64,000 nucleotides of DNA from Lytechinus pictus. Lineage: Eukaryota. Shown one piece after another: positions 1 to 64,000 of this stretch. The translations under genes and the position numbers were made by a program. Each line of letters starts with the position of its first letter. The first letter of the stretch is position 1. The stretch is taken from the NCBI RefSeq assembly GCF_037042905.1, contig NC_087254.1, forward strand, positions 11,842,001-11,906,000, read 5' to 3'. Below the pieces are notes generated by a model, which saw only the letters and a list, made by a program, of their open reading frames with translations, was not told where the DNA came from and searched no databases.

Positions 1-1113
1 TTCACCAAGCTTCTATTTGCATAACAAATTTGCTTTCATGCAATGGCAATGTTCCACTTATTTTGTACATCCCAATGTATATTAGAGTGAAAATAAAACA
101 TACCAACATTCCAAGGCCTTCACATCATTTTTAATAATAGAATTTTCCTTTCTTTTGGCGTGTGTTCTTGAAATTTGATTGATTGAACAATCTCTCGCAA
201 ATATTCATGTTTGCATGTCTTACTAAAGGACATGATTATCTATGTGTTTACATAATATTATACATGCCATCAAAGATTTAATATCAGGTCGACAAACTTT
301 CTAGAGGAAGAAGGGCAGGGTCCAATATCCCACACGGAAATATAGAAATGGGACCGAAGAAATGATCCCACTGAATCAGCTGTTCAACAAAGCACAGATG
401 TTCTTTTGTAGGCGGGGTTCAACCAAATTTTGTCTTCCCCGACTGAATCCAAATTCCTGCATGTTGACATTCTAAAAATATAACATTGTTTTCATGCCTG
501 AGTGTTCACCCTCTGATTCGAAAAACACATGGCTTTAGAAAGAATCTTTATGACATGAGCACAGGCATTGTTATCCTCGGGAAGAGCACACAATTGAAAA
601 ATGAATCTAAAAACATGTTTTGCACATCTGTGAATGTGACATTATTCTTTATATCAGAACACCTTACAAGGAGACGACAATAAGCCTCTTCACTCAGTAA
701 TAAAATATATAACAAATGCAAATAAATTAGTCCTGTCATAAATGTACATGTCTTTGTGCAATATCCCATGGACCTTGAGTTATTGGACAGTGATGGAATA
801 TTAATCATAAATAAAATCAAATCACCATAGAGGAAAAGATTAGATTAAACAAAGTTGTGACATATGAAAATACCATGAAAAAAGTCCCATGACTTCTTAT
901 ATGCATTGGCAAATCAATACACTTCATACATGACCAGGTAACTAAAAAATATTAATACACCTTGCGACCAAAAGATGAGTGTAAAAGAACCAAGTAGATT
1001 TCACCATGAGAGGGGAAAGAGCTGTTGCCAGGGGGATGTGATGGTGCCCTGGAAGTGCAATGATGAACCCATCCAAGGTCAGAGGTCATGGTGGGTCATG
1101 AAGAGGTCAAATG

Positions 1114-1185
1114 TTAGAGGTCCCAACTGAAGAGGTGGTGCTTGATAAGCATATCTTGTACGCTGTCTTTTAACGATTTTTGACT
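1114..1185 (-). CDS. SGSM3: SGSM3 terminal coding exon (SQKSLKDSVQDMLIKHHLFSWDL*)
   Basis: CTCTCAG acceptor, phase 0. DMLxKHHLFSWD is the conserved SGSM3 C-terminus. TAA stop at 1114-1116. Confidence 0.92.
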   Translation of the reverse strand, partial: SQKSLKDSVQDMLIKHHLFSWDL

Positions 1186-3700
1186 CTGAGAGATGACATG
1201 GTGGGAAGACGTGGAGGAAAAAGAAGGAAAATGAGAGAGAGGTTTGTTAAGAGCCAGAAGGTCATGATGAACACCAATAAAAATTACAAAAACAAGTAAA
1301 ATGGTTTGTCCGGAACGCCAAATGTGAGCGTAACTAGCACCAAAGGGCATGTGTGAGTACATGATGAAACTGCTTCATAACCAATTTAGAAAGGATCTGT
1401 TGGGAGCTTCCGTTTGAAGGTTCAATTGCATTTTCTCTTTTTCTCAAAGATTTGACTATTTAAAGTTATTGGAAGGATTCTTACTTATGAAGAATTTCAT
1501 TTCAAACTGCAAAACAACAAAAGTGCAGTCAAAGTGCAAACAAAAGCCCTTTTGCATGAATTCCACCCAATGTGGTGAATTGAAACAAAAATGGATTAGA
1601 TTTTTCCAACACAACCATATAGCCCTTTTTTACATTTTGAGAAGAAATATTCTACCATAAAATGCAAGGGTTCCCCTAATAGTAGAAGTACTTGCTGAAA
1701 AAGATTTATATGGTTTGGACAATACCGGTAGAAAGTTAATGAACCCAGAAACCAAATAAAGTACCACAAAAGCAAGCAGAAATAAAAAGTTTCGGGTGAA
1801 ATGTGCAATATTCAAACATACTATATCGAAAATCCAATTTTCCCTTTTATTATGCATTTAGTAAATATGTAGTTTATGTTTGCTCATCATTTTTGTAAGA
1901 ATATGAAATAGTAAAGCTGACTCACGTTTCTCCTGTATTGCGTATTAAATTCATATAGATACAAGGACTGTCATAGGACAACATGATTTAGAGTTGAAAA
2001 CATGATTATTGTTTCATTGTGCATGTAATCGGTATGAAGTTCATCTTTAGTACAAGTTGAAAACATGATTTCTTTTTCCTTTAGAAATTAATCTGCATGA
2101 AGTCATAGAGGGTTCAAATTTATCAGTATGTCCTCGTAAAAATGAAAAAAACACAATGCATTCACCTTTTGTCCTAATAGAGGGTAATATGCACATCTGT
2201 TTTCTCTAGACCCTAAATGACATGGTGACTCTCAAGCATAACCCCCATTAAAAGATAGCATAAATCATAACATGTCAATTATTCAGTCATGTAGCATTTA
2301 ATCTAATGAAATCGCATTTGTGCAAATAAGAGGTTAGCATATCCTTGCAAATAATAAAAGGATTTTATTTTTGGAAAAATCATGTGGTTAGACATTTTTA
2401 CAAACATACAATGTATACGCAGCATTATGTATATCTAGTTTGACTATATATATAAATATATGGTTTAAGATTTCCAGAGATGATACATCAATAAATGTCG
2501 AAAAAATGGAAGATGGAAAAGAAAAAAAAAGGCTGTAGAATTTTCAATTGATTGGCTTTATATATATTACTACCATATATGTGTAGCCATGAAAATAAAC
2601 AGAATTATATATTCAATATTTCAATAAAGTATATTATACATGGTTGCTAGTAGAATGTGACTGAGGATTAATATGAAGCACAGTGACAAAAATTCCCATG
2701 AATAAATTAATAAAAAAAATGAAAATCCAATAACCACTCAACATTGACGTGCAGCTGAGCGCTGTTTTACTTCTTCATCAATTTTTATTCTAGTTCTATA
2801 AAGCAAAGCATAAACTCTTCTTATCAGTTTTACTATCTATCTGTCTCTTCCATCTCTCAACTTTCTCACAATATATATATTTGCAAAAAAAATATACAGT
2901 CATCTCTAGAATAATTGTCAGATTGCATTTGTATTTTTATTTATTTACATTTGCTTTTTTTTTATTTATATTATTTTGGGGTTTTGGGGTGAAAAGGATA
3001 TTGGCTGCCTGAAAAATGATGAATGCTGTTCTGTGCTCTGTAACACAAGGCTTAGCAATCAATCACAAAACAAATTATCATGCTTGACTGCATAGATCAC
3101 AATGTACAACTGATCATTAAAAATCAATCGCAAGATCAGACACCAGGCTTTATGTTACCATACCCTGAGCCTCCTGTAAATTCATTTATTACGCTTTTGA
3201 TAGCAATAGCTTCAATCCCTAATTCCATTTATCATTTCTAAAACATGCCAAAATTATTGACAATATATTTTTCAATATCATTTGAAGATTTGGTGATAAA
3301 TAATTCTGATATTAAAAAAAAAACATCTCAAAACTAGAGCAGCCACATAAATTTATAGAAAAATCCACAGATTTTCATTTTAAATAACTACCGTACCACA
3401 CTGCAGGTAAGGGCCATGGAATATAAATGTGGTGAATGAAAAAATTAGCCTTAATGAGAGAACAAAAAAAATAATCAATTGAAATAAAAAATAGGTTATT
3501 TTTCCCAACCAAATAAAAGTAATGTGAAGTTAAATATTAGATGATGTAATATAGCAAAATAATCCATTTCAAACGGGTATCAATAATAACATGCAACTTG
3601 TATCAAAACTAAGCATGCATTTTCCTGATGCTTTAAGCATGCAAAGCAGGTTTATATCCAGTTGGTCAACAAGCATTTGGTCTACTACTCAAATAGCCTA

Positions 3701-4201
3701 AGGGTGTATTCAATGTCGGTTTCCAAATTTAAACAGCAACATGGATCATGATTGAAGACGTGATTACACAACATAGATATATTCCCGGTCGTAAAAGTAA
3801 ACATCTTTTCAAATTACAATTCAAAGGAAAATTTAAACATCGAAAAAGATGCGTTTGTAAACGCAATCAGCTAAAATTTACGACATTGAGCATTGCGAAT
3901 GCGACATTGTACTAAATTGCATTTTGAAACATCTTTGAATTTGCTCTCGCAGTGGAAGCCTACACAAACAGGTGTCAGAACTGACCTTTCTTGTGATGGG
4001 TCAAATTAAGCACGAAAGCTGCGCTAACGATAGCTAAAAATTTAAAGACAATCAACATATACAGTAAACAGCTTTATATTTTCGACACTGAACGGTGCAC
4101 CTCTGATCGTGATCGTGTTTGTGTTCAGTGTTTTGGAATGGAGTTTTCAATCATGATTCATGTTGCTGTTTAAATTTGAAAATGGACATTGAACACACCC
4201 T
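3701..4201. mobile_element. MITE with ~55-bp TIRs
   Basis: AGGGTGTATTCAATGTC...TTTAAACAGCAACATG and its inverse ending GAACACACCCT. TA on both flanks. Confidence 0.8.
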
Positions 4202-5047
4202 TACACCAATGGGGCTACATCCATTTGGTCTACCATCATCAATTGGGTCTAATTGCCATTTGGTCTACACTACACTTGGTCTAATTCTCATTTAATCTAA
4301 TGCCCAGTTGGTTTAATTTCCACTTTATCTATTAATAATGTGTTATTTTGTCAAATGAGTTTGGTTCCTAAAAAGGGGGCCGTTTCACAAAGCTGTTGGT
4401 AAGTTACAAGTAACTTACGACTGGTGACCATTTCTTGAGTTAAATGTGACACACCAGATATTGACTGGTGTTGATTTAGTTCAGAAGAAAGATTCATCAG
4501 TCATCCGTTAAGTCACTTGTAACTAAGCAACTTTATGAAACACTCTCAAATCCATCTAATTATAGATAAATAAGTGGTGTTTAATAGGCCAAATGGATTA
4601 GACAGAATGGGTATAGCCTAAATGGGGATTAGATGAAAAAGTAAATAAACTATAAATGGCAATTAGACAAGAATGTTACTAGATGAACTTGTTGTAGACA
4701 GAATGGGATTAGGCCCAGCGGGAGAAGACCAAAAGGGTAGTAGACAAAAAGATCGTAGACCTATCGGCAAATTGCTGCAAAGCAAGCTTTTTGATATTTG
4801 ACTATATTTCATACCAATGCTTTGATATTTACCTGTGGAGGATTCACTGCTCGTCCCCAAGTCTGTTGAGCAATTAATGAGATAATCTTTTTTTATTATA
4901 TGGCATATTAAACCAATTCTGTGTTTATAGTTTATTCATCCACTATCAACTAGACTGACATAGGTGAAGTACCTCACTCTCTCTCATTCATTTTAGAACT
5001 CAAGTCATGTTCTGTTCCTTTGTGTATCAGTTACGTTCTTTACTTTC

Positions 5048-5247
5048 GGCTCTGTCACATCCTTCCGTGCAAGCCTTGCGTGTGACTTGCGGGTAACTAT
5101 TTTTGCTACCCGCAGGTGGCCCACATTGAGAGTATCTCACATGCAGTTGCCCGCAGAAGCACACGCAAGTCTGATTGGCACGCAAAAAAGTTTTGAACAT
5201 GCTCAAAACTCACCTGCAAGGCGTTCACGAAACGATGTGACAGACCT
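5048..5247. mobile_element. Small palindromic MITE
   Basis: TCTGTCACATC...GATGTGACAGA ends with internal inverted segments. Confidence 0.55.
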
Positions 5248-5895
5248 TTTCTCTCTCACTCTCTCGGCCTTTCTGGCCCGTATTCTCATAGGCTTTAATT
5301 GTACCCTGGCACAGCATTATGGATTAAACAGATTTTTTGTCTTATCCATCTTCATTCAAGCATGAATTTAGCACCCTTTACCAACAGCGCACATCAATCG
5401 GACTTTCCTTGGTGTACACAATCAAATAAGTGTTATCATGTACACAAATCTGCATATTCCATGGTTTGTACCATGGTACAATATTAATAATATTCTGCTT
5501 TTAAATAATGCTTAATACATCGAAACAATGTCTCTAAGCGCTTGACAGTTTTTTTTTTATACCTCTTCTTGAGAATATGGGCCTCTGTCTGTCTCTCTCA
5601 TCCTCCCAATCCTTCATCACCGTCACTTAGAACCCTTCCCTTTCACTGAACTCATCTTTTCCTTTCTTCCATCTCTTTCCTTCTACCACTTCCAGAAGTT
5701 TCCTTCCTTTACCCAATTTCTCTACATCTCTCCTATCTTATTCATTTACGCCATCTCTCTTTTTCTTTCTCTCTCTCTCTCCTTTTCCGTTCCTTTCTTC
5801 TCTCCATCAAACACACTTCGATCCTCATCACTCAACCACACATCATCATTATCCTGCATGGCCTCCGTAACCATAGCAACCCATCATCCACTCAC

Positions 5896-6079
5896 GTCTT
5901 TCTTGATGGGGAGCTCCCAATCCTGCGACAGGTTGAAGGCAAAGTTGGAGAGGACCCGGAGCTCGCACTTGATCTGGACCCAGCCGGGGCTGCGGAGGAA
6001 GGACCACGGGTGGTACCACTTCTCCACGATCTTGTCGCAGGAGCACAGGGTCTCGAGCCACAGGTGGAGCACTTGTTCA
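5896..6079 (-). CDS. SGSM3: SGSM3 exon, RUN domain end ([61 protein letters not shown])
   Basis: CTTCCAG acceptor and GTGAGT donor, 184 bp, phase 2-0. [14 protein letters not shown] motif. Confidence 0.96.
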
Positions 6080-6169
6080 CTGGAAGAGCAAAATAGGACA
6101 GGGAATCAAGCACAAGCCCTAACGTCAGAAGATGATTATGACGTGCGGGCAAATCCATACACATGTCAT

Positions 6170-6441
6170 AATAATACCAACATGCTTATATAGCACATAT
6201 CACTGCCAAATGCGTCCTAATGCGCTTAATTGGATATTATTACCCTGGCTTTAGCCCAGCAGCCTTTTACAGCGCGTTGGCATTTCAAGGAATAAATTCC
6301 TGCCAGGTACCCTAACCTGGGTTGAGTGCAGCACAATGTGGATAAATTTCTTGCCAAAGGAAATTAGGCCATGGCTGGGATTTGAACCCACGACCCTCTG
6401 TTTCAAAGTCTGAAGACTATTCCACTGGGTCACAACGCTCC
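6170..6441 (-). mobile_element. tRNA-derived SINE
   Basis: Minus-strand head GGAGCGTTGTGACCCAGTGG...GGTTCAAATCCC (A and B boxes), body shared with 28600-28883, and an (ATT)-type tail. Confidence 0.8.
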
Positions 6442-7325
6442 ACAGATGTGTCGTACGGGACATTTTGACAACAATTTCCAGTCTCTTAGCTGATTGCTTG
6501 AGCAATAAAAATTTCTTTTTTTAGTTAGTGATAAAGTTATAGTGGGTAGTCATGTGAAAAACTGATTACCAACAAAAAATGTTTGATTATAGGTGAATTA
6601 AAGGTGAAAACGTTGTGTGTCATACATGACTCAGAAATGTCCCGTACAACACGCAACATTTCCACCTCCAATTCACCTATGGACAACATATTTTTGTTGT
6701 TTGTCATTTTTTTTACCTGACTACCCAGTAATACTTTATTATTAATACAAAACAAATTGGAAGTTTCTCGTTTGTTTGGACAGTAGGTTGAAAAATGTTG
6801 CGAAAAAAGACTTATTTTTTTTAGCATGGAATCGCTCATGTACAAGGAACTATTCTTTGTTATTTCAAGGTTGTACAGCATATGGACACGTTACATTTGA
6901 AAGCAGCCACCTGCCTATAATGTCTACAAACAATGATTCCTGCTGAGGCAGATTATGTGGATAAGACCTTTCTGAAGCAGTCACCTGCTAATGGAAACCA
7001 CTAAAACAAGTTTATTCCCGAGGAAGTAGATTTTGCCAATAAGAACCTGTCTATAGCAACCAACTACTAAAACAAATTCCAACTGAGGCAGGTCAGTTAC
7101 CTGTCTATAACCACCACTAAAACTGATTTATGCAGAGGCAGATGATATAAAATGGTGTTCATTATACAGCTTTAACTGTAATTCATAAGTTGAGGTCTCT
7201 TCACAAATACAAAATACTGGAGTGATGGAAATTATTGATTGGAAGATACCTTGATTGACACATCAATATAATATACATGTTAAAAGATAAATTCAATATG
7301 AATCCCAAATCCAATGTCTCCTTAC

Positions 7326-7460
7326 TTGAGGCCTAGACACGTCAACGATCTGAACTTGACGTCCATCTGAGCATGGGCTACGTCGTGGGTCAGATTGACC
7401 GCTTGGACTGACCGATACAGAAGCTCTTCTGGTGTTAGCACTTTACCGTCCTCGTCCAGT
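7326..7460 (-). CDS. SGSM3: SGSM3 exon ([44 protein letters not shown])
   Basis: CTCTTAG acceptor and GTAAG donor, 135 bp, phase 2-2. RUN domain. Confidence 0.95.
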
Positions 7461-7674
7461 CTAAGAGAGAACAGAAATTATACAAACTTGCATCAAAGTC
7501 AAAGATGGAGGTGGACATAATGCATAGGTGAATGGCATTGAGTATGTGAATATCAGAAGGACCCAAGTCCATCTCTTGGTCAAATGAACATATCGCATTG
7601 TTTCTAATGTCGGGTTTAAGTTAGACCATGGACTAAGTCATGACTAACATTATGAGAAGCTTTACTTTACTCAC

Positions 7675-7745
7675 CTATAAGTCTTACAAAGCACCAGTCT
7701 CGAGTACACCGATTCAAAATCTCTCTCAACTTCCTTAGCACTTGC
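7675..7745 (-). CDS. SGSM3: SGSM3 exon (ASAKEVERDFESVYSRLVLCKTY)
   Basis: TGTAG acceptor and GTGAGT donor, 71 bp, phase 0-2. Confidence 0.93.
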
Positions 7746-8484
7746 CTACAGATAAAAAAAATGAAGTATTGACATGAATCCATACTCAAACTTTTGATTT
7801 TCTCTATTGTAAAAAAAAAATCATGTTTATCATATCACATAAATGGCAATGTAATGGTTGAGAACGCTGATTTAGTCTGTATAGTAACTCAGGCAAAAAG
7901 TTAATTTTTCACTTTCGGGGCCTACTTTTCACAACCTACTGCCTAAATCTGTGACATTGGGTGATTTCAAGTTCAGTGTTAACCTTTTGGTGTTGGTGTT
8001 AGGTCAATGTTTACACGACTATAACACCAAACATGAAATGAAGATGGTCCCGAAAAGTCACTCACTAGTTGTTGAGATGTGCAATATTGTGATCTAGATC
8101 GGTTTTACAAACTCTGAATAAAATTTGGAGCTAGGGGAAGCAATCCAAATTACAACACCAACACCAAGGCCAACACTGGACTTGAAATCACCCATTGGAT
8201 AAGCTTTAAAATGGCCATGAATGGGGGTTTTCCAGGGATCTTTTTTTTTCTTCCGGGGCTCTTTTGAGCCTTTCGGGGTCTACACCGCCCCCAAGCCCCT
8301 ACATAATTTTCCCCCGATATGGTTATCTGTGTACATGTATGATCTATAATGAATCAAATTTTATTTGAAAATGTGAAAAATAAGATGAAGAGGAATAAGA
8401 AAGACCATCCCGTTCATTAGACTAAATGAGAAATTGAATAGTGGGAATTAGACCAAGCATAGCAGTAGACAAAATAGGTTTAGT

Positions 8485-9031
8485 CCCGGGGGGGGCACTC
8501 GACCAAAAAAGTGGTAGGGGTGTGCCGCGGGCGAGGCAAAAAACGGGGGCCTTGGAGCGGGCTTATTGTAAAAAGGAGGGTCCTCGGAACGGGCTTCGGA
8601 ACTACAAATGTTTGTGAAAACGGGGGTCCTCGGAACGGATCTCCGTATCTCTGTGAGTGCGTATGCATCCCTATGGAACGGGCAATCATGCATGACGCAG
8701 CTAGCGCGGCCTCCGCCGGGTGCGCTCTCGTTTAGGCGATGGTCGAAAAGCGCTATATGGTCGCTTTTCACCAAATTGCAGCTCCTTGTAGCAAATCAAT
8801 GCGACCGGAACGGCCTAACGAAAAATATGCGAAGCTTCGGAACGGATTTCTTTCTTCTTTTTTCTCGATAAGAAGGAAATGCTATGACTTGGAGCGGCTT
8901 TCTTTGTTCTTTTTCTCAAAAAGACAAAAATGCTATGCCTTGGAACGGAAATTTGAGTGTAAAAATGGGGGTCCCCTCCGCGGCACATACCCACTATGCA
9001 TTATATACTGAGTGCCCCCCCCCCCCCCGGG
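8485..9031. mobile_element. GC-rich MITE
   Basis: CCCGGGGGGGGGCACTC...GAGTGCCCCC..CCCGGG TIRs. Duplicated flank TTTAGT (up to GTTTAGTC depending on where the boundary is placed). Confidence 0.85.
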
Positions 9032-11229
9032 TTTAGTCTATGTGGTACACTGTTTAGACTATCTGAGAAGTAGATCAGCTGCTTGTAGACTAATAAGACA
9101 TAAACATTCTGTTCATCTAGTCTTCTTTTCATGAACACAAACAGTGATAAGCCTTATGGCCTTCTCTGCTAAGCTTATGTACACAAGAAATACCTTGTTT
9201 ATACCCCTCAACAAAACTCTATTGATCCTCTGAGGAGGAACTGATCACCGTGTGCAAAAACAATCAATAGTATGTGTAGATGCAACATTAAAATGGCATC
9301 TTCAAAAGTAAGTGTCTTAGACAAGGCTGAGACTAACGGCGATCGCGCCGAAATTTGGCAAGCACATTCCTTACCACATAATAAACTACAAGGCAGTATG
9401 AAAAAAAATCTGAAGATAATAAGTTTTTATTATGAATAAAATATGCAAATTTATTCATGAAAAACATTATTTGCAAATTCAACACCCAATTTCACTTCAA
9501 ACTTTTTTTTTTTCCAGATGTCATCTTTGTAATCTAATTTAAAGGTTTCCACAAAGAAATATTGCAAAAACCAATATTTTTCCTTATGTATTTCTTTGTT
9601 TTTAGAATTTCTAATGTATTTCATTGTTTTTTCATCTTTTGTTTTTCATTGTTTTTTTCAATGGAAATTATTACAGACCATTTAACAACTAAAATAAACC
9701 CTATATTAATTAAGCAAACCAATCAGAATGGAAAATAATCACCCTTTTATGAATTTCATCTCTCATAGACTTTGTACACAAAGTATAAAATTGAGCCATT
9801 TTCGGCACGACATTGTCTCGTAAAAAGTCACGTGGCGTCGTGATGCTATGCCCGTATGCAGCGAATTTGGTCTAAAAAGTTGCACGAGACTTTTAAAAAA
9901 AAAGTCACAAAATTTTGCGGTGCTATATTTTTGCGTTTCGGAAATATCGTGCGAAGGGTTGAGGGGGGCCATCATGTCCTCCAGTCCTTTTCGGGTTAAG
10001 ACGTAATATTAGATCGCAGCCCCCTGCCCCATCCCCAAGGTTTTGTAACTGTATCACCTTCACCTGACTTTCACCCATTCCCTCCCACATCATCATTATG
10101 TGATCACTTTATCAAAGTTTTTATTTTTTAATAAATGATTTTTTTAAAGAAGGTGCGCATTTCTCAAACATGTTCATGCCTATATTCTGAATTATTCAAA
10201 GTCCATCATTGCTTTAGAGAATTCTTGTTTCTTGTTTTTCTTTTATTGTGGTTTAAATGAATTTCATAGGCAAAACTATTTGGATCATAACCAAACTGAA
10301 ACTTATTGATTTCAATCAATGATAGAAAAAGTATGGATTTTCAAAATTAATTTTTCATCAAATATGTGAGCACAAAATATTGTATAACTTCGAAACCGCA
10401 TACTCGGACATCACAAATTTGGTGTGAGACGATAGAGAAAAAAATATCAAATATTACAAAGGCATTTTAGTATGTTGTGAGCATATTGCACAAGACATCA
10501 AGAGGGTTAAGTGCAAAAAATATGCAAATAATACCCCCCCCCCCCAAAAAAAAAAAAAGATAGTGAAATGAAACAAATGATTTTGGTGGGTATTTTTTTA
10601 CTCAAATGTTAATTCAAATAAGAATTAAAAGCTATATCTGGGCAAAATAAATGATTTACAGAATTAAGAACTAAAAACAATAAAAGAAAATACACTAAAC
10701 AAACCCCAAATCACAATAAATGAAATACTTTCATAGCACAGAACTTATGTAAATGCAGAGTTAGAAATCCCCAGGGCTTAAACAAATATGACCCAATCTT
10801 CGTAACCTTCCCTGGACAAAGGACCCCTTATCTAACACTTCTCCCTGTTTAATTGCTTTCATATTCCACACAAGGGTATGAGTCACATGTATTCTGCATG
10901 CCTTTTGTGTACCATATTGATATTTGAGGGGAGAGCCGGGGTCCCCATTATCATGGTACCATAGTGTGTGGTGTTTCTTCGGTAATACAAAACATTCACG
11001 CAAGGCCACAGCAACAACAACAACCAGTGTCCTCTCACACAAGACTTAGTGATTGATCATAGTGCTGACTTTGACGATTGATTGCATTGAAAGTAATTGG
11101 CAATCGATTGTGGAAATCAATTTTACAATCAATAGCTTCGTTTTGTGCAACTGGGCCCAGGTTCGATAATTGGGGAGCTCACTTATATTGATGTGTATTC
11201 ATTGCAATCTATTCATAGATATAATTGGC

Positions 11230-12350
11230 AGTAGAGTATAGAGAGGCTTTTCTTTTTATATTTCTACTTTGTTGTTGATGCTTTATTTTGTTTTGTGGTT
11301 GACGATAAAGTCGATAGAGGTATTTCATTTATATTTTGATTTTGTTACTTGTTGCATTTTGTTGTTGCTGCTTTATTTTGTTTTGAAATTGACTATTAAA
11401 GTTGATAGAGGTATTTCTTTTTTATTCTTATTTTGTTACTTGTTGCTGCTTTATTTTGTTTTGAAATTGAAAATAAAGTTGATAGAGGCATTTCTTTTTA
11501 TATTCTTATTTTGTTACTTGTTGCTGCTGCTTTATTTTGTTTTGTTATTGACAATAAAGTTGATAGAGGTATTTCTTTTTATATTCTTATTTTGTTACTT
11601 GTTGCATTTTGTTGTTGCTGCTTTATTTGTTTTGTAATTGACGATAAAGTCGATAGAGGCATTTCTTTTTATATCTTTATTTTGTTACTTGTTGCATTTT
11701 GTTGTTGCTGCTGGTTTATTTTGTTTCCTAATTGACATAAATTCTACAGACAGAGGCCTTTTTCCCCTTTATTTACTTGTGTCAAATTTTCTTGTTGCTA
11801 CTGCATTATTCTGTTTTGTAATTGAGAGTAGAGTATGCAGAGGTTTTCTTTTTATATTTTCACTTTATTACTTGTTTGTTACATTTTGTTGTTGCTGCTT
11901 TATTTTGTTTTGCAATTGACAATTAAGTCGAAAGAGGCCTTTCTTATCAATTTTTTTTTCTTTACTTCTTTGTCAATTTTTTTTAGTCCTACTGCATTAT
12001 TCTGTTTTGTAATTGACAGTAGAATATGCAGAGGTTTTTTATATATTTTTACTTTATTACTTGCTTGTTACATTTTGTTTTTGCTGCTTTATTTTGTTTT
12101 GTTATTGGCAATAAAGTCAACAGAGGATTTACTTCTAATAATTTTTATTTTTTCTTGATGTTACTGCTTTATCCTGTTTTGCAATTGACAGTAGAGTATG
12201 CAAAGGCTTTTCTTCTAATGTTATTACTTTACTACTTGTTTGTTCTGTTGCTTTATTTTGTTATTGACAATAGAGTTGACAGAGGCTTTTCCTAACATAT
12301 TTTTTTTCTTTACTTGTTTGTCACATTTTCTTGTTGCTACTGCTGTATTT
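11230..12350. repeat. Degenerate T-rich minisatellite, unit about 65-80 bp (resumes at 13190-13290)
   Basis: Recurrent GATAGAGG...TTTTGTTACTTGTTG...GCTTTATTTTGTTTTG..ATTGAC units. Confidence 0.85.
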
Positions 12351-12889
12351 CGCCACATTTGGTGAGTGCACATTTATAGACACTTCTTCCATGCCCTTTA
12401 GATATCCCCATCATATTTTGCTGAACTATTACAGAGCTACCAAGTCTCACGCATTGTGCGCGAGACTCACACATCCAGGGTCCGTCTCACGATCTCACGC
12501 ATGGCACCCATTTTTCTCACGCATCGGGACCCGACAGAAAAAAAAGAGAAAAAGTAGCATTATTCGCTAGATTATACGCACTGGCCGACCGCCTTCGCAC
12601 GCCGTCGCGTCTACCCCGGCACGTGAGACGAATCGAGAGTGCAGTCAGCGCACAGCTAGTACGTGATACTAGCTGTCGCGTGCGTGCATCGCATGGCTTT
12701 GTAGTATGGATCGATATCATGATGAAGCCAATATCTCGAACGCGCGCGCACCTTTTCGAAACGTACAAGTGTAAGTACTGGCCGCGCGCGCGCAGAGTCA
12801 TGAAAATATCACGCATAACATTTTTTTAAACTTGGCATCTCTGCTATTAACTTTGCATCAATCCAATCGTACTATGATATCAAGCACAG

Positions 12890-13190
12890 TGCGGGTGTTT
12901 GCTGTTCCTCCCGTTGTTACTAAAACTTCTACTGAGTGCACATTTGTACATGCTTCTTCCATTCTATGGAATGCCTTTCCTAACCATATGCGAAATATAC
13001 ATGACTTAAATAAGTTCAAGACTTCTCTGAAAAGGTATGTGTCATGTAATGAACTCAGTGCCCACCTTTCGACTTCTCTCTAATTTCATTTTTTTGTTTA
13101 TACTTGCTTCTATTGTTTCATGCAAGTGCATAGGGGCATGCTTCGCTAGGTTGTATGCGCTATCAAAGAACTGGTCATTATTATTATTGT
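12890..13190 (+). mobile_element. LINE 3'-end remnant
   Basis: F..ASSILWNAFP..MR....LNKFKTSLKRY peptide followed by a (TAT)n tail. Confidence 0.6.
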
Positions 13191-14112
13191 TTTGTACTTG
13201 ACAGTGGAGAATGCAGGGGTTTTTCTTTTTATATTTTTACTTTCTTACTTGTTCATTGCATTTTGTTGCTACTGCTTTGGTGTTTTTTTAATAGTTTTTC
13301 TACTTCAAGGGGGGGGGGGAAGGGGGGTCTTCATAGACAATAGGGTTCTAGCTACATATCTGTTTCTTCAAATTCTCTGTCCACTTACTCACACTCGTTA
13401 TTCATATCTTTCTCAAATAGAGGCAAAAGGTCATATCTACATTTAAAGAGGGTGTGACAATTAAAAAAAGTACAAGTGCGAATACATCAGAACAATGTTT
13501 AATCTTAATTAAATGACAAATTTTTTTGTGCAAACAGTAGCATAACAGGTTGATACTGTACATCTATTGTGGTTATAATGGCAGCACTTGATAAAGCTGG
13601 TTTGATATTCTTGCTGTCTCCTCTTTCTTTGAATATTTAAATTTGTTATGTATTTCTTACTTAAAATTGACGGAAATAATTGAATGAATGAAATTAAAAC
13701 AAAATAATTATAATTCAATCATATCACAGCAATTCACTCCCTTTTTTTCCAGATTTTTTAAAATGAAACCATAAAGTAAAAAAGAAATAAAATAGGAATA
13801 AAAACAAGAACCATCATCAATTATCCTTCTACAAAAATAAACAATATTTAGGCCATGAATGAAAAGGTCCTTTCGATTTTTATAGAAAAGAAAATTACTC
13901 TTGCCTGTGATAAACACAAATAAATGGATGTGAGATTTGATGATACAAAAAAAATAAAGATACTATTAAATCAGGGAAAAACAGTAGTTTTAGAACAATA
14001 ATTCTCAACAAAGTATGCACGAGATCCCTGTACCTTATTTTGTTATTCAATATGTCACAAGGAGGGGGGAGGGGTCCAATCCCTACCAATATACTGCACT
14101 GATAACACTTAC

Positions 14113-14206
14113 CTCTTCCATAAAATGCCATGGATGGTATGTAGCTCCTAAGATAGAAGGCTGCTTCAAACCGTGTTCAAATACAGCTTTAAGTGCAGGA
14201 CATAAC
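14113..14206 (-). CDS. SGSM3: SGSM3 exon, RUN domain start ([31 protein letters not shown])
   Basis: CTAG acceptor and GTAAGT donor, 94 bp, phase 2-0. LCxALxxxFxHGLK RUN motif. Confidence 0.95.
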
Positions 14207-15054
14207 CTAGAAACACACAATTTGACAACAAGGAATAATAATAATAATAATTACAACACTTATAAGATGCTTAACACAGATGTTTTAAACTTCAGATACA
14301 GATGCTCAATTTTCTCATGATTAATCAATTGATAGGATTGTAAAGTGCAATCAATAAATGAGTAAATTACCCAATCTCAAATACAAAAGAAACACAAACA
14401 AAAACACAAAACAAAGATGTACATCTCCATATGGACCAACCCACAGAGTGGAAATATCTAAATATTTAAAGAGTTATTGACCCAAACTGGAAATAAGAGT
14501 TTTCTAAGTAAAAAATATCATAAAAATAAGGAATCATTACATAGGTAGGACGAATAATCTTCTATATGAAGAATGAGAACAAATTAATTTATCAATTATT
14601 TTCAATCTACGTATTTACTAAAATCTATAGAGAATATGAAAATAGTGTTGATTCAATATGATCCATTGCCATCTAGTGCAAGTCTTGAAAAAATAATTAC
14701 TTCACACGCCCCTCTTCGAACCAAAGATTTCAATATTAGCAGCAACTACAAATTCATTAGGTCTGTAATATTTCAAAATACAGACTTGCGCTGTTTCTTC
14801 TTTCTTCTGTTTTCTAATAAAATTCAACACTTGTTAATTTTATTTTTGTCTCACCCGCATAGCAAAGCGAGATTTTAGGCACCGCTTTTTTTTACGGTGG
14901 CGGCAGTTTTTACTTCCATGCATCCTCACTTTCTGACCTGTAACTGAGTGGATTTTTTAGAATCAAGGGCACAGCGTTTCAGAAAAATGCGTATCCAGTT
15001 TCAAACTCCAATATCCAGGGGTGCTACTTTTCAAAATGCTGCGCGGCACCAGGG

Positions 15055-16204
15055 CACAGTGGGCCAGAATGAGTTGAAAGTGCGCCAAAATTATATTCCA
15101 TGTTAGATTTTTACTTCAACATGTTGATTAAGGATAATTTTGGGCGTAGAATCGACTGAACATAATTGATTGGCTACTTAAAACCTATCATAAAAAGACA
15201 AATTACGCTAAACAATGTGCATAAACTTTGTGTTATGTGCCTATTGACCAGAGTGAATGTTGGTTTATGCTCCTCACATGCCTAAAAAGTGTGTATGAGA
15301 TGCCGAAAATAATTTTATGACATCAAAATGATCATTAGTTAGATTTTTCTTTAAATACTTTAAAATCTGAGAAATGTTAACCTTGCATTATCAAGCTGTG
15401 TTGACTTGTGTAAAACGCAGAGTATATAACACCACGAATGTATATGAGGAGGGTTTTTTGGCTGAAATTATTCTACATGTAAATTTTATCTCTGGAAGAC
15501 TTGTAGGTAGCCCTTATTTGCGTTAGCAACCTTTATTTTGTTTACATAATGCCCGAAATTCATGTCATTTTCATGGAATGGAAGGGGAATCGTCCTCGCC
15601 GTGCAAAAGTAAACGGCAATGTACACCCCATACGGTGCGCTGCGATGACTGCGCGGTATAATAATGACCGTTTTGGGGGGTGATGTGTCAAGTAAAATTG
15701 GCTCTATCATAAAAACGGGCAAAAACGGGCAGACAAATTTGGTATCGACTTAAAGCTTAGACATTGTGAAAAATGATGCTGATAAAATTTAGACGGAAAT
15801 CCACGGATATCTAAACGTTTCTAATGTAAATGCAAAAATCATGGATTTTCGAGGAATAATTATCCTATAAATCTCCTGAAAGATGTCATTTATCTACTTT
15901 GAACCCTTTCACACTAAAAAGGAATATGTCAGGATTATGTGGGAGCCATTTCAGATTCCTACATGAAAAACCTCCTGTGAAATGGCCTGGTTTTCAATTT
16001 AGGTTGTCATACGCGGTATTTCGCAAAATGTCTCATTTTACGATTTGACGTAGGAAATTAACCTTTATGCAAATTCCAGAATGAAATATTTTGCTGAAGT
16101 ATTCTTCATGGTGTTGTCTTTCAGCTGGGCATGACAAAAATTAAGAATCTGAAATTGCCCAAAATGACTTTTGGCGCACTTTTGTTTCGCCCCGGCCCAC
16201 TGTG
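15055..16204. mobile_element. Non-autonomous Transib/RAG-like DNA transposon (1150 bp)
   Basis: TIRs CACAGTGGGCC...AAAGTGCGCCAAAA at both ends and a perfect 5-bp GC-rich TSD CAGGG (15050-15054 and 16205-16209). Confidence 0.88.
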
Positions 16205-16924
16205 CAGGGGCCCGTAACACAAAGCTTAGCAAAGATTATAGAACATGTTTTTAGGATTGATTCCATTGACTACAAATGTACAACTAATCGTGAAAATCCA
16301 AGTGTACAATTAATCGCTAACCTTTGTGTTATGGGACCCTGGTCTTGCTGTAACTTCAATACAGAACAAGGCATAAGCGATGTTGTGTCTTGCCCACTTG
16401 TGAAAATGACCAGAAATATCGCGATTTGCAAGGGCATGCAACAGAATTGTATCAAAAGTTCATTGTGAAATAACTGGGATGGAATAACATTTGTCATAAG
16501 AGTCTTGCATGTAAACTCTAATGTTGACCTCAAAATGACCTTTGACCTTATCATGTGACCTCCGACCACAATAACATGCAGGTCTCCTAAGTACAGCTAC
16601 AACCCAAATTGATTTGAAAGTGACTTACGGTTGCGGAGTTATGTGTCATAAGAGTCTTGCATGTAAACTTTAATGTTGACCTGAAAATTATCTTTGACCT
16701 TACTATGTGGTATTTGACCTTACAGATGACATTTGGATCCCTAACTCTCGCCTTCACCTTTGGTGGGCGAGACAAAAACAATTGTTTTTTATTTGTCATT
16801 TTGAAGATGCGATCCTAAATTTGCGAGAAATAAGTTCACAAACTCAGAATAAAATAAGATTTTTTCATTTTAGCGCCTTTTTCGGCGAATCAATGTTAAT
16901 TTCATTCCACTGAATTTAACTTAC

Positions 16925-17088
16925 GATCCTCTGACTAGGTCTGTGATGGTTTCTGTGACCGCATCGTCCCCCGCGCTGGTGTACTGTTTACTCCTCTCAT
17001 CCAAGATCTCTACAAACTTGGCTGGAAACCAACCCCGAAGGCCATTCAGCTCACCTACCCAGCAGTGCTCATCTTTCTGAGATATGAT
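16925..17088 (-). CDS. SGSM3: SGSM3 exon, SH3 C-terminal half ([35 protein letters not shown]…DLVRG)
   Basis: TAG acceptor and GTAAGT donor, 164 bp, phase 0-2. [20 protein letters not shown]3 signature. Confidence 0.95.
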
Positions 17089-17377
17089 CTACATGTACGA
17101 GGAAGAAAACATAATTCATATCAGCGATGAAGGATAATAAAAGAAATCTTGATACAACATGGCAGTGATTTTCAATCTTATGACCACGCCAAAGATGGAA
17201 AGAATCTGGCAACTGAAGTTTGATCGAAACAGAAGATATGTGAGATTACGCAGTATTTTCACGGTCAAGATCATATTTCAATCCAACTGTGTGGAAATGG
17301 TACCAAATTTCTCCTGAAAGCAAACAATAACATGATAGAATTAACAATAGTAATATTGCTATGAAATCAATACTCAC

Positions 17378-17533
17378 TGTGATGATATCATTTTTTCTAA
17401 AGCCCAATTCATCATCATCATGCCTCTCAAAGTCCAGCAGTGCTTTGGCCCTTCTTTTCCTCGTTCTTGTGATGTTCACAAACTGTTCATGGTCTTTCTG
17501 GTGACTTTCCAGAGAGTAGTCTGGTATCAGACC
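17378..17533 (-). CDS. SGSM3: SGSM3 exon, start of SH3 domain (…[25 protein letters not shown])
   Basis: TAG acceptor and GTGAGT donor, 156 bp, phase 0-0. ALLDF..DELGF SH3 motif. Confidence 0.95.
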
Positions 17534-18274
17534 CTATTCAAAATGACAGAGAGGAATAGAGGTTATAGTCTATTGACAAAAATTGAATTCAATTAATTGA
17601 ATTACTCGTTGGTCTATTGCAAAGCAGTTTGCGAGAATTTCATTGCTTGATCAAGAATAAATTATCTCTTCAAATGTAACACATTTTTCAAGTTTTTAAA
17701 CCTCACTTGTTGCCATGAATTTTTAAATTAATTTCCTTTGGATATCAAAGAAATCAGTTGTGATATAATTATCATGCCCCCCCCCCCTTCAGACCTTATC
17801 AACACTCGTGATGACAGATCGCATATGTAAATAGTCCTTTATTGCATGTGGTAATTGATTGTTGTAGAGCATGGATAACAATTGACAATAACATCTGGTA
17901 CATTTACAATTGACATAAACTGAACTTTGTGAAATCCTGATAAATCCCGGTGAATGTTGTTTTCTTAACAACAGACAGCGAGTTAGAACGATATTTTCTT
18001 ATTGAGTAAAAAATTGTCAATCCAATTGCAAAGCATAATCCTTTCCTAAGTACGAGAACCGCATACGTCTTTTTGTATGAAAGGACTTCACTCACGATTT
18101 TAGCATTCTTTGGATCGATAGCTTGCATGATTTCTTTTCTATAGCAAAGTTTTTTTAGTGTCTGTACGTTTTTCTTATGACAGACAATAGATTTTGAACA
18201 ATATTTTCTTATTGAGCAAAATTGCCAATCCGCAGAAGAATCCGTTCCTGTGCATGAGAACGGACTTCACTCAC

Positions 18275-18405
18275 TATTTTTGCATTCTTTGGGTCGATAG
18301 CTTGAAAGTGTCTTCCGATCTGTTGAATGGCTTCCCTCAAATCTGACACAAGCTCCGTCTGACGAATGTTCTTAGCCTTCAAATCATTGGAATCATCCTG
18401 ATTAG
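18275..18405 (-). CDS. SGSM3: SGSM3 exon: (P)NQDDSNDLKAKNIRQTELVSDLREAIQQIGRHFQAIDPKNAKI
   Basis: ACAG acceptor and GTGAGT donor, 131 bp, phase 1-0. LKAKNIxQTELVxDLREAI motif. Confidence 0.92.
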
Positions 18406-18699
18406 CTGTAATTAGAAAGAAAAAAAATATTGAATGATAACATTCTTTCATAAAGGGTCATAAAAAAACACATTTATATTTGGCAACTTGTCCAAGTCAC
18501 TTGTTCCTCTACTTCCAGTTTTCTTGTTACACCCAAAATATCCCAAACCTGCAGGGGGATATCATTTGTCCACTAGTCCTGTTAGTATTAAAAAGCCTTC
18601 ATGATGACATTCAATCATGTTACACTTCTGAAAATTTAAAAACAATAACAATTTCCTTTAACAATTCTTGATAAGCACCTTGAGCACTCTACAGTCAAA

Positions 18700-18757
18700 T
18701 TTATTATCATTATTATTATCATTATCATTGTTATTATTAACAATATCATTATTACCA

Positions 18758-18788
<31 letters not shown>

Positions 18789-18800
18789 TAGTTTTATCAT
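18700..18800. repeat. (ATT/ATC)n microsatellite
   Basis: Direct inspection. Confidence 0.9.
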
Positions 18801-19076
18801 TAACAGACTTGAGATGATATTTCTTTTTAATAGTGGGGCCATATCAACTGAGCTATATAAGTGGCATAATTCGCTCAATCACTTTTTAGGGGATGTAGAT
18901 AATAATAATAATAATAATTATATATTGGATGGACTTACTTCATGGAAGACCAGAAATATTTTACTTATTACGGCCAATATTCCACTCATCTTGCAATATT
19001 GTCCAAAACTCGTGGAATTTCTCCAGCATCCCATTCTGAGCCATCCAATATATCATACTTATTGACTACTACTTAC

Positions 19077-19131
19077 GAAACAGAGCTCCCATCAGTGATT
19101 TTCTCCTCTGCAGTTGACGCTTGTTCACTTG
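19077..19131 (-). CDS. SGSM3: SGSM3 small exon: QVNKRQLQRRKSLMGALF
   Basis: Poly-T...TACAG acceptor and GTAAGT donor, 55 bp, phase 0-1, which bridges the neighbouring exon phases. QRRKS..ALF resembles SGSM3. Confidence 0.85.
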
Positions 19132-19758
19132 CTGTACGAAAAAAAAAAAAAAAAAAAAACATAATTAACATTTGATGATATATTTCCTTTATGGAAGAAC
19201 TGCGAAAATACTGAATAACAAACCCAAGAATCTAACGATAATCATTATAAAAGAGCAATATGAAAGAGTACCATGTTAGAATAAAATTGCAGGAATAGAT
19301 CACGCTCTTGGTATAAGCTACAATTGAGTTTGAGTACAAACCTTCAAACATGACGTACAGCAAGTATTCATAATTGCTTCTATTACAATAACTCATTTAT
19401 TGAAAATCAATGCAAACAATGCAAAGGCGTGAATAATATTCATGCAGATACATGTACATGATTACAGCGTTAATGTATTTGAGCCGTTTGGCAGGAAAAA
19501 CATATCCAAAGCTGTATACTTCTGGGTGCCGTTTCACAAAGACTTGTTACAACAACGTCTATTGCAAATTTAGTACCAGCCAATCAAATTGAAGGATTTC
19601 AGTAGCTTTAGACTGTTATTGCAGATTTGTTATTTGAACAAGTTTTATGAAACAGGGCCCATGTACCAGCATAAAAGAAACCACAATGTCAAGGGTCATT
19701 TCTAAGCTCAAGGTACATTAATCATAGACCTGTCAACGGGAAGGGGGTATTACTTTAA

Positions 19759-20347
19759 AGGACAAGTCCACCCCAACAAAAAGTTGATTTGAATAAAAAG
19801 AGAAAAATCCAACAAGCATAACACTGAAAATTTCATCAAAATCGGATGTAAAATAAGAAAGTTATGACATTTTAAAGTTTTGCTTAATTTCACAAAACAG
19901 TTATATGCACATCCTGGCTAGTATGCAAATGAGGAGACTATGACGTCATCCACTCACTATTTCTTTTGTATTTTATTATATGAAATATTCTAATTTTCTC
20001 CTCATTGTCAAGTGATACAACGATTAATTCCTCCCTGAACATGTGGAATTAACATTGTTTAATACTATATGGTTCAGTCAAGTTGGTCCTTATTACAAAT
20101 CTATAAAAAAAAAATGAAAATTTTGTATAATTCAAACAATAAAAAAACAAAAGAAATAGTGAGTGATGGACATCATCGACTGACTCACCTAGTTGTGCGT
20201 ATCACTGTTTTGTGAAAAATAAGCGAAACTTTAAAATGTCATAACTTTCTTATTTTACATCCGATTTTGATGAAATTTTCAGCACTATGCTAGTTTGATT
20301 TTTCTCTATTTATTTAAGTCAGCATTTTCCTGGGGTGGACTTGACCT
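19759..20347. mobile_element. MITE, Kolobok-like
   Basis: TTAA|AGGACAAGTCCACCCC...GGGGTGGACTTGACCT with long imperfect TIRs. The right TTAA is degenerate. A partial copy lies at about 20795-20920. Confidence 0.7.
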
Positions 20348-21076
20348 TACAAAAACAAATGAGCAAGCAATAAGCAAAGTTTCACAGATATTTTGGTGCT
20401 TATTTCAAGGCCTGCAGATAGATGTATATATCAGTCAATGTGTATCAGTAGTGAAGGAATGTTTGTAAGCTAAGTTCATTTTCTGGTATAGAAATCTAAT
20501 TTCAGTAGGAAATTATTAGGAAGAAGTCCCTAAGTGTTTTTCAAACACCAGATTGCTTATTTAGAACAACAAAGTTAACTTTGTCAACATGGGGACGAAT
20601 TAGGTGATCTGTCTGTGATTCTCGTGATCAAGATCGCGATCACGACCACCATGTCAATGCAGATCAATATGATCATCAAGATGAGAACCTAACTTTCATC
20701 ATGGAAAGAACATATTGAATAATATTGAAAGACAGGAAATGATAAGTTTCTTTGAAAAGGTCTTATCCCATATTACATGTAGGTGGTTTAGTAAAAACTT
20801 TAAAATGCCATAACTTTCTTATTTCATATCCAGTGTTTATAAAAATTTCACTATTAAGCTCATGTGACTTTTTTTCTGGTCATCTAAATCAACTTTTTTG
20901 CTGGGGTGGGCTTGATTTATAACTTCAGCTAATCATCACACACTCAAAACTGGCAATATTATTACAATAAAATCACTGATTAAAATGCAAATTGGCAATT
21001 TTGGGGTAAATTTTTTAATGTATAATTGATTTTGACTCGTGTTACACCCGTATCATATATATATTTTTTTAGTCAG

Positions 21077-22028
21077 TGTCAGGATAGAAATTTAATTACA
21101 GATTTTAAACATGTGTTTAAAATAGTTATTTGGTCCAAGCATGTTGATATGTTTTGAATACTTTGAAAGCAAGCATTGGAAACGCTTGATACCCCCCCCC
21201 CCCTTTAGAGTACAAGTGTACCAGGTTTATGTCATATTTTATACAGGTGTTCGAAATATTTCTTATTAGTAGTATTTTCATACAGGTGGCGTAAATAACC
21301 TAAAGTGATCTAGCATTGATGAGTTTAGATGTATAGATACACAGGAAGTGTCTTTTATTAATAAGAATGTGTTGTTTTATGCACTCATCTGTTATCGAAA
21401 TTCTTTGGATTACTTTTTAGAAATCTTACAGTTAGTCCTAGTAACGGTAGGGTATATTAGGAGGTTAATTTCGGTAATTCAGGGAGAACCACTTAAGCTA
21501 GAATAGACTACAGATGTTCGTGTAGGCAGTCTAAGTTATAACTGAGGGACTACATCGGTGACGAGATAACGACCCCAGCTGCCGCCGGTTCTCCACCGAC
21601 ATGATTGGTCAAAATTCATGTCATCATTGGGGGCTCGATCTCGTCCAATAATTCGTTGAAGCCACATCTCTGGTCTGAGGGCTACTCATCAGGGGGTAAC
21701 TGTCTGCGGAGGCCGAGGCCAAGTGGAAGAGACATCGCAAGCTGCGGAGGCCAGGAACTGGACCGACCACCAGGGCCGAGTGGGGCATGTCAAGCCAGAA
21801 CAGATGACTGGGGCTCTATTCAACTATTGTTTAAGTTAAGTTATATTTTGTTATAACCATGTATATTTCCATGTAAATCATTGTAAAAGATATCAAAGGA
21901 AACCACATAATGATTTAAGAGCTTTGATTAAATCTTTTACTAACTGTATTTATCAGTTTTACGTATTCTTTATTTGGCGTCAAGCAGCAGTAGATAAATA
22001 ATTAAAAAAAGTCACTTCCCACGTGACA
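21077..22028 (+). repeat. 5' LTR (952 bp)
   Basis: Direct repeat of 26461-27419. By eye about 5 substitutions and 2 small indels. Confidence 0.95.
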
Positions 22029-22031
22029 ATT

Positions 22032-22048
22032 TGGAGGTCCCACCGAGA
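22032..22048 (+). other. Primer-binding site complementary to the 3' end of tRNA-Gln
   Basis: TGGAGGTCCCACCGAGA is the reverse complement of TCTCGGTGGGACCT-CCA, the 3' end of animal tRNA-Gln. It starts 3 nt after the LTR. Confidence 0.85.
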
Positions 22049-22712
22049 CACTGCTGCTTGAAATAATTCAAAATTATTTAGGAAAGAAATAAATCTGTGG
22101 TCATCTTTCCGAATGGATACTTTAATGATGGTCTATTGGTAATAGCTCTTAAAGTATTTCTCCCCAAGGTGTGCATTGAAGCCTTGGTACTAATCATACT
22201 TGCTATGCTTGAATTTACATTTGGATAGTACAGTGAATTATTGTGGGAAATTTTCGCTAGGAAAATATATTTCATACCTTTTTCGGCCGGGTAAACAGCA
22301 TTTAGGGAAAGCAGACCCTGTTTTAATTCTATGGTATATAGTGGGCTGTTGGTCGTTAGGATAAAGGATATGTCGGGAAGAACCGTTTGTTCTTAATTCA
22401 CATAATTACTGTCTATTCTTACGGGTAACTCGTTGGCATGGTAGCAAGCATTGAATGTTCAAGTTTACGTGCTTGAATAGATTCCAGTGTTGAATTTGAC
22501 TAGGCTTTGAATCCTCTTGTGTGAAGTGGATTGGTGTGGTTCCGCATGGTTAAATTGTATGCTCATTGTGAGATACATTCTAGTGTGCTTGTTGGAAGGC
22601 ACTAGGGGTTTGGCATTTGTTGCCAGGTGTTAAAGCTTTTGCTTTGTTTATGCGGATGGTTAAAGCCTGTTAGGATATTTGAATTTGTTGGAATCTATTG
22701 TTAATAGTCGCT

Positions 22713-24974
22713 ATGGCTAGCATTGAACAAATGAAAGAAGGTAGGGAAATGGGCCTTAGTGGTGGCGAGTTGAGTAGGTTTGTGTCTGAGCGTTGCCAGG
22801 CGATAGAACGAGAGAAAGAAATCGAAAAGGAGCGCGAAGCTCGAGAAAAGGAGCGTGAGCATGAACTGAAGTTAGCGCATATGCGTAAGGAAGAGGTGAA
22901 TAATGTACCTCAGTTAGGTGGGATAAAGCTTGAAGTAGGTCGTTTTGACGATGCCCACGATAAGTTCGATGCTTACATAACCAAATTTGAGATGTTAATG
23001 AAAAGCCAAAAAGTTTCTGATGACTTATGGGTAATATATCTAATCTCTAATCTAACAGGGAAAGCTTTAGATGTAGTGAATAGGATGAATGTAGATGATC
23101 GCCAGAAATATACCGCGGTAAAAGATGAGCTGATGCAATACTATCATCTCACTGAGGAAGGGTATAGGCGAAATTTCAGATCAAGTAGGCCGTTAAACTC
23201 TGAACGTCCCAAACAGTTTGCTACTAGAATGAAGGCTCATTTTGATAAGTGGGTAGAGGCGGCTAAGATAGATAGTAGTAGAGGGGCTCTTGAGGATCTG
23301 ATGTTGCGAGAGCAATTTTTGACTGATTGTCCAAAAGAGGTTGCTAGGTTCATTAGGGAACGAAAATGCATGAATTTTGATGAAGCCGTTAATTGTGCGG
23401 AAGTTTATGTTAGTGCGCATGGGCCTCATGTGTTCTCTAGTGGGCAGAAACCCGAAAAGTTCCGATCAGAGCCGAAGTTTGGTAGAAAGAGCCCTCCGTC
23501 AAGCCCATTAAGAAAAACTACAGGCATTCAGAAATCTGGTGAAGTTCAGACTAGATTCAGGAAGATTGAAGGTAATAAGCCTTATCAAACGAGAGGGTGC
23601 TACATGTGTGGGAATCCTAATCACATAAAGAGGGAGTGTCCCATGTTGTCCAGGCCTGCGGCGGCTCAAGGTATGCTGTTTGTAGGGGGAGGAGGCCCTA
23701 AGTTAGACATTGGTGAGGGGTGTCCTCAGGTAAATGAAATAGAGTCTGAAGTTGTAGACATGACGGCATGTTGTATGTCTGTTGAGTCCGTGGTCGATGA
23801 TTTCGATAATAGGGACGAAGCTATTGAAAAAATTGGAATAGCTGATGATATCGATTCAATGGGCGATGATTTGTTTGTCGTATCTGGGAGATTGATGCCT
23901 GGGAATGTTCCCGTGTCAGTGTTGCGTGATACAGGTTGCACTGCCTGTGTAGTGAAAGAGGCATTGGTTAGGAAAGATCAGTTTATAGGTCAATATCGAG
24001 CAGTCAGGTTAATAGATACTACAATCAGGCGTTTTCCATTGGCTAAGATAGTTGTAGATTCGCCGTATTTCGAAGGAGAGATTGTGGCTGTGTGTCTGCC
24101 CGATTGTTTGTATGATCTAGTTATTGGTAATGTAAAAGGGGCTCGTAAAGCGAGTGACCCCAATTTACATTGGGTCCCGAAGAATGATGTTGAGGTCGTT
24201 GATGTGGTAGAACAAAAGGAAGGAATAGATAGGGAGTGTTCAAGTGACTTGAAGTCTGACGCTGAAGGCGTGATTTCGGAGGAAGTTGATGTTGAATTGC
24301 AGGCGGTTCAGACTCGTTCACAAAAATTGAGAGACTCTAAGCCCATTAAAGGCTTGACTTTGGTTGACCCTTTAGTTAACATAGAATCCAATGAGTTTTT
24401 GACAGAACAAAAAGATGACGTAACGTTAGGCCCTCTATGGCAGAGAATTGATATGCTTAACAATTCACAGTACAAGTATTTGTGTGAACGTGAGCTTCTG
24501 TTCCGACAGAAAAAGGATGGAAATGATCGAGGTATAGGTCCTAAATTCCTTGTAGTTCCCCAGTCTCGAAGAGAAGAGATAATGCAATATGCGCATGAGT
24601 CATTACTAAATGGACATTTAGGTATCAATGATACCCTGTCTAAGACCAAGGCGCAGTTCTTCTGGCCTGGGATGTCAGAAGATGTCGCAAATTTCTGTAG
24701 GTCATGTGTAATATCTCGGAAAACTGATGTGGTGGAGACTCATGTTTGTAAGAGAGTCGATATTCCCTCGGTCATGTCGAACTTAGGTACTCGAGTCGTT
24801 TCGGATCTGATGTTTGAAGCATCTAATTTGTTGCCAGTCAAGCGACTGACCAGTTCTCGGTACTTTCCTGCGAAATTATGTAACTGGTTGCTCAAGCGTT
24901 GCAACGTTGTGAAGTCTGTTTTGAAACGATTGTGCACCAAAGAAACGTCAGAGTCGGATAAATATCCACCTTGA
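22713..24974 (+). CDS. Gag (SCAN-like capsid, CCHC knuckle) + aspartic protease + truncated integrase zinc-binding region; no RT or RNase H
   Basis: DLMLREQFL, CYMCGNPNHIKREC, LRDTG, then AHESLLNGHLG...FFWPGM...CRSC directly after the protease (PR-IN order). No YxDD or DDE core is visible. Confidence 0.88.
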   Translation: MASIEQMKEGREMGLSGGELSRFVSERCQAIEREKEIEKEREAREKEREHELKLAHMRKEEVNNVPQLGGIKLEVGRFDDAHDKFDAYITKFEMLMKSQKVSDDLWVIYLISNLTGKALDVVNRMNVDDRQKYTAVKDELMQYYHLTEEGYRRNFRSSRPLNSERPKQFATRMKAHFDKWVEAAKIDSSRGALEDLMLREQFLTDCPKEVARFIRERKCMNFDEAVNCAEVYVSAHGPHVFSSGQKPEKFRSEPKFGRKSPPSSPLRKTTGIQKSGEVQTRFRKIEGNKPYQTRGCYMCGNPNHIKRECPMLSRPAAAQGMLFVGGGGPKLDIGEGCPQVNEIESEVVDMTACCMSVESVVDDFDNRDEAIEKIGIADDIDSMGDDLFVVSGRLMPGNVPVSVLRDTGCTACVVKEALVRKDQFIGQYRAVRLIDTTIRRFPLAKIVVDSPYFEGEIVAVCLPDCLYDLVIGNVKGARKASDPNLHWVPKNDVEVVDVVEQKEGIDRECSSDLKSDAEGVISEEVDVELQAVQTRSQKLRDSKPIKGLTLVDPLVNIESNEFLTEQKDDVTLGPLWQRIDMLNNSQYKYLCERELLFRQKKDGNDRGIGPKFLVVPQSRREEIMQYAHESLLNGHLGINDTLSKTKAQFFWPGMSEDVANFCRSCVISRKTDVVETHVCKRVDIPSVMSNLGTRVVSDLMFEASNLLPVKRLTSSRYFPAKLCNWLLKRCNVVKSVLKRLCTKETSESDKYPP

Positions 24975-26460
24975 AATAAACAAGCGAATTGTAAGACAGT
25001 TTTTGTGCCTACAATGTTTTAAGTTTCGCTTGGTCTCAAAATAGAAAACAAAGCTGTTAATTTAATGAAGAGATTACTGTAAATATTGATTTTTACCCAA
25101 AATCATTTATTTCATTTATGATGGTATATAAAAAAAAAATAATAATCACTTCAATATGTTTAGTATACACATGACAGATACTTCATGAAGGTTTTCTCAT
25201 TTCTTTCAGGAACCCTGGAACCAGCACACAGCGTTTACATTTCAACAGGCTCTTCGCTGTTTGTAACTTTTAGGTTAAGGAAACTGTGTTTGGTAGGGCT
25301 TAGTTATACATAGTATAGGTTAGTTTAGGGCCGATAGGTTTTAGTTAAGTTGATTTAAGATTGTAATTGTAGTTTTAAGAAAAAGGAATCTTGCTTATTT
25401 TGTAAAATTTAAATAATGAGCCATTTTTTTAATTGCTCTAAAAGGAAAAACTCAGTCATTTTAATGACACTATTCAAATGTTTTGACAATATGTAAGTCA
25501 CTTAAAAAAAAAAATCCATTTTGAAGAACAGCATATTATTGTCAATTTTAAAATGATGTTGGATATATGATTAAAATCTGAATTGACAGTTTTCGACATT
25601 ATACACTGCTTCCTAGCAAGTTCAGAAGTGTTTTAAACATACTTTGTATTTTAACACGGTTAGGATTAAATGAAAAAAAAATATATATACTTTTGATTCA
25701 GTAGTCAGGATTTGAAAGAAAAGAATCATGTTATATCTTATTATACTGAAATATGTATTTTGTCTCTTAAATTATGGGACATCTTGTATGTTTTCATACA
25801 ATGTCGTTATGTCATTTGAAATTTTTAATCTCTTAACAAGAAATAATTATTTCTGAATATTATTGGATTAGGGAAGCCATGTTTAATGGTTAATGTAAAA
25901 CACCTTATCAAAGCATTGTTTGAAAGTTATATTATTGTATTGATGTATTCGTGATGTCGAATTTTAAACCATAATATAAAAATGGTAAGAGTCACTTTAA
26001 TTTGTAAAAAAAAATTTGTAAAAAATACAATTTTAAGACAGTTTAATGATTTTTGGTTTAAAAGCATGCAGTTTTGAAGCACTGTACTTAAAAAAAATCA
26101 AGAAGTTTTCTGAATTTGATAATTCTTTTTATTTGATCCTAAACAAAACAAATAAGATTTTCAGAAATTGTTGAAATTAGTTCAAAGCAGTTATGCAAAA
26201 CATAGTAAAGATTACATTTTTTAAAACACTAATATAGATGGCTTACTTGGAATAAGCTCTTGACATGTATATTTGGATGTTTATATATCTTTATATGTAT
26301 CACTGAATATAGATAATGAATTATTCGTAATAATATGGATAGTTAACTTTTTCATTATGATAGAGATTTGAGTAAAACCTTGTTAAAGGAGACTCTGTTA
26401 TAAATTTCTTTAATGGATATAATTCAGGTTCCCTTAATTTCATCTTAAGGTGGGGGATAT

Positions 26461-27419
26461 TGTCAGGATAGAAATTTAATTACAGATTTTAAACATGTGT
26501 TTAAAATAGTTATTTGGTCCAAGCATGTTGATATGTTTTGAATACTTTGAAAGCAAGCATTGGAAACGCTTGATACCCCCCCCCCCCCCCTTTAGAGTAC
26601 AAGTGTACCAGGTTTATGTTATATTTTATACAGGTGTTCGAAATATTTCTTATTAGTAGTATTTTCATACAGGTGGCGTAAATAACCTAAAGTGATCTAG
26701 CATTGATGAGTGTAGATGTATAGATACACAGGAAGTGTCTTTTATTAATAAGAATGTGTTGTTTTATGCACTCATCTGTTATCGAAATTCTTTGGATTAC
26801 TTTTTAGAAATCTTACAGTTTAATAGTCCTAGTAACGGTAGGGTATATTAGGAGGTTAATTTCGGTAATTCAGGGAGAACCACTTAAGCTAGAATAGACT
26901 ACAGATGTTCGTGTAGGCAGTCTAAGTTATAACTGAGGGACTACGTCGGTGACGAGATAACGACCCCAGCTGCCGCCGGTTCTCCACCGACATGATTGGT
27001 CAAAATTCATGTCATCATTGGGGGGTCGATCTCGTCCAATAATTCGTTGAAGCCACATCTCTGGTCTGAGGGCTACTCATCAGGGGGTAACTGTCTGCGG
27101 AGGCCGAGGCCAAGTGGAAGAGACATCGCAAGCTGCGGAGGCCAGGAACTGGACCGACCACCAGGGCCGAGTGGGGCATGTCAAGCCAGAACAGATGACT
27201 GGGGCTCTATTCAACTATTGTTTAAGTTAAGTTATATTTTGTTATAACCATGTATATTTCCATGTAAATCATTGTAAAAGATATCAAAGGAAACCACATA
27301 ATGATTTAAGAGCTTTGATTAAATCTTTTACTAACTGTATTTATCAGTTTTACGTATTCTTTATTTGGCGTCAAGCAGCAGTAGATAAATAATTTAAAAA
27401 AGTCACTTCCCACGTGACA
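26461..27419 (+). repeat. 3' LTR (959 bp)
   Basis: Direct repeat of 21077-22028, preceded by the polypurine tract AAGGTGGGGGA (26447-26457). Confidence 0.95.
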
Positions 27420-27424
27420 GTCAG

Positions 27425-28131
27425 TTAAATTTGTTGAATGTTTATGATTTCTCTGATTATGAAATTGCAATTTTTATGTATTTATGTCACAAAAGCTATA
27501 TTCCAAACAATATCTCAGAAATATTTTGTTACAATGCCGATGTTCATTCTTATCATACGCGAGGATCTTCAGACTTCCACATACCCAAAATACGCACCTC
27601 TTTAGCAAAGAATTGTATTTTTTACAAAGGACCCGTCATCTGGAACAAGTTACCATTTTCTGTTAAATCTAGTCCATCATTAAATGTTTTTAAAAGGAGA
27701 TATAAAACCCAACTTCTCAGTAAATATTCAAATAATGTATGATCAGGTTTCTTTTCTTCCCCCTTCTTTTTTTTAGTAATTATTGTTGATATATATATAT
27801 ATATATATATTGTCATTGTGTTATAATTTGTATTCCCCCTTTTATGGTCAATGTTTATATCTGGTATTCAGTATTTATTACATCATGTATTTTGCAATAT
27901 CATATATATATTCAGTTTCCAGATTTTTGTAAAGGTGGCAGCGCTAATAAGGCTTTCCCTTTCTAGTTGTCTCCTCATTCATTTACAAATTATGTACACT
28001 CTTTTTTCATTCAACTGTTTCCCAGATTTTATCATTGTATTATTTGCAATTTTCCCATGTAATTTATGTTAACTTTGTATGTGCCTTGTTTTTATGATGA
28101 ATGGAATAAATGCTATCAAATCAAATCAAAT
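27425..28131 (+). mobile_element. 3' remnant of a CR1/L2-group LINE, interrupted by the LTR element
   Basis: ORF2 C-terminal-type peptide (HSYHTR...IFYKGPVIWNKLP..VK.SPSLNVFK), then a 3' UTR ending in AATAAA and a (TCAAA)n tail. Confidence 0.75.
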
Positions 28132-28233
28132 ATTAAAATAAATAGAGAATTTGTTGCCAATTTGTGGAGTATAGTAAAATCACACTAGTGAAAATTGTGT
28201 ACCTCTATATACATTAATAGTTAATGTTTGTAC

Positions 28234-28365
28234 CTGTTTTGGAAGGTTTCCTGCCGATTCAGGGTTGACAATAGCACCTTGTTCAGCCATTAGATAGGCT
28301 AGATGTTTCCGTCTGTGTGTGTCCACGATGATGTCAGTCAGGGAGGCAGAGTGACGCATGCCAAT
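28234..28365 (-). CDS. SGSM3: SGSM3 exon: IGMRHSASLTDIIVDTHRRKHLAYLMAEQGAIVNPESAGNLPKQ
   Basis: TTTCAG acceptor and GT donor, 132 bp, phase 0-0. Contains the RRKHLAYL motif of SGSM3. Confidence 0.9.
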
Positions 28366-28560
28366 CTGAAATAAAGACCAAAATTTAATATTATTCAATA
28401 ATTTAACATTTGTTCCTTTTTTTATTCCAGAGGAAGAAAAAGAACCTTTATTACAGATATATAAATATAAATTCAACTCTTTTACACAGAATATGTCTTC
28501 ACATCATACAATCTATAGTGTATTCTTGATGGAGGTGGTGGTGAGGAGAGGAGGAGGAGG

Positions 28561-28883
28561 ATGATGAGGATGATGATGATGATGATGATGAAGATGATAA
28601 TGATCTTGTACAGCGCATTTCAAATTATTATATAATGTCTCTATGCACTTCCAAAGGACTTGGATAGTATTACCCTGGCTGTAGCCTGGCGACCTGTACA
28701 GCGCACAAGCTTGATAAGAAATAAATTCCTGCCCGGAACCCGTTTTTTCACCTGGGTTAAGTACAGGACAATGTGGATCAATCTCTCGGTGAAGGAAATT
28801 ATGCAATGGCTGGGATTCGAACCCAAGACCGTTTATTTCAAAGTTGAAAGACTACTGATTCATCACCTGGGCTACAAAGCTCC
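28561..28883 (-). mobile_element. tRNA-derived SINE of the same family with a (CAT)n tail
   Basis: GGTTCGAATCCC B box; body homologous to 6170-6441. Confidence 0.75.
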
Positions 28884-29514
28884 ATAATACAATGTTCCAC
28901 AATTGACTAAAATAATAATAATATAATAATAAAGCAGTTCTTGTATAGCGCATATCACATTATGTCATAATGTCCCTATGCGCTTCCAAAGGACTAAAAG
29001 TAACAGTTACATGTATGCCCACCTCCAATTTCAGTTTTAGATAATCATACATGTATATAAGATATAAATGTAAATATAGGTGCTTCAATGTTAAATACTC
29101 AGGACTTCCAGAACACTTTTTTTCGAGCTTATCCACTTAAATCAAGTAAAAGGAGAATATGTTACAAATTGTTAGTTGTACATTAAAATAGGTATTCATG
29201 TAGTAGTATCATGTTGTATTTACATTGTGATGTCTCATTTTGTTTAAATGCTTGTTTCATTCAAATCCCATCCAGCAAACTGAAATGCAATGATTATTTT
29301 TATTCATCTTGATTTAGCGATCAAATCATTATTGGTTGGAAATTCATCATATACAACTTGTAACCACAAACTTTTTAAGATTATTGAGCATACAATGATC
29401 ATGCACATTTGGAAATGAATTTATTGTTGGGTTATTGCATGCTAATGAACTTGGGGAAAATATAGCATAAGCATGTATCATTATCATAAAACAACAAGCA
29501 TGCTATAAACCAAT

Positions 29515-29720
29515 ACTGACCGCACAGAAACGTTGTTAGTGCTAGCAATGCGCTATAAACAGAGGCCCTGTTACAACCGGTAATGTGGCAGCGATGCCTA
29601 ATGTAACAATAATGCATTACTTACACATTGGAATTAATGTTTTGACTTCACAATCCGAAAGATGTGACTGGGCATACTGTTAGCGCTCTGTTAAGCTAAC
29701 AACGTTTCTGTGCGGCCGGC
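29515..29720. mobile_element. ~200-bp MITE
   Basis: CCGCACAGAAACGTTGTTAG / CTAACAACGTTTCTGTGCGG inverted repeat. Confidence 0.75.
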
Positions 29721-32550
29721 AATGAGCTTTAATAGAATAAAATACTTTGTATAAATAGTTCCTGCAACGTTTTCTTTCCTCATCATCTACATGTATTTAC
29801 ATTTTAATGCACCAAAATATACACTTTGTTAAAAATCTAGTAAGGTCGATTGTACTTGTAACCAACATTTAATAATTTCATTTAAGACATGCATTAATCT
29901 ATATGCCATGACATGGAGTACAAACAAATCCTTTCTACTGCTAAGTTGTTAACTACACATGATACACACTGACATAAATCCCTGCGTCACGCCTATTGTT
30001 CAGGGGAGGGGGTGATCTAATGTTCCACCCCCCCCCCCCCACTTGAATAGCATGACATCACGGATTTACGCCTGTGATGGCTATTAATGACTCCTTTGCT
30101 TCTATTGCATGTTAACGATCAAAATGCAACTAAAAATGGGCCACTACTACATATGCTGTGAAATAAAACAGATGAATACATTGATTAGCACTCTGGTTTA
30201 TAAATATCTGATAAATTTTTCATTATAACATTTCACCTTATTGAACCCCCCCCCCCTCCGAAAAAACAACCTTATTCTATATCCTCTCTTTTGAGTATGA
30301 AATGATACATTGATTGTTCTAATATCATATATTATTTACAGCTTTATTGAGACAATGTCATGGACCCCCATTTCATAAAACTTGTGATAATAAAAAATTT
30401 GCAATTACTTGTAACAGCTTAAAGCTACTGAAATCATTCAATTCAATTGGCTGATATTGAACTAGTTATAGAAATTATGCACTTGGCATTATTTATTTAT
30501 TTATAATTTACAAGAAATTATTGCACGATTAGAGTACAAAATCAGAAAAACCAAGAAATGAAAAAATAAAAGAAATGAAAATTGCAGAACAAAGACTAAA
30601 GACACCTCTCATTCAAGGGCGATGCTCCAAATTCCGTATTGGATTTAAACCCTAAAGAAATACATTTCCCTTTCTTTGATGTGCACAACCTCTTTGAAAA
30701 TAGCAAGTCATTATGACATATGACCGATGTTGGTACCATACATGTCGGCTGACTGTTGAAAATCTACCCAAAAAAGGCCAAGATGCAAATGGAATGGTAA
30801 ATTTGTAGAAAAATGGTAAATTTGTAGATCATGCATTTTCCTCTATTCACCCAACACAAATAAAACAAAATGTAATATTCTGTAGTTTTATGAAAGGATG
30901 AAAGGAGGAGAAGGGGGGCGAGGGGGGGGGGGTAAAGAGATCTTTAATCTCATGCCACATTCAGTAGTTATATGTACATGCAATGTTTCATCTCACACTT
31001 AATCCCTTTCCTCTAATGGAGCCTGGTTCATAAAGAGTTACAACTACAGTATCATAACTGTGGCATTATTATAACTTCCATGGAAATCTTGGGCGTGATT
31101 GGCTGCTGAGCCATGTTACCATGGCAGTAGCCATAATGGCAATGTTAGAATTTATGAAACCAGCCCCTGGATAAATTCTTTATCCCGCATGATGCTATGA
31201 TTGGCCCTTACTACAGCATTTAATTGCTTTGATAGGCCACCCGACAATTTTGTAATTATATAATGTGTAATAGTTTTACTAATTTTATGATTGAAATAAT
31301 TTAAAATTAAATTGAAATGAAAGCCATGTAACTGCTTTAAACACAACAGGGTCTCATTAAATTCTGGAAACCTACTCTTCCCTTTTACATCATAACAAAC
31401 AATTTCAAAGATATTTTTTAGAAATGCAACAATTCAATTAAAAACAAAAACAAAACTAAACATCAAACATCTTGATACTCCTAATAACTTCAAGCACTAG
31501 TAGTACCTTGTATGTTGACAGTATCCCTATCCATAAAAAAATAAATATAAACATAGGTCCCAATGTTGCATGTTTTCACTCCATTCTTTGTCTGTTTGTT
31601 TGTATTTTCTTTTGGGGGGCTATTCAATTATAATATTATGCCTTTCAAAAATGACAAGTTACAAGATGGGGAAAATAGATAATACATTTCACCTATAGGC
31701 TTAAAAAAGTAAATCATCATCTGAAGAAAAATTATAGAAATGTTTACAAAGTGCCTTCTATTAAAAAAAAAACAAAAAAACATTTAACTACAAAGAAAAC
31801 TGGGGATGGGACTTATTCACGACAGTATGTGGTAAAAAAAAAATGTTTAAATGTCAACAAAACATGACAATTCTGTTTCTCGTGAAAAAAATACATTAAT
31901 GGACAGGGATATCTTCTTAAAATTTATTCAATATAATAATCTTTAAAAATAGGTATAGATATTTCACTTTTAATGGGTTATCATTGTAATCTGGCATGGA
32001 AAATTCATATATATCATTCTATAGGCCTATAAAGATGAATAGGGTCTTTGGATGTACAGACATGCTTCATGAAGTTCTATTCTACATGAGAGGTGAAATG
32101 GGGTTTTTTTTTTAAAGAGAGAAATGAAGAAAAGATTCTTGGTACTCTAAGGTGATAGAGTAAAATACACACCTCATACTTCTGCAAAAGATTTGATTAT
32201 TGTCCAAGCAGAAGAAAGACACAAAGATCACATGTAAATAAACAAAAGGAGAATTTCAAAATAGAAAAAAGAAAGTGCTTTAGTATTTGAAACAATGAAA
32301 GAGAAAAGTGAGAGGCAAATATACATGTAGATGTAAAATAAATAAGTTACCCAGAAAGACGGCCACATATATGACTAGGCCGTTACAAACTTATGATTAA
32401 AAAATGTCATAAAGTGTAGATTAGGAAAGATACATGTATATGAGCAAAGTTTTATAAAAAGTTGTCAATCGATAAAAGAAACCCAGACGATTCATTAAAA
32501 GAGTATACTACTATTTATGTATAAATACGTAATAAAACATGTAGCATGTA

Positions 32551-32801
32551 CATGGGTGGAAATCCCAGGGGGGGACGTGTCCCCCTACTCAAAATGGTAG
32601 GGGGAAACAATATCAAATGTCCCCCCTACTATTTTTGGTCTTTTATGATTAAAAAGAAATATATCATTCAAAATCGAAATAAAACATGTTTTTTGGACGA
32701 GATGACCTTACTTTTGGGGTGATAACTTTTTTTTTTTTTTTGCTTGTCAAATTTTCCAGGCCCTTGTCCCCCCTACCTTTTGGGAGAGATTTACGCCCAT
32801 G
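32551..32801. mobile_element. hAT-type MITE
   Basis: TIR CATGGGTGGAAATC / GATTTACGCCCATG and a perfect 8-bp TSD AGCATGTA. Confidence 0.85.
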
Positions 32802-35269
32802 AGCATGTAATACATTACTTCTAACCAATATTGATGAAATAGCAAACAAATCCAAAAGTTGTGCAGATTTTGTACAACTCACTCCAAGATCCTAATAAAA
32901 AGGATGAGCATTGGTTGGATGCGCGCAATCACGTGTAATTCGGTTTTGAGCCATCTCAATTATTTTTTCTGTAGCATGTTCAAAATTTTACAGTCCTATT
33001 TGACATTTTCCCCTCTCTCTCTCTCTCTCTTCATTTCTCGCTCTATCTTTTATCATCTCTCCCTTTCTCTCTCTCTCTCTCTCTCTCTGTGCTACATTTG
33101 TGTGTGTTGTTGACCTAGTTACGCAAATGTAGAAGGCGTATAGACTGTGCGCACTCTGTGTAGATCCAAGGAGATATCACTCCTTAGTAGATCATCTACA
33201 TGTATGTTACAACAAAGGCAACGCAACTGCTTTTACTTGTGGTACACTTTCTTCACAGGAATGTAAAGTTTGAGGATTATTGAGGATTATTGTTCATGTA
33301 TTAAAGTACTGAAATTATTGATACACGTTCATAAATCAAACACATAACCGGCATAAAAAAAAAGACTTAATAAACAAATATATACATGTACTGGTAGATA
33401 GATAAAATACATTACACTTCTGCTTACATACAATCCATAATATAATATTTGACATTAAAACATGAATTCTAGACATCCCAATTATTGGACTAAATATAAA
33501 ATATTCTGAAACTACCTGTAATATACAGTATCCCACACAAACCTCAACTTCAACCTTAACTATATAAGGACACAATTTACAAAATGTACATAAAAAGTCA
33601 TATTAAAAAAATTATCCAAATGCACACAAGCAATCCAGGAGTGATTTAACTACATATAATATATCTGTAAAGTGCTTTTTAGAGAAGTTCTAATGTATTA
33701 AGCGCTATATAAAAGCGGATTATTATTATGATTATAATAAAGCAGAGTAATTTTGTGACAATCAGTACCTTGGGAAGAATTTTTAGAATATTTTGCTTTT
33801 GATGCTACGGTATATTGCTTCTTGCCATACATGTATGTATTTACAATGAAATATTAATACGCAGCAATAAAGCCCCTTTTTGAGTTTTGGTAAAGTCCAT
33901 ATTAATTGGATGTCACTATTTCAGTCCATCATGTACAGCATTCACAGGGACATATTATGACAAGGTGCCTAATTGAATTGAACATATTCACATTTTTTTT
34001 TCTTTTTATGTGTAAAACCACATCTTAAGAATGGACTGCGCTACTTTCTATTATCCAATGACCTAATTTGTATGATAAAGCCAAAAAGATCTCTGTTAAA
34101 GAAAAATGAGGGCAGTACCAAAAGCGGGCAACAGATATAAAAAATTAAAAAAATTAAAAAATTAAAACCTTTTTTTTTATATCAATGTTTGAAAAAATAA
34201 CATTTTTGTAAGATTTGAGTGTTAGATAATACTTGAGTATAATTTACATTGAGTCTTTGCCAACAACTTTAGATTCTGAAAAAATATTTTTTTAAAGAAT
34301 CCAGACCCTTCATGGCATCAATAAATATTATCATTCCTATATTGAAATGCAGAAAGGAATTTTAAAACATAAGAAATTTATGTTCATCCCCCCCAAGAAA
34401 AATCTTTATTTTTTCTTGGGCTTCTAATTCTTCTATTTTTTACATACGCGTACAAACCCAAATTGGCTACATTGTACAGATTAATGCACCCTCTGGAAAT
34501 TTCATGGCCTCTTTTTCCCTTTTTTAGGGCTATGGGGGCATTTCAAATGCATGAGCCCCCATGTAATTTTTCCCTGCACCCTCACCCCCCCCCAAAAAAA
34601 AAATATTAACTATATCTTCACATGCCATATACCATACATTACTGAAAGAGAGCTGAGTATCTTCACTTTAAGTCTGACATTAAGCTAATAATAATAAATA
34701 GTTACTTTGTATTACATACTAATTTTTCTATAGATAAAAAAAAAGAAAAAGTATACCGTATCTGACCCAGATGCTCTGAAAATCTCTAAACTAGATTTGG
34801 TGACATTGACTCCATGACTCACCGTACAACTAAAACATTCGGGTCCGATACACACCTCATCTTCGATATTTATCTGTATCCTTACTGCTGACTATGAAGG
34901 GGGAATGTTGAAGTATACAATAGATAATAATCATAATAACGATAACAATCACAAGGCGCTGGATACAAATAGTGTGAAAGATATGTGAAACTGTTGCAGC
35001 TTGAGTTGAATCTGAAAATGTGTAAAATTTGATACAAAGGGGTCAATTGGGGTGCTGAATTAAAAAAAAAACACAGCCCCCAAGTGATCTGACTGCTGGG
35101 TCGGCCGCCATTTTGAAATCCAAGATGGCCACCATGAAAAATCATTAAAATGTTTCTAAGCGTTCAATATTATTATTCTAGCTTTACCATGATAACAATT
35201 AGACGCTTTAACATTTCAAGGAATAATTTCCTGTGTGGTACACCAACATATAACGTGTGTGAGTGTGTA

Positions 35270-35750
35270 AGTCAGGGTTGGGCTCAATTAATTTCTTCAA
35301 TTACAATTACTATTACCGTATGTAATTGAAGAAATGTTCAATTACAATATTCAATTAAATTACATTTTTTTCAATTACAATTACCAATTACCTTTGCCAA
35401 TTACAATTACAATTACTTTCTAGAAAAGTCATAACTGAAACTAATTTTCATTTTGTACATATTACCACCTATTTCAACATAATTTTAAGTGACAGAGAAA
35501 CTGAAAAGATGAAGGTTTAGGTTAAAGAGAACGGATTCTGCCTATTACTCTCTTTGAGGCTGAAGAAGGTGACATGGAAAAGGTTATGAAATTATATCAT
35601 AAATTAATCAAGTTTATTGTAAAGTAATTGAATGTAATGAAAAGTAATTGACAGAAATTGAAGTCAATTACATTTTTTCCATTACAATTACTTTCCCGTT
35701 CATAACTTCAAATACAATTACTCAAGAAAATGTAATTAATTACATAGTTG
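35270..35750. repeat. CAATTA-motif-rich repeat, probably a decayed DNA-transposon derivative
   Basis: Starts CAGGGTTGGG and contains many CAATTAC / GTAATTG motifs in both orientations. Confidence 0.5.
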
Positions 35751-37461
35751 ATCAATAATTCAATGCAAACCGTTGAAAACCTTGTGACATTCATGTTTCA
35801 ACCCAATCAGGGAAATTTATGTCCGACAATTTTGGTAAATCAATTTGTTTCAGAGCTCTCAAATGTTAAAGAAGGAAAACAGGAAATCTTTATAATTTGC
35901 ATTTCATATCACTTACCAGAAAGATTTTTTTTTGGAGGGGGGTACACATAGGCCTTACACACATTAAGTCAAATTTTCATATTTTTTCTTTTCACCATTC
36001 TTGCCCATTTTTATATTCAGCAAACTGTTTTATCATTTTATCAACTCCCTGAATCTATCACAATCTCTATCGTCAATTTCGAGCATTATTTCCCCGATAG
36101 ATCCTGAAAGGGTTCAACGCTGCATATAGTAATGTCAACATATAGCTTCGCCTGCTGATAAAATCTTAACTCCAATCAAATATACAATGTAAAACATTAC
36201 TTTTGTAAAACAATTATTGTAGTACCTTGTTGAATTGGAGGGCAGCTAACAGTTTATTGGTAGTGTCAATGTTGGAGTTCACCATGATTAATTATTCCAA
36301 ATTATAAGAATCCACTGCTTGAAAAACACATATCCTTTTACAATAACATGGACTATACCATGTCATCCAAACAATGCAAGGTTAAAATGAATCTCGTTTT
36401 AGGTGTACAGATCTAATAGCAGAATTAGTAAAACGGTCATGTGTTCCCCAGCTGTTTCGTTCCCATTACAGATTGAGAAAGGGGAGGATCTTCGCCCCGC
36501 AAGCAGGATTGAAAGAGGAACGGAATGGCCAATGACACGTGTCTCCATTTATTTGCATATATACAGAATGTAATCCATGAAACCTTAATCTATATATCTG
36601 GTATATGCACGAGAGAGGTCTGGGTATTAAATCTTTTGCAACATGTGCACACAAAAGCAATTGACCACAATCTTGAAGTGTTGGGCTTCTTTAAAATCCA
36701 GTTGTTATCTCACTTTTTAATATTAGAATTCTGATTATTAATTTACCACTTTATCAAACAAAAATTACACAATTGGCAAACCTAAAAAAGCACAAGTTGT
36801 ACATTTTTTTCCTCTCTCTCCCTCTCTTTGTTTCTTTTTTTCATTTTTTGTTTCATAAGCAACATATTTCTATCATTCACCAGCCTCAGAAATAATAAGT
36901 ATTGTAAGTTAAACTGGTAAATCTGTTGATGCCTTCATACTTCATCCCAGTCAGCTTTGGAATCGATAAAACCCACTCTAAAAGATATACTTGTACAGAA
37001 TATATTAACTAGTAGCCATGAGATTTGGTAACCAGTCTACTGTTTGAAGATTGGTATGGTTTGAGAGTACTATAGGCAGAGTGAGTTGGAGCAAATGATT
37101 GATATTAAAATATGTGGTGACATTTAAAGGACAATGCCACATAGCGGCCATACTAATATTATCACAATCCCAATATTGACATTGTACAGTGTAAATAATT
37201 CCTATAGGATAATGACTTTTTAGTGTGGAGTCCACTTGTGGAAGCTATACTTCCAATATATGACTGCTTTTTTTTATAAGATCGTGCAATATTTGACATA
37301 CATCAGCTTGTACAATTTTTATTTATAGAGTTGCTAATCTCAGCTCCAATTGGCAATAGATTCCCATAGACAAATGAAATCCAAGACTAAGGCCCCATTC
37401 TCATTATCGTCCTAAAACTGGTTTACTAGAAACTATTTTAGTGGAAACTACTTTATCCATC

Positions 37462-37892
37462 NNNNNNNNNNNNNNNNNNNNNNNNNNNNNNNNNNNNNNN
37501 NNNNNNNNNNNNNNNNNNNNNNNNNNNNNNNNNNNNNNNNNNNNNNNNNNNNNNNNNNNNNNNNNNNNNNNNNNNNNNNNNNNNNNNNNNNNNNNNNNNN
37601 NNNNNNNNNNNNNNNNNNNNNNNNNNNNNNNNNNNNNNNNNNNNNNNNNNNNNNNNNNNNNNNNNNNNNNNNNNNNNNNNNNNNNNNNNNNNNNNNNNNN
37701 NNNNNNNNNNNNNNNNNNNNNNNNNNNNNNNNNNNNNNNNNNNNNNNNNNNNNNNNNNNNNNNNNNNNNNNNNNNNNNNNNNNNNNNNNNNNNNNNNNNN
37801 NNNNNNNNNNNNNNNNNNNNNNNNNNNNNNNNNNNNNNNNNNNNNNNNNNNNNNNNNNNNNNNNNNNNNNNNNNNNNNNNNNNNNNNNNNNN
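37462..37892. other. Assembly gap (N run)
   Basis: Run of N. Confidence 1.
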
Positions 37893-39080
37893 ATGTACAT
37901 ATATGCCTGTACATCCAAGTTTGTTCTGTGATAGCAAATGGTTCATCACCTCGTAATCCCATTGGAATTTTCTGACACCATAACACTTTGATTTCTAAAT
38001 AAATACAGCAACTTGACATCTGGCACCCAATTTCACATTCAATAACCTACCTAGTCTAGAATCAAGAAAATCATATTTATGCTTTTCTATATGAAATGTG
38101 TGCAAAATAGGAAATATATTGATAATATAAGATTTGCTGCAAGTTTTCTGTTTCCAGATCTTCATCAAAATAAGATCTTCATCAATTAACATTATCATCG
38201 GTCCTCAAGAACATCATGCCCAAATATGGAACATTCAGAAAAAAAACTGACATTTTGACCAAGATATAGACCAAGAAATAGGTAGGTATTTTGGTTCAGC
38301 TTATGTCTTAAAAGTGCCATAGCTGGATTATTAGTATAATTGTAACTGCATAAATGAGAACAGCCTATACATTCGCATTCAGTCAAGTGTAAAACCTGAG
38401 CTATAATTGATATCAAATTTAGCATTGTATAAATATAGACAGCTGGTGATTATTTTGCCACTTGTTTGGTGTTATATTGCTTTCAAAAGAAACTGAGCAG
38501 GAAGTATATGCGTGCACGTCATCAGAATATAACCGTAGCAACGAGAAACTGTATACTGTAAAGGTGTAAATATATCTAACGGTATACATGTTTTTTTATA
38601 TGTGTAAATCACGCAATATCAACTGAAACATTACCTACATCTACAATATGTACATACCAACATGTATATACAATAAATTGTTTTAACATTTAGTTTGTAA
38701 ATAAAATGGAATAAAATCGATAAAATAAAATAGGATAAATAAAAAAAATCCATGATTAATACATGTCAGATTGCATAACATAGAAAAAGCGAAATCAGAA
38801 GGAAAAAAAATGAATATTACCTAAGCTTTAGGAGTACTCTGAATAGTGACTTTTCTTTTTTTTCAATGCTGTTCATTGCAATTTTATAGCAACATTAATG
38901 CCAATAAAGTTGCAATGACTATTATACAAAGATCAATTTTCAAGATAAGTACATGGAATCTCTATAATAAATAGAGTATACAATACTAATAAAATGACAT
39001 GGAAAAAAAGAGTCTAAATAACAAGGAGAATTTTATAATGATAATAGCACAAGTCTTATATAATTGTCTGATATATATTA

Positions 39081-39508
39081 CAGGGGGTGTTTCACAAAAA
39101 TTTAAGTATGACTCATGGGACTTGCGATCAATTCCAAGTCCATTTTCATTCCCGAAATCAAGCACATGCCGTGCAATTAAATGCAAATTTGCGATTGATT
39201 GCTAATTTGCTCCTGAACAAGGAGTGTAATCTGATTTGCTAAAGTTAAAAGTGATCAATCAACTGTAAAAATTGCAACAGAATATTTGTGATTGATTGCA
39301 AATATTTTCTTGCAACACCCCGTTAGAGTCACACTTAGATGTCCAGTTGCGTGAAGTATAAAAGGCACAACCACATTGGTCAAATCATGCGAAGAGGACC
39401 CGCACTACTGTGTATTGATCAATTAGATTGCGCGTTGCATATCATGTGCGCGTCAACATTTAAGTGCGGTTGTAAGTCATACTTAAATCTTTGTGAAACA
39501 CCCCCCTG
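39081..39508. mobile_element. MITE, apparently with a nested fragment of another MITE
   Basis: CAGGGGGTGTTTCACAAA.ATTTAAGTATGACT and its inverse at the right end. Confidence 0.8.
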
Positions 39509-39995
39509 ATCACTTGTACGATTTCAAGATACATCTTTTCTCATGACCCAATTGATATGAAGCCATGATCCATGAACAAATTGTACATGAAATGAAACAG
39601 ATTTATAAGAAAATAAGCATAGAAAACTATAACATAATAATATGTATGTTATTTCATTTCATTTATTTCATTTTCCATTTCAAACAATCATTTACACTAA
39701 GTTTTGTTACATACATCTTGATATATAATCAATAAAACAAGGAAACTTTACATATATAATAATCAAGATAACCATACTATCAGGTCAGAAATGGAGGAAG
39801 CTGCTAAAAAGCGAAGCTTGTAGAAGGCAGCCTCCTATCACATATTTGTATAATCAATGTAAATAAAACACAAATACAAATGTTATAAGACATCATGGAA
39901 CTAACACCCCAAAAAATTACAAGAACAATCACACACTACATTTGCTTATTTACAAAGTAATGTATAATAAGTTGTTGAATGAGAGTGGGTCTTAC

Positions 39996-40091
39996 CTGTA
40001 CAAGCTTATCCATATCATCTACTACTCCCGGCAGGTCTGACAAGGCATTGAAGATCTGAGCTGAATTGTCCAACGATAATAGCTCTTCCTC
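39996..40091 (-). CDS. SGSM3: SGSM3 exon (end of TBC region): EEELLSLDNSAQIFNALSDLPGVVDDMDKLVQ
   Basis: TTTTCAAG acceptor and GTAAG donor, 96 bp, phase 0-0. Peptide matches the SGSM3 EEEL..NSA.IFN.LSD.P segment as I recall it. Upstream exons were not found in this window. Confidence 0.9.
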
Positions 40092-40111
40092 CTTGAAAAC
40101 AATAAAAAGAA

Positions 40112-42407
40112 CTAGATTTTAATTCGTCATGCGGACGAATTAGGTGGTCTGTCGTATAGATAGATAAACAGGAAAAAAATATTTAAACAGATATTAGATT
40201 GAAAAATAGATAGACAAACAGATTTACATAATCAAACAGATACATACAAGAAAGATATATAATTATAGTAGATGGATGGAGTGATGGATGGAGAGATCAA
40301 TTATAGGTGGTTATATTAATAAAACATAGACATATAGATAGATAGAGACACAGACATATAGATAGATAGAGAGACAGACTTATAGATCGATAGATTGATT
40401 GATAGATATATAGATAGATAGAGAGAGAGAGAGATGATTGGTGGTTATATTAATAAAACATAGATAAACATATAGATAGAAAGAGAGACAGACAGATAGA
40501 TAGATAGACAGATAGATCTAGACAGACATATAGATAGAGAGACAGACATATCATGAAGCTATTACGAGCTATCTCGTAAGAGACAGACATATAGATTGAT
40601 AGAGAGACAGAGATAGATAGAGAGACAGACATATAGATGAATAGATAGATAGCTAGATAGAGAGACAGACAGACAGATATATAGATAGATAGATAGATAG
40701 ATAGAGACAGGCAGATATATAGATGGCTAGATAGATAGACATATCTAAACAGATAGATACATATATATAATAATTAAATATAATTATATATCATAATGTA
40801 TGTACATTTTCTCATGTTAATTTTATGTTTATAACAAGATATATTGTGATTGTTTTTTTAATATGCAGGACCCCAAGGGAGAGCAATTTTTTGTTGATTG
40901 GGTATCCTGTTGAAATATTGTTAATAAATAAATAAATAAATAATAAATATAGCGTATTAGACACACAGAGAGAGAGATAGATAGATAAACAGACAGAATA
41001 GATATACAATGTAGGTAGATAGACAGACAGACATATGGATAGATAGAGAGAGAGGGACGTATTCAAACAGAAAAATATATATTAGACAGAGAGATGTGAT
41101 GTAGGTAGATAGACAGACAGATAAATAGATATGATATAAAAAGTAATTATAATCTGTTTTATTTTGCAATATTTTAGCTATTATTTGTTAGAATTCTTAT
41201 AATTGATCGGGGGCAAGATAGCTAAAAAAAAAAAAAATCATGTTCACCCGCGGACTCGAACCCCTGCCTGCATGATGGAATGAGAAGTAAGTCTGACGCC
41301 TAACCGATTGAGCTAGAATATTTCCCATAGACTTAACACGTAAGCAAAACACCAGAATCTCAAATCCAATCTTGCAAGTGAATTACGGGCATGATCCCGA
41401 CATCTGATCGGAAAATGAAGGAAACGCAACCGAAAGCTTAGAATCTCAGCTACAACATACTAAAAGCTCAGGGATAACTAGCAACAAAAATTGGAGATAT
41501 GGCTTACGAAATAGAAGAATGTAGAATCTAGTTTTGAGAAAAAGTCATGTCCCATAGAGATTACACGCAAAATGAGTAAAAATGACATGCCATTATTATT
41601 TGCAATTTTTGAGGATGATTTGTCTATCAAAATGAAAAATAAAGGCAATAACTCAGAAAGAGTAAGAACTAAGCTACAACATATCAAAAATTGGGTGAAA
41701 ATTGACCAATATTCACGGAGTTAGAGCAAGATTTGCATAATTATAATGACGTCATAATAGGCAAAATGGATTTTTTGAATTCCGACGCCATTTTGATGAC
41801 GTCATAATATAATTGAGGGTCAAATGAGACATGAAATTATATCTCTAGTTCATACTCTATCAAAATATGAAAAAAAAATTGGGGGTCCCCATGCGTTCTG
41901 AAGAGCTACAGCGGATTTTCTATAGGCATGTTTTTGCCCATATATGGCCTATAGTGAGAGCTCGCGCGCACACGTGCTGCAAACTTTAACGGGTGTTAAT
42001 TTCCTTATTAATGGTCGTAGAAGGTTGATCAAGGTATCAAATTGCTCAAAATTATATGATCAATGCAATGAAATAAAAAAAAACGGTGTTTCTGAGTTGC
42101 ATTGAGGCGTTACGCGCGGAAACGCGCGCGCATACGTTTGCGCGCGCAATTTTTTGAAATGCTTAAAATGACCTAAAACGTACTCTGATTTGGTCAAAAA
42201 GTGATTTTTAGCATTTTAAAATTTTGACGCGCGCGTACGCGCGCGTCGTGACCTTCAGGTGACCTTTGATGACATGACCTGATGACCCTTGATCTGAAGT
42301 TTATGTCATGTGAATTTGATTTATTTTTGATAATTGATAATGGAGATATGATTGATAATGTGATTTTACAAAATGGCGTCTAGATGACGTCATGATGACG
42401 TCATGAC
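40112..42407 (-). mobile_element. Non-autonomous Helitron-like element that hosts the PLE insertion; probably continues at 61828 to about 61854
   Basis: The minus-strand 3' end reads TAATTCGTC-CGCAT-GACGAATTA (hairpin), AAAT, CTAG|T. A second copy has the same terminus at 61950, and 41100-42400 is homologous to 62150-64000. Confidence 0.65.
40155..41130. repeat. Degenerate (GATA/GACA)n microsatellite region inside the Helitron-like element
   Basis: Direct inspection. Confidence 0.9.
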
Positions 42408-42519
42408 ATTAAGATTCTTATAATTTCTGAAGGTTTCCATGGCGAAGAAGAATAGTGTAGTAGGTTTCACGGTACACCATGTATTCTTTCTTGGGCATAT
42501 GTTGGTCCTGAAAAGGACC

Positions 42520-42573
42520 ACCCAATCTCGACGTTTCGACAAGTGTGTTCTTGTCGTCCTCAGGAGAATGAGC
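42520..42573 (-). ncRNA. Hammerhead ribozyme copy (minus arm, terminal)
   Basis: Reverse complement of the same motif. Confidence 0.9.
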
Positions 42574-42842
42574 AAAGTTTGTAAAAGCAGGCCTTATATA
42601 CTCTGTCGAAGTGCCGTATGCACGGTATCTCGCAGGGTACATGTCTCTGATTGGCTAGATAGGTCACATGACATCCACATATGCGGACGTGGGTGACAAC
42701 ACACAAATTGGGCGCGCAAAACCAGCGACGACCGGAAATTGCTGTCAGTTATCATTCCCGCTAGGATTAGCATTAATGACAAAAGTCACCACTTCCGCCC
42801 ATACACTGCAGTGCTCACACGTGTGTGGAACGTCCGGGTAGG

Positions 42843-45266
42843 CTAATTAGGCAAATTAGCCCCTTTGTCTAGAACGGTAAGCCAGATATTGCTGAGTTGG
42901 AGGCCGCTGTCTTGAGGAACAGTGTTATGTTCCTCAATCTCCAACGCTTCTCTGACTCTCCGTTGATACCAGTAGGGGACACGGGTGACTAGTCTACTCT
43001 CATCCCAAAGAATCCGGTGATCATGCGTATGGGCATGATCGATGATTGCAGACCTCTCCCTCTCGTCTCTCCTACCATGGGCCTTGTGTTCCTTAATCCG
43101 AGTGTTGAAGGAACGACCCGTCTCTCCGATGTAAACTTTACCGCATTCACAGGGAATTCGGTAAACTCCAGGGAGGTCCTTGGAGTTGCGCTTGTCCTTA
43201 TGTGTAGTGAGGGCAGATTGAAGCTTATTTGAGGAACTATGACGAACCTCAATGTCGGCTTCTCTCAAAATCCTCTGAATTTTGTGAGAGGCTGCTCCCA
43301 GATATGGAAGAACGACTCTCGCCTTGGGTTGTCCTGCACGAGGGTTCCGCGAGGGGGGAAGCTCAGTGCAGATCTTGTGTGAGGGGTAGTTGTTACATTT
43401 CAAAACACGTTTGATATGCTCAAGCTCACCTCTCAGGTGGATCTGGTCACTAACCTCATGCGCTCGTTTGACTAACGTCTTGTTGATGGATCTCAGCACT
43501 GATGGGTGGTGGAATGAACGATAGTTCAAGTACCGATCAGTGTGAGTAGGTTTCCGATAAACCTGATGGGATAGGGATCCCTGTGCCGTCCTCGTAATCT
43601 TTGTATCAAGAAAGGGGATAGACCCCTCATTCTCCATTTCCATGGTGAACTTGATACACTCGTGTTGAGAGTTGAGGTGCTGTAAGAAATTGCTAGTTTC
43701 CTCAGCACCGTGTTGCCAAACCACAAAAGTGTCGTCCACATATCTAAGCCACACTTTGGGTTTGTGGGTTGCTGACTGGAGAGCCGTCTCCTCGAAATGT
43801 TCCATGAACATGTTGGCTACCACTGGGGACAGGGGAGACCCCATGGCAGCCCCTTCCGTTTGCCTGTAGAATGTGTCTCTCCATCTGAAAGAGGTGGAAT
43901 TGAGGCACATCTCAAGCAGGTCATGGATCTCTAGAGGAGACAACTGTGTCCTGTCAGGGAGAGTTCTGTCAAATTTCAATCTCTCAAGGATGATGGCGCA
44001 AGCATCCTTAACTGGTACACTTGTGAACAATGACTCAACATCAAAGCTGATGAGGAGGTCATTGTTAGAGACGTTCATCTGACAGATCTGCTCAACGAAA
44101 TGTTTAGAGTTTCTCACGTGATGCACGCCCTGACCAACAAGAGGCTGTAAGATGTAAGTCAGATGCTGAGCCAGTGCGTACGTGGGAGATCCTCTAGTAG
44201 ACACAATAGGTCTGAGTGGAGTGTCTGGTTTATGAATCTTCGGTTGCCCAAAGATTATGGGACATAGACCAGACGAGCTCCGGAGTTGTCGGTAAATGGG
44301 TCTAGACAAGACATCCTTTCTCTGGAGAGAGAGGAGCTTATCATTAACCCTACGTTCGATGGCCGGCGTGGGGTCTCTAGGAAGTTTCCTATAGGTCCCC
44401 GAATCCAGTAATCTTTGAACCTTGGTCTCATAATCCAATCTGTCCATCACAACAGTAGCATTACCCTTGTCTGCCTTGAGAATATGAATGGAGTTATCCT
44501 CTCGGAGACTAGCAAGGCCTGACTTCTCGGCTTTGGTGAGGTTGGGCCGAGGTGGGTTAACCGAAGTCAGTACTTGTGAGATTTGGATACGCACTGTGTC
44601 TGATTGAGACCGAGTAAGATGTCTGAGGCTGGGTTCAATCTTCTGGATGAATTCTTTTCGGTTTACTTGCTTAGGAGCCATAGCAAAATTAAGTCCCAAT
44701 GAGAGGACCTGATGTTCATTCTCAGACAACTGACGTTGACTGAGGTTGACAACAGTTTTGCTAGGATGCAAGTTGTGTCTGGGCTGGCGGTTGTGTCTCG
44801 GCTGGCGGTTGTGTCTCGGCTGGTGTTTGTTGAAACGGGAAGGACGGATCAGTTTCTCAAACTTCCTCACTTGTTTGGACTTAGTTGTCTCAAAAACGAA
44901 GTGGCTGGAAGATTTGATGAAACGATCGATTTTACCCCAATCCTTGCTCGAGAGCTTTGACTTTAGGTATTCTTCCGATGTTTCAACAAAAGGTTGAAGT
45001 TGTCTGAGCTGGTTATGGACGTGTCTGATCCTCTCTCTGATGAGACTCTCAGAAGCATGTCTAAGAACCTGCTCCGCTCGTCTGGAACGGACAGGTGCAT
45101 GGAGCACCAATCCGCGGGGGATAACCCCTGAATCCCTGCACCTTTTGAGAAAGGTGAGATGGTTGACAAATCTGGCTTCCTTGATCCTGTTCCGCTGTAG
45201 TCTTCTGGTGTGCTGGAACGTCTGCTCCCCGTAGAGACGAATGATATAATTTCTGAAGGTTTCCAT
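42843..45266 (-). CDS. PLE reverse transcriptase + GIY-YIG endonuclease, intact (807 aa from gccATGg)
   Basis: ADKG motif, SFDVESLFT, GAAMGSPLSP, YVDD, and GVYRIPCECGKVYIGETGR..RIKEH. First in-frame ATG is in a strong Kozak context. Confidence 0.96.
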   Translation of the reverse strand: METFRNYIIRLYGEQTFQHTRRLQRNRIKEARFVNHLTFLKRCRDSGVIPRGLVLHAPVRSRRAEQVLRHASESLIRERIRHVHNQLRQLQPFVETSEEYLKSKLSSKDWGKIDRFIKSSSHFVFETTKSKQVRKFEKLIRPSRFNKHQPRHNRQPRHNRQPRHNLHPSKTVVNLSQRQLSENEHQVLSLGLNFAMAPKQVNRKEFIQKIEPSLRHLTRSQSDTVRIQISQVLTSVNPPRPNLTKAEKSGLASLREDNSIHILKADKGNATVVMDRLDYETKVQRLLDSGTYRKLPRDPTPAIERRVNDKLLSLQRKDVLSRPIYRQLRSSSGLCPIIFGQPKIHKPDTPLRPIVSTRGSPTYALAQHLTYILQPLVGQGVHHVRNSKHFVEQICQMNVSNNDLLISFDVESLFTSVPVKDACAIILERLKFDRTLPDRTQLSPLEIHDLLEMCLNSTSFRWRDTFYRQTEGAAMGSPLSPVVANMFMEHFEETALQSATHKPKVWLRYVDDTFVVWQHGAEETSNFLQHLNSQHECIKFTMEMENEGSIPFLDTKITRTAQGSLSHQVYRKPTHTDRYLNYRSFHHPSVLRSINKTLVKRAHEVSDQIHLRGELEHIKRVLKCNNYPSHKICTELPPSRNPRAGQPKARVVLPYLGAASHKIQRILREADIEVRHSSSNKLQSALTTHKDKRNSKDLPGVYRIPCECGKVYIGETGRSFNTRIKEHKAHGRRDERERSAIIDHAHTHDHRILWDESRLVTRVPYWYQRRVREALEIEEHNTVPQDSGLQLSNIWLTVLDKGANLPN

Positions 45267-45345
45267 GGCGAAGAAGAATAGTGTAGTAGGTTTCACGGTA
45301 CACCATGTATTCTTTCTTGGGCATATGTTGGTCCTGAAAAGGACC

Positions 45346-45399
45346 ACCCAATCTCGACGTTTCGACAAGTGTGTTCTTGTCGTCCTCAGGAGAATGAGC
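45346..45399 (-). ncRNA. Hammerhead ribozyme copy
   Basis: Reverse complement of the same motif. Confidence 0.9.
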
Positions 45400-45668
45400 A
45401 AAGTTTGTAAAAGCAGGCCTTATATACTCTGTCGAAGTGCCGTATGCACGGTATCTCGCAGGGTACATGTCTCTGATTGGCTAGATAGGTCACATGACAT
45501 CCACATATGCGGACGTGGGTGACAACACACAAATTGGGCGCGCAAAACCAGCGACGACCGGAAATTGCTGTCAGTTATCATTCCCGCTAGGATTAGCATT
45601 AATGACAAAAGTCACCACTTCCGCCCATACACTGCAGTGCTCACACGTGTGTGGAACGTCCGGGTAGG

Positions 45669-48092
45669 CTAATTAGGCAAATTAGCCCCTTTGTCTAGAA
45701 CGGTAAGCCAGATATTGCTGAGTTGGAGGCCGCTGTCTTGAGGAACAGTGTTATGTTCCTCAATCTCCAACGCTTCTCTGACTCTCCGTTGATACCAGTA
45801 GGGGACACGGGTGACTAGTCTACTCTCATCCCAAAGAATCCGGTGATCATGCGTATGGGCATGATCGATGATTGCAGACCTCTCCCTCTCGTCTCTCCTA
45901 CCATGGGCCTTGTGTTCCTTAATCCGAGTGTTGAAGGAACGACCCGTCTCTCCGATGTAAACTTTACCGCATTCACAGGGAATTCGGTAAACTCCAGGGA
46001 GGTCCTTGGAGTTGCGCTTGTCCTTATGTGTAGTGAGGGCAGATTGAAGCTTATTTGAGGAACTATGACGAACCTCAATGTCGGCTTCTCTCAAAATCCT
46101 CTGAATTTTGTGAGAGGCTGCTCCCAGATATGGAAGAACGACTCTCGCCTTGGGTTGTCCTGCACGAGGGTTCCGCGAGGGGGGAAGCTCAGTGCAGATC
46201 TTGTGTGAGGGGTAGTTGTTACATTTCAAAACACGTTTGATATGCTCAAGCTCACCTCTCAGGTGGATCTGGTCACTAACCTCATGCGCTCGTTTGACTA
46301 ACGTCTTGTTGATGGATCTCAGCACTGATGGGTGGTGGAATGAACGATAGTTCAAGTACCGATCAGTGTGAGTAGGTTTCCGATAAACCTGATGGGATAG
46401 GGATCCCTGTGCCGTCCTCGTAATCTTTGTATCAAGAAAGGGGATAGACCCCTCATTCTCCATTTCCATGGTGAACTTGATACACTCGTGTTGAGAGTTG
46501 AGGTGCTGTAAGAAATTGCTAGTTTCCTCAGCACCGTGTTGCCAAACCACAAAAGTGTCGTCCACATATCTAAGCCACACTTTGGGTTTGTGGGTTGCTG
46601 ACTGGAGAGCCGTCTCCTCGAAATGTTCCATGAACATGTTGGCTACCACTGGGGACAGGGGAGACCCCATGGCAGCCCCTTCCGTTTGCCTGTAGAATGT
46701 GTCTCTCCATCTGAAAGAGGTGGAATTGAGGCACATCTCAAGCAGGTCATGGATCTCTAGAGGAGACAACTGTGTCCTGTCAGGGAGAGTTCTGTCAAAT
46801 TTCAATCTCTCAAGGATGATGGCGCAAGCATCCTTAACTGGTACACTTGTGAACAATGACTCAACATCAAAGCTGATGAGGAGGTCATTGTTAGAGACGT
46901 TCATCTGACAGATCTGCTCAACGAAATGTTTAGAGTTTCTCACGTGATGCACGCCCTGACCAACAAGAGGCTGTAAGATGTAAGTCAGATGCTGAGCCAG
47001 TGCGTACGTGGGAGATCCTCTAGTAGACACAATAGGTCTGAGTGGAGTGTCTGGTTTATGAATCTTCGGTTGCCCAAAGATTATGGGACATAGACCAGAC
47101 GAGCTCCGGAGTTGTCGGTAAATGGGTCTAGACAAGACATCCTTTCTCTGGAGAGAGAGGAGCTTATCATTAACCCTACGTTCGATGGCCGGCGTGGGGT
47201 CTCTAGGAAGTTTCCTATAGGTCCCCGAATCCAGTAATCTTTGAACCTTGGTCTCATAATCCAATCTGTCCATCACAACAGTAGCATTACCCTTGTCTGC
47301 CTTGAGAATATGAATGGAGTTATCCTCTCGGAGACTAGCAAGGCCTGACTTCTCGGCTTTGGTGAGGTTGGGCCGAGGTGGGTTAACCGAAGTCAGTACT
47401 TGTGAGATTTGGATACGCACTGTGTCTGATTGAGACCGAGTAAGATGTCTGAGGCTGGGTTCAATCTTCTGGATGAATTCTTTTCGGTTTACTTGCTTAG
47501 GAGCCATAGCAAAATTAAGTCCCAATGAGAGGACCTGATGTTCATTCTCAGACAACTGACGTTGACTGAGGTTGACAACAGTTTTGCTAGGATGCAAGTT
47601 GTGTCTGGGCTGGCGGTTGTGTCTCGGCTGGCGGTTGTGTCTCGGCTGGTGTTTGTTGAAACGGGAAGGACGGATCAGTTTCTCAAACTTCCTCACTTGT
47701 TTGGACTTAGTTGTCTCAAAAACGAAGTGGCTGGAAGATTTGATGAAACGATCGATTTTACCCCAATCCTTGCTCGAGAGCTTTGACTTTAGGTATTCTT
47801 CCGATGTTTCAACAAAAGGTTGAAGTTGTCTGAGCTGGTTATGGACGTGTCTGATCCTCTCTCTGATGAGACTCTCAGAAGCATGTCTAAGAACCTGCTC
47901 CGCTCGTCTGGAACGGACAGGTGCATGGAGCACCAATCCGCGGGGGATAACCCCTGAATCCCTGCACCTTTTGAGAAAGGTGAGATGGTTGACAAATCTG
48001 GCTTCCTTGATCCTGTTCCGCTGTAGTCTTCTGGTGTGCTGGAACGTCTGCTCCCCGTAGAGACGAATGATATAATTTCTGAAGGTTTCCAT
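45669..48092 (-). CDS. PLE RT + GIY-YIG, intact copy
   Basis: Translation identical to the 42843 copy. Confidence 0.96.
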   Translation of the reverse strand: METFRNYIIRLYGEQTFQHTRRLQRNRIKEARFVNHLTFLKRCRDSGVIPRGLVLHAPVRSRRAEQVLRHASESLIRERIRHVHNQLRQLQPFVETSEEYLKSKLSSKDWGKIDRFIKSSSHFVFETTKSKQVRKFEKLIRPSRFNKHQPRHNRQPRHNRQPRHNLHPSKTVVNLSQRQLSENEHQVLSLGLNFAMAPKQVNRKEFIQKIEPSLRHLTRSQSDTVRIQISQVLTSVNPPRPNLTKAEKSGLASLREDNSIHILKADKGNATVVMDRLDYETKVQRLLDSGTYRKLPRDPTPAIERRVNDKLLSLQRKDVLSRPIYRQLRSSSGLCPIIFGQPKIHKPDTPLRPIVSTRGSPTYALAQHLTYILQPLVGQGVHHVRNSKHFVEQICQMNVSNNDLLISFDVESLFTSVPVKDACAIILERLKFDRTLPDRTQLSPLEIHDLLEMCLNSTSFRWRDTFYRQTEGAAMGSPLSPVVANMFMEHFEETALQSATHKPKVWLRYVDDTFVVWQHGAEETSNFLQHLNSQHECIKFTMEMENEGSIPFLDTKITRTAQGSLSHQVYRKPTHTDRYLNYRSFHHPSVLRSINKTLVKRAHEVSDQIHLRGELEHIKRVLKCNNYPSHKICTELPPSRNPRAGQPKARVVLPYLGAASHKIQRILREADIEVRHSSSNKLQSALTTHKDKRNSKDLPGVYRIPCECGKVYIGETGRSFNTRIKEHKAHGRRDERERSAIIDHAHTHDHRILWDESRLVTRVPYWYQRRVREALEIEEHNTVPQDSGLQLSNIWLTVLDKGANLPN

Positions 48093-48171
48093 GGCGAAGA
48101 AGAATAGTGTAGTAGGTTTCACGGTACACCATGTATTCTTTCTTGGGCATATGTTGGTCCTGAAAAGGACC

Positions 48172-48225
48172 ACCCAATCTCGACGTTTCGACAAGTGTGT
48201 TCTTGTCGTCCTCAGGAGAATGAGC
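48172..48225 (-). ncRNA. Hammerhead ribozyme copy
   Basis: Reverse complement of the same motif. Confidence 0.9.
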
Positions 48226-48494
48226 AAAGTTTGTAAAAGCAGGCCTTATATACTCTGTCGAAGTGCCGTATGCACGGTATCTCGCAGGGTACATGTCTCT
48301 GATTGGCTAGATAGGTCACATGACATCCACATATGCGGACGTGGGTGACAACACACAAATTGGGCGCGCAAAACCAGCGACGACCGGAAATTGCTGTCAG
48401 TTATCATTCCCGCTAGGATTAGCATTAATGACAAAAGTCACCACTTCCGCCCATACACTGCAGTGCTCACACGTGTGTGGAACGTCCGGGTAGG

Positions 48495-50918
48495 CTAATT
48501 AGGCAAATTAGCCCCTTTGTCTAGAACGGTAAGCCAGATATTGCTGAGTTGGAGGCCGCTGTCTTGAGGAACAGTGTTATGTTCCTCAATCTCCAACGCT
48601 TCTCTGACTCTCCGTTGATACCAGTAGGGGACACGGGTGACTAGTCTACTCTCATCCCAAAGAATCCGGTGATCATGCGTATGGGCATGATCGATGATTG
48701 CAGACCTCTCCCTCTCGTCTCTCCTACCATGGGCCTTGTGTTCCTTAATCCGAGTGTTGAAGGAACGACCCGTCTCTCCGATGTAAACTTTACCGCATTC
48801 ACAGGGAATTCGGTAAACTCCAGGGAGGTCCTTGGAGTTGCGCTTGTCCTTATGTGTAGTGAGGGCAGATTGAAGCTTATTTGAGGAACTATGACGAACC
48901 TCAATGTCGGCTTCTCTCAAAATCCTCTGAATTTTGTGAGAGGCTGCTCCCAGATATGGAAGAACGACTCTCGCCTTGGGTTGTCCTGCACGAGGGTTCC
49001 GCGAGGGGGGAAGCTCAGTGCAGATCTTGTGTGAGGGGTAGTTGTTACATTTCAAAACACGTTTGATATGCTCAAGCTCACCTCTCAGGTGGATCTGGTC
49101 ACTAACCTCATGCGCTCGTTTGACTAACGTCTTGTTGATGGATCTCAGCACTGATGGGTGGTGGAATGAACGATAGTTCAAGTACCGATCAGTGTGAGTA
49201 GGTTTCCGATAAACCTGATGGGATAGGGATCCCTGTGCCGTCCTCGTAATCTTTGTATCAAGAAAGGGGATAGACCCCTCATTCTCCATTTCCATGGTGA
49301 ACTTGATACACTCGTGTTGAGAGTTGAGGTGCTGTAAGAAATTGCTAGTTTCCTCAGCACCGTGTTGCCAAACCACAAAAGTGTCGTCCACATATCTAAG
49401 CCACACTTTGGGTTTGTGGGTTGCTGACTGGAGAGCCGTCTCCTCGAAATGTTCCATGAACATGTTGGCTACCACTGGGGACAGGGGAGACCCCATGGCA
49501 GCCCCTTCCGTTTGCCTGTAGAATGTGTCTCTCCATCTGAAAGAGGTGGAATTGAGGCACATCTCAAGCAGGTCATGGATCTCTAGAGGAGACAACTGTG
49601 TCCTGTCAGGGAGAGTTCTGTCAAATTTCAATCTCTCAAGGATGATGGCGCAAGCATCCTTAACTGGTACACTTGTGAACAATGACTCAACATCAAAGCT
49701 GATGAGGAGGTCATTGTTAGAGACGTTCATCTGACAGATCTGCTCAACGAAATGTTTAGAGTTTCTCACGTGATGCACGCCCTGACCAACAAGAGGCTGT
49801 AAGATGTAAGTCAGATGCTGAGCCAGTGCGTACGTGGGAGATCCTCTAGTAGACACAATAGGTCTGAGTGGAGTGTCTGGTTTATGAATCTTCGGTTGCC
49901 CAAAGATTATGGGACATAGACCAGACGAGCTCCGGAGTTGTCGGTAAATGGGTCTAGACAAGACATCCTTTCTCTGGAGAGAGAGGAGCTTATCATTAAC
50001 CCTACGTTCGATGGCCGGCGTGGGGTCTCTAGGAAGTTTCCTATAGGTCCCCGAATCCAGTAATCTTTGAACCTTGGTCTCATAATCCAATCTGTCCATC
50101 ACAACAGTAGCATTACCCTTGTCTGCCTTGAGAATATGAATGGAGTTATCCTCTCGGAGACTAGCAAGGCCTGACTTCTCGGCTTTGGTGAGGTTGGGCC
50201 GAGGTGGGTTAACCGAAGTCAGTACTTGTGAGATTTGGATACGCACTGTGTCTGATTGAGACCGAGTAAGATGTCTGAGGCTGGGTTCAATCTTCTGGAT
50301 GAATTCTTTTCGGTTTACTTGCTTAGGAGCCATAGCAAAATTAAGTCCCAATGAGAGGACCTGATGTTCATTCTCAGACAACTGACGTTGACTGAGGTTG
50401 ACAACAGTTTTGCTAGGATGCAAGTTGTGTCTGGGCTGGCGGTTGTGTCTCGGCTGGCGGTTGTGTCTCGGCTGGTGTTTGTTGAAACGGGAAGGACGGA
50501 TCAGTTTCTCAAACTTCCTCACTTGTTTGGACTTAGTTGTCTCAAAAACGAAGTGGCTGGAAGATTTGATGAAACGATCGATTTTACCCCAATCCTTGCT
50601 CGAGAGCTTTGACTTTAGGTATTCTTCCGATGTTTCAACAAAAGGTTGAAGTTGTCTGAGCTGGTTATGGACGTGTCTGATCCTCTCTCTGATGAGACTC
50701 TCAGAAGCATGTCTAAGAACCTGCTCCGCTCGTCTGGAACGGACAGGTGCATGGAGCACCAATCCGCGGGGGATAACCCCTGAATCCCTGCACCTTTTGA
50801 GAAAGGTGAGATGGTTGACAAATCTGGCTTCCTTGATCCTGTTCCGCTGTAGTCTTCTGGTGTGCTGGAACGTCTGCTCCCCGTAGAGACGAATGATATA
50901 ATTTCTGAAGGTTTCCAT
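48495..50918 (-). CDS. PLE RT + GIY-YIG, intact copy
   Basis: Translation identical to the 42843 copy. Confidence 0.96.
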   Translation of the reverse strand: METFRNYIIRLYGEQTFQHTRRLQRNRIKEARFVNHLTFLKRCRDSGVIPRGLVLHAPVRSRRAEQVLRHASESLIRERIRHVHNQLRQLQPFVETSEEYLKSKLSSKDWGKIDRFIKSSSHFVFETTKSKQVRKFEKLIRPSRFNKHQPRHNRQPRHNRQPRHNLHPSKTVVNLSQRQLSENEHQVLSLGLNFAMAPKQVNRKEFIQKIEPSLRHLTRSQSDTVRIQISQVLTSVNPPRPNLTKAEKSGLASLREDNSIHILKADKGNATVVMDRLDYETKVQRLLDSGTYRKLPRDPTPAIERRVNDKLLSLQRKDVLSRPIYRQLRSSSGLCPIIFGQPKIHKPDTPLRPIVSTRGSPTYALAQHLTYILQPLVGQGVHHVRNSKHFVEQICQMNVSNNDLLISFDVESLFTSVPVKDACAIILERLKFDRTLPDRTQLSPLEIHDLLEMCLNSTSFRWRDTFYRQTEGAAMGSPLSPVVANMFMEHFEETALQSATHKPKVWLRYVDDTFVVWQHGAEETSNFLQHLNSQHECIKFTMEMENEGSIPFLDTKITRTAQGSLSHQVYRKPTHTDRYLNYRSFHHPSVLRSINKTLVKRAHEVSDQIHLRGELEHIKRVLKCNNYPSHKICTELPPSRNPRAGQPKARVVLPYLGAASHKIQRILREADIEVRHSSSNKLQSALTTHKDKRNSKDLPGVYRIPCECGKVYIGETGRSFNTRIKEHKAHGRRDERERSAIIDHAHTHDHRILWDESRLVTRVPYWYQRRVREALEIEEHNTVPQDSGLQLSNIWLTVLDKGANLPN

Positions 50919-50997
50919 GGCGAAGAAGAATAGTGTAGTAGGTTTCACGGTACACCATGTATTCTTTCTTGGGCATATGTTGGTCCTGAAAAGGACC

Positions 50998-51051
50998 ACC
51001 CAATCTCGACGTTTCGACAAGTGTGTTCTTGTCGTCCTCAGGAGAATGAGC
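50998..51051 (-). ncRNA. Hammerhead ribozyme copy
   Basis: Reverse complement of the same motif. Confidence 0.9.
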
Positions 51052-51320
51052 AAAGTTTGTAAAAGCAGGCCTTATATACTCTGTCGAAGTGCCGTATGCA
51101 CGGTATCTCGCAGGGTACATGTCTCTGATTGGCTAGATAGGTCACATGACATCCACATATGCGGACGTGGGTGACAACACACAAATTGGGCGCGCAAAAC
51201 CAGCGACGACCGGAAATTGCTGTCAGTTATCATTCCCGCTAGGATTAGCATTAATGACAAAAGTCACCACTTCCGCCCATACACTGCAGTGCTCACACGT
51301 GTGTGGAACGTCCGGGTAGG

Positions 51321-53266
51321 CTAATTAGGCAAATTAGCCCCTTTGTCTAGAACGGTAAGCCAGATATTGCTGAGTTGGAGGCCGCTGTCTTGAGGAACAG
51401 TGTTATGTTCCTCAATCTCCAACGCTTCTCTGACTCTCCGTTGATACCAGTAGGGGACACGGGTGACTAGTCTACTCTCATCCCAAAGAATCCGGTGATC
51501 ATGCGTATGGGCATGATCGATGATTGCAGACCTCTCCCTCTCGTCTCTCCTACCATGGGCCTTGTGTTCCTTAATCCGAGTGTTGAAGGAACGACCCGTC
51601 TCTCCGATGTAAACTTTACCGCATTCACAGGGAATTCGGTAAACTCCAGGGAGGTCCTTGGAGTTGCGCTTGTCCTTATGTGTAGTGAGGGCAGATTGAA
51701 GCTTATTTGAGGAACTATGACGAACCTCAATGTCGGCTTCTCTCAAAATCCTCTGAATTTTGTGAGAGGCTGCTCCCAGATATGGAAGAACGACTCTCGC
51801 CTTGGGTTGTCCTGCACGAGGGTTCCGCGAGGGGGGAAGCTCAGTGCAGATCTTGTGTGAGGGGTAGTTGTTACATTTCAAAACACGTTTGATATGCTCA
51901 AGCTCACCTCTCAGGTGGATCTGGTCACTAACCTCATGCGCTCGTTTGACTAACGTCTTGTTGATGGATCTCAGCACTGATGGGTGGTGGAATGAACGAT
52001 AGTTCAAGTACCGATCAGTGTGAGTAGGTTTCCGATAAACCTGATGGGATAGGGATCCCTGTGCCGTCCTCGTAATCTTTGTATCAAGAAAGGGGATAGA
52101 CCCCTCATTCTCCATTTCCATGGTGAACTTGATACACTCGTGTTGAGAGTTGAGGTGCTGTAAGAAATTGCTAGTTTCCTCAGCACCGTGTTGCCAAACC
52201 ACAAAAGTGTCGTCCACATATCTAAGCCACACTTTGGGTTTGTGGGTTGCTGACTGGAGAGCCGTCTCCTCGAAATGTTCCATGAACATGTTGGCTACCA
52301 CTGGGGACAGGGGAGACCCCATGGCAGCCCCTTCCGTTTGCCTGTAGAATGTGTCTCTCCATCTGAAAGAGGTGGAATTGAGGCACATCTCAAGCAGGTC
52401 ATGGATCTCTAGAGGAGACAACTGTGTCCTGTCAGGGAGAGTTCTGTCAAATTTCAATCTCTCAAGGATGATGGCGCAAGCATCCTTAACTGGTACACTT
52501 GTGAACAATGACTCAACATCAAAGCTGATGAGGAGGTCATTGTTAGAGACGTTCATCTGACAGATCTGCTCAACGAAATGTTTAGAGTTTCTCACGTGAT
52601 GCACGCCCTGACCAACAAGAGGCTGTAAGATGTAAGTCAGATGCTGAGCCAGTGCGTACGTGGGAGATCCTCTAGTAGACACAATAGGTCTGAGTGGAGT
52701 GTCTGGTTTATGAATCTTCGGTTGCCCAAAGATTATGGGACATAGACCAGACGAGCTCCGGAGTTGTCGGTAAATGGGTCTAGACAAGACATCCTTTCTC
52801 TGGAGAGAGAGGAGCTTATCATTAACCCTACGTTCGATGGCCGGCGTGGGGTCTCTAGGAAGTTTCCTATAGGTCCCCGAATCCAGTAATCTTTGAACCT
52901 TGGTCTCATAATCCAATCTGTCCATCACAACAGTAGCATTACCCTTGTCTGCCTTGAGAATATGAATGGAGTTATCCTCTCGGAGACTAGCAAGGCCTGA
53001 CTTCTCGGCTTTGGTGAGGTTGGGCCGAGGTGGGTTAACCGAAGTCAGTACTTGTGAGATTTGGATACGCACTGTGTCTGATTGAGACCGAGTAAGATGT
53101 CTGAGGCTGGGTTCAATCTTCTGGATGAATTCTTTTCGGTTTACTTGCTTAGGAGCCATAGCAAAATTAAGTCCCAATGAGAGGACCTGATGTTCATTCT
53201 CAGACAACTGACGTTGACTGAGGTTGACAACAGTTTTGCTAGGATGCAAGTTGTGTCTGGGCTGGC
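51321..53266 (-). pseudogene. 5'-truncated PLE ORF (RT and endonuclease retained), open across the inversion junction to an ATG at 53369
   Basis: Homology stops inside the 18-bp QPRHNR repeat at 53266. The ORF track shows a 682-aa chimeric frame 51321-53369. Confidence 0.9.
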
Positions 53267-53367
53267 TGTCGAAACGTCGAGATTGGGTGGTCCTTTTCAG
53301 GACCAACATATGCCCAAGAAAGAATACATGGTGTACCGTGAAACCTACTACACTATTCTTCTTCGCC

Positions 53368-55792
53368 ATGGAAACCTTCAGAAATTATATCATTCGTCTC
53401 TACGGGGAGCAGACGTTCCAGCACACCAGAAGACTACAGCGGAACAGGATCAAGGAAGCCAGATTTGTCAACCATCTCACCTTTCTCAAAAGGTGCAGGG
53501 ATTCAGGGGTTATCCCCCGCGGATTGGTGCTCCATGCACCTGTCCGTTCCAGACGAGCGGAGCAGGTTCTTAGACATGCTTCTGAGAGTCTCATCAGAGA
53601 GAGGATCAGACACGTCCATAACCAGCTCAGACAACTTCAACCTTTTGTTGAAACATCGGAAGAATACCTAAAGTCAAAGCTCTCGAGCAAGGATTGGGGT
53701 AAAATCGATCGTTTCATCAAATCTTCCAGCCACTTCGTTTTTGAGACAACTAAGTCCAAACAAGTGAGGAAGTTTGAGAAACTGATCCGTCCTTCCCGTT
53801 TCAACAAACACCAGCCGAGACACAACCGCCAGCCGAGACACAACCGCCAGCCCAGACACAACTTGCATCCTAGCAAAACTGTTGTCAACCTCAGTCAACG
53901 TCAGTTGTCTGAGAATGAACATCAGGTCCTCTCATTGGGACTTAATTTTGCTATGGCTCCTAAGCAAGTAAACCGAAAAAGAATTCATCCAGAAGATTGA
54001 ACCCAGCCTCAGACATCTTACTCGGTCTCAATCAGACACAGTGCGTATCCAAATCTCACAAGTACTGACTTCGGTTAACCCACCTCGGCCCAACCTCACC
54101 AAAGCCGAGAAGTCAGGCCTTGCTAGTCTCCGAGAGGATAACTCCATTCATATTCTCAAGGCAGACAAGGGTAATGCTACTGTTGTGATGGACAGATTGG
54201 ATTATGAGACCAAGGTTCAAAGATTACTGGATTCGGGGACCTATAGGAAACTTCCTAGAGACCCCACGCCGGCCATCGAACGTAGGGTTAATGATAAGCT
54301 CCTCTCTCTCCAGAGAAAGGATGTCTTGTCTAGACCCATTTACCGACAACTCCGGAGCTCGTCTGGTCTATGTCCCATAATCTTTGGGCAACCGAAGATT
54401 CATAAACCAGACACTCCACTCAGACCTATTGTGTCTACTAGAGGATCTCCCACGTACGCACTGGCTCAGCATCTGACTTACATCTTACAGCCTCTTGTTG
54501 GTCAGGGCGTGCATCACATGAGAAACTCTAAACATTTCGTTGAGCAGATCTGTCAGATGAACGTCTCTAACAATGACCTCCTCATCAGCTTTGATGTTGA
54601 GTCATTGTTCACAAGTGTACCAGTTAAGGATGCTTGCGCCATCATCCTTGAGAGATTGAAATTTGACAGAACTCTCCCTGACAGGACACAGTTGTCTCCT
54701 CTAGAGATCCATGACCTGCTTGAGATGTGCCTCAATTCCACCTCTTTCAGATGGAGAGACACATTCTACAGGCAAACGGAAGGGGCTGCCATGGGGTCTC
54801 CCCTGTCCCCAGTGGTAGCCAACATGTTCATGGAACATTTCGAGGAGACGGCTCTCCAGTCAGCAACCCACAAACCCAAAGTGTGGCTTAGATATGTGGA
54901 CGACACTTTTGTGGTTTGGCAACACGGTGCTGAGGAAACTAGCAATTTCTTACAGCACCTCAACTCTCAACACGAGTGTATCAAGTTCACCATGGAAATG
55001 GAGAATGAGGGGTCTATCCCCTTTCTTGATACAAAGATTACGAGGACGGCACAGGGATCCCTATCCCATCAGGTTTATCGGAAACCTACTCACACTGATC
55101 GGTACTTGAACTATCGTTCATTCCACCACCCATCAGTGCTGAGATCCATCAACAAGACGTTAGTCAAACGAGCGCATGAGGTTAGTGACCAGATCCACCT
55201 GAGAGGTGAGCTTGAGCATATCAAACGTGTTTTGAAATGTAACAACTACCCCTCACACAAGATCTGCACTGAGCTTCCCCCCTCGCGGAACCCTCGTGCA
55301 GGACAACCCAAGGCGAGAGTCGTTCTTCCATATCTGGGAGCAGCCTCTCACAAAATTCAGAGGATTTTGAGAGAAGCCGACATTGAGGTTCGTCATAGTT
55401 CCTCAAATAAGCTTCAATCTGCCCTCACTACACATAAGGACAAGCGCAACTCCAAGGACCTCCCTGGAGTTTACCGAATTCCCTGTGAATGCGGTAAAGT
55501 TTACATCGGAGAGACGGGTCGTTCCTTCAACACTCGGATTAAGGAACACAAGGCCCATGGTAGGAGAGACGAGAGGGAGAGGTCTGCAATCATCGATCAT
55601 GCCCATACGCATGATCACCGGATTCTTTGGGATGAGAGTAGACTAGTCACCCGTGTCCCCTACTGGTATCAACGGAGAGTCAGAGAAGCGTTGGAGATTG
55701 AGGAACATAACACTGTTCCTCAAGACAGCGGCCTCCAACTCAGCAATATCTGGCTTACCGTTCTAGACAAAGGGGCTAATTTGCCTAATTAG
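53368..55792 (+). pseudogene. PLE RT + GIY-YIG copy with +1 frameshift
   Basis: CGAAAAAG (5 A) at about 53976-53980 versus CGAAAAG in the other copies splits the ORF into 258 aa and 583 aa. Also a V>M change (CACATG vs CACGTG) near 54518. The extra A could be a homopolymer consensus error. Confidence 0.8.
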
Positions 55793-55829
55793 CCTACCCG
55801 GACGTTCCACACACGTGTGAGCACTGCAG

Positions 55830-56069
55830 TGTATGGGCGGAAGTGGTGACTTTTGTCATTAATGCTAATCCTAGCGGGAATGATAACTGACAGCAATTTC
55901 CGGTCGTCGCTGGTTTTGCGCGCCCAATTTGTGTGTTGTCACCCACGTCCGCATATGTGGATGTCATGTGACCTATCTAGCCAATCAGAGACATGTACCC
56001 TGCGAGATACCGTGCATACGGCACTTCGACAGAGTATATAAGGCCTGCTTTTACAAACTTTGCTCATTC
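55830..56069 (+). promoter_or_regulatory. Putative Pol II promoter in the PLE pseudo-LTR (repeated at every unit boundary)
   Basis: GGGCGGAAGT (GC/ETS-like) near 55835, CCAAT at 55981, TATATAAG at 56035, and Inr-like TCATTC whose A (56066) lies 31 nt after the TATA start. Confidence 0.7.
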
Positions 56070-56115
56070 TCCTGAGGACGACAAGAACACACTTGTCGAA
56101 ACGTCGAGATTGGGT
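56062..56115 (+). ncRNA. Minimal type I hammerhead ribozyme (PLE-type); predicted cleavage after 56105
   Basis: GCTCAT-TCTC (stem I), CTGAGGA core, one extra C, GACAAG-aacaca-CTTGTC (stem II), GAAA, CG, TC^, then GAGA-T-TGGGT (stem I partner). Stem III is reduced to the palindrome ACGT. Confidence 0.9.
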
Positions 56116-56194
56116 GGTCCTTTTCAGGACCAACATATGCCCAAGAAAGAATACATGGTGTACCGTGAAACCTACTACACTATTCTTCTTCGCC

Positions 56195-58600
56195 ATGGAA
56201 ACCTTCAGAAATTATATCATTCGTCTCTACGGGGAGCAGACGTTCCAGCACACCAGAAGACTACAGCGGAACAGGATCAAGGAAGCCAGATTTGTCAACC
56301 ATCTCACCTTTCTCAAAAGGTGCAGGGATTCAGGGGTTATCCCCCGCGGATTGGTGCTCCATGCACCTGTCCGTTCCAGACGAGCGGAGCAGGTTCTTAG
56401 ACATGCTTCTGAGAGTCTCATCAGAGAGAGGATCAGACACGTCCATAACCAGCTCAGACAACTTCAACCTTTTGTTGAAACATCGGAAGAATACCTAAAG
56501 TCAAAGCTCTCGAGCAAGGATTGGGGTAAAATCGATCGTTTCATCAAATCTTCCAGCCACTTCGTTTTTGAGACAACTAAGTCCAAACAAGTGAGGAAGT
56601 TTGAGAAACTGATCCGTCCTTCCCGTTTCAACAAACACCAGCCGAGACACAACCGCCAGCCCAGACACAACTTGCATCCTAGCAAAACTGTTGTCAACCT
56701 CAGTCAACGTCAGTTGTCTGAGAATGAACATCAGGTCCTCTCATTGGGACTTAATTTTGCTATGGCTCCTAAGCAAGTAAACCGAAAAGAATTCATCCAG
56801 AAGATTGAACCCAGCCTCAGACATCTTACTCGGTCTCAATCAGACACAGTGCGTATCCAAATCTCACAAGTACTGACTTCGGTTAACCCACCTCGGCCCA
56901 ACCTCACCAAAGCCGAGAAGTCAGGCCTTGCTAGTCTCCGAGAGGATAACTCCATTCATATTCTCAAGGCAGACAAGGGTAATGCTACTGTTGTGATGGA
57001 CAGATTGGATTATGAGACCAAGGTTCAAAGATTACTGGATTCGGGGACCTATAGGAAACTTCCTAGAGACCCCACGCCGGCCATCGAACGTAGGGTTAAT
57101 GATAAGCTCCTCTCTCTCCAGAGAAAGGATGTCTTGTCTAGACCCATTTACCGACAACTCCGGAGCTCGTCTGGTCTATGTCCCATAATCTTTGGGCAAC
57201 CGAAGATTCATAAACCAGACACTCCACTCAGACCTATTGTGTCTACTAGAGGATCTCCCACGTACGCACTGGCTCAGCATCTGACTTACATCTTACAGCC
57301 TCTTGTTGGTCAGGGCGTGCATCACGTGAGAAACTCTAAACATTTCGTTGAGCAGATCTGTCAGATGAACGTCTCTAACAATGACCTCCTCATCAGCTTT
57401 GATGTTGAGTCATTGTTCACAAGTGTACCAGTTAAGGATGCTTGCGCCATCATCCTTGAGAGATTGAAATTTGACAGAACTCTCCCTGACAGGACACAGT
57501 TGTCTCCTCTAGAGATCCATGACCTGCTTGAGATGTGCCTCAATTCCACCTCTTTCAGATGGAGAGACACATTCTACAGGCAAACGGAAGGGGCTGCCAT
57601 GGGGTCTCCCCTGTCCCCAGTGGTAGCCAACATGTTCATGGAACATTTCGAGGAGACGGCTCTCCAGTCAGCAACCCACAAACCCAAAGTGTGGCTTAGA
57701 TATGTGGACGACACTTTTGTGGTTTGGCAACACGGTGCTGAGGAAACTAGCAATTTCTTACAGCACCTCAACTCTCAACACGAGTGTATCAAGTTCACCA
57801 TGGAAATGGAGAATGAGGGGTCTATCCCCTTTCTTGATACAAAGATTACGAGGACGGCACAGGGATCCCTATCCCATCAGGTTTATCGGAAACCTACTCA
57901 CACTGATCGGTACTTGAACTATCGTTCATTCCACCACCCATCAGTGCTGAGATCCATCAACAAGACGTTAGTCAAACGAGCGCATGAGGTTAGTGACCAG
58001 ATCCACCTGAGAGGTGAGCTTGAGCATATCAAACGTGTTTTGAAATGTAACAACTACCCCTCACACAAGATCTGCACTGAGCTTCCCCCCTCGCGGAACC
58101 CTCGTGCAGGACAACCCAAGGCGAGAGTCGTTCTTCCATATCTGGGAGCAGCCTCTCACAAAATTCAGAGGATTTTGAGAGAAGCCGACATTGAGGTTCG
58201 TCATAGTTCCTCAAATAAGCTTCAATCTGCCCTCACTACACATAAGGACAAGCGCAACTCCAAGGACCTCCCTGGAGTTTACCGAATTCCCTGTGAATGC
58301 GGTAAAGTTTACATCGGAGAGACGGGTCGTTCCTTCAACACTCGGATTAAGGAACACAAGGCCCATGGTAGGAGAGACGAGAGGGAGAGGTCTGCAATCA
58401 TCGATCATGCCCATACGCATGATCACCGGATTCTTTGGGATGAGAGTAGACTAGTCACCCGTGTCCCCTACTGGTATCAACGGAGAGTCAGAGAAGCGTT
58501 GGAGATTGAGGAACATAACACTGTTCCTCAAGACAGCGGCCTCCAACTCAGCAATATCTGGCTTACCGTTCTAGACAAAGGGGCTAATTTGCCTAATTAG
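56195..58600 (+). CDS. PLE RT + GIY-YIG, intact, lacking one 18-bp repeat (801 aa)
   Basis: Same protein with two rather than three QPRHN units. Confidence 0.95.
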   Translation: METFRNYIIRLYGEQTFQHTRRLQRNRIKEARFVNHLTFLKRCRDSGVIPRGLVLHAPVRSRRAEQVLRHASESLIRERIRHVHNQLRQLQPFVETSEEYLKSKLSSKDWGKIDRFIKSSSHFVFETTKSKQVRKFEKLIRPSRFNKHQPRHNRQPRHNLHPSKTVVNLSQRQLSENEHQVLSLGLNFAMAPKQVNRKEFIQKIEPSLRHLTRSQSDTVRIQISQVLTSVNPPRPNLTKAEKSGLASLREDNSIHILKADKGNATVVMDRLDYETKVQRLLDSGTYRKLPRDPTPAIERRVNDKLLSLQRKDVLSRPIYRQLRSSSGLCPIIFGQPKIHKPDTPLRPIVSTRGSPTYALAQHLTYILQPLVGQGVHHVRNSKHFVEQICQMNVSNNDLLISFDVESLFTSVPVKDACAIILERLKFDRTLPDRTQLSPLEIHDLLEMCLNSTSFRWRDTFYRQTEGAAMGSPLSPVVANMFMEHFEETALQSATHKPKVWLRYVDDTFVVWQHGAEETSNFLQHLNSQHECIKFTMEMENEGSIPFLDTKITRTAQGSLSHQVYRKPTHTDRYLNYRSFHHPSVLRSINKTLVKRAHEVSDQIHLRGELEHIKRVLKCNNYPSHKICTELPPSRNPRAGQPKARVVLPYLGAASHKIQRILREADIEVRHSSSNKLQSALTTHKDKRNSKDLPGVYRIPCECGKVYIGETGRSFNTRIKEHKAHGRRDERERSAIIDHAHTHDHRILWDESRLVTRVPYWYQRRVREALEIEEHNTVPQDSGLQLSNIWLTVLDKGANLPN

Positions 58601-58869
58601 CCTACCCGGACGTTCCACACACGTGTGAGCACTGCAGTGTATGGGCGGAAGTGGTGACTTTTGTCATTAATGCTAATCCTAGCGGGAATGATAACTGACA
58701 GCAATTTCCGGTCGTCGCTGGTTTTGCGCGCCCAATTTGTGTGTTGTCACCCACGTCCGCATATGTGGATGTCATGTGACCTATCTAGCCAATCAGAGAC
58801 ATGTACCCTGCGAGATACCGTGCATACGGCACTTCGACAGAGTATATAAGGCCTGCTTTTACAAACTTT

Positions 58870-58923
58870 GCTCATTCTCCTGAGGACGACAAGAACACAC
58901 TTGTCGAAACGTCGAGATTGGGT
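58870..58923 (+). ncRNA. Hammerhead ribozyme copy; cleavage after 58913
   Basis: Identical motif. Confidence 0.9.
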
Positions 58924-59002
58924 GGTCCTTTTCAGGACCAACATATGCCCAAGAAAGAATACATGGTGTACCGTGAAACCTACTACACTATTCTTCTTCG
59001 CC

Positions 59003-61426
59003 ATGGAAACCTTCAGAAATTATATCATTCGTCTCTACGGGGAGCAGACGTTCCAGCACACCAGAAGACTACAGCGGAACAGGATCAAGGAAGCCAGATT
59101 TGTCAACCATCTCACCTTTCTCAAAAGGTGCAGGGATTCAGGGGTTATCCCCCGCGGATTGGTGCTCCATGCACCTGTCCGTTCCAGACGAGCGGAGCAG
59201 GTTCTTAGACATGCTTCTGAGAGTCTCATCAGAGAGAGGATCAGACACGTCCATAACCAGCTCAGACAACTTCAACCTTTTGTTGAAACATCGGAAGAAT
59301 ACCTAAAGTCAAAGCTCTCGAGCAAGGATTGGGGTAAAATCGATCGTTTCATCAAATCTTCCAGCCACTTCGTTTTTGAGACAACTAAGTCCAAACAAGT
59401 GAGGAAGTTTGAGAAACTGATCCGTCCTTCCCGTTTCAACAAACACCAGCCGAGACACAACCGCCAGCCGAGACACAACCGCCAGCCCAGACACAACTTG
59501 CATCCTAGCAAAACTGTTGTCAACCTCAGTCAACGTCAGTTGTCTGAGAATGAACATCAGGTCCTCTCATTGGGACTTAATTTTGCTATGGCTCCTAAGC
59601 AAGTAAACCGAAAAGAATTCATCCAGAAGATTGAACCCAGCCTCAGACATCTTACTCGGTCTCAATCAGACACAGTGCGTATCCAAATCTCACAAGTACT
59701 GACTTCGGTTAACCCACCTCGGCCCAACCTCACCAAAGCCGAGAAGTCAGGCCTTGCTAGTCTCCGAGAGGATAACTCCATTCATATTCTCAAGGCAGAC
59801 AAGGGTAATGCTACTGTTGTGATGGACAGATTGGATTATGAGACCAAGGTTCAAAGATTACTGGATTCGGGGACCTATAGGAAACTTCCTAGAGACCCCA
59901 CGCCGGCCATCGAACGTAGGGTTAATGATAAGCTCCTCTCTCTCCAGAGAAAGGATGTCTTGTCTAGACCCATTTACCGACAACTCCGGAGCTCGTCTGG
60001 TCTATGTCCCATAATCTTTGGGCAACCGAAGATTCATAAACCAGACACTCCACTCAGACCTATTGTGTCTACTAGAGGATCTCCCACGTACGCACTGGCT
60101 CAGCATCTGACTTACATCTTACAGCCTCTTGTTGGTCAGGGCGTGCATCACGTGAGAAACTCTAAACATTTCGTTGAGCAGATCTGTCAGATGAACGTCT
60201 CTAACAATGACCTCCTCATCAGCTTTGATGTTGAGTCATTGTTCACAAGTGTACCAGTTAAGGATGCTTGCGCCATCATCCTTGAGAGATTGAAATTTGA
60301 CAGAACTCTCCCTGACAGGACACAGTTGTCTCCTCTAGAGATCCATGACCTGCTTGAGATGTGCCTCAATTCCACCTCTTTCAGATGGAGAGACACATTC
60401 TACAGGCAAACGGAAGGGGCTGCCATGGGGTCTCCCCTGTCCCCAGTGGTAGCCAACATGTTCATGGAACATTTCGAGGAGACGGCTCTCCAGTCAGCAA
60501 CCCACAAACCCAAAGTGTGGCTTAGATATGTGGACGACACTTTTGTGGTTTGGCAACACGGTGCTGAGGAAACTAGCAATTTCTTACAGCACCTCAACTC
60601 TCAACACGAGTGTATCAAGTTCACCATGGAAATGGAGAATGAGGGGTCTATCCCCTTTCTTGATACAAAGATTACGAGGACGGCACAGGGATCCCTATCC
60701 CATCAGGTTTATCGGAAACCTACTCACACTGATCGGTACTTGAACTATCGTTCATTCCACCACCCATCAGTGCTGAGATCCATCAACAAGACGTTAGTCA
60801 AACGAGCGCATGAGGTTAGTGACCAGATCCACCTGAGAGGTGAGCTTGAGCATATCAAACGTGTTTTGAAATGTAACAACTACCCCTCACACAAGATCTG
60901 CACTGAGCTTCCCCCCTCGCGGAACCCTCGTGCAGGACAACCCAAGGCGAGAGTCGTTCTTCCATATCTGGGAGCAGCCTCTCACAAAATTCAGAGGATT
61001 TTGAGAGAAGCCGACATTGAGGTTCGTCATAGTTCCTCAAATAAGCTTCAATCTGCCCTCACTACACATAAGGACAAGCGCAACTCCAAGGACCTCCCTG
61101 GAGTTTACCGAATTCCCTGTGAATGCGGTAAAGTTTACATCGGAGAGACGGGTCGTTCCTTCAACACTCGGATTAAGGAACACAAGGCCCATGGTAGGAG
61201 AGACGAGAGGGAGAGGTCTGCAATCATCGATCATGCCCATACGCATGATCACCGGATTCTTTGGGATGAGAGTAGACTAGTCACCCGTGTCCCCTACTGG
61301 TATCAACGGAGAGTCAGAGAAGCGTTGGAGATTGAGGAACATAACACTGTTCCTCAAGACAGCGGCCTCCAACTCAGCAATATCTGGCTTACCGTTCTAG
61401 ACAAAGGGGCTAATTTGCCTAATTAG
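59003..61426 (+). CDS. PLE RT + GIY-YIG, intact copy
   Basis: Translation identical to the minus-arm copies. Confidence 0.96.
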   Translation: METFRNYIIRLYGEQTFQHTRRLQRNRIKEARFVNHLTFLKRCRDSGVIPRGLVLHAPVRSRRAEQVLRHASESLIRERIRHVHNQLRQLQPFVETSEEYLKSKLSSKDWGKIDRFIKSSSHFVFETTKSKQVRKFEKLIRPSRFNKHQPRHNRQPRHNRQPRHNLHPSKTVVNLSQRQLSENEHQVLSLGLNFAMAPKQVNRKEFIQKIEPSLRHLTRSQSDTVRIQISQVLTSVNPPRPNLTKAEKSGLASLREDNSIHILKADKGNATVVMDRLDYETKVQRLLDSGTYRKLPRDPTPAIERRVNDKLLSLQRKDVLSRPIYRQLRSSSGLCPIIFGQPKIHKPDTPLRPIVSTRGSPTYALAQHLTYILQPLVGQGVHHVRNSKHFVEQICQMNVSNNDLLISFDVESLFTSVPVKDACAIILERLKFDRTLPDRTQLSPLEIHDLLEMCLNSTSFRWRDTFYRQTEGAAMGSPLSPVVANMFMEHFEETALQSATHKPKVWLRYVDDTFVVWQHGAEETSNFLQHLNSQHECIKFTMEMENEGSIPFLDTKITRTAQGSLSHQVYRKPTHTDRYLNYRSFHHPSVLRSINKTLVKRAHEVSDQIHLRGELEHIKRVLKCNNYPSHKICTELPPSRNPRAGQPKARVVLPYLGAASHKIQRILREADIEVRHSSSNKLQSALTTHKDKRNSKDLPGVYRIPCECGKVYIGETGRSFNTRIKEHKAHGRRDERERSAIIDHAHTHDHRILWDESRLVTRVPYWYQRRVREALEIEEHNTVPQDSGLQLSNIWLTVLDKGANLPN

Positions 61427-61695
61427 CCTACCCGGACGTTCCACACACGTGTGAGCACTGCAGTGTATGGGCGGAAGTGGTGACTTTTGTCATTAATGCT
61501 AATCCTAGCGGGAATGATAACTGACAGCAATTTCCGGTCGTCGCTGGTTTTGCGCGCCCAATTTGTGTGTTGTCACCCACGTCCGCATATGTGGATGTCA
61601 TGTGACCTATCTAGCCAATCAGAGACATGTACCCTGCGAGATACCGTGCATACGGCACTTCGACAGAGTATATAAGGCCTGCTTTTACAAACTTT

Positions 61696-61749
61696 GCTCA
61701 TTCTCCTGAGGACGACAAGAACACACTTGTCGAAACGTCGAGATTGGGT
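61696..61749 (+). ncRNA. Hammerhead ribozyme copy; cleavage after 61739
   Basis: Identical motif. Confidence 0.9.
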
Positions 61750-61949
61750 GGTCCTTTTCAGGACCAACATATGCCCAAGAAAGAATACATGGTGTACCGT
61801 GAAACCTACTACACTATTAAGATTCTTGCAGAATTGAGGTCTTATTGATGTTGATATGTGGTGATATTTTGATGATTATTGAATATGAACTTTCTGAGAT
61901 TTGCTGTCCACAAGAAATGGAGGAAATAAAAATAAGAAATAAAAATAAA

Positions 61950-64000
61950 CTAGATTTTAATTCGTCATGCGGACGAATTAGGTGGTCTGTCCTTATTCTC
62001 GCCATCATGATCACTATTACCATGTTCAAGCAGATCAATATGATCTTCATGATGACAACAGAATGTTCATTAAGGATGGAATACTTGTGAAAGACGGGAG
62101 ATGATAAAGCACAGTGAAAAGTGTCTCTTTGATATATGAAAATACATGTGATATGAAAATAGTAATTATAATCTGTTTAATCTTGCTAAATTTTAACTTT
62201 CATACCTTTTAATTATCATAAAGGATCATGTACGAGGTGGTAAAAAGAAAAAAAAAAGAAAAAAAAAATCATCTTGTTCACCCCCAGGACTCGAACCTGC
62301 GCCCCCGAGAACTCAAGTCAAGTGCGTTATCCATTGAGCCACGATATTCCCCATAGAGATTACACGTTCCCATAGAGATTACACGGAAGCAAATTTGAGA
62401 ATTAAAAATGCAATTTTGCAAGCGAAAAACGGGCATGATCCTGGCATCTGATCGAAAAAAAAGGGTGACACTTTCAAAAGCTTAGAATCTCAGCTACATC
62501 ATACCAAAAGCTCAGGGATAACTAACAAGAAACAATGGAGATATAGCTCACGAAATAGAGGAATGTAGAATCTAGTTTTGAGAAAAAGGCATGTCCCATA
62601 GAGATTACACGTAAAATGAGGAAAAATGACATGCCTCTTTTCATCGCAATTTTACACCATGATGCGTTTTTCAAAATGAAAATTCATGTTTACTGACGAG
62701 AAAGAGTACATTCTAAACTACAACATATCGAAATCTGGGCGAAAAATGATCAATATTCACGGAGTTATGATCAAATTTGCATAAATTTGATGACGTCATT
62801 TTTGAAAATATGAAATTTTCAGTTTAGGCGCAATTTTGATGACGTCATGATCAAATTGAGGGACAATGGTGACATGAAATCAAATCTACAAGTCATACTC
62901 TATCGATATATGAAAAAAATATTGGGGTCAACGGACTATTTAAAGAGGTATAGTGAATTTTCAATTGCCCCTTTTTTTTGGCCATATATGGCCTGTAGTG
63001 AGAGCTCGCGCGCACACGTGCTGCAAAGTTTAACAGGTGATAATTTCGTTATTACTTGTCGTAGAAGGTTGATTAATGTATCAAATTGTTCAGAATTATA
63101 TTATCGATGCATTGATATAAAAAAATTGGCGATTCTATGTTGGAAGATGCAATTACGCGCGAAAACGCGCGCGCATGTGCGTGCGCGCGTTTTTTTGCAA
63201 AATGCTTAAAATGGCCTGAAACGTATGGAAAATTAATTTGGAACGAATTTGAGCATTTTAAAATTTTAATGCGCGCGTACGTGCGCGTCGAGGTGCACGC
63301 GCGGAATTTGATGAAATTTTTAGTTGACCGTTGACCTGAAGTTGATGTATACCAAATATAGTTGATTTTTGATGACTCGTTATCGAGATATGATAATGAC
63401 CTGATTTTTACAAAATGGCGCCTGGATAAAGTCACGATGACCTAATGACCTTGAAAAAAGGAGGGCACACTTCCAAAAGCTTAGAATCTCAGCTACATCA
63501 TACCAAAAGCTCAGGGATAACTAACAAGAAAAAATGGAGATATAGCTCACGAAATAGAGGAATGTAGAATCTAGTTTTGAGAAAAAGTCATGTCCCATAG
63601 AGATTACATGCAAAATGAGGAAAAATGACATGTCTTTATTATTTGCAATTTTTGAGGATGATCCGTTTATTATGATGAAAATTAAAGGCAATAACTCAGA
63701 AAGAGTAAGACCTAAGCTACAACATATTAAAAATTGGGTGAAAATTGACGAATATTCACGGAGTTAGAGCCAGATTTGCATAATTATAATGACGTCATAA
63801 TACGCAAAATGGATATTTTGACTTCCGACGCCATTTTGATGACGTCATAATATAATTAAGGGTCAAATGAGACATGAAATTATAACTCTAGTTCATACTC
63901 TATCAAAATATGAAAAAAAAATTCGGGGTCCCCATGCGTTCTGAAAAGCTACAGCGGATTTTCTATAGGCATGTTTTTGCCCATATATGGCCTATAGTAA
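61950..64000 (-). mobile_element. Second Helitron-like element of the same family with an internal ~1-kb tandem duplication; runs off the window
   Basis: Same hairpin + CTAG terminus. The block AAAGCTTAGAATCTCAGCTACATCATACC recurs at about 62477 and about 63476. Confidence 0.65.

Follow-up and report, generated by a model that had tools for sequence, protein, structure and literature searches.

The closest described relatives of the locus analysed here are the canonical EN+ Penelope-like elements (PLEs), of which PAc of Anolis carolinensis and Penelope of Drosophila virilis are examples. These elements carry a promoter and a minimal type I hammerhead ribozyme (HHR) in their pseudo-LTR (pLTR), have two RT start sites near the start of the ORF, and insert into AT-rich targets containing ATT. 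A typical PLE insertion consists of tandem copies, an inverted arm and one tail (PMC8557442 Fig. 2; PMC11167929); the tail is 34 nt long and present at one end only, and the insertion is enclosed by a TSD. In vitro, a PLE protein acts on both DNA strands, cutting and extending each, and it uses two internal start sites on the RNA that are 30-40 nt apart (PMC11167929). The HHRs of PLEs have an unpaired base ahead of a long helix II (PMC4209133), and their role is still termed a mystery (PMC7761336). The mechanism by which PLE insertions come to be longer than one unit has been a question for some twenty years. Rolling-circle reverse transcription of an HHR-cut and ligated circle was already proposed for PLE tandems in 2014 and 2019 (PMC4209133, PMC6765202), and read-through multimeric RNA is the working model in PMC11167929.

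Two further systems are relevant. The non-LTR (animal) retrozymes, for which a 2026 preprint argues a derivation from PLE pLTRs, have one type I HHR per unit, form exact head-to-tail arrays, and a circle/rolling-circle route has been proposed for them. They are non-coding and only a few hundred nt long, and they yield circular RNAs, whereas the unit described below spans 2826 nt and encodes its own RT and endonuclease. In L1 twin priming, as would be the case for our array, cDNA synthesis is primed from each strand of a staggered break, and the two resulting arms, which are inverted relative to one another, have 3' ends facing the flanks and 5' ends joined internally, all within one TSD. However, the second priming of L1 takes place at a random internal site of the same RNA and leads to an inversion or a deletion that spans less than one element, whereas both arms of our array run from the fixed start sites of the element and contain several units each, 6.9 in total. 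No link between PLEs and twin priming was found in the literature searched.

The locus studied here lies in a 64-kb window, which is the whole stretch of DNA that was analysed. It has all the sequence features listed above for canonical PLEs, and differs from them in three respects. One TSD encloses 3.84 + 3.03 full-length units instead of the usual one or two partial units. In addition, the whole HHR belongs to the 5' leader, with 89 nt between it and the ATG, while that of PAc overlaps the start codon. Finally, the leader contains a histone-type stem-loop and spacer element, which is not described for PLEs in the searchable literature. With its one TSD, ends at defined start sites, about seven near-identical units and intact ORFs, the array is an unusually clean natural product.

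Layout of the array and its target site

Exact-match searches and reading of the sequence showed that the 12-bp TSD ATTAAGATTCTT has exactly two exact copies in the 64-kb window (42408-42419 and 61816-61827, no strand), one at each edge of the array. The 19,396 bp between them consist entirely of one 2826-bp unit. When one unit was compared with the window by BLAST, the period was found to be exactly 2826 bp, with 3.84 units in the sense-minus and 3.03 in the sense-plus orientation. The sequence-only reading had described a single TSD around the whole array, present at both edges, and an exact head-to-tail period of 2826 bp with about 3.8 minus and 3 plus units; both descriptions are correct.

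Unit positions are numbered on the sense strand, +1 being the first base after the predicted HHR cleavage site. The two arms are arranged head to head, their 5' ends meeting at 53266|53267 and their 3' ends lying at the flanks. The left arm (42420-53266, minus strand, 10,847 bp) shows no difference from the reference unit over its entire length (100% identity); this identity, as well as the copy number, rests on one assembly (GCA_037042905.1), and repeat polishing can erase true differences. Read from the centre, this arm is composed of a partial unit comprising positions 568-2826 (53266-51008), three full units (51007-48182, 48181-45356 and 45355-42530), and a flank end corresponding to +1 to +110/111 (42529-42419) with the 34-nt tail at 42420-42453. 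The right arm (53267-61815, plus strand, 8,549 bp) is tail-less; its central end is unit position 2815 and its flank end is +76. It is composed of a stub of positions 2815-2826 (53267-53278), a full unit with an extra A and a G-to-A change (53279-56105), a unit lacking one copy of an 18-bp repeat, in frame (56106-58913), a perfect unit (58914-61739), and a flank end of +1 to +76, where the match reaches +79 via 3 nt in common with the TSD. The centre junction (53266-53267) is a blunt join with zero filler and zero microhomology. In the right arm, 12 nt separate this junction from an HHR cleavage site downstream; in the left arm, the junction falls within the 18-bp repeat block. A fold-back read chimera was ruled out, since the two flanks differ and yet carry a common TSD.

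The units differ at three sites only, each private to one unit, and no variant is common to several units. The differences are the gain of an A within the A4 run at 53976, which causes a frameshift, a G-to-A change at a CpG (54518), and the loss of one copy of the 18-bp repeat near 56637/56638, the exact place of which is ambiguous within the repeats. All three are in the right arm, a bias that is not significant (p about 0.09, a hand estimate from the arm lengths). The unit boundary is crossed eight times in the array, and all eight crossings are identical, with no internal TSDs, filler or truncation. The target is AT-rich, and ATTCTT, which forms the 3' half of the TSD, is similar to positions +77 to +82 of the element.

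The layout had been taken as a special signature, but a two-armed, tandem insertion with one tail is the standard architecture of PLEs (PMC8557442, PMC11167929). The sole unusual feature of this otherwise textbook array is its copy number.

Promoter, ribozyme and coding sequence of the unit

As read from its sequence, the unit is a complete PLE of Lytechinus pictus (painted sea urchin, a laboratory species), with a putative TATA/Inr promoter, a predicted minimal HHR and an ORF encoding an 807-aa RT + GIY-YIG protein. The promoter was read from the sequence of one unit (58843-58877, plus strand), in which TATATAA (58843-58849) is followed by an Inr-like TCATTC whose A, at 58874, is located 31 nt downstream of TATATAA; the same predicted promoter recurs in every unit.

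The HHR was located by pattern and then tested by covariation. It is of type I and has the minimal form of PLEs, without helix III, and in the same unit it spans 58870-58923 (plus strand), with predicted cleavage after 58913. It is made up of CUGAGGA, an unpaired C, a 6-bp helix II and GAAAC-GUC. There are seven complete copies in the array, with predicted cleavage after 56105, 58913 and 61739 on the plus strand and at 51008|51007, 48182|48181, 45356|45355 and 42530|42529 on the minus strand. An eighth copy (53267-53278) is truncated. Comparison of four families showed that the core is invariant and that three of the six pairs of helix II are compensatory. Rfam gave no HHR match at the gathering score for the whole window, nor at E up to 10 for 1 1/3 units. 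Helices I and II of the HHR are formed in the predicted fold of the monomer, and the energies (-43.2 kcal/mol for the dimer versus 2 x -20.7 kcal/mol) do not indicate a clear preference for the dimer. The sense strand contains neither AATAAA nor ATTAAA, which makes read-through plausible.

Seven copies of the ORF are present. Four are intact and encode 807 aa; one of these extends from ATG to stop at 42843-45266 (minus strand, from the ORF list and its translation), identical copies are located at 45669-48092 and 48495-50918 (minus strand), and the fourth is at 59003-61426 (plus strand). The copy at 51321-53266 (minus strand) is cut by the centre junction and lacks its first 478 coding nt. On the plus strand, the copy at 53368-55792 is frameshifted by the extra A and also carries the G-to-A change, and that at 56195-58600 remains in frame and encodes 801 aa, with one 18-bp (QPRHNR) repeat fewer. 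The essentially identical translations claimed for the array are therefore found in the four intact copies, and not in the 801-aa, frameshifted and 5'-truncated ones. A product identical to the 801-aa protein is annotated in the public assembly, and no exact match to the 807-aa product was found in the protein collection or in the assemblies of sequencing runs that were searched. The 18-bp repeat (59446-59497 in the perfect unit, plus strand, 2.9 copies) encodes QPRHNR three times and is present in every unit, one unit having one copy fewer; the Anolis homologue is without it.

The RT domain (aa 344-534) matches Pfam RVT_1 at 45 bits and contains the YVDD motif. The GIY-YIG endonuclease domain, near the C-terminus, scored 25.3 bits against a Pfam cut-off of 22.6 when the C-terminal 127 aa were used as query, and its GVYRIPC..YIGET motif aligns with the Anolis PLE protein. 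The latter is the nearest named comparison, showing 39% identity over the full length, and homologues show the same RVT_1 / DUF8422 / HTH_animal set. The two domains and the similarity to the Anolis protein bear out the earlier assignment to the Penelope-like elements. Judging from these features, the element is apparently a PLE of the Penelope/Poseidon type with a C-terminal endonuclease, autonomous and, by its look, active.

RT start sites and the origin of the multi-unit arms

The RT start region (58960-59023, plus strand) consists of a conserved ACATGGTGTACCG..AAAC motif, which is kept in L008, L010 and L011, followed by two start sites. These were defined from the 3' ends of ten arms at seven L. 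pictus sites including the array, and correspond to +76 (58989, no tail) and +110 (59023, tail) on the plus strand; the 34-nt tail between them (58990-59023) contains the ATG of the ORF at 59003. The outer ends of the array are element 3' ends, located at these two sites, which also serve nine further arms, at six other L. pictus loci, and a relative in S. purpuratus. Thus, L004/L005 and L013 have tail-type ends like the 3' end of the left arm, and L001, L002, L007 and L012 have no-tail ends like that of the right arm. The same two-armed layout is found at L004/L005, at L013 and at L011 of S. purpuratus, and in all four two-armed cases exactly one end has a tail, which in the array is that of the left arm. 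The longest of the nine other L. pictus arms measures one unit + 77 nt, in a sample that is small and biased, as the loci were reached only via annotated protein fragments.

Two insertions, L012 of the same family and L008 of a relative, start exactly at the predicted HHR cleavage site. These 5' ends suggest that the ribozyme cuts in vivo, which we consider probable. In L013, the end of the short arm is located 6 nt upstream of the predicted Inr A, i.e. near the predicted start of transcription. Taken together, the 5' ends of L012 and L008 (both at +1) and of L013 indicate that linear templates would be used in the family. L012 is the one sampled copy whose 5' junction was read against its TSD, and it has 19 nt of filler there.

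In our best reading, which we regard as somewhat probable, the array is a single recent insertion in which a template longer than one unit was copied from two strands. The GIY-YIG endonuclease would nick the AT-rich target at positions 12 bp apart, and both freed 3'-OH ends would prime reverse transcription, one at +76 (no tail) and the other at +110 (tail). Priming on two strands is suggested by analogy with the in vitro data on the Anolis PLE. The two cDNAs would then extend inward by 8.5 and 10.8 kb on the longer-than-unit template, and would be joined blunt-ended at the centre. The element has the features of competence for such an event, namely four intact ORFs, RT and GIY-YIG domains, a predicted promoter and a conserved HHR. 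Moreover, both arms exceed three units, versus one unit + 77 nt at most for other arms, which argues that the two arms were affected simultaneously by one cause, and we infer that the multi-unit length arose during insertion. The sequence gives no proof that the extra units date from that moment, and tandem repeats of 2.8 kb without any mismatch lend themselves well to unequal exchange. We know of no PLE reverse transcriptase for which cDNAs of 8-11 kb have been shown. As to the template, a linear RNA read through from a tandem locus already present is our tentative choice, although by itself it falls short of being probable; a ligated, HHR-cut circle seems doubtful, and unit-length RNAs with repeated homology-guided transfers seem more doubtful still. 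A master locus of at least four units or a circular RNA is part of the proposal only, neither having been seen. Simple template jumping with untemplated bases is disfavoured, about 17 boundary crossings being scarless.

The sequence-only reading had preferred a rolling circle, according to which ligation of HHR-cut, unit-length RNA produced a 2826-nt circle, and the RT on each DNA strand ran three to four laps around it. Its argument was that the exact period and the scarless junctions favour a circle, but these do not discriminate, because a read-through multimer, homology-guided transfers and unequal exchange predict them equally. Other observations do fit a circle: the HHR is intact in every full unit, its core is invariant and its helix II covaries across families; the starts of L012 and L008 make cleavage in vivo probable; and RT starts 76-110 nt downstream of the cleavage site, which all sampled copies cross scarlessly, so that the site was either uncut or religated. 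The 5' ends of both arms are arbitrary, as on an endless template, a multi-unit master locus becomes unnecessary, and animal HHR retrozymes, thought to be derived from PLE pLTRs, are reported to make circular RNAs. Against this, circular PLE RNA is so far unreported, PLE HHRs cleave poorly in vitro (PMC4209133), and Anolis HHR mutants inserted normally, with unprocessed RNA as the main substrate and zero reads ending at the HHR site (PMC11167929). Furthermore, the defined 5' ends of L012, L008 and L013 indicate linear templates, and a linear multimer predicts every feature of the array equally. We consider the rolling circle unlikely, and the locus alone cannot show a circular RNA template. 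If it were true, the array would be the first case in which rolling-circle retrotransposition of a protein-coding element, templated by a circular RNA, has left its mark in a genome. Even so, the term viroid-like replication would be an overreach, as a circle copied into DNA is not a case of RNA being replicated from RNA.

The other explanations place the extra units after, or outside, a single insertion. An ordinary insertion of about one or two units per arm may have grown by unequal sister-chromatid exchange or replication slippage. Tandem repeats this long and identical recombine readily, initial duplication followed by unequal crossover is the accepted model of satellite growth, and the three differences belong to fast mutation classes (a homopolymer indel, a CpG transition and a repeat slippage), so some time may have elapsed since insertion. 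However, both arms would have had to grow independently beyond three units, a right arm starting at 1.03 units would have had 88 bp as its sole repeated stretch, and the units have zero variants in common, unlike recent duplicates of a mutated unit. Such growth is rather unlikely in our view, and one recent event, as claimed earlier, stands as the simplest origin given the canonical RT start ends and the exclusively private differences. The units might also have been over-expanded or misjoined during assembly, the true locus being a standard PLE insertion of one or two units. Tandem and inverted PLE structures are known to trouble assembly (PMC8557442). The locus is present in one assembly only, with an N gap 5 kb upstream of the array, and a homopolymer indel is a typical long-read consensus error; the sequencing technology of GCA_037042905.1 was not found in the literature searched. 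We judge an artefact quite improbable, because the usual fault of assemblers with identical repeats is collapse and not expansion, each flank is a unique sequence of its own with the TSD common to both, and the units with the 18-bp deletion and with the frameshift are distinct, which supports at least three different right-arm units. The least probable explanation, and a highly improbable one, is that separate insertions took place repeatedly into the element's own tail region. According to reviews, PLEs tend to insert into or beside existing copies (PMC6765202), the Drosophila endonuclease recognises the tail of its own element, and the similarity of ATTCTT to +77 to +82 would agree with this. 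Yet it would require eight precise events in two orientations, which is unparsimonious, and the eight identical, scarless crossings differ from the 19-nt filler at the 5' junction of L012. If the copy number is real and original, as the favoured two-strand insertion has it, more than 8 kb of cDNA was made per strand and the ribozyme site was crossed three to four times scarlessly.

A histone-type signal in the leader

The 3'-processing signal of replication-dependent histone mRNAs includes a 16-nt stem-loop with a 6-bp stem and a 4-nt loop of the UUUC type. In sea urchins, the purine-rich downstream element CAAGAAAGA reportedly pairs with U7 snRNA, according to work of the Birnstiel laboratory. 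A histone-type stem-loop, GGUCCUUUUCAGGACC, is located in the leader of the unit (58924-58939, plus strand); it scored 16.9 bits with the Rfam Histone3 model, which is below the gathering score of 34, and E = 0.7 over all families. An exact match to the 9-mer CAAGAAAGA follows at 58950-58958 (plus strand). Stem-loop and 9-mer are present in every unit, 11 nt past the HHR cleavage site. A distance of 10 nt separates the 9-mer from the end of the stem, both in all units of the array and in the two L008 copies. Outside the array, the 9-mer occurs just two other times in about 45 kb of the window, counting both strands. The stem-loop is kept in L008 and L011, and the 9-mer in L008. No report of histone stem-loops in retrotransposons was found in the literature searched.

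The position of the signal is that of a PLE leader, not of a histone mRNA 3' end, and all genomic 3' ends are located downstream of it, at +76 or +110. The conserved histone-type signal in the leader and the insertions that start at the cleavage site are side findings that may outweigh the array itself in usefulness. From the presence of this signal in its leader, the element may borrow the histone mRNA pathway.

A two-armed array of Penelope-like units

Two exact copies of the 12-mer ATTAAGATTCTT are present in the whole window, at 42408-42419 and 61816-61827, and the 19,396 bp between them have a GC content of 46-49%, versus 27-35% in the flanks. A BLAST search with one 2826-bp unit against the window showed that the DNA between these target-site duplications (TSDs) consists solely of copies of this unit, and that no copy is present in the window outside the array. 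Unit positions are numbered on the sense strand, +1 (window 58914) being the first base past the predicted hammerhead cleavage site. According to BLAST, the left arm (sense on the minus strand) starts with unit position 568 at 53266, in the centre, crosses three complete units and ends with +110/111 at 42420/42419; in this single assembly, it matches the reference unit at 100% identity over its whole length. The right arm (sense on the plus strand) starts with unit position 2815 at 53267, crosses three units and ends with +76 at 61815; its match extends to +79 because ATT is common to the element and the TSD. At the centre (53266/53267), the 5' end of one arm abuts the 5' end of the other with no filler. 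In this assembly, just three differences among units were found in the 19.4 kb, each private to a single unit: at 53976 an A4 run has one A more, which causes a frameshift; at 54518 a CpG carries a G-to-A change; and unit 56106-58913 has lost one of its 18-bp repeat copies. The 12-mer search and BLAST thus bear out the array as described in the sequence-only reading (3.84 + 3.03 units, exact period, one TSD), with copy number and identity as they stand in one assembly. The array is a real feature and a very clean example. A run of Ns lies at 37462-37892.

On its sense strand, the unit contains, in this order, TATATAA, an initiator-like (Inr) TCATTC, a minimal type I hammerhead, an 89-nt leader and an ATG-initiated ORF of 807 codons. 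The Inr-like motif lies 31 nt 3' of TATATAA, forming a predicted promoter, and the hammerhead begins at the predicted transcription start site. The 807-aa protein has a reverse transcriptase (RT) domain with YVDD (Pfam RVT_1) plus a GIY-YIG endonuclease at its C-terminus (25.3 bits versus a cut-off of 22.6), and is 39% identical to an Anolis carolinensis Penelope-like element (PLE) protein in an end-to-end alignment. The nearest database protein is a Lytechinus pictus fragment (97% identity). An 18-bp repeat within the ORF (59446-59497, present in each unit) encodes QPRHNR three times and is not present in the Anolis homologue; in one unit, an in-frame deletion near 56637/56638 has removed one copy (801 aa). 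The 801-aa variant is located on L. pictus GCA_037042905.1, chromosome CM073235.1, at ~11.9 Mb, adjoining a RabGAP-TBC gene.

Ends of the array and of other copies

We compared the array with family members at six other L. pictus loci (97-99.5% identity), an S. purpuratus relative and two metagenome-assembly contigs. Single-armed copies were L001 (unit 878 to +77), L002 (1004 to +76), L007 (1703 to +79) and the internally deleted L012 (+1 to +77). Two arms were found in L004/L005 (head to head, 1005 to +111..114 and 1187 to +77), in L013 (2781 to +113 and 1230 to +78) and in L011 of S. purpuratus, where a 10-bp TSD flanks a 322-bp inverted no-tail arm and a pseudo-LTR-ORF-pseudo-LTR arm ending 27 nt into the ORF. 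Every copy runs across the ribozyme site scarlessly. The older copy L003 (unit 162-2780) was left out of the count because it is without the 3' terminal part. From these 3' ends it follows that the outer ends of the array, +76 and +110, are the two standard 3' ends of the family. In this small and biased sample, each of the four two-armed insertions (the array, L004/L005, L013 and L011) pairs exactly one tail end, at +110 to +113, with one no-tail end, at +76 to +79, and every one of the four single-armed copies (L001, L002, L007, L012) has the no-tail end. A purified PLE protein starts reverse transcription at two internal RNA sites bracketing the tail (Frangieh et al. 2024, PMC11167929). The pattern of one tail per two-armed insertion suggests that the two start sites of the family are used one per DNA strand. 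TSDs are AT-rich, often with ATT or ATTCT (ATTAAGATTCTT, TACAATATTCT, AAATATTCTGT, ATCTCATATT, GATTATATATA; flanks of the array, L002, L004, L011, L012 and L013), in agreement with the in vitro ATT preference of a PLE protein (PMC11167929). ATTCTT is also present directly 3' of the no-tail start site inside the element.

The Rfam search did not detect the unit hammerhead. Despite this, the motif agrees with the published form of PLE hammerheads, in which the core is complete, a long helix II is preceded by an unpaired base and helix III is all but missing (PMC4209133). Compared across four related families, the core does not vary except for a single change found in a TARA contig, and in helix II three of six pairs are altered on both sides. 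The 5' ends of L012 (same family; L012:9376, with 19 nt of filler between TSD and +1) and L008 (related family, protein 67% identical; L008:45) lie exactly at +1, and the chance of two exact +1 starts among ~10 arms is estimated at ~6e-6. These independent insertions provide indirect evidence that the hammerhead appears to cut in vivo, setting 5' ends of template RNA. The TARA metagenome scaffold L010 (3131 bp; unit 3076 bp), which has CGGAUGA in place of CUGAUGA in its hammerhead core and has lost the stem-loop described below, is a unit-length PLE contig with identical first and last 55 nt; such terminal identity is how a tandem or circular source shows in an assembly. Many further homologues are found on contigs of 2.4-3.3 kb.

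Origin and template of the array

We consider it probable that the array arose from one double-primed, target-primed reverse-transcription event. The flanks show nicks staggered by 12 bp, canonical start sites and, on either side, a 3' end of the element, and a purified PLE protein cuts and extends both DNA strands (Frangieh et al. 2024, PMC11167929). Each 3'-OH would prime its own cDNA, each cDNA would extend 8.5-10.8 kb along a template longer than one unit, and the centre would be closed by one cDNA end switching onto the other. The array would have been multi-unit at insertion because both arms of this one event are long, unlike every other sampled arm (none of nine exceeds one unit plus 77 nt), and because no variant is common to different units. 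Expansion of the array after insertion is unlikely, and an artefact of the single assembly is quite improbable. The single insertion inferred in the sequence-only reading is thus favoured by the TSD, the canonical ends and the lack of shared variants, and serial homing is very improbable indeed; the circular template proposed along with it is not established.

That reading had taken the exact period and scarless junctions as favouring rolling-circle reverse transcription, but both are equally expected from a linear read-through multimer, homology-guided strand transfer or unequal exchange after insertion. A circle would fit a ribozyme that appears to cut in vivo, and RT start sites just downstream of the cleavage site, but several observations lean towards linear RNA. 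The +1 ends of L012 and L008 are ends of linear RNAs, as is the L013 end near the predicted transcription start. This short inverted arm (L013:9526-9684, 159 nt, unit 2781 to +113), with its 5' end placed 6 nt upstream of the predicted Inr A, resembles a run-off cDNA from the 5' end of a primary transcript, in which case reverse transcription could begin from the start-site copy nearest that 5' end. AATAAA and ATTAAA are absent from the sense strand of the 2826-nt unit (e.g. 58914-61739; ~1.7 expected by chance, as an estimate), which makes read-through plausible. Unprocessed RNA was the main substrate in vitro (PMC11167929); in the same work (Frangieh et al. 2024), hammerhead mutants still inserted, and its authors' working model has a repetitive locus giving rise to an mRNA that contains several copies of the element. 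On a rough estimate, a linear read-through multimer is a possible, if tentative, template, a circle is doubtful, and serial template transfers are rather improbable.

Cervera and de la Peña (2014, PMC4209133) proposed that hammerhead-cut, ligated circular RNAs could template reverse transcription beyond unit length, explaining PLE tandems, and a 2019 review repeated the proposal (PMC6765202). Given these proposals and the typical PLE layout of tandem copies, an inverted arm and one tail (Craig et al., PMC8557442), the architecture is known and the circular mechanism is a published hypothesis; the array belongs to a known kind of element and restates this hypothesis. The locus lies in a tractable animal, so direct experiments are possible.

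A histone-type signal in the leader, and other features of the window

The PLE leader contains GGUCCUUUUCAGGACC, a histone-mRNA-type stem-loop, 11 nt past the hammerhead cleavage site, followed after a further 10 nt by CAAGAAAGA, the histone spacer element of sea urchins, which pairs with U7 snRNA. Both occupy the same position in every unit (58924-58958 on the plus strand and, e.g., 53289-53323, 56116-56150 and 61750-61784; left-arm copies on the minus strand). The hairpin scores 16.9 bits with the histone stem-loop model of Rfam, below threshold; the CAAGAAAGA 9-mer, however, is exact. Hairpin and CAAGAAAGA are both kept in L008 (2790-2821 and 62-93), and the hairpin is kept in L011 (9838-9853). 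We found no report of a histone-type signal in a PLE leader in the searchable literature. Because all genomic 3' ends lie downstream of the signal, it is not what determines where the RT template ends. With AATAAA and ATTAAA absent, it is the sole recognisable 3'-end signal of the unit, and it might define a separate, translated RNA form.

Abutting the left TSD, two overlapping TGACGTCA palindromes (CRE/ATF-type) lie within ATGACGTCATGATGACGTCATGAC at 42381-42407 (plus strand), which may be a promoter element or a piece of another repeat. At 22698-24974 (plus strand), within a stretch of strong G-over-C skew, a 758-aa ORF encodes SCAN (retroviral capsid-like), zinc knuckle and integrase zinc-binding domains; protease, RT and integrase core were not detected in it, and the ORF may represent a Ty3/gypsy-type gene that has been truncated or domesticated. 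A minisatellite of ~7 copies of 81-94 bp lies at 11268-12151, and an (ATAG)n microsatellite of ~100 copies lies at 40326-40770, 1.6 kb upstream of the insertion.

Follow-up and report, generated by a model that had tools for sequence, protein, structure and literature searches.

Minimal hammerhead ribozymes (min-HHRs) are known from metazoan Penelope-like elements (PLEs) (Cervera & de la Peña 2014; Lünse, Weinberg & Breaker 2017). The 2014 study (PMC4209133) gives four traits for them: helix II is long, one base between A9 and 10.1 stays unpaired, the G10.1-C11.1 pair does not vary, and positions 15.2/16.2 are palindromic. PLE insertions are also known for an inverted, 5'-truncated tandem layout and for a one-sided tail of 30 to 40 bp (PMC8557442; a tail is likewise reported in PMC11167929). 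In the Poseidon element PAc of Anolis carolinensis, reverse transcription (RT) starts at two internal sites, both target strands are cleaved, ATT is preferred at the target, and the hammerhead needs the element protein (PMC11167929). Among other mobile elements, the HDV-like ribozymes trim upstream or co-transcribed RNA and may aid translation (PMC6765202). The 3'-end signal of histone mRNA consists of a stem-loop bound by SLBP and a downstream element bound by the U7 snRNP (RF00032; PMC1924863). Here we compare with these systems a locus in the sea urchin Lytechinus pictus, contained in a 64,000-nt stretch of DNA that was analysed as a whole and is called the window below.

Results

Structure of the insertion

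The locus and its reading frames are as follows.

42419-61818, both strands: complete Penelope-like element insertion, a 19.4-kb GC-rich block
42419-53266 (minus) and 53267-61818 (plus): tandem arrays joined head to head (5' to 5')
42411-42418, plus: left target-site duplication AAGATTCT, 8 bp, with ATT directly before it
61819-61826, plus: right target-site duplication AAGATTCT, the same 8-mer
59003-61426, plus: intact open reading frame (ORF) of 807 aa, RT with C-terminal GIY-YIG endonuclease
56195-58600, plus: second ORF, 801 aa
50918-48495, 48092-45669 and 45266-42843, minus: three ORF copies
53368-55792, plus: frameshifted ORF copy (A-run at about 53976-53980)
53266-51321, minus: 5'-truncated ORF copy

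The GC content is 0.47-0.48 within the 19.4-kb block and about 0.33 in the DNA on either side of it. The block as a whole is a single insertion, bounded by a target duplication of 8 bp. Because this single duplication flanks the entire block, an origin of the arrays in two independent insertions was ruled out. The block contains no N, and its units show zero base substitutions relative to one another. The copies do not make up one array; they form two arrays of opposite orientation that meet at 53266/53267, and the partial hammerhead there (53267-53278) shows where the plus array was truncated at its 5' end. The annotated unit length of 2826 nt, measured from cut to cut, holds for four units; one further unit is 2808 nt, with one copy fewer of an 18-nt minisatellite, and another is 2827 nt, with one base more in an A-run.

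The ORF matched Pfam RVT_1 (E of 1e-11) and GIY-YIG (24.2 bits against a cutoff of 22.6), is 97% identical to a Lytechinus pictus protein, and has as homologues the PLE ORFs of urchins, starfish and Anolis, with the same domain set. Its start, GCCATGG at 56195, lies 90 nt past the predicted ribozyme cut and is conserved. An ATG at 56137, directly after the hairpin described below, was rejected as the start of the RT ORF because it is out of frame with it. The element is a canonical, endonuclease-encoding PLE of the Penelope/Poseidon type, and this copy in L. pictus is very young. It has the PLE hallmark of pseudo-LTRs made by complete or partial tandem copies, the 5' end bearing an inverted copy that is itself 5'-truncated; the head-to-head copies are attributed to the use of both target strands, as in Anolis PAc (PMC11167929).

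A minimal hammerhead in every unit

56063-56114, plus: minimal type I hammerhead, predicted cut 3' of C56105
56063-56071, plus: helix I 5' strand, CTCATTCTC
56072-56078, plus: hammerhead core, CTGAGGA
56079, plus: one unpaired C after the core
56080-85 / 56092-97, plus: helix II, GACAAG / CTTGTC, 6 bp, loop AACACA
56098-56101, plus: GAAA, followed by CG, then T, then C17 (56105)
56106-56114, plus: helix I 3' strand, GAGATTGGG
58871-58922 (cut after 58913) and 61697-61748 (cut after 61739), plus: identical hammerheads
50999-51050, minus: hammerhead, cut 3' of C51008
48173-48224, 45347-45398 and 42521-42572, minus: identical hammerheads, cuts after 48182, 45356 and 42530
53267-53278, plus: partial hammerhead of 12 nt, from the helix II 3' strand to GTC, without the CUGANGA box

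Judged from its sequence, the motif is a genuine min-HHR of the PLE type with a loop-less helix III. The catalytic core (C3-U4-G5-A6-N7-G8-A9, G12-A13-A14, A15.1-U16.1 and H17) is present in full at 56072-56105, and all four traits given in PMC4209133 are found. In the copy at 56063-56114, the nine positions of helix I form eight pairs (one of them G.U) and one U.U mismatch, and helix III is reduced to palindromic A-C-G-U with a zero-nucleotide loop. The elements named in the initial annotation (CUGAGGA and GAAA cores, 6-bp stem II, extended stem I, ACGU and the GUC triplet) were all located where it had placed them. Its count of seven complete copies and one partial copy was reproduced by seven exact matches to a 38-nt hammerhead pattern (minus strand, 42526, 45352, 48178 and 51004; plus strand, 56072, 58880 and 61706), together with the 12-nt remnant at 53267-53278.

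A search with the Rfam hammerhead models, which the initial annotation had proposed as a check, gave no match at the gathering score or at E<=10 in the window, in a 401-nt slice or in six related loci. Taken by itself, this miss would favour a chance match to a loose hammerhead descriptor. We treat it as a blind spot of the models, which would be expected if these need a helix III hairpin. The exact pattern was found in none of 100 shuffles, and a structural min-HHR descriptor picked out these seven sites and no others in the window, and nothing in 200 block shuffles of all 64 kb. Together with the covariation in relatives and the constant position of the motif in the pseudo-LTR, this effectively refutes a chance match.

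The relatives in which covariation was assessed came from other urchins, from a starfish and from Anolis, the last being the sole non-echinoderm outgroup. Across nine relatives, helices I and II were 91% paired, compared with 25-42% when the partner was slid, and 7 of the 10 pairs had changed on both sides. In helix II (6 bp), 96% of the cells were paired and four of the six pairs had changed on both sides; for the four core-proximal pairs of helix I the values were 83% and three of four. The G10.1-C11.1 pair was constant (9/9), as was the extra base between A9 and 10.1 (C56079 in the window). The core was unchanged in seven of the nine; the exceptions, L003 with CCGGAUGA and L007 with UUGAAGA and GGAAC, resemble decayed copies and were treated as such. 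GAAACGU was constant in eight of the nine aligned relatives and reads GGAACGU in L007. The hammerhead occupied the same position within the pseudo-LTR in every relative examined.

These data bear on whether the hammerhead is a passenger without a role in transposition, or a PLE "parasite" (Craig et al.), its conservation simply a result of the copies being young. In vitro, PAc with a mutated hammerhead still inserts normally (PMC11167929) and Naiad PLEs proliferate without hammerheads (PMC8557442), as such a reading would predict, and since the window copies are all identical, they are uninformative on selection. The core and helices are, however, kept with compensatory changes from urchins to Anolis between elements whose proteins are only 39-67% identical, and therefore point to long-term selection on the RNA structure. 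We regard a passenger as quite improbable.

Predicted dependence on a second copy

The minimum-energy fold of the monomer retained helices I and II. Because helix III is the loop-less palindrome ACGU, a single copy is unable to adopt the active fold. A second copy would be required, with cleavage after GUC proceeding through a 4-bp intermolecular helix III, whose strength by our own nearest-neighbour estimate is about -1 kcal/mol including the initiation penalty. The two-strand RNAcofold minimum swaps helices across strands; the true dimer is a pseudoknot in that notation and lies outside its scoring. A dimeric element protein, which would bind just downstream, probably aids the pairing of the hammerheads. 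We infer from the sequence that the window ribozymes are active. The initial annotation had PLE min-HHRs cleaving efficiently as dimers, whereas PMC4209133 and PMC6765202 report low cleavage, even as dimers.

Predicted promoter and 5' end

55981-55985, plus: CCAAT box
56035-56043, plus: TATA box, TATATAAGG
56064-56069, plus: initiator-like TCATTC, predicted start near A56066, within the helix I 5' strand

The TATA, initiator-like and CCAAT elements are repeated in every unit, and the TATA box lies 36-37 nt 5' of CUGA in all echinoid relatives. From these consensus elements we infer a transcription start near A56066. Each unit would have its own TATA/initiator promoter, with transcription starting at the 5' edge of the ribozyme, and the element RNA would therefore have the hammerhead at its very 5' terminus. 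In a transcript reading into the next unit, a second hammerhead would lie near the 3' end. The most likely task of the ribozyme is 5' trimming, in which a capped leader of about 40 nt or upstream read-through RNA would be removed and the element RNA would begin at GAGAUUGGG.

The related array L001 begins exactly at GUC|GAGCAU, with 44 nt of unrelated sequence upstream, and this boundary argues for cleavage in vivo. An exact cut-site boundary was seen at this one of about six junctions, and the metagenome contig that carries it could be chimeric. The 5' end of the window's plus array lies 12 nt upstream of the cut site, off the cut itself, and RNA-seq of PAc had zero reads ending at the cut site (PMC11167929).

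The position of the ribozyme in the 5' UTR, 90 nt ahead of the conserved GCCAUGG, would also suit a translation element, with cleavage or the fold itself promoting cap-independent synthesis of the RT/endonuclease protein. The cap would be lost on cleavage, and there is precedent, in that HDV-like ribozymes of non-LTR retrotransposons and hammerheads in the UTRs of some RNA viruses are linked to cap-independent translation (PMC13725137, and Ruminski et al. 2011 cited therein). Two out-of-frame AUGs between the cut and the ORF start speak against it, and a ribozyme that acts only as a dimer would be an odd constitutive translation element. We consider this role unlikely.

Insertion 3' ends lie past the cut site

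56182-56216, plus: homologues of both insertion 3' termini (+76-79 and +111)
56153-56172, plus: conserved block ACATGGTGTACCGTGAAACC, in all PLE relatives examined, just 5' of the insertion 3' ends

Of the two arrays, the plus one stops at 61815-61818 (+76-79 past the cut site) and the minus one at 42419 (+111). The two termini differ by 32-35 nt, each being present at one end only, which is the PLE "tail" signature. A second, independent L. pictus locus (L012) has its 3' end at +76 and its own 13-bp duplication, and in S. purpuratus (L004) the 3' ends fall near +254 and +291, at positions homologous to the window termini. All insertion 3' ends that could be mapped fall past the cut site. The window ends agree with the internal RT starts, both-strand cleavage and ATT preference of PAc (PMC11167929). 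By analogy with PAc (PMC11167929), the ACATGGTGTACCGTGAAACC block is a likely protein-binding or RT-initiation region, and the inserted 3' end would be set by internal RT starts beside the conserved ACATGGTGTACCG block, with the ribozyme uninvolved.

What survives of the initial reading is a genuine PLE-type minimal hammerhead, borne out by the four traits and the covariation. Its proposals of ribozyme-defined RNA ends and efficient dimer cleavage were not supported. Two observations go against ribozyme-defined ends: insertions terminate 76-79 and 111 nt beyond the cut, and by its TATA and initiator elements each unit would have a transcript that starts with the ribozyme. With moderate confidence, we favour a min-HHR in the pseudo-LTR of a young PLE that serves dimer-dependent processing of the RNA 5' end, while 3' ends arise by internal RT starts.

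The initial annotation had also proposed that consecutive hammerheads excise exactly one unit for ligation by RtcB. Unit excision from a dimer with formation of an RtcB circle is a published but unproven hypothesis, put forward in PMC4209133. Here, two hammerheads per read-through RNA would dimerise and release one 2826-nt RNA, RtcB would close it by joining ...GAAACGUC to GAGAUUGGG inside a single unit, and rolling-circle RT would then produce the arrays. Such a template would account for base-identical arrays of three to four units, for a single insertion event that yielded both arrays, and, by internal RT starts on the circle, for 3' ends that are fixed at +76-79/+111, 5' ends that fall anywhere and a length above one unit; RtcB does circularise hammerhead-ended retrozyme RNAs in vitro (PMC7229834). 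The same arrays could, however, result from read-through of a tandem donor or from template switching, and units within an array differ by 18-nt and 1-nt indels. In vitro, linear RNA suffices for PAc insertion even when the hammerhead is inactive (PMC11167929), and circular RNA of autonomous PLEs is absent from the literature examined. L001 starts at the cut site and therefore favours a linear cleaved template whose internal hammerhead was still uncleaved. On balance we think a circular template somewhat unlikely.

A histone-like stem-loop after the ribozyme

56116-56131, plus: stem-loop GGTCCT-TTTC-AGGACC, +11 to +26 past the cut (56115-56132 with flanking T/A)
53289, 58924 and 61750 (plus) and 50997, 48171, 45345 and 42519 (minus, 5' ends): further stem-loops
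56142-56150, plus: CAAGAAAGA box, 10 nt 3' of the stem-loop

The hairpin that the initial annotation had placed immediately after the hammerhead is present at 56115-56132. Its stem and loop match GGYYYU-UYUN-ARRRCC at the conserved histone positions and its flanks match partly, the A-rich 5' flank being missing and AACA standing in place of ACCCA. Scored with Rfam Histone3 (RF00032), the window hairpin reached 16.9 bits (E of 0.07) against a gathering score of 34, the homologous hairpin of a Diadema PLE reached 29.1 bits (E of 1e-6), and a hairpin of the same sequence with canonical flanks reached 37.5 bits, above the gathering score. The hairpin was 100% paired in 11 sequences from urchin and starfish PLEs, with two compensatory pairs and one G.U.

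The box 10 nt downstream reads CAAGAAAGA and resembles the downstream element of sea-urchin histone genes, which is the site for U7 snRNA and was reportedly described by Georgiev and Birnstiel in 1985. At 5-13 nt after the hairpin, L001 and L005 have the same 9-mer, whereas L004 and L007 have GAAAGA; a GAAAGA-type box follows the hairpin in five lineages. The box type is complementary to the conserved UCUUU box of U7 snRNA (PMC5054213). A GAAAGA-like motif is present in Anolis PAc as well, without such a hairpin. A metagenome scan for the stem-loop with the box returned a single locus, which is not a PLE. Neither the window nor the related loci retrieved contain a histone gene.

The initial annotation had read the lack of AATAAA between the stop codon and the next ribozyme as a fit to ribozyme-defined ends. 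The observation itself is correct and extends further, neither AATAAA nor ATTAAA occurring on the sense strand of the entire unit, and the histone-type stem-loop with the CAAGAAAGA box is another candidate explanation for it. We tentatively suggest that this urchin/starfish PLE lineage took over the histone 3'-end signal, so that the SLBP/U7 machinery, instead of the ribozyme, makes the 3' end of a poly(A)-less RNA; this is a possibility to which we give less than even weight, and it is compatible with the 5'-processing role favoured above. The consensus fit, the Diadema and canonical-flank scores, the compensatory pairs, the U7-complementary box and the missing poly(A) signals all speak for it. 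Against it stand the score and non-canonical flanks of the window copy and the PAc motif without a hairpin. Paired changes would also be produced by a DNA palindrome bound by a dimeric factor. The signal moreover lies about 50-85 nt from each unit's predicted start, where it would truncate transcripts. A cut there would remove +76 to +111, a region found in every inserted copy, and such an RNA would therefore be usable as mRNA only.

Discussion

With the hammerhead itself, a family known since 2014 gains one more host. The locus adds more: the two alternative 3' ends, the 5' junction between the head-to-head arrays and arms that each carry several units can be seen together. It is useful because it is unusually clean, a single duplication-flanked insertion without base substitutions, and it has the footprint expected if both target strands prime RT, as they do in vitro for the Anolis element. 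The role of PLE hammerheads becomes testable in a laboratory organism with accessible eggs and embryos.

The hairpin and box after the ribozyme, conserved in urchin and starfish PLEs, are possibly new here. If the signal operates, the histone mRNA machinery would produce, stabilise or translate the element RNA. In oocytes and cleavage-stage embryos, just where a transposon needs expression, the activity of this machinery is very high. Promoter, hammerhead and histone signal may form a short, terminally redundant "R" region, which would give one transcript two hammerheads able to pair. A functional signal would make this the first retrotransposon using the SLBP/U7 pathway, as far as the literature searched shows, and would explain how a PLE persists without a poly(A) signal.

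Comparison with known systems

The window ribozyme is essentially the same as the min-HHRs of metazoan PLEs (Cervera & de la Peña 2014; Lünse, Weinberg & Breaker 2017). Shared features are the type I topology, the CUGANGA/GAAA/UH core, the 6-bp helix II with G10.1-C11.1, the unpaired base after A9, the loop-less helix III with palindromic 15.2/16.2, a site in both pseudo-LTRs of an RT plus GIY-YIG element and predicted action as a dimer only. It differs in a helix I of up to 9 positions in read-through RNA, where 4-5 are usual, and in its identical copies, the known ones being highly variable. Sea urchins are unnamed in the searched portion of PMC4209133.

Anolis carolinensis Poseidon PAc (PMC11167929) resembles the element in its ORF (39% identical), the hammerhead at the pseudo-LTR/ORF junction, insertion ends about 80-110 nt past the cut with two alternative ends forming the tail, an AT-rich target containing ATT and the use of both target strands. 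Its ORF begins inside the ribozyme, whereas that of the window begins 90 nt past the cut, and PAc lacks the histone-like stem-loop.

Newt satellite 2, Schistosoma Sm-alpha and metazoan retrozymes (PMC7229834) are alike in the short palindromic helix III and, as predicted for the window, in activity through the pairing of two tandem copies and in 5'-OH and 2',3'-cyclic phosphate ends that RtcB can join. Those units are non-coding, 170-400 nt long and have documented circles; the window unit is coding and 2.8 kb long, and its circle would be hypothetical. Predicted self-cleavage at the RNA 5' end is shared with the HDV-like ribozymes of R2, L1Tc and other non-LTR retrotransposons (PMC6765202), which belong to another class, are active as monomers and reside in non-tandem elements.

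With the histone mRNA signal, the window hairpin shares a 6-bp stem with G-C at pair 2 and U-A on top, the UUUC loop and a purine-rich box about 10 nt downstream that matches the 9-mer of the sea-urchin element. Unlike that signal, it lies in a pseudo-LTR, 324 nt past the stop codon and also in the 5' UTR, and has non-canonical flanks and a score under the Rfam gathering threshold.

A single insertion of two opposed arrays

The GC-rich block at 42419-61818, which houses the hammerhead motifs, is built of 2826-nt units, each with one long ORF of 807 aa that starts at a GCCAUGG conserved in relatives; an AUG adjoining the hairpin that follows the ribozyme was rejected as the start. Between the predicted cut and the start of the RT ORF are two AUGs, at 56137 and 56155, neither in frame with it; they open an overlapping upstream ORF, 88 codons long, which is not shared by relatives. 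The nearest database protein was 97% identical and from Lytechinus pictus, and remoter homologues were PLE ORFs of other urchins, starfish, crinoid, insects and Anolis. The element is a canonical endonuclease-positive Penelope-like element (PLE).

The block was rejected as one array, since two opposed arrays meet head to head at 53266/53267. The minus-strand array has three full units and one truncated at its 5' end, plus an extension of 111 nt at the 3' end; the plus-strand array starts with a hammerhead remnant of 12 nt, followed by three units and an extension of 79 nt. The same 8-mer, AAGATTCT, adjoins both outer ends (42411-42418 and 61819-61826), so the whole 19.4 kb represents a single insertion with a target-site duplication. 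One 8-bp duplication around two opposed multi-unit arrays is consistent with both target strands having served as primers in a single event, by analogy with PAc, the Poseidon element of Anolis carolinensis, in which both target strands are cleaved and extended (PMC11167929); the same reaction would account for the head-to-head arrangement. The target ATT-AAGATTCT also matches the ATT preference of PAc (PMC11167929). As an example of PLE insertion architecture from a single event, the locus is unusually clean.

Four units were identical to the base and no substitutions were found among units, the only differences in roughly 19.4 kb being two indels. An A-run at about 53976-53980 is one base longer in one unit, which frameshifts the first plus-strand ORF; the second plus-strand ORF is one 18-nt copy short in a PRHNRQ-coding minisatellite (about 56638, versus 59446-59497); polymerase slippage or assembly error could be behind either. 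Direct repeats 80-90% alike flank the insertion (41412-41711, 62456-62755 and 63455-63754, with a right-side spacing of 999 nt), which suggests that the element inserted in or near another repeat family. A degenerate tandem array of period 81-94 nt (11268-12151) and a long (ATAG)n microsatellite (40326-40739) are apparently unrelated to the element. At the L. variegatus comparison locus, a long inverted-repeat hairpin (8372-8562) matched Rfam MIR8562 at 64 bits, far under the gathering score of 211, and is probably a MITE-like palindrome.

The hammerhead and its conservation

Inspection of the flagged 79 bases found every part of the hammerhead that the initial annotation had described. The motif opens with the helix I 5' strand, followed by the CUGAGGA core and one C that is left unpaired. 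Helix II (GACAAG/CUUGUC) has 6 bp and a loop of 6 nt; after it come GAAA, CG, U and C56105, the cleavage-site C. The helix I 3' strand, paired at eight of nine positions, is directly followed by a hairpin of 6-7 bp whose loop is UUUC. A 38-nt core pattern gave seven mismatch-free matches in the window (four minus, three plus) and none in shuffles, and with one remnant these make up the seven complete copies and one partial copy reported initially:

53267-53278, plus array: 12-nt hammerhead remnant at the 5' start of the array

A structure-based descriptor (core boxes, helix II of at least 5 bp, palindromic 15.2/16.2, helix I of at least 3 bp) matched the same seven sites only, with no matches when the full 64 kb was shuffled 200 times with its composition preserved. 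The Rfam hammerhead search that had been proposed reported no match; this would be expected if the models demand a helix III hairpin, and is thus uninformative as a check on the motif.

The motif was found at the same place in all related elements compared, namely, those of two metagenome contigs (67% protein identity), S. purpuratus (52%), L. variegatus (56%), Diadema (55%), Patiria (53%) and Anolis PAc (39%) and two decayed copies. In a nine-sequence alignment, helices I and II were 91% paired, versus 25-42% with the 3' partner slid, and both-sided changes occurred at 7 of 10 helix I/II pairs. Helix II, for example, is GACAAG/CUUGUC in the window; the 67% relative has GAUAAG/CUUAUC, and S. 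purpuratus has GGACAG/CUGUCC. G10.1-C11.1 was invariant across this alignment, and GAAACGU was retained except in one decayed copy. The window motif shares all four features that emerged unforced from the search of Cervera & de la Peña for minimal PLE hammerheads (PMC4209133); it is of a known kind, in a new host and as a new family member.

A histone-type hairpin and box beside the ribozyme

The hairpin after the ribozyme was the only Rfam match in the region (Histone3, 16.9 bits, E 0.07) and fits GGYYYU-UYUN-ARRRCC. Ten nt past it begins CAAGAAAGA, which we take to be the U7 snRNA pairing site, a conserved element in the spacers of histone genes in sea urchins (Georgiev & Birnstiel 1985). 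The UCUUU box of U7 is universally conserved (PMC5054213).

Stem-loop with CAAGAAAGA/GAAAGA box
56116-56150: window, recurring in every unit
2784: related PLE array on a metagenome contig (L001)
2837: S. purpuratus (L004)
6125: L. variegatus (L005)
10944: comparison locus L006
2597: decayed copy (L007)
5971 and 12923: comparison locus L009

The hairpin was present in every urchin and starfish PLE examined, 10 to about 230 nt past the cut, and absent from the crinoid and Anolis elements. It was paired in 11 of 11 sequences, with compensatory changes at two positions (G-C/A-U and C-G/U-A) and a G.U pair in one copy; that of the Diadema PLE, with a CCAAC flank, reached 29.1 bits (E 1e-6) against Histone3. 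A GAAAGA-type box lies 5-13 nt past the hairpin in five lineages. The initial annotation saw no AATAAA between the stop codon and the next ribozyme, and indeed neither AAUAAA nor AUUAAA occurs anywhere in the unit.

A metagenome pattern scan for hairpin plus box returned one locus, which is non-PLE and has the same hairpin (37.5 bits, above the Rfam gathering score) with canonical flanks and the same box, 34 nt past a stop codon. At this locus (JAAUYG010240411.1, 2136-2558), a non-histone ORF precedes a canonical histone 3' signal that has ACCCA and then CAAGAAAGA; the contig is part of an "F54H12.2-like" gene family present in many copies in marine invertebrates, and an ORF next to it weakly matches an adenovirus-like protease. 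Histone-type 3' ends may be used by other mobile-looking genes. That the hairpin and box of PLEs are truly connected to SLBP/U7 is possible but less likely than not. Two points oppose a simple 3'-end role: processing at the hairpin would delete the +76 to +111 region (numbered from the predicted cut) kept in all inserted copies, and the signal is also found near the place where each unit is predicted to start. A literature search found no link of PLEs to histone stem-loops, SLBP or U7; this locus exposes the conserved stem-loop and box adjoining the ribozyme.

Insertion ends and the role of the ribozyme

The initial annotation had the ribozyme define both RNA ends of the 2826-nt unit, a claim at odds with the genomic insertion ends, which fall past the cut site. 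The plus array ends at +76 to +79 (three bases could belong to either element or target), the minus array at +111, and a separate solo L. pictus copy, 3% diverged and with its own 13-bp duplication, at +76. The solo copy (CM073243.1, 10036-12060) is 5' truncated, 97% identical and of the same family; an annotated armadillo-repeat gene model spans it, and there is short filler at its 5' junction. A head-to-head pair in S. purpuratus ends near +254 and +291, positions homologous to the two ends in the window when measured from the conserved ACAUGGUGUACCG block and the ORF start. PLE copies carry a "tail," a 30-40-bp extension at one end only (PMC8557442), for which the biochemistry of PAc gives an explanation, reverse transcription starting at two internal sites (PMC11167929); in the window, one arm has a 32-35-nt tail and the other has none. 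Just upstream of the insertion 3' ends lies a block common to all PLE relatives examined, crinoid included, which by analogy with PAc is probably a protein-binding or RT-initiation region.

Conserved block ACATGGTGTACCG..AAACC
56153-56172: window
about 2959: S. purpuratus (L004)
about 6233: L. variegatus (L005)
about 6015: comparison locus L009
3132 and 6027: comparison locus L013

Every echinoid copy has a TATA box 36-37 nt upstream of CUGA, together with an initiator-like TCATTC that overlaps helix I on its 5' strand. Transcription is predicted from these sequences to start near A56066, so that the hammerhead would come first in each unit's own transcript, and about 40 nt of capped leader would be lost on cleavage. 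The related metagenome array begins exactly at GUC|GAGCAU, with only chance-level similarity in the 44 nt upstream, which is where copying to the 5' end of a cleaved RNA would be expected to place the boundary. Because the ACGU helix III has no loop, a dimer would be needed; two hammerhead copies would dimerise, probably with help from the dimeric ORF protein, which would bind immediately downstream. We infer each of these steps, from start site and cleavage to dimer and protein help. The PAc hammerhead cleaves only with the element's protein, its mutants still insert, and no RNA-seq reads end at its cut site (PMC11167929).

The mechanism proposed initially, in which dimer cleavage excises a unit that RtcB circularises, is the standing hypothesis of the literature and is partly contradicted by the insertion ends. 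Rolling-circle copying of such a ligated circle is possible and fits the array geometry; both the metagenome array and the PAc results obtained in vitro point to linear templates. The promoter position and the boundary of the metagenome array together favour 5'-end processing as the role of the PLE hammerhead, analogous to that of the HDV-like ribozymes of R2 and L1Tc.
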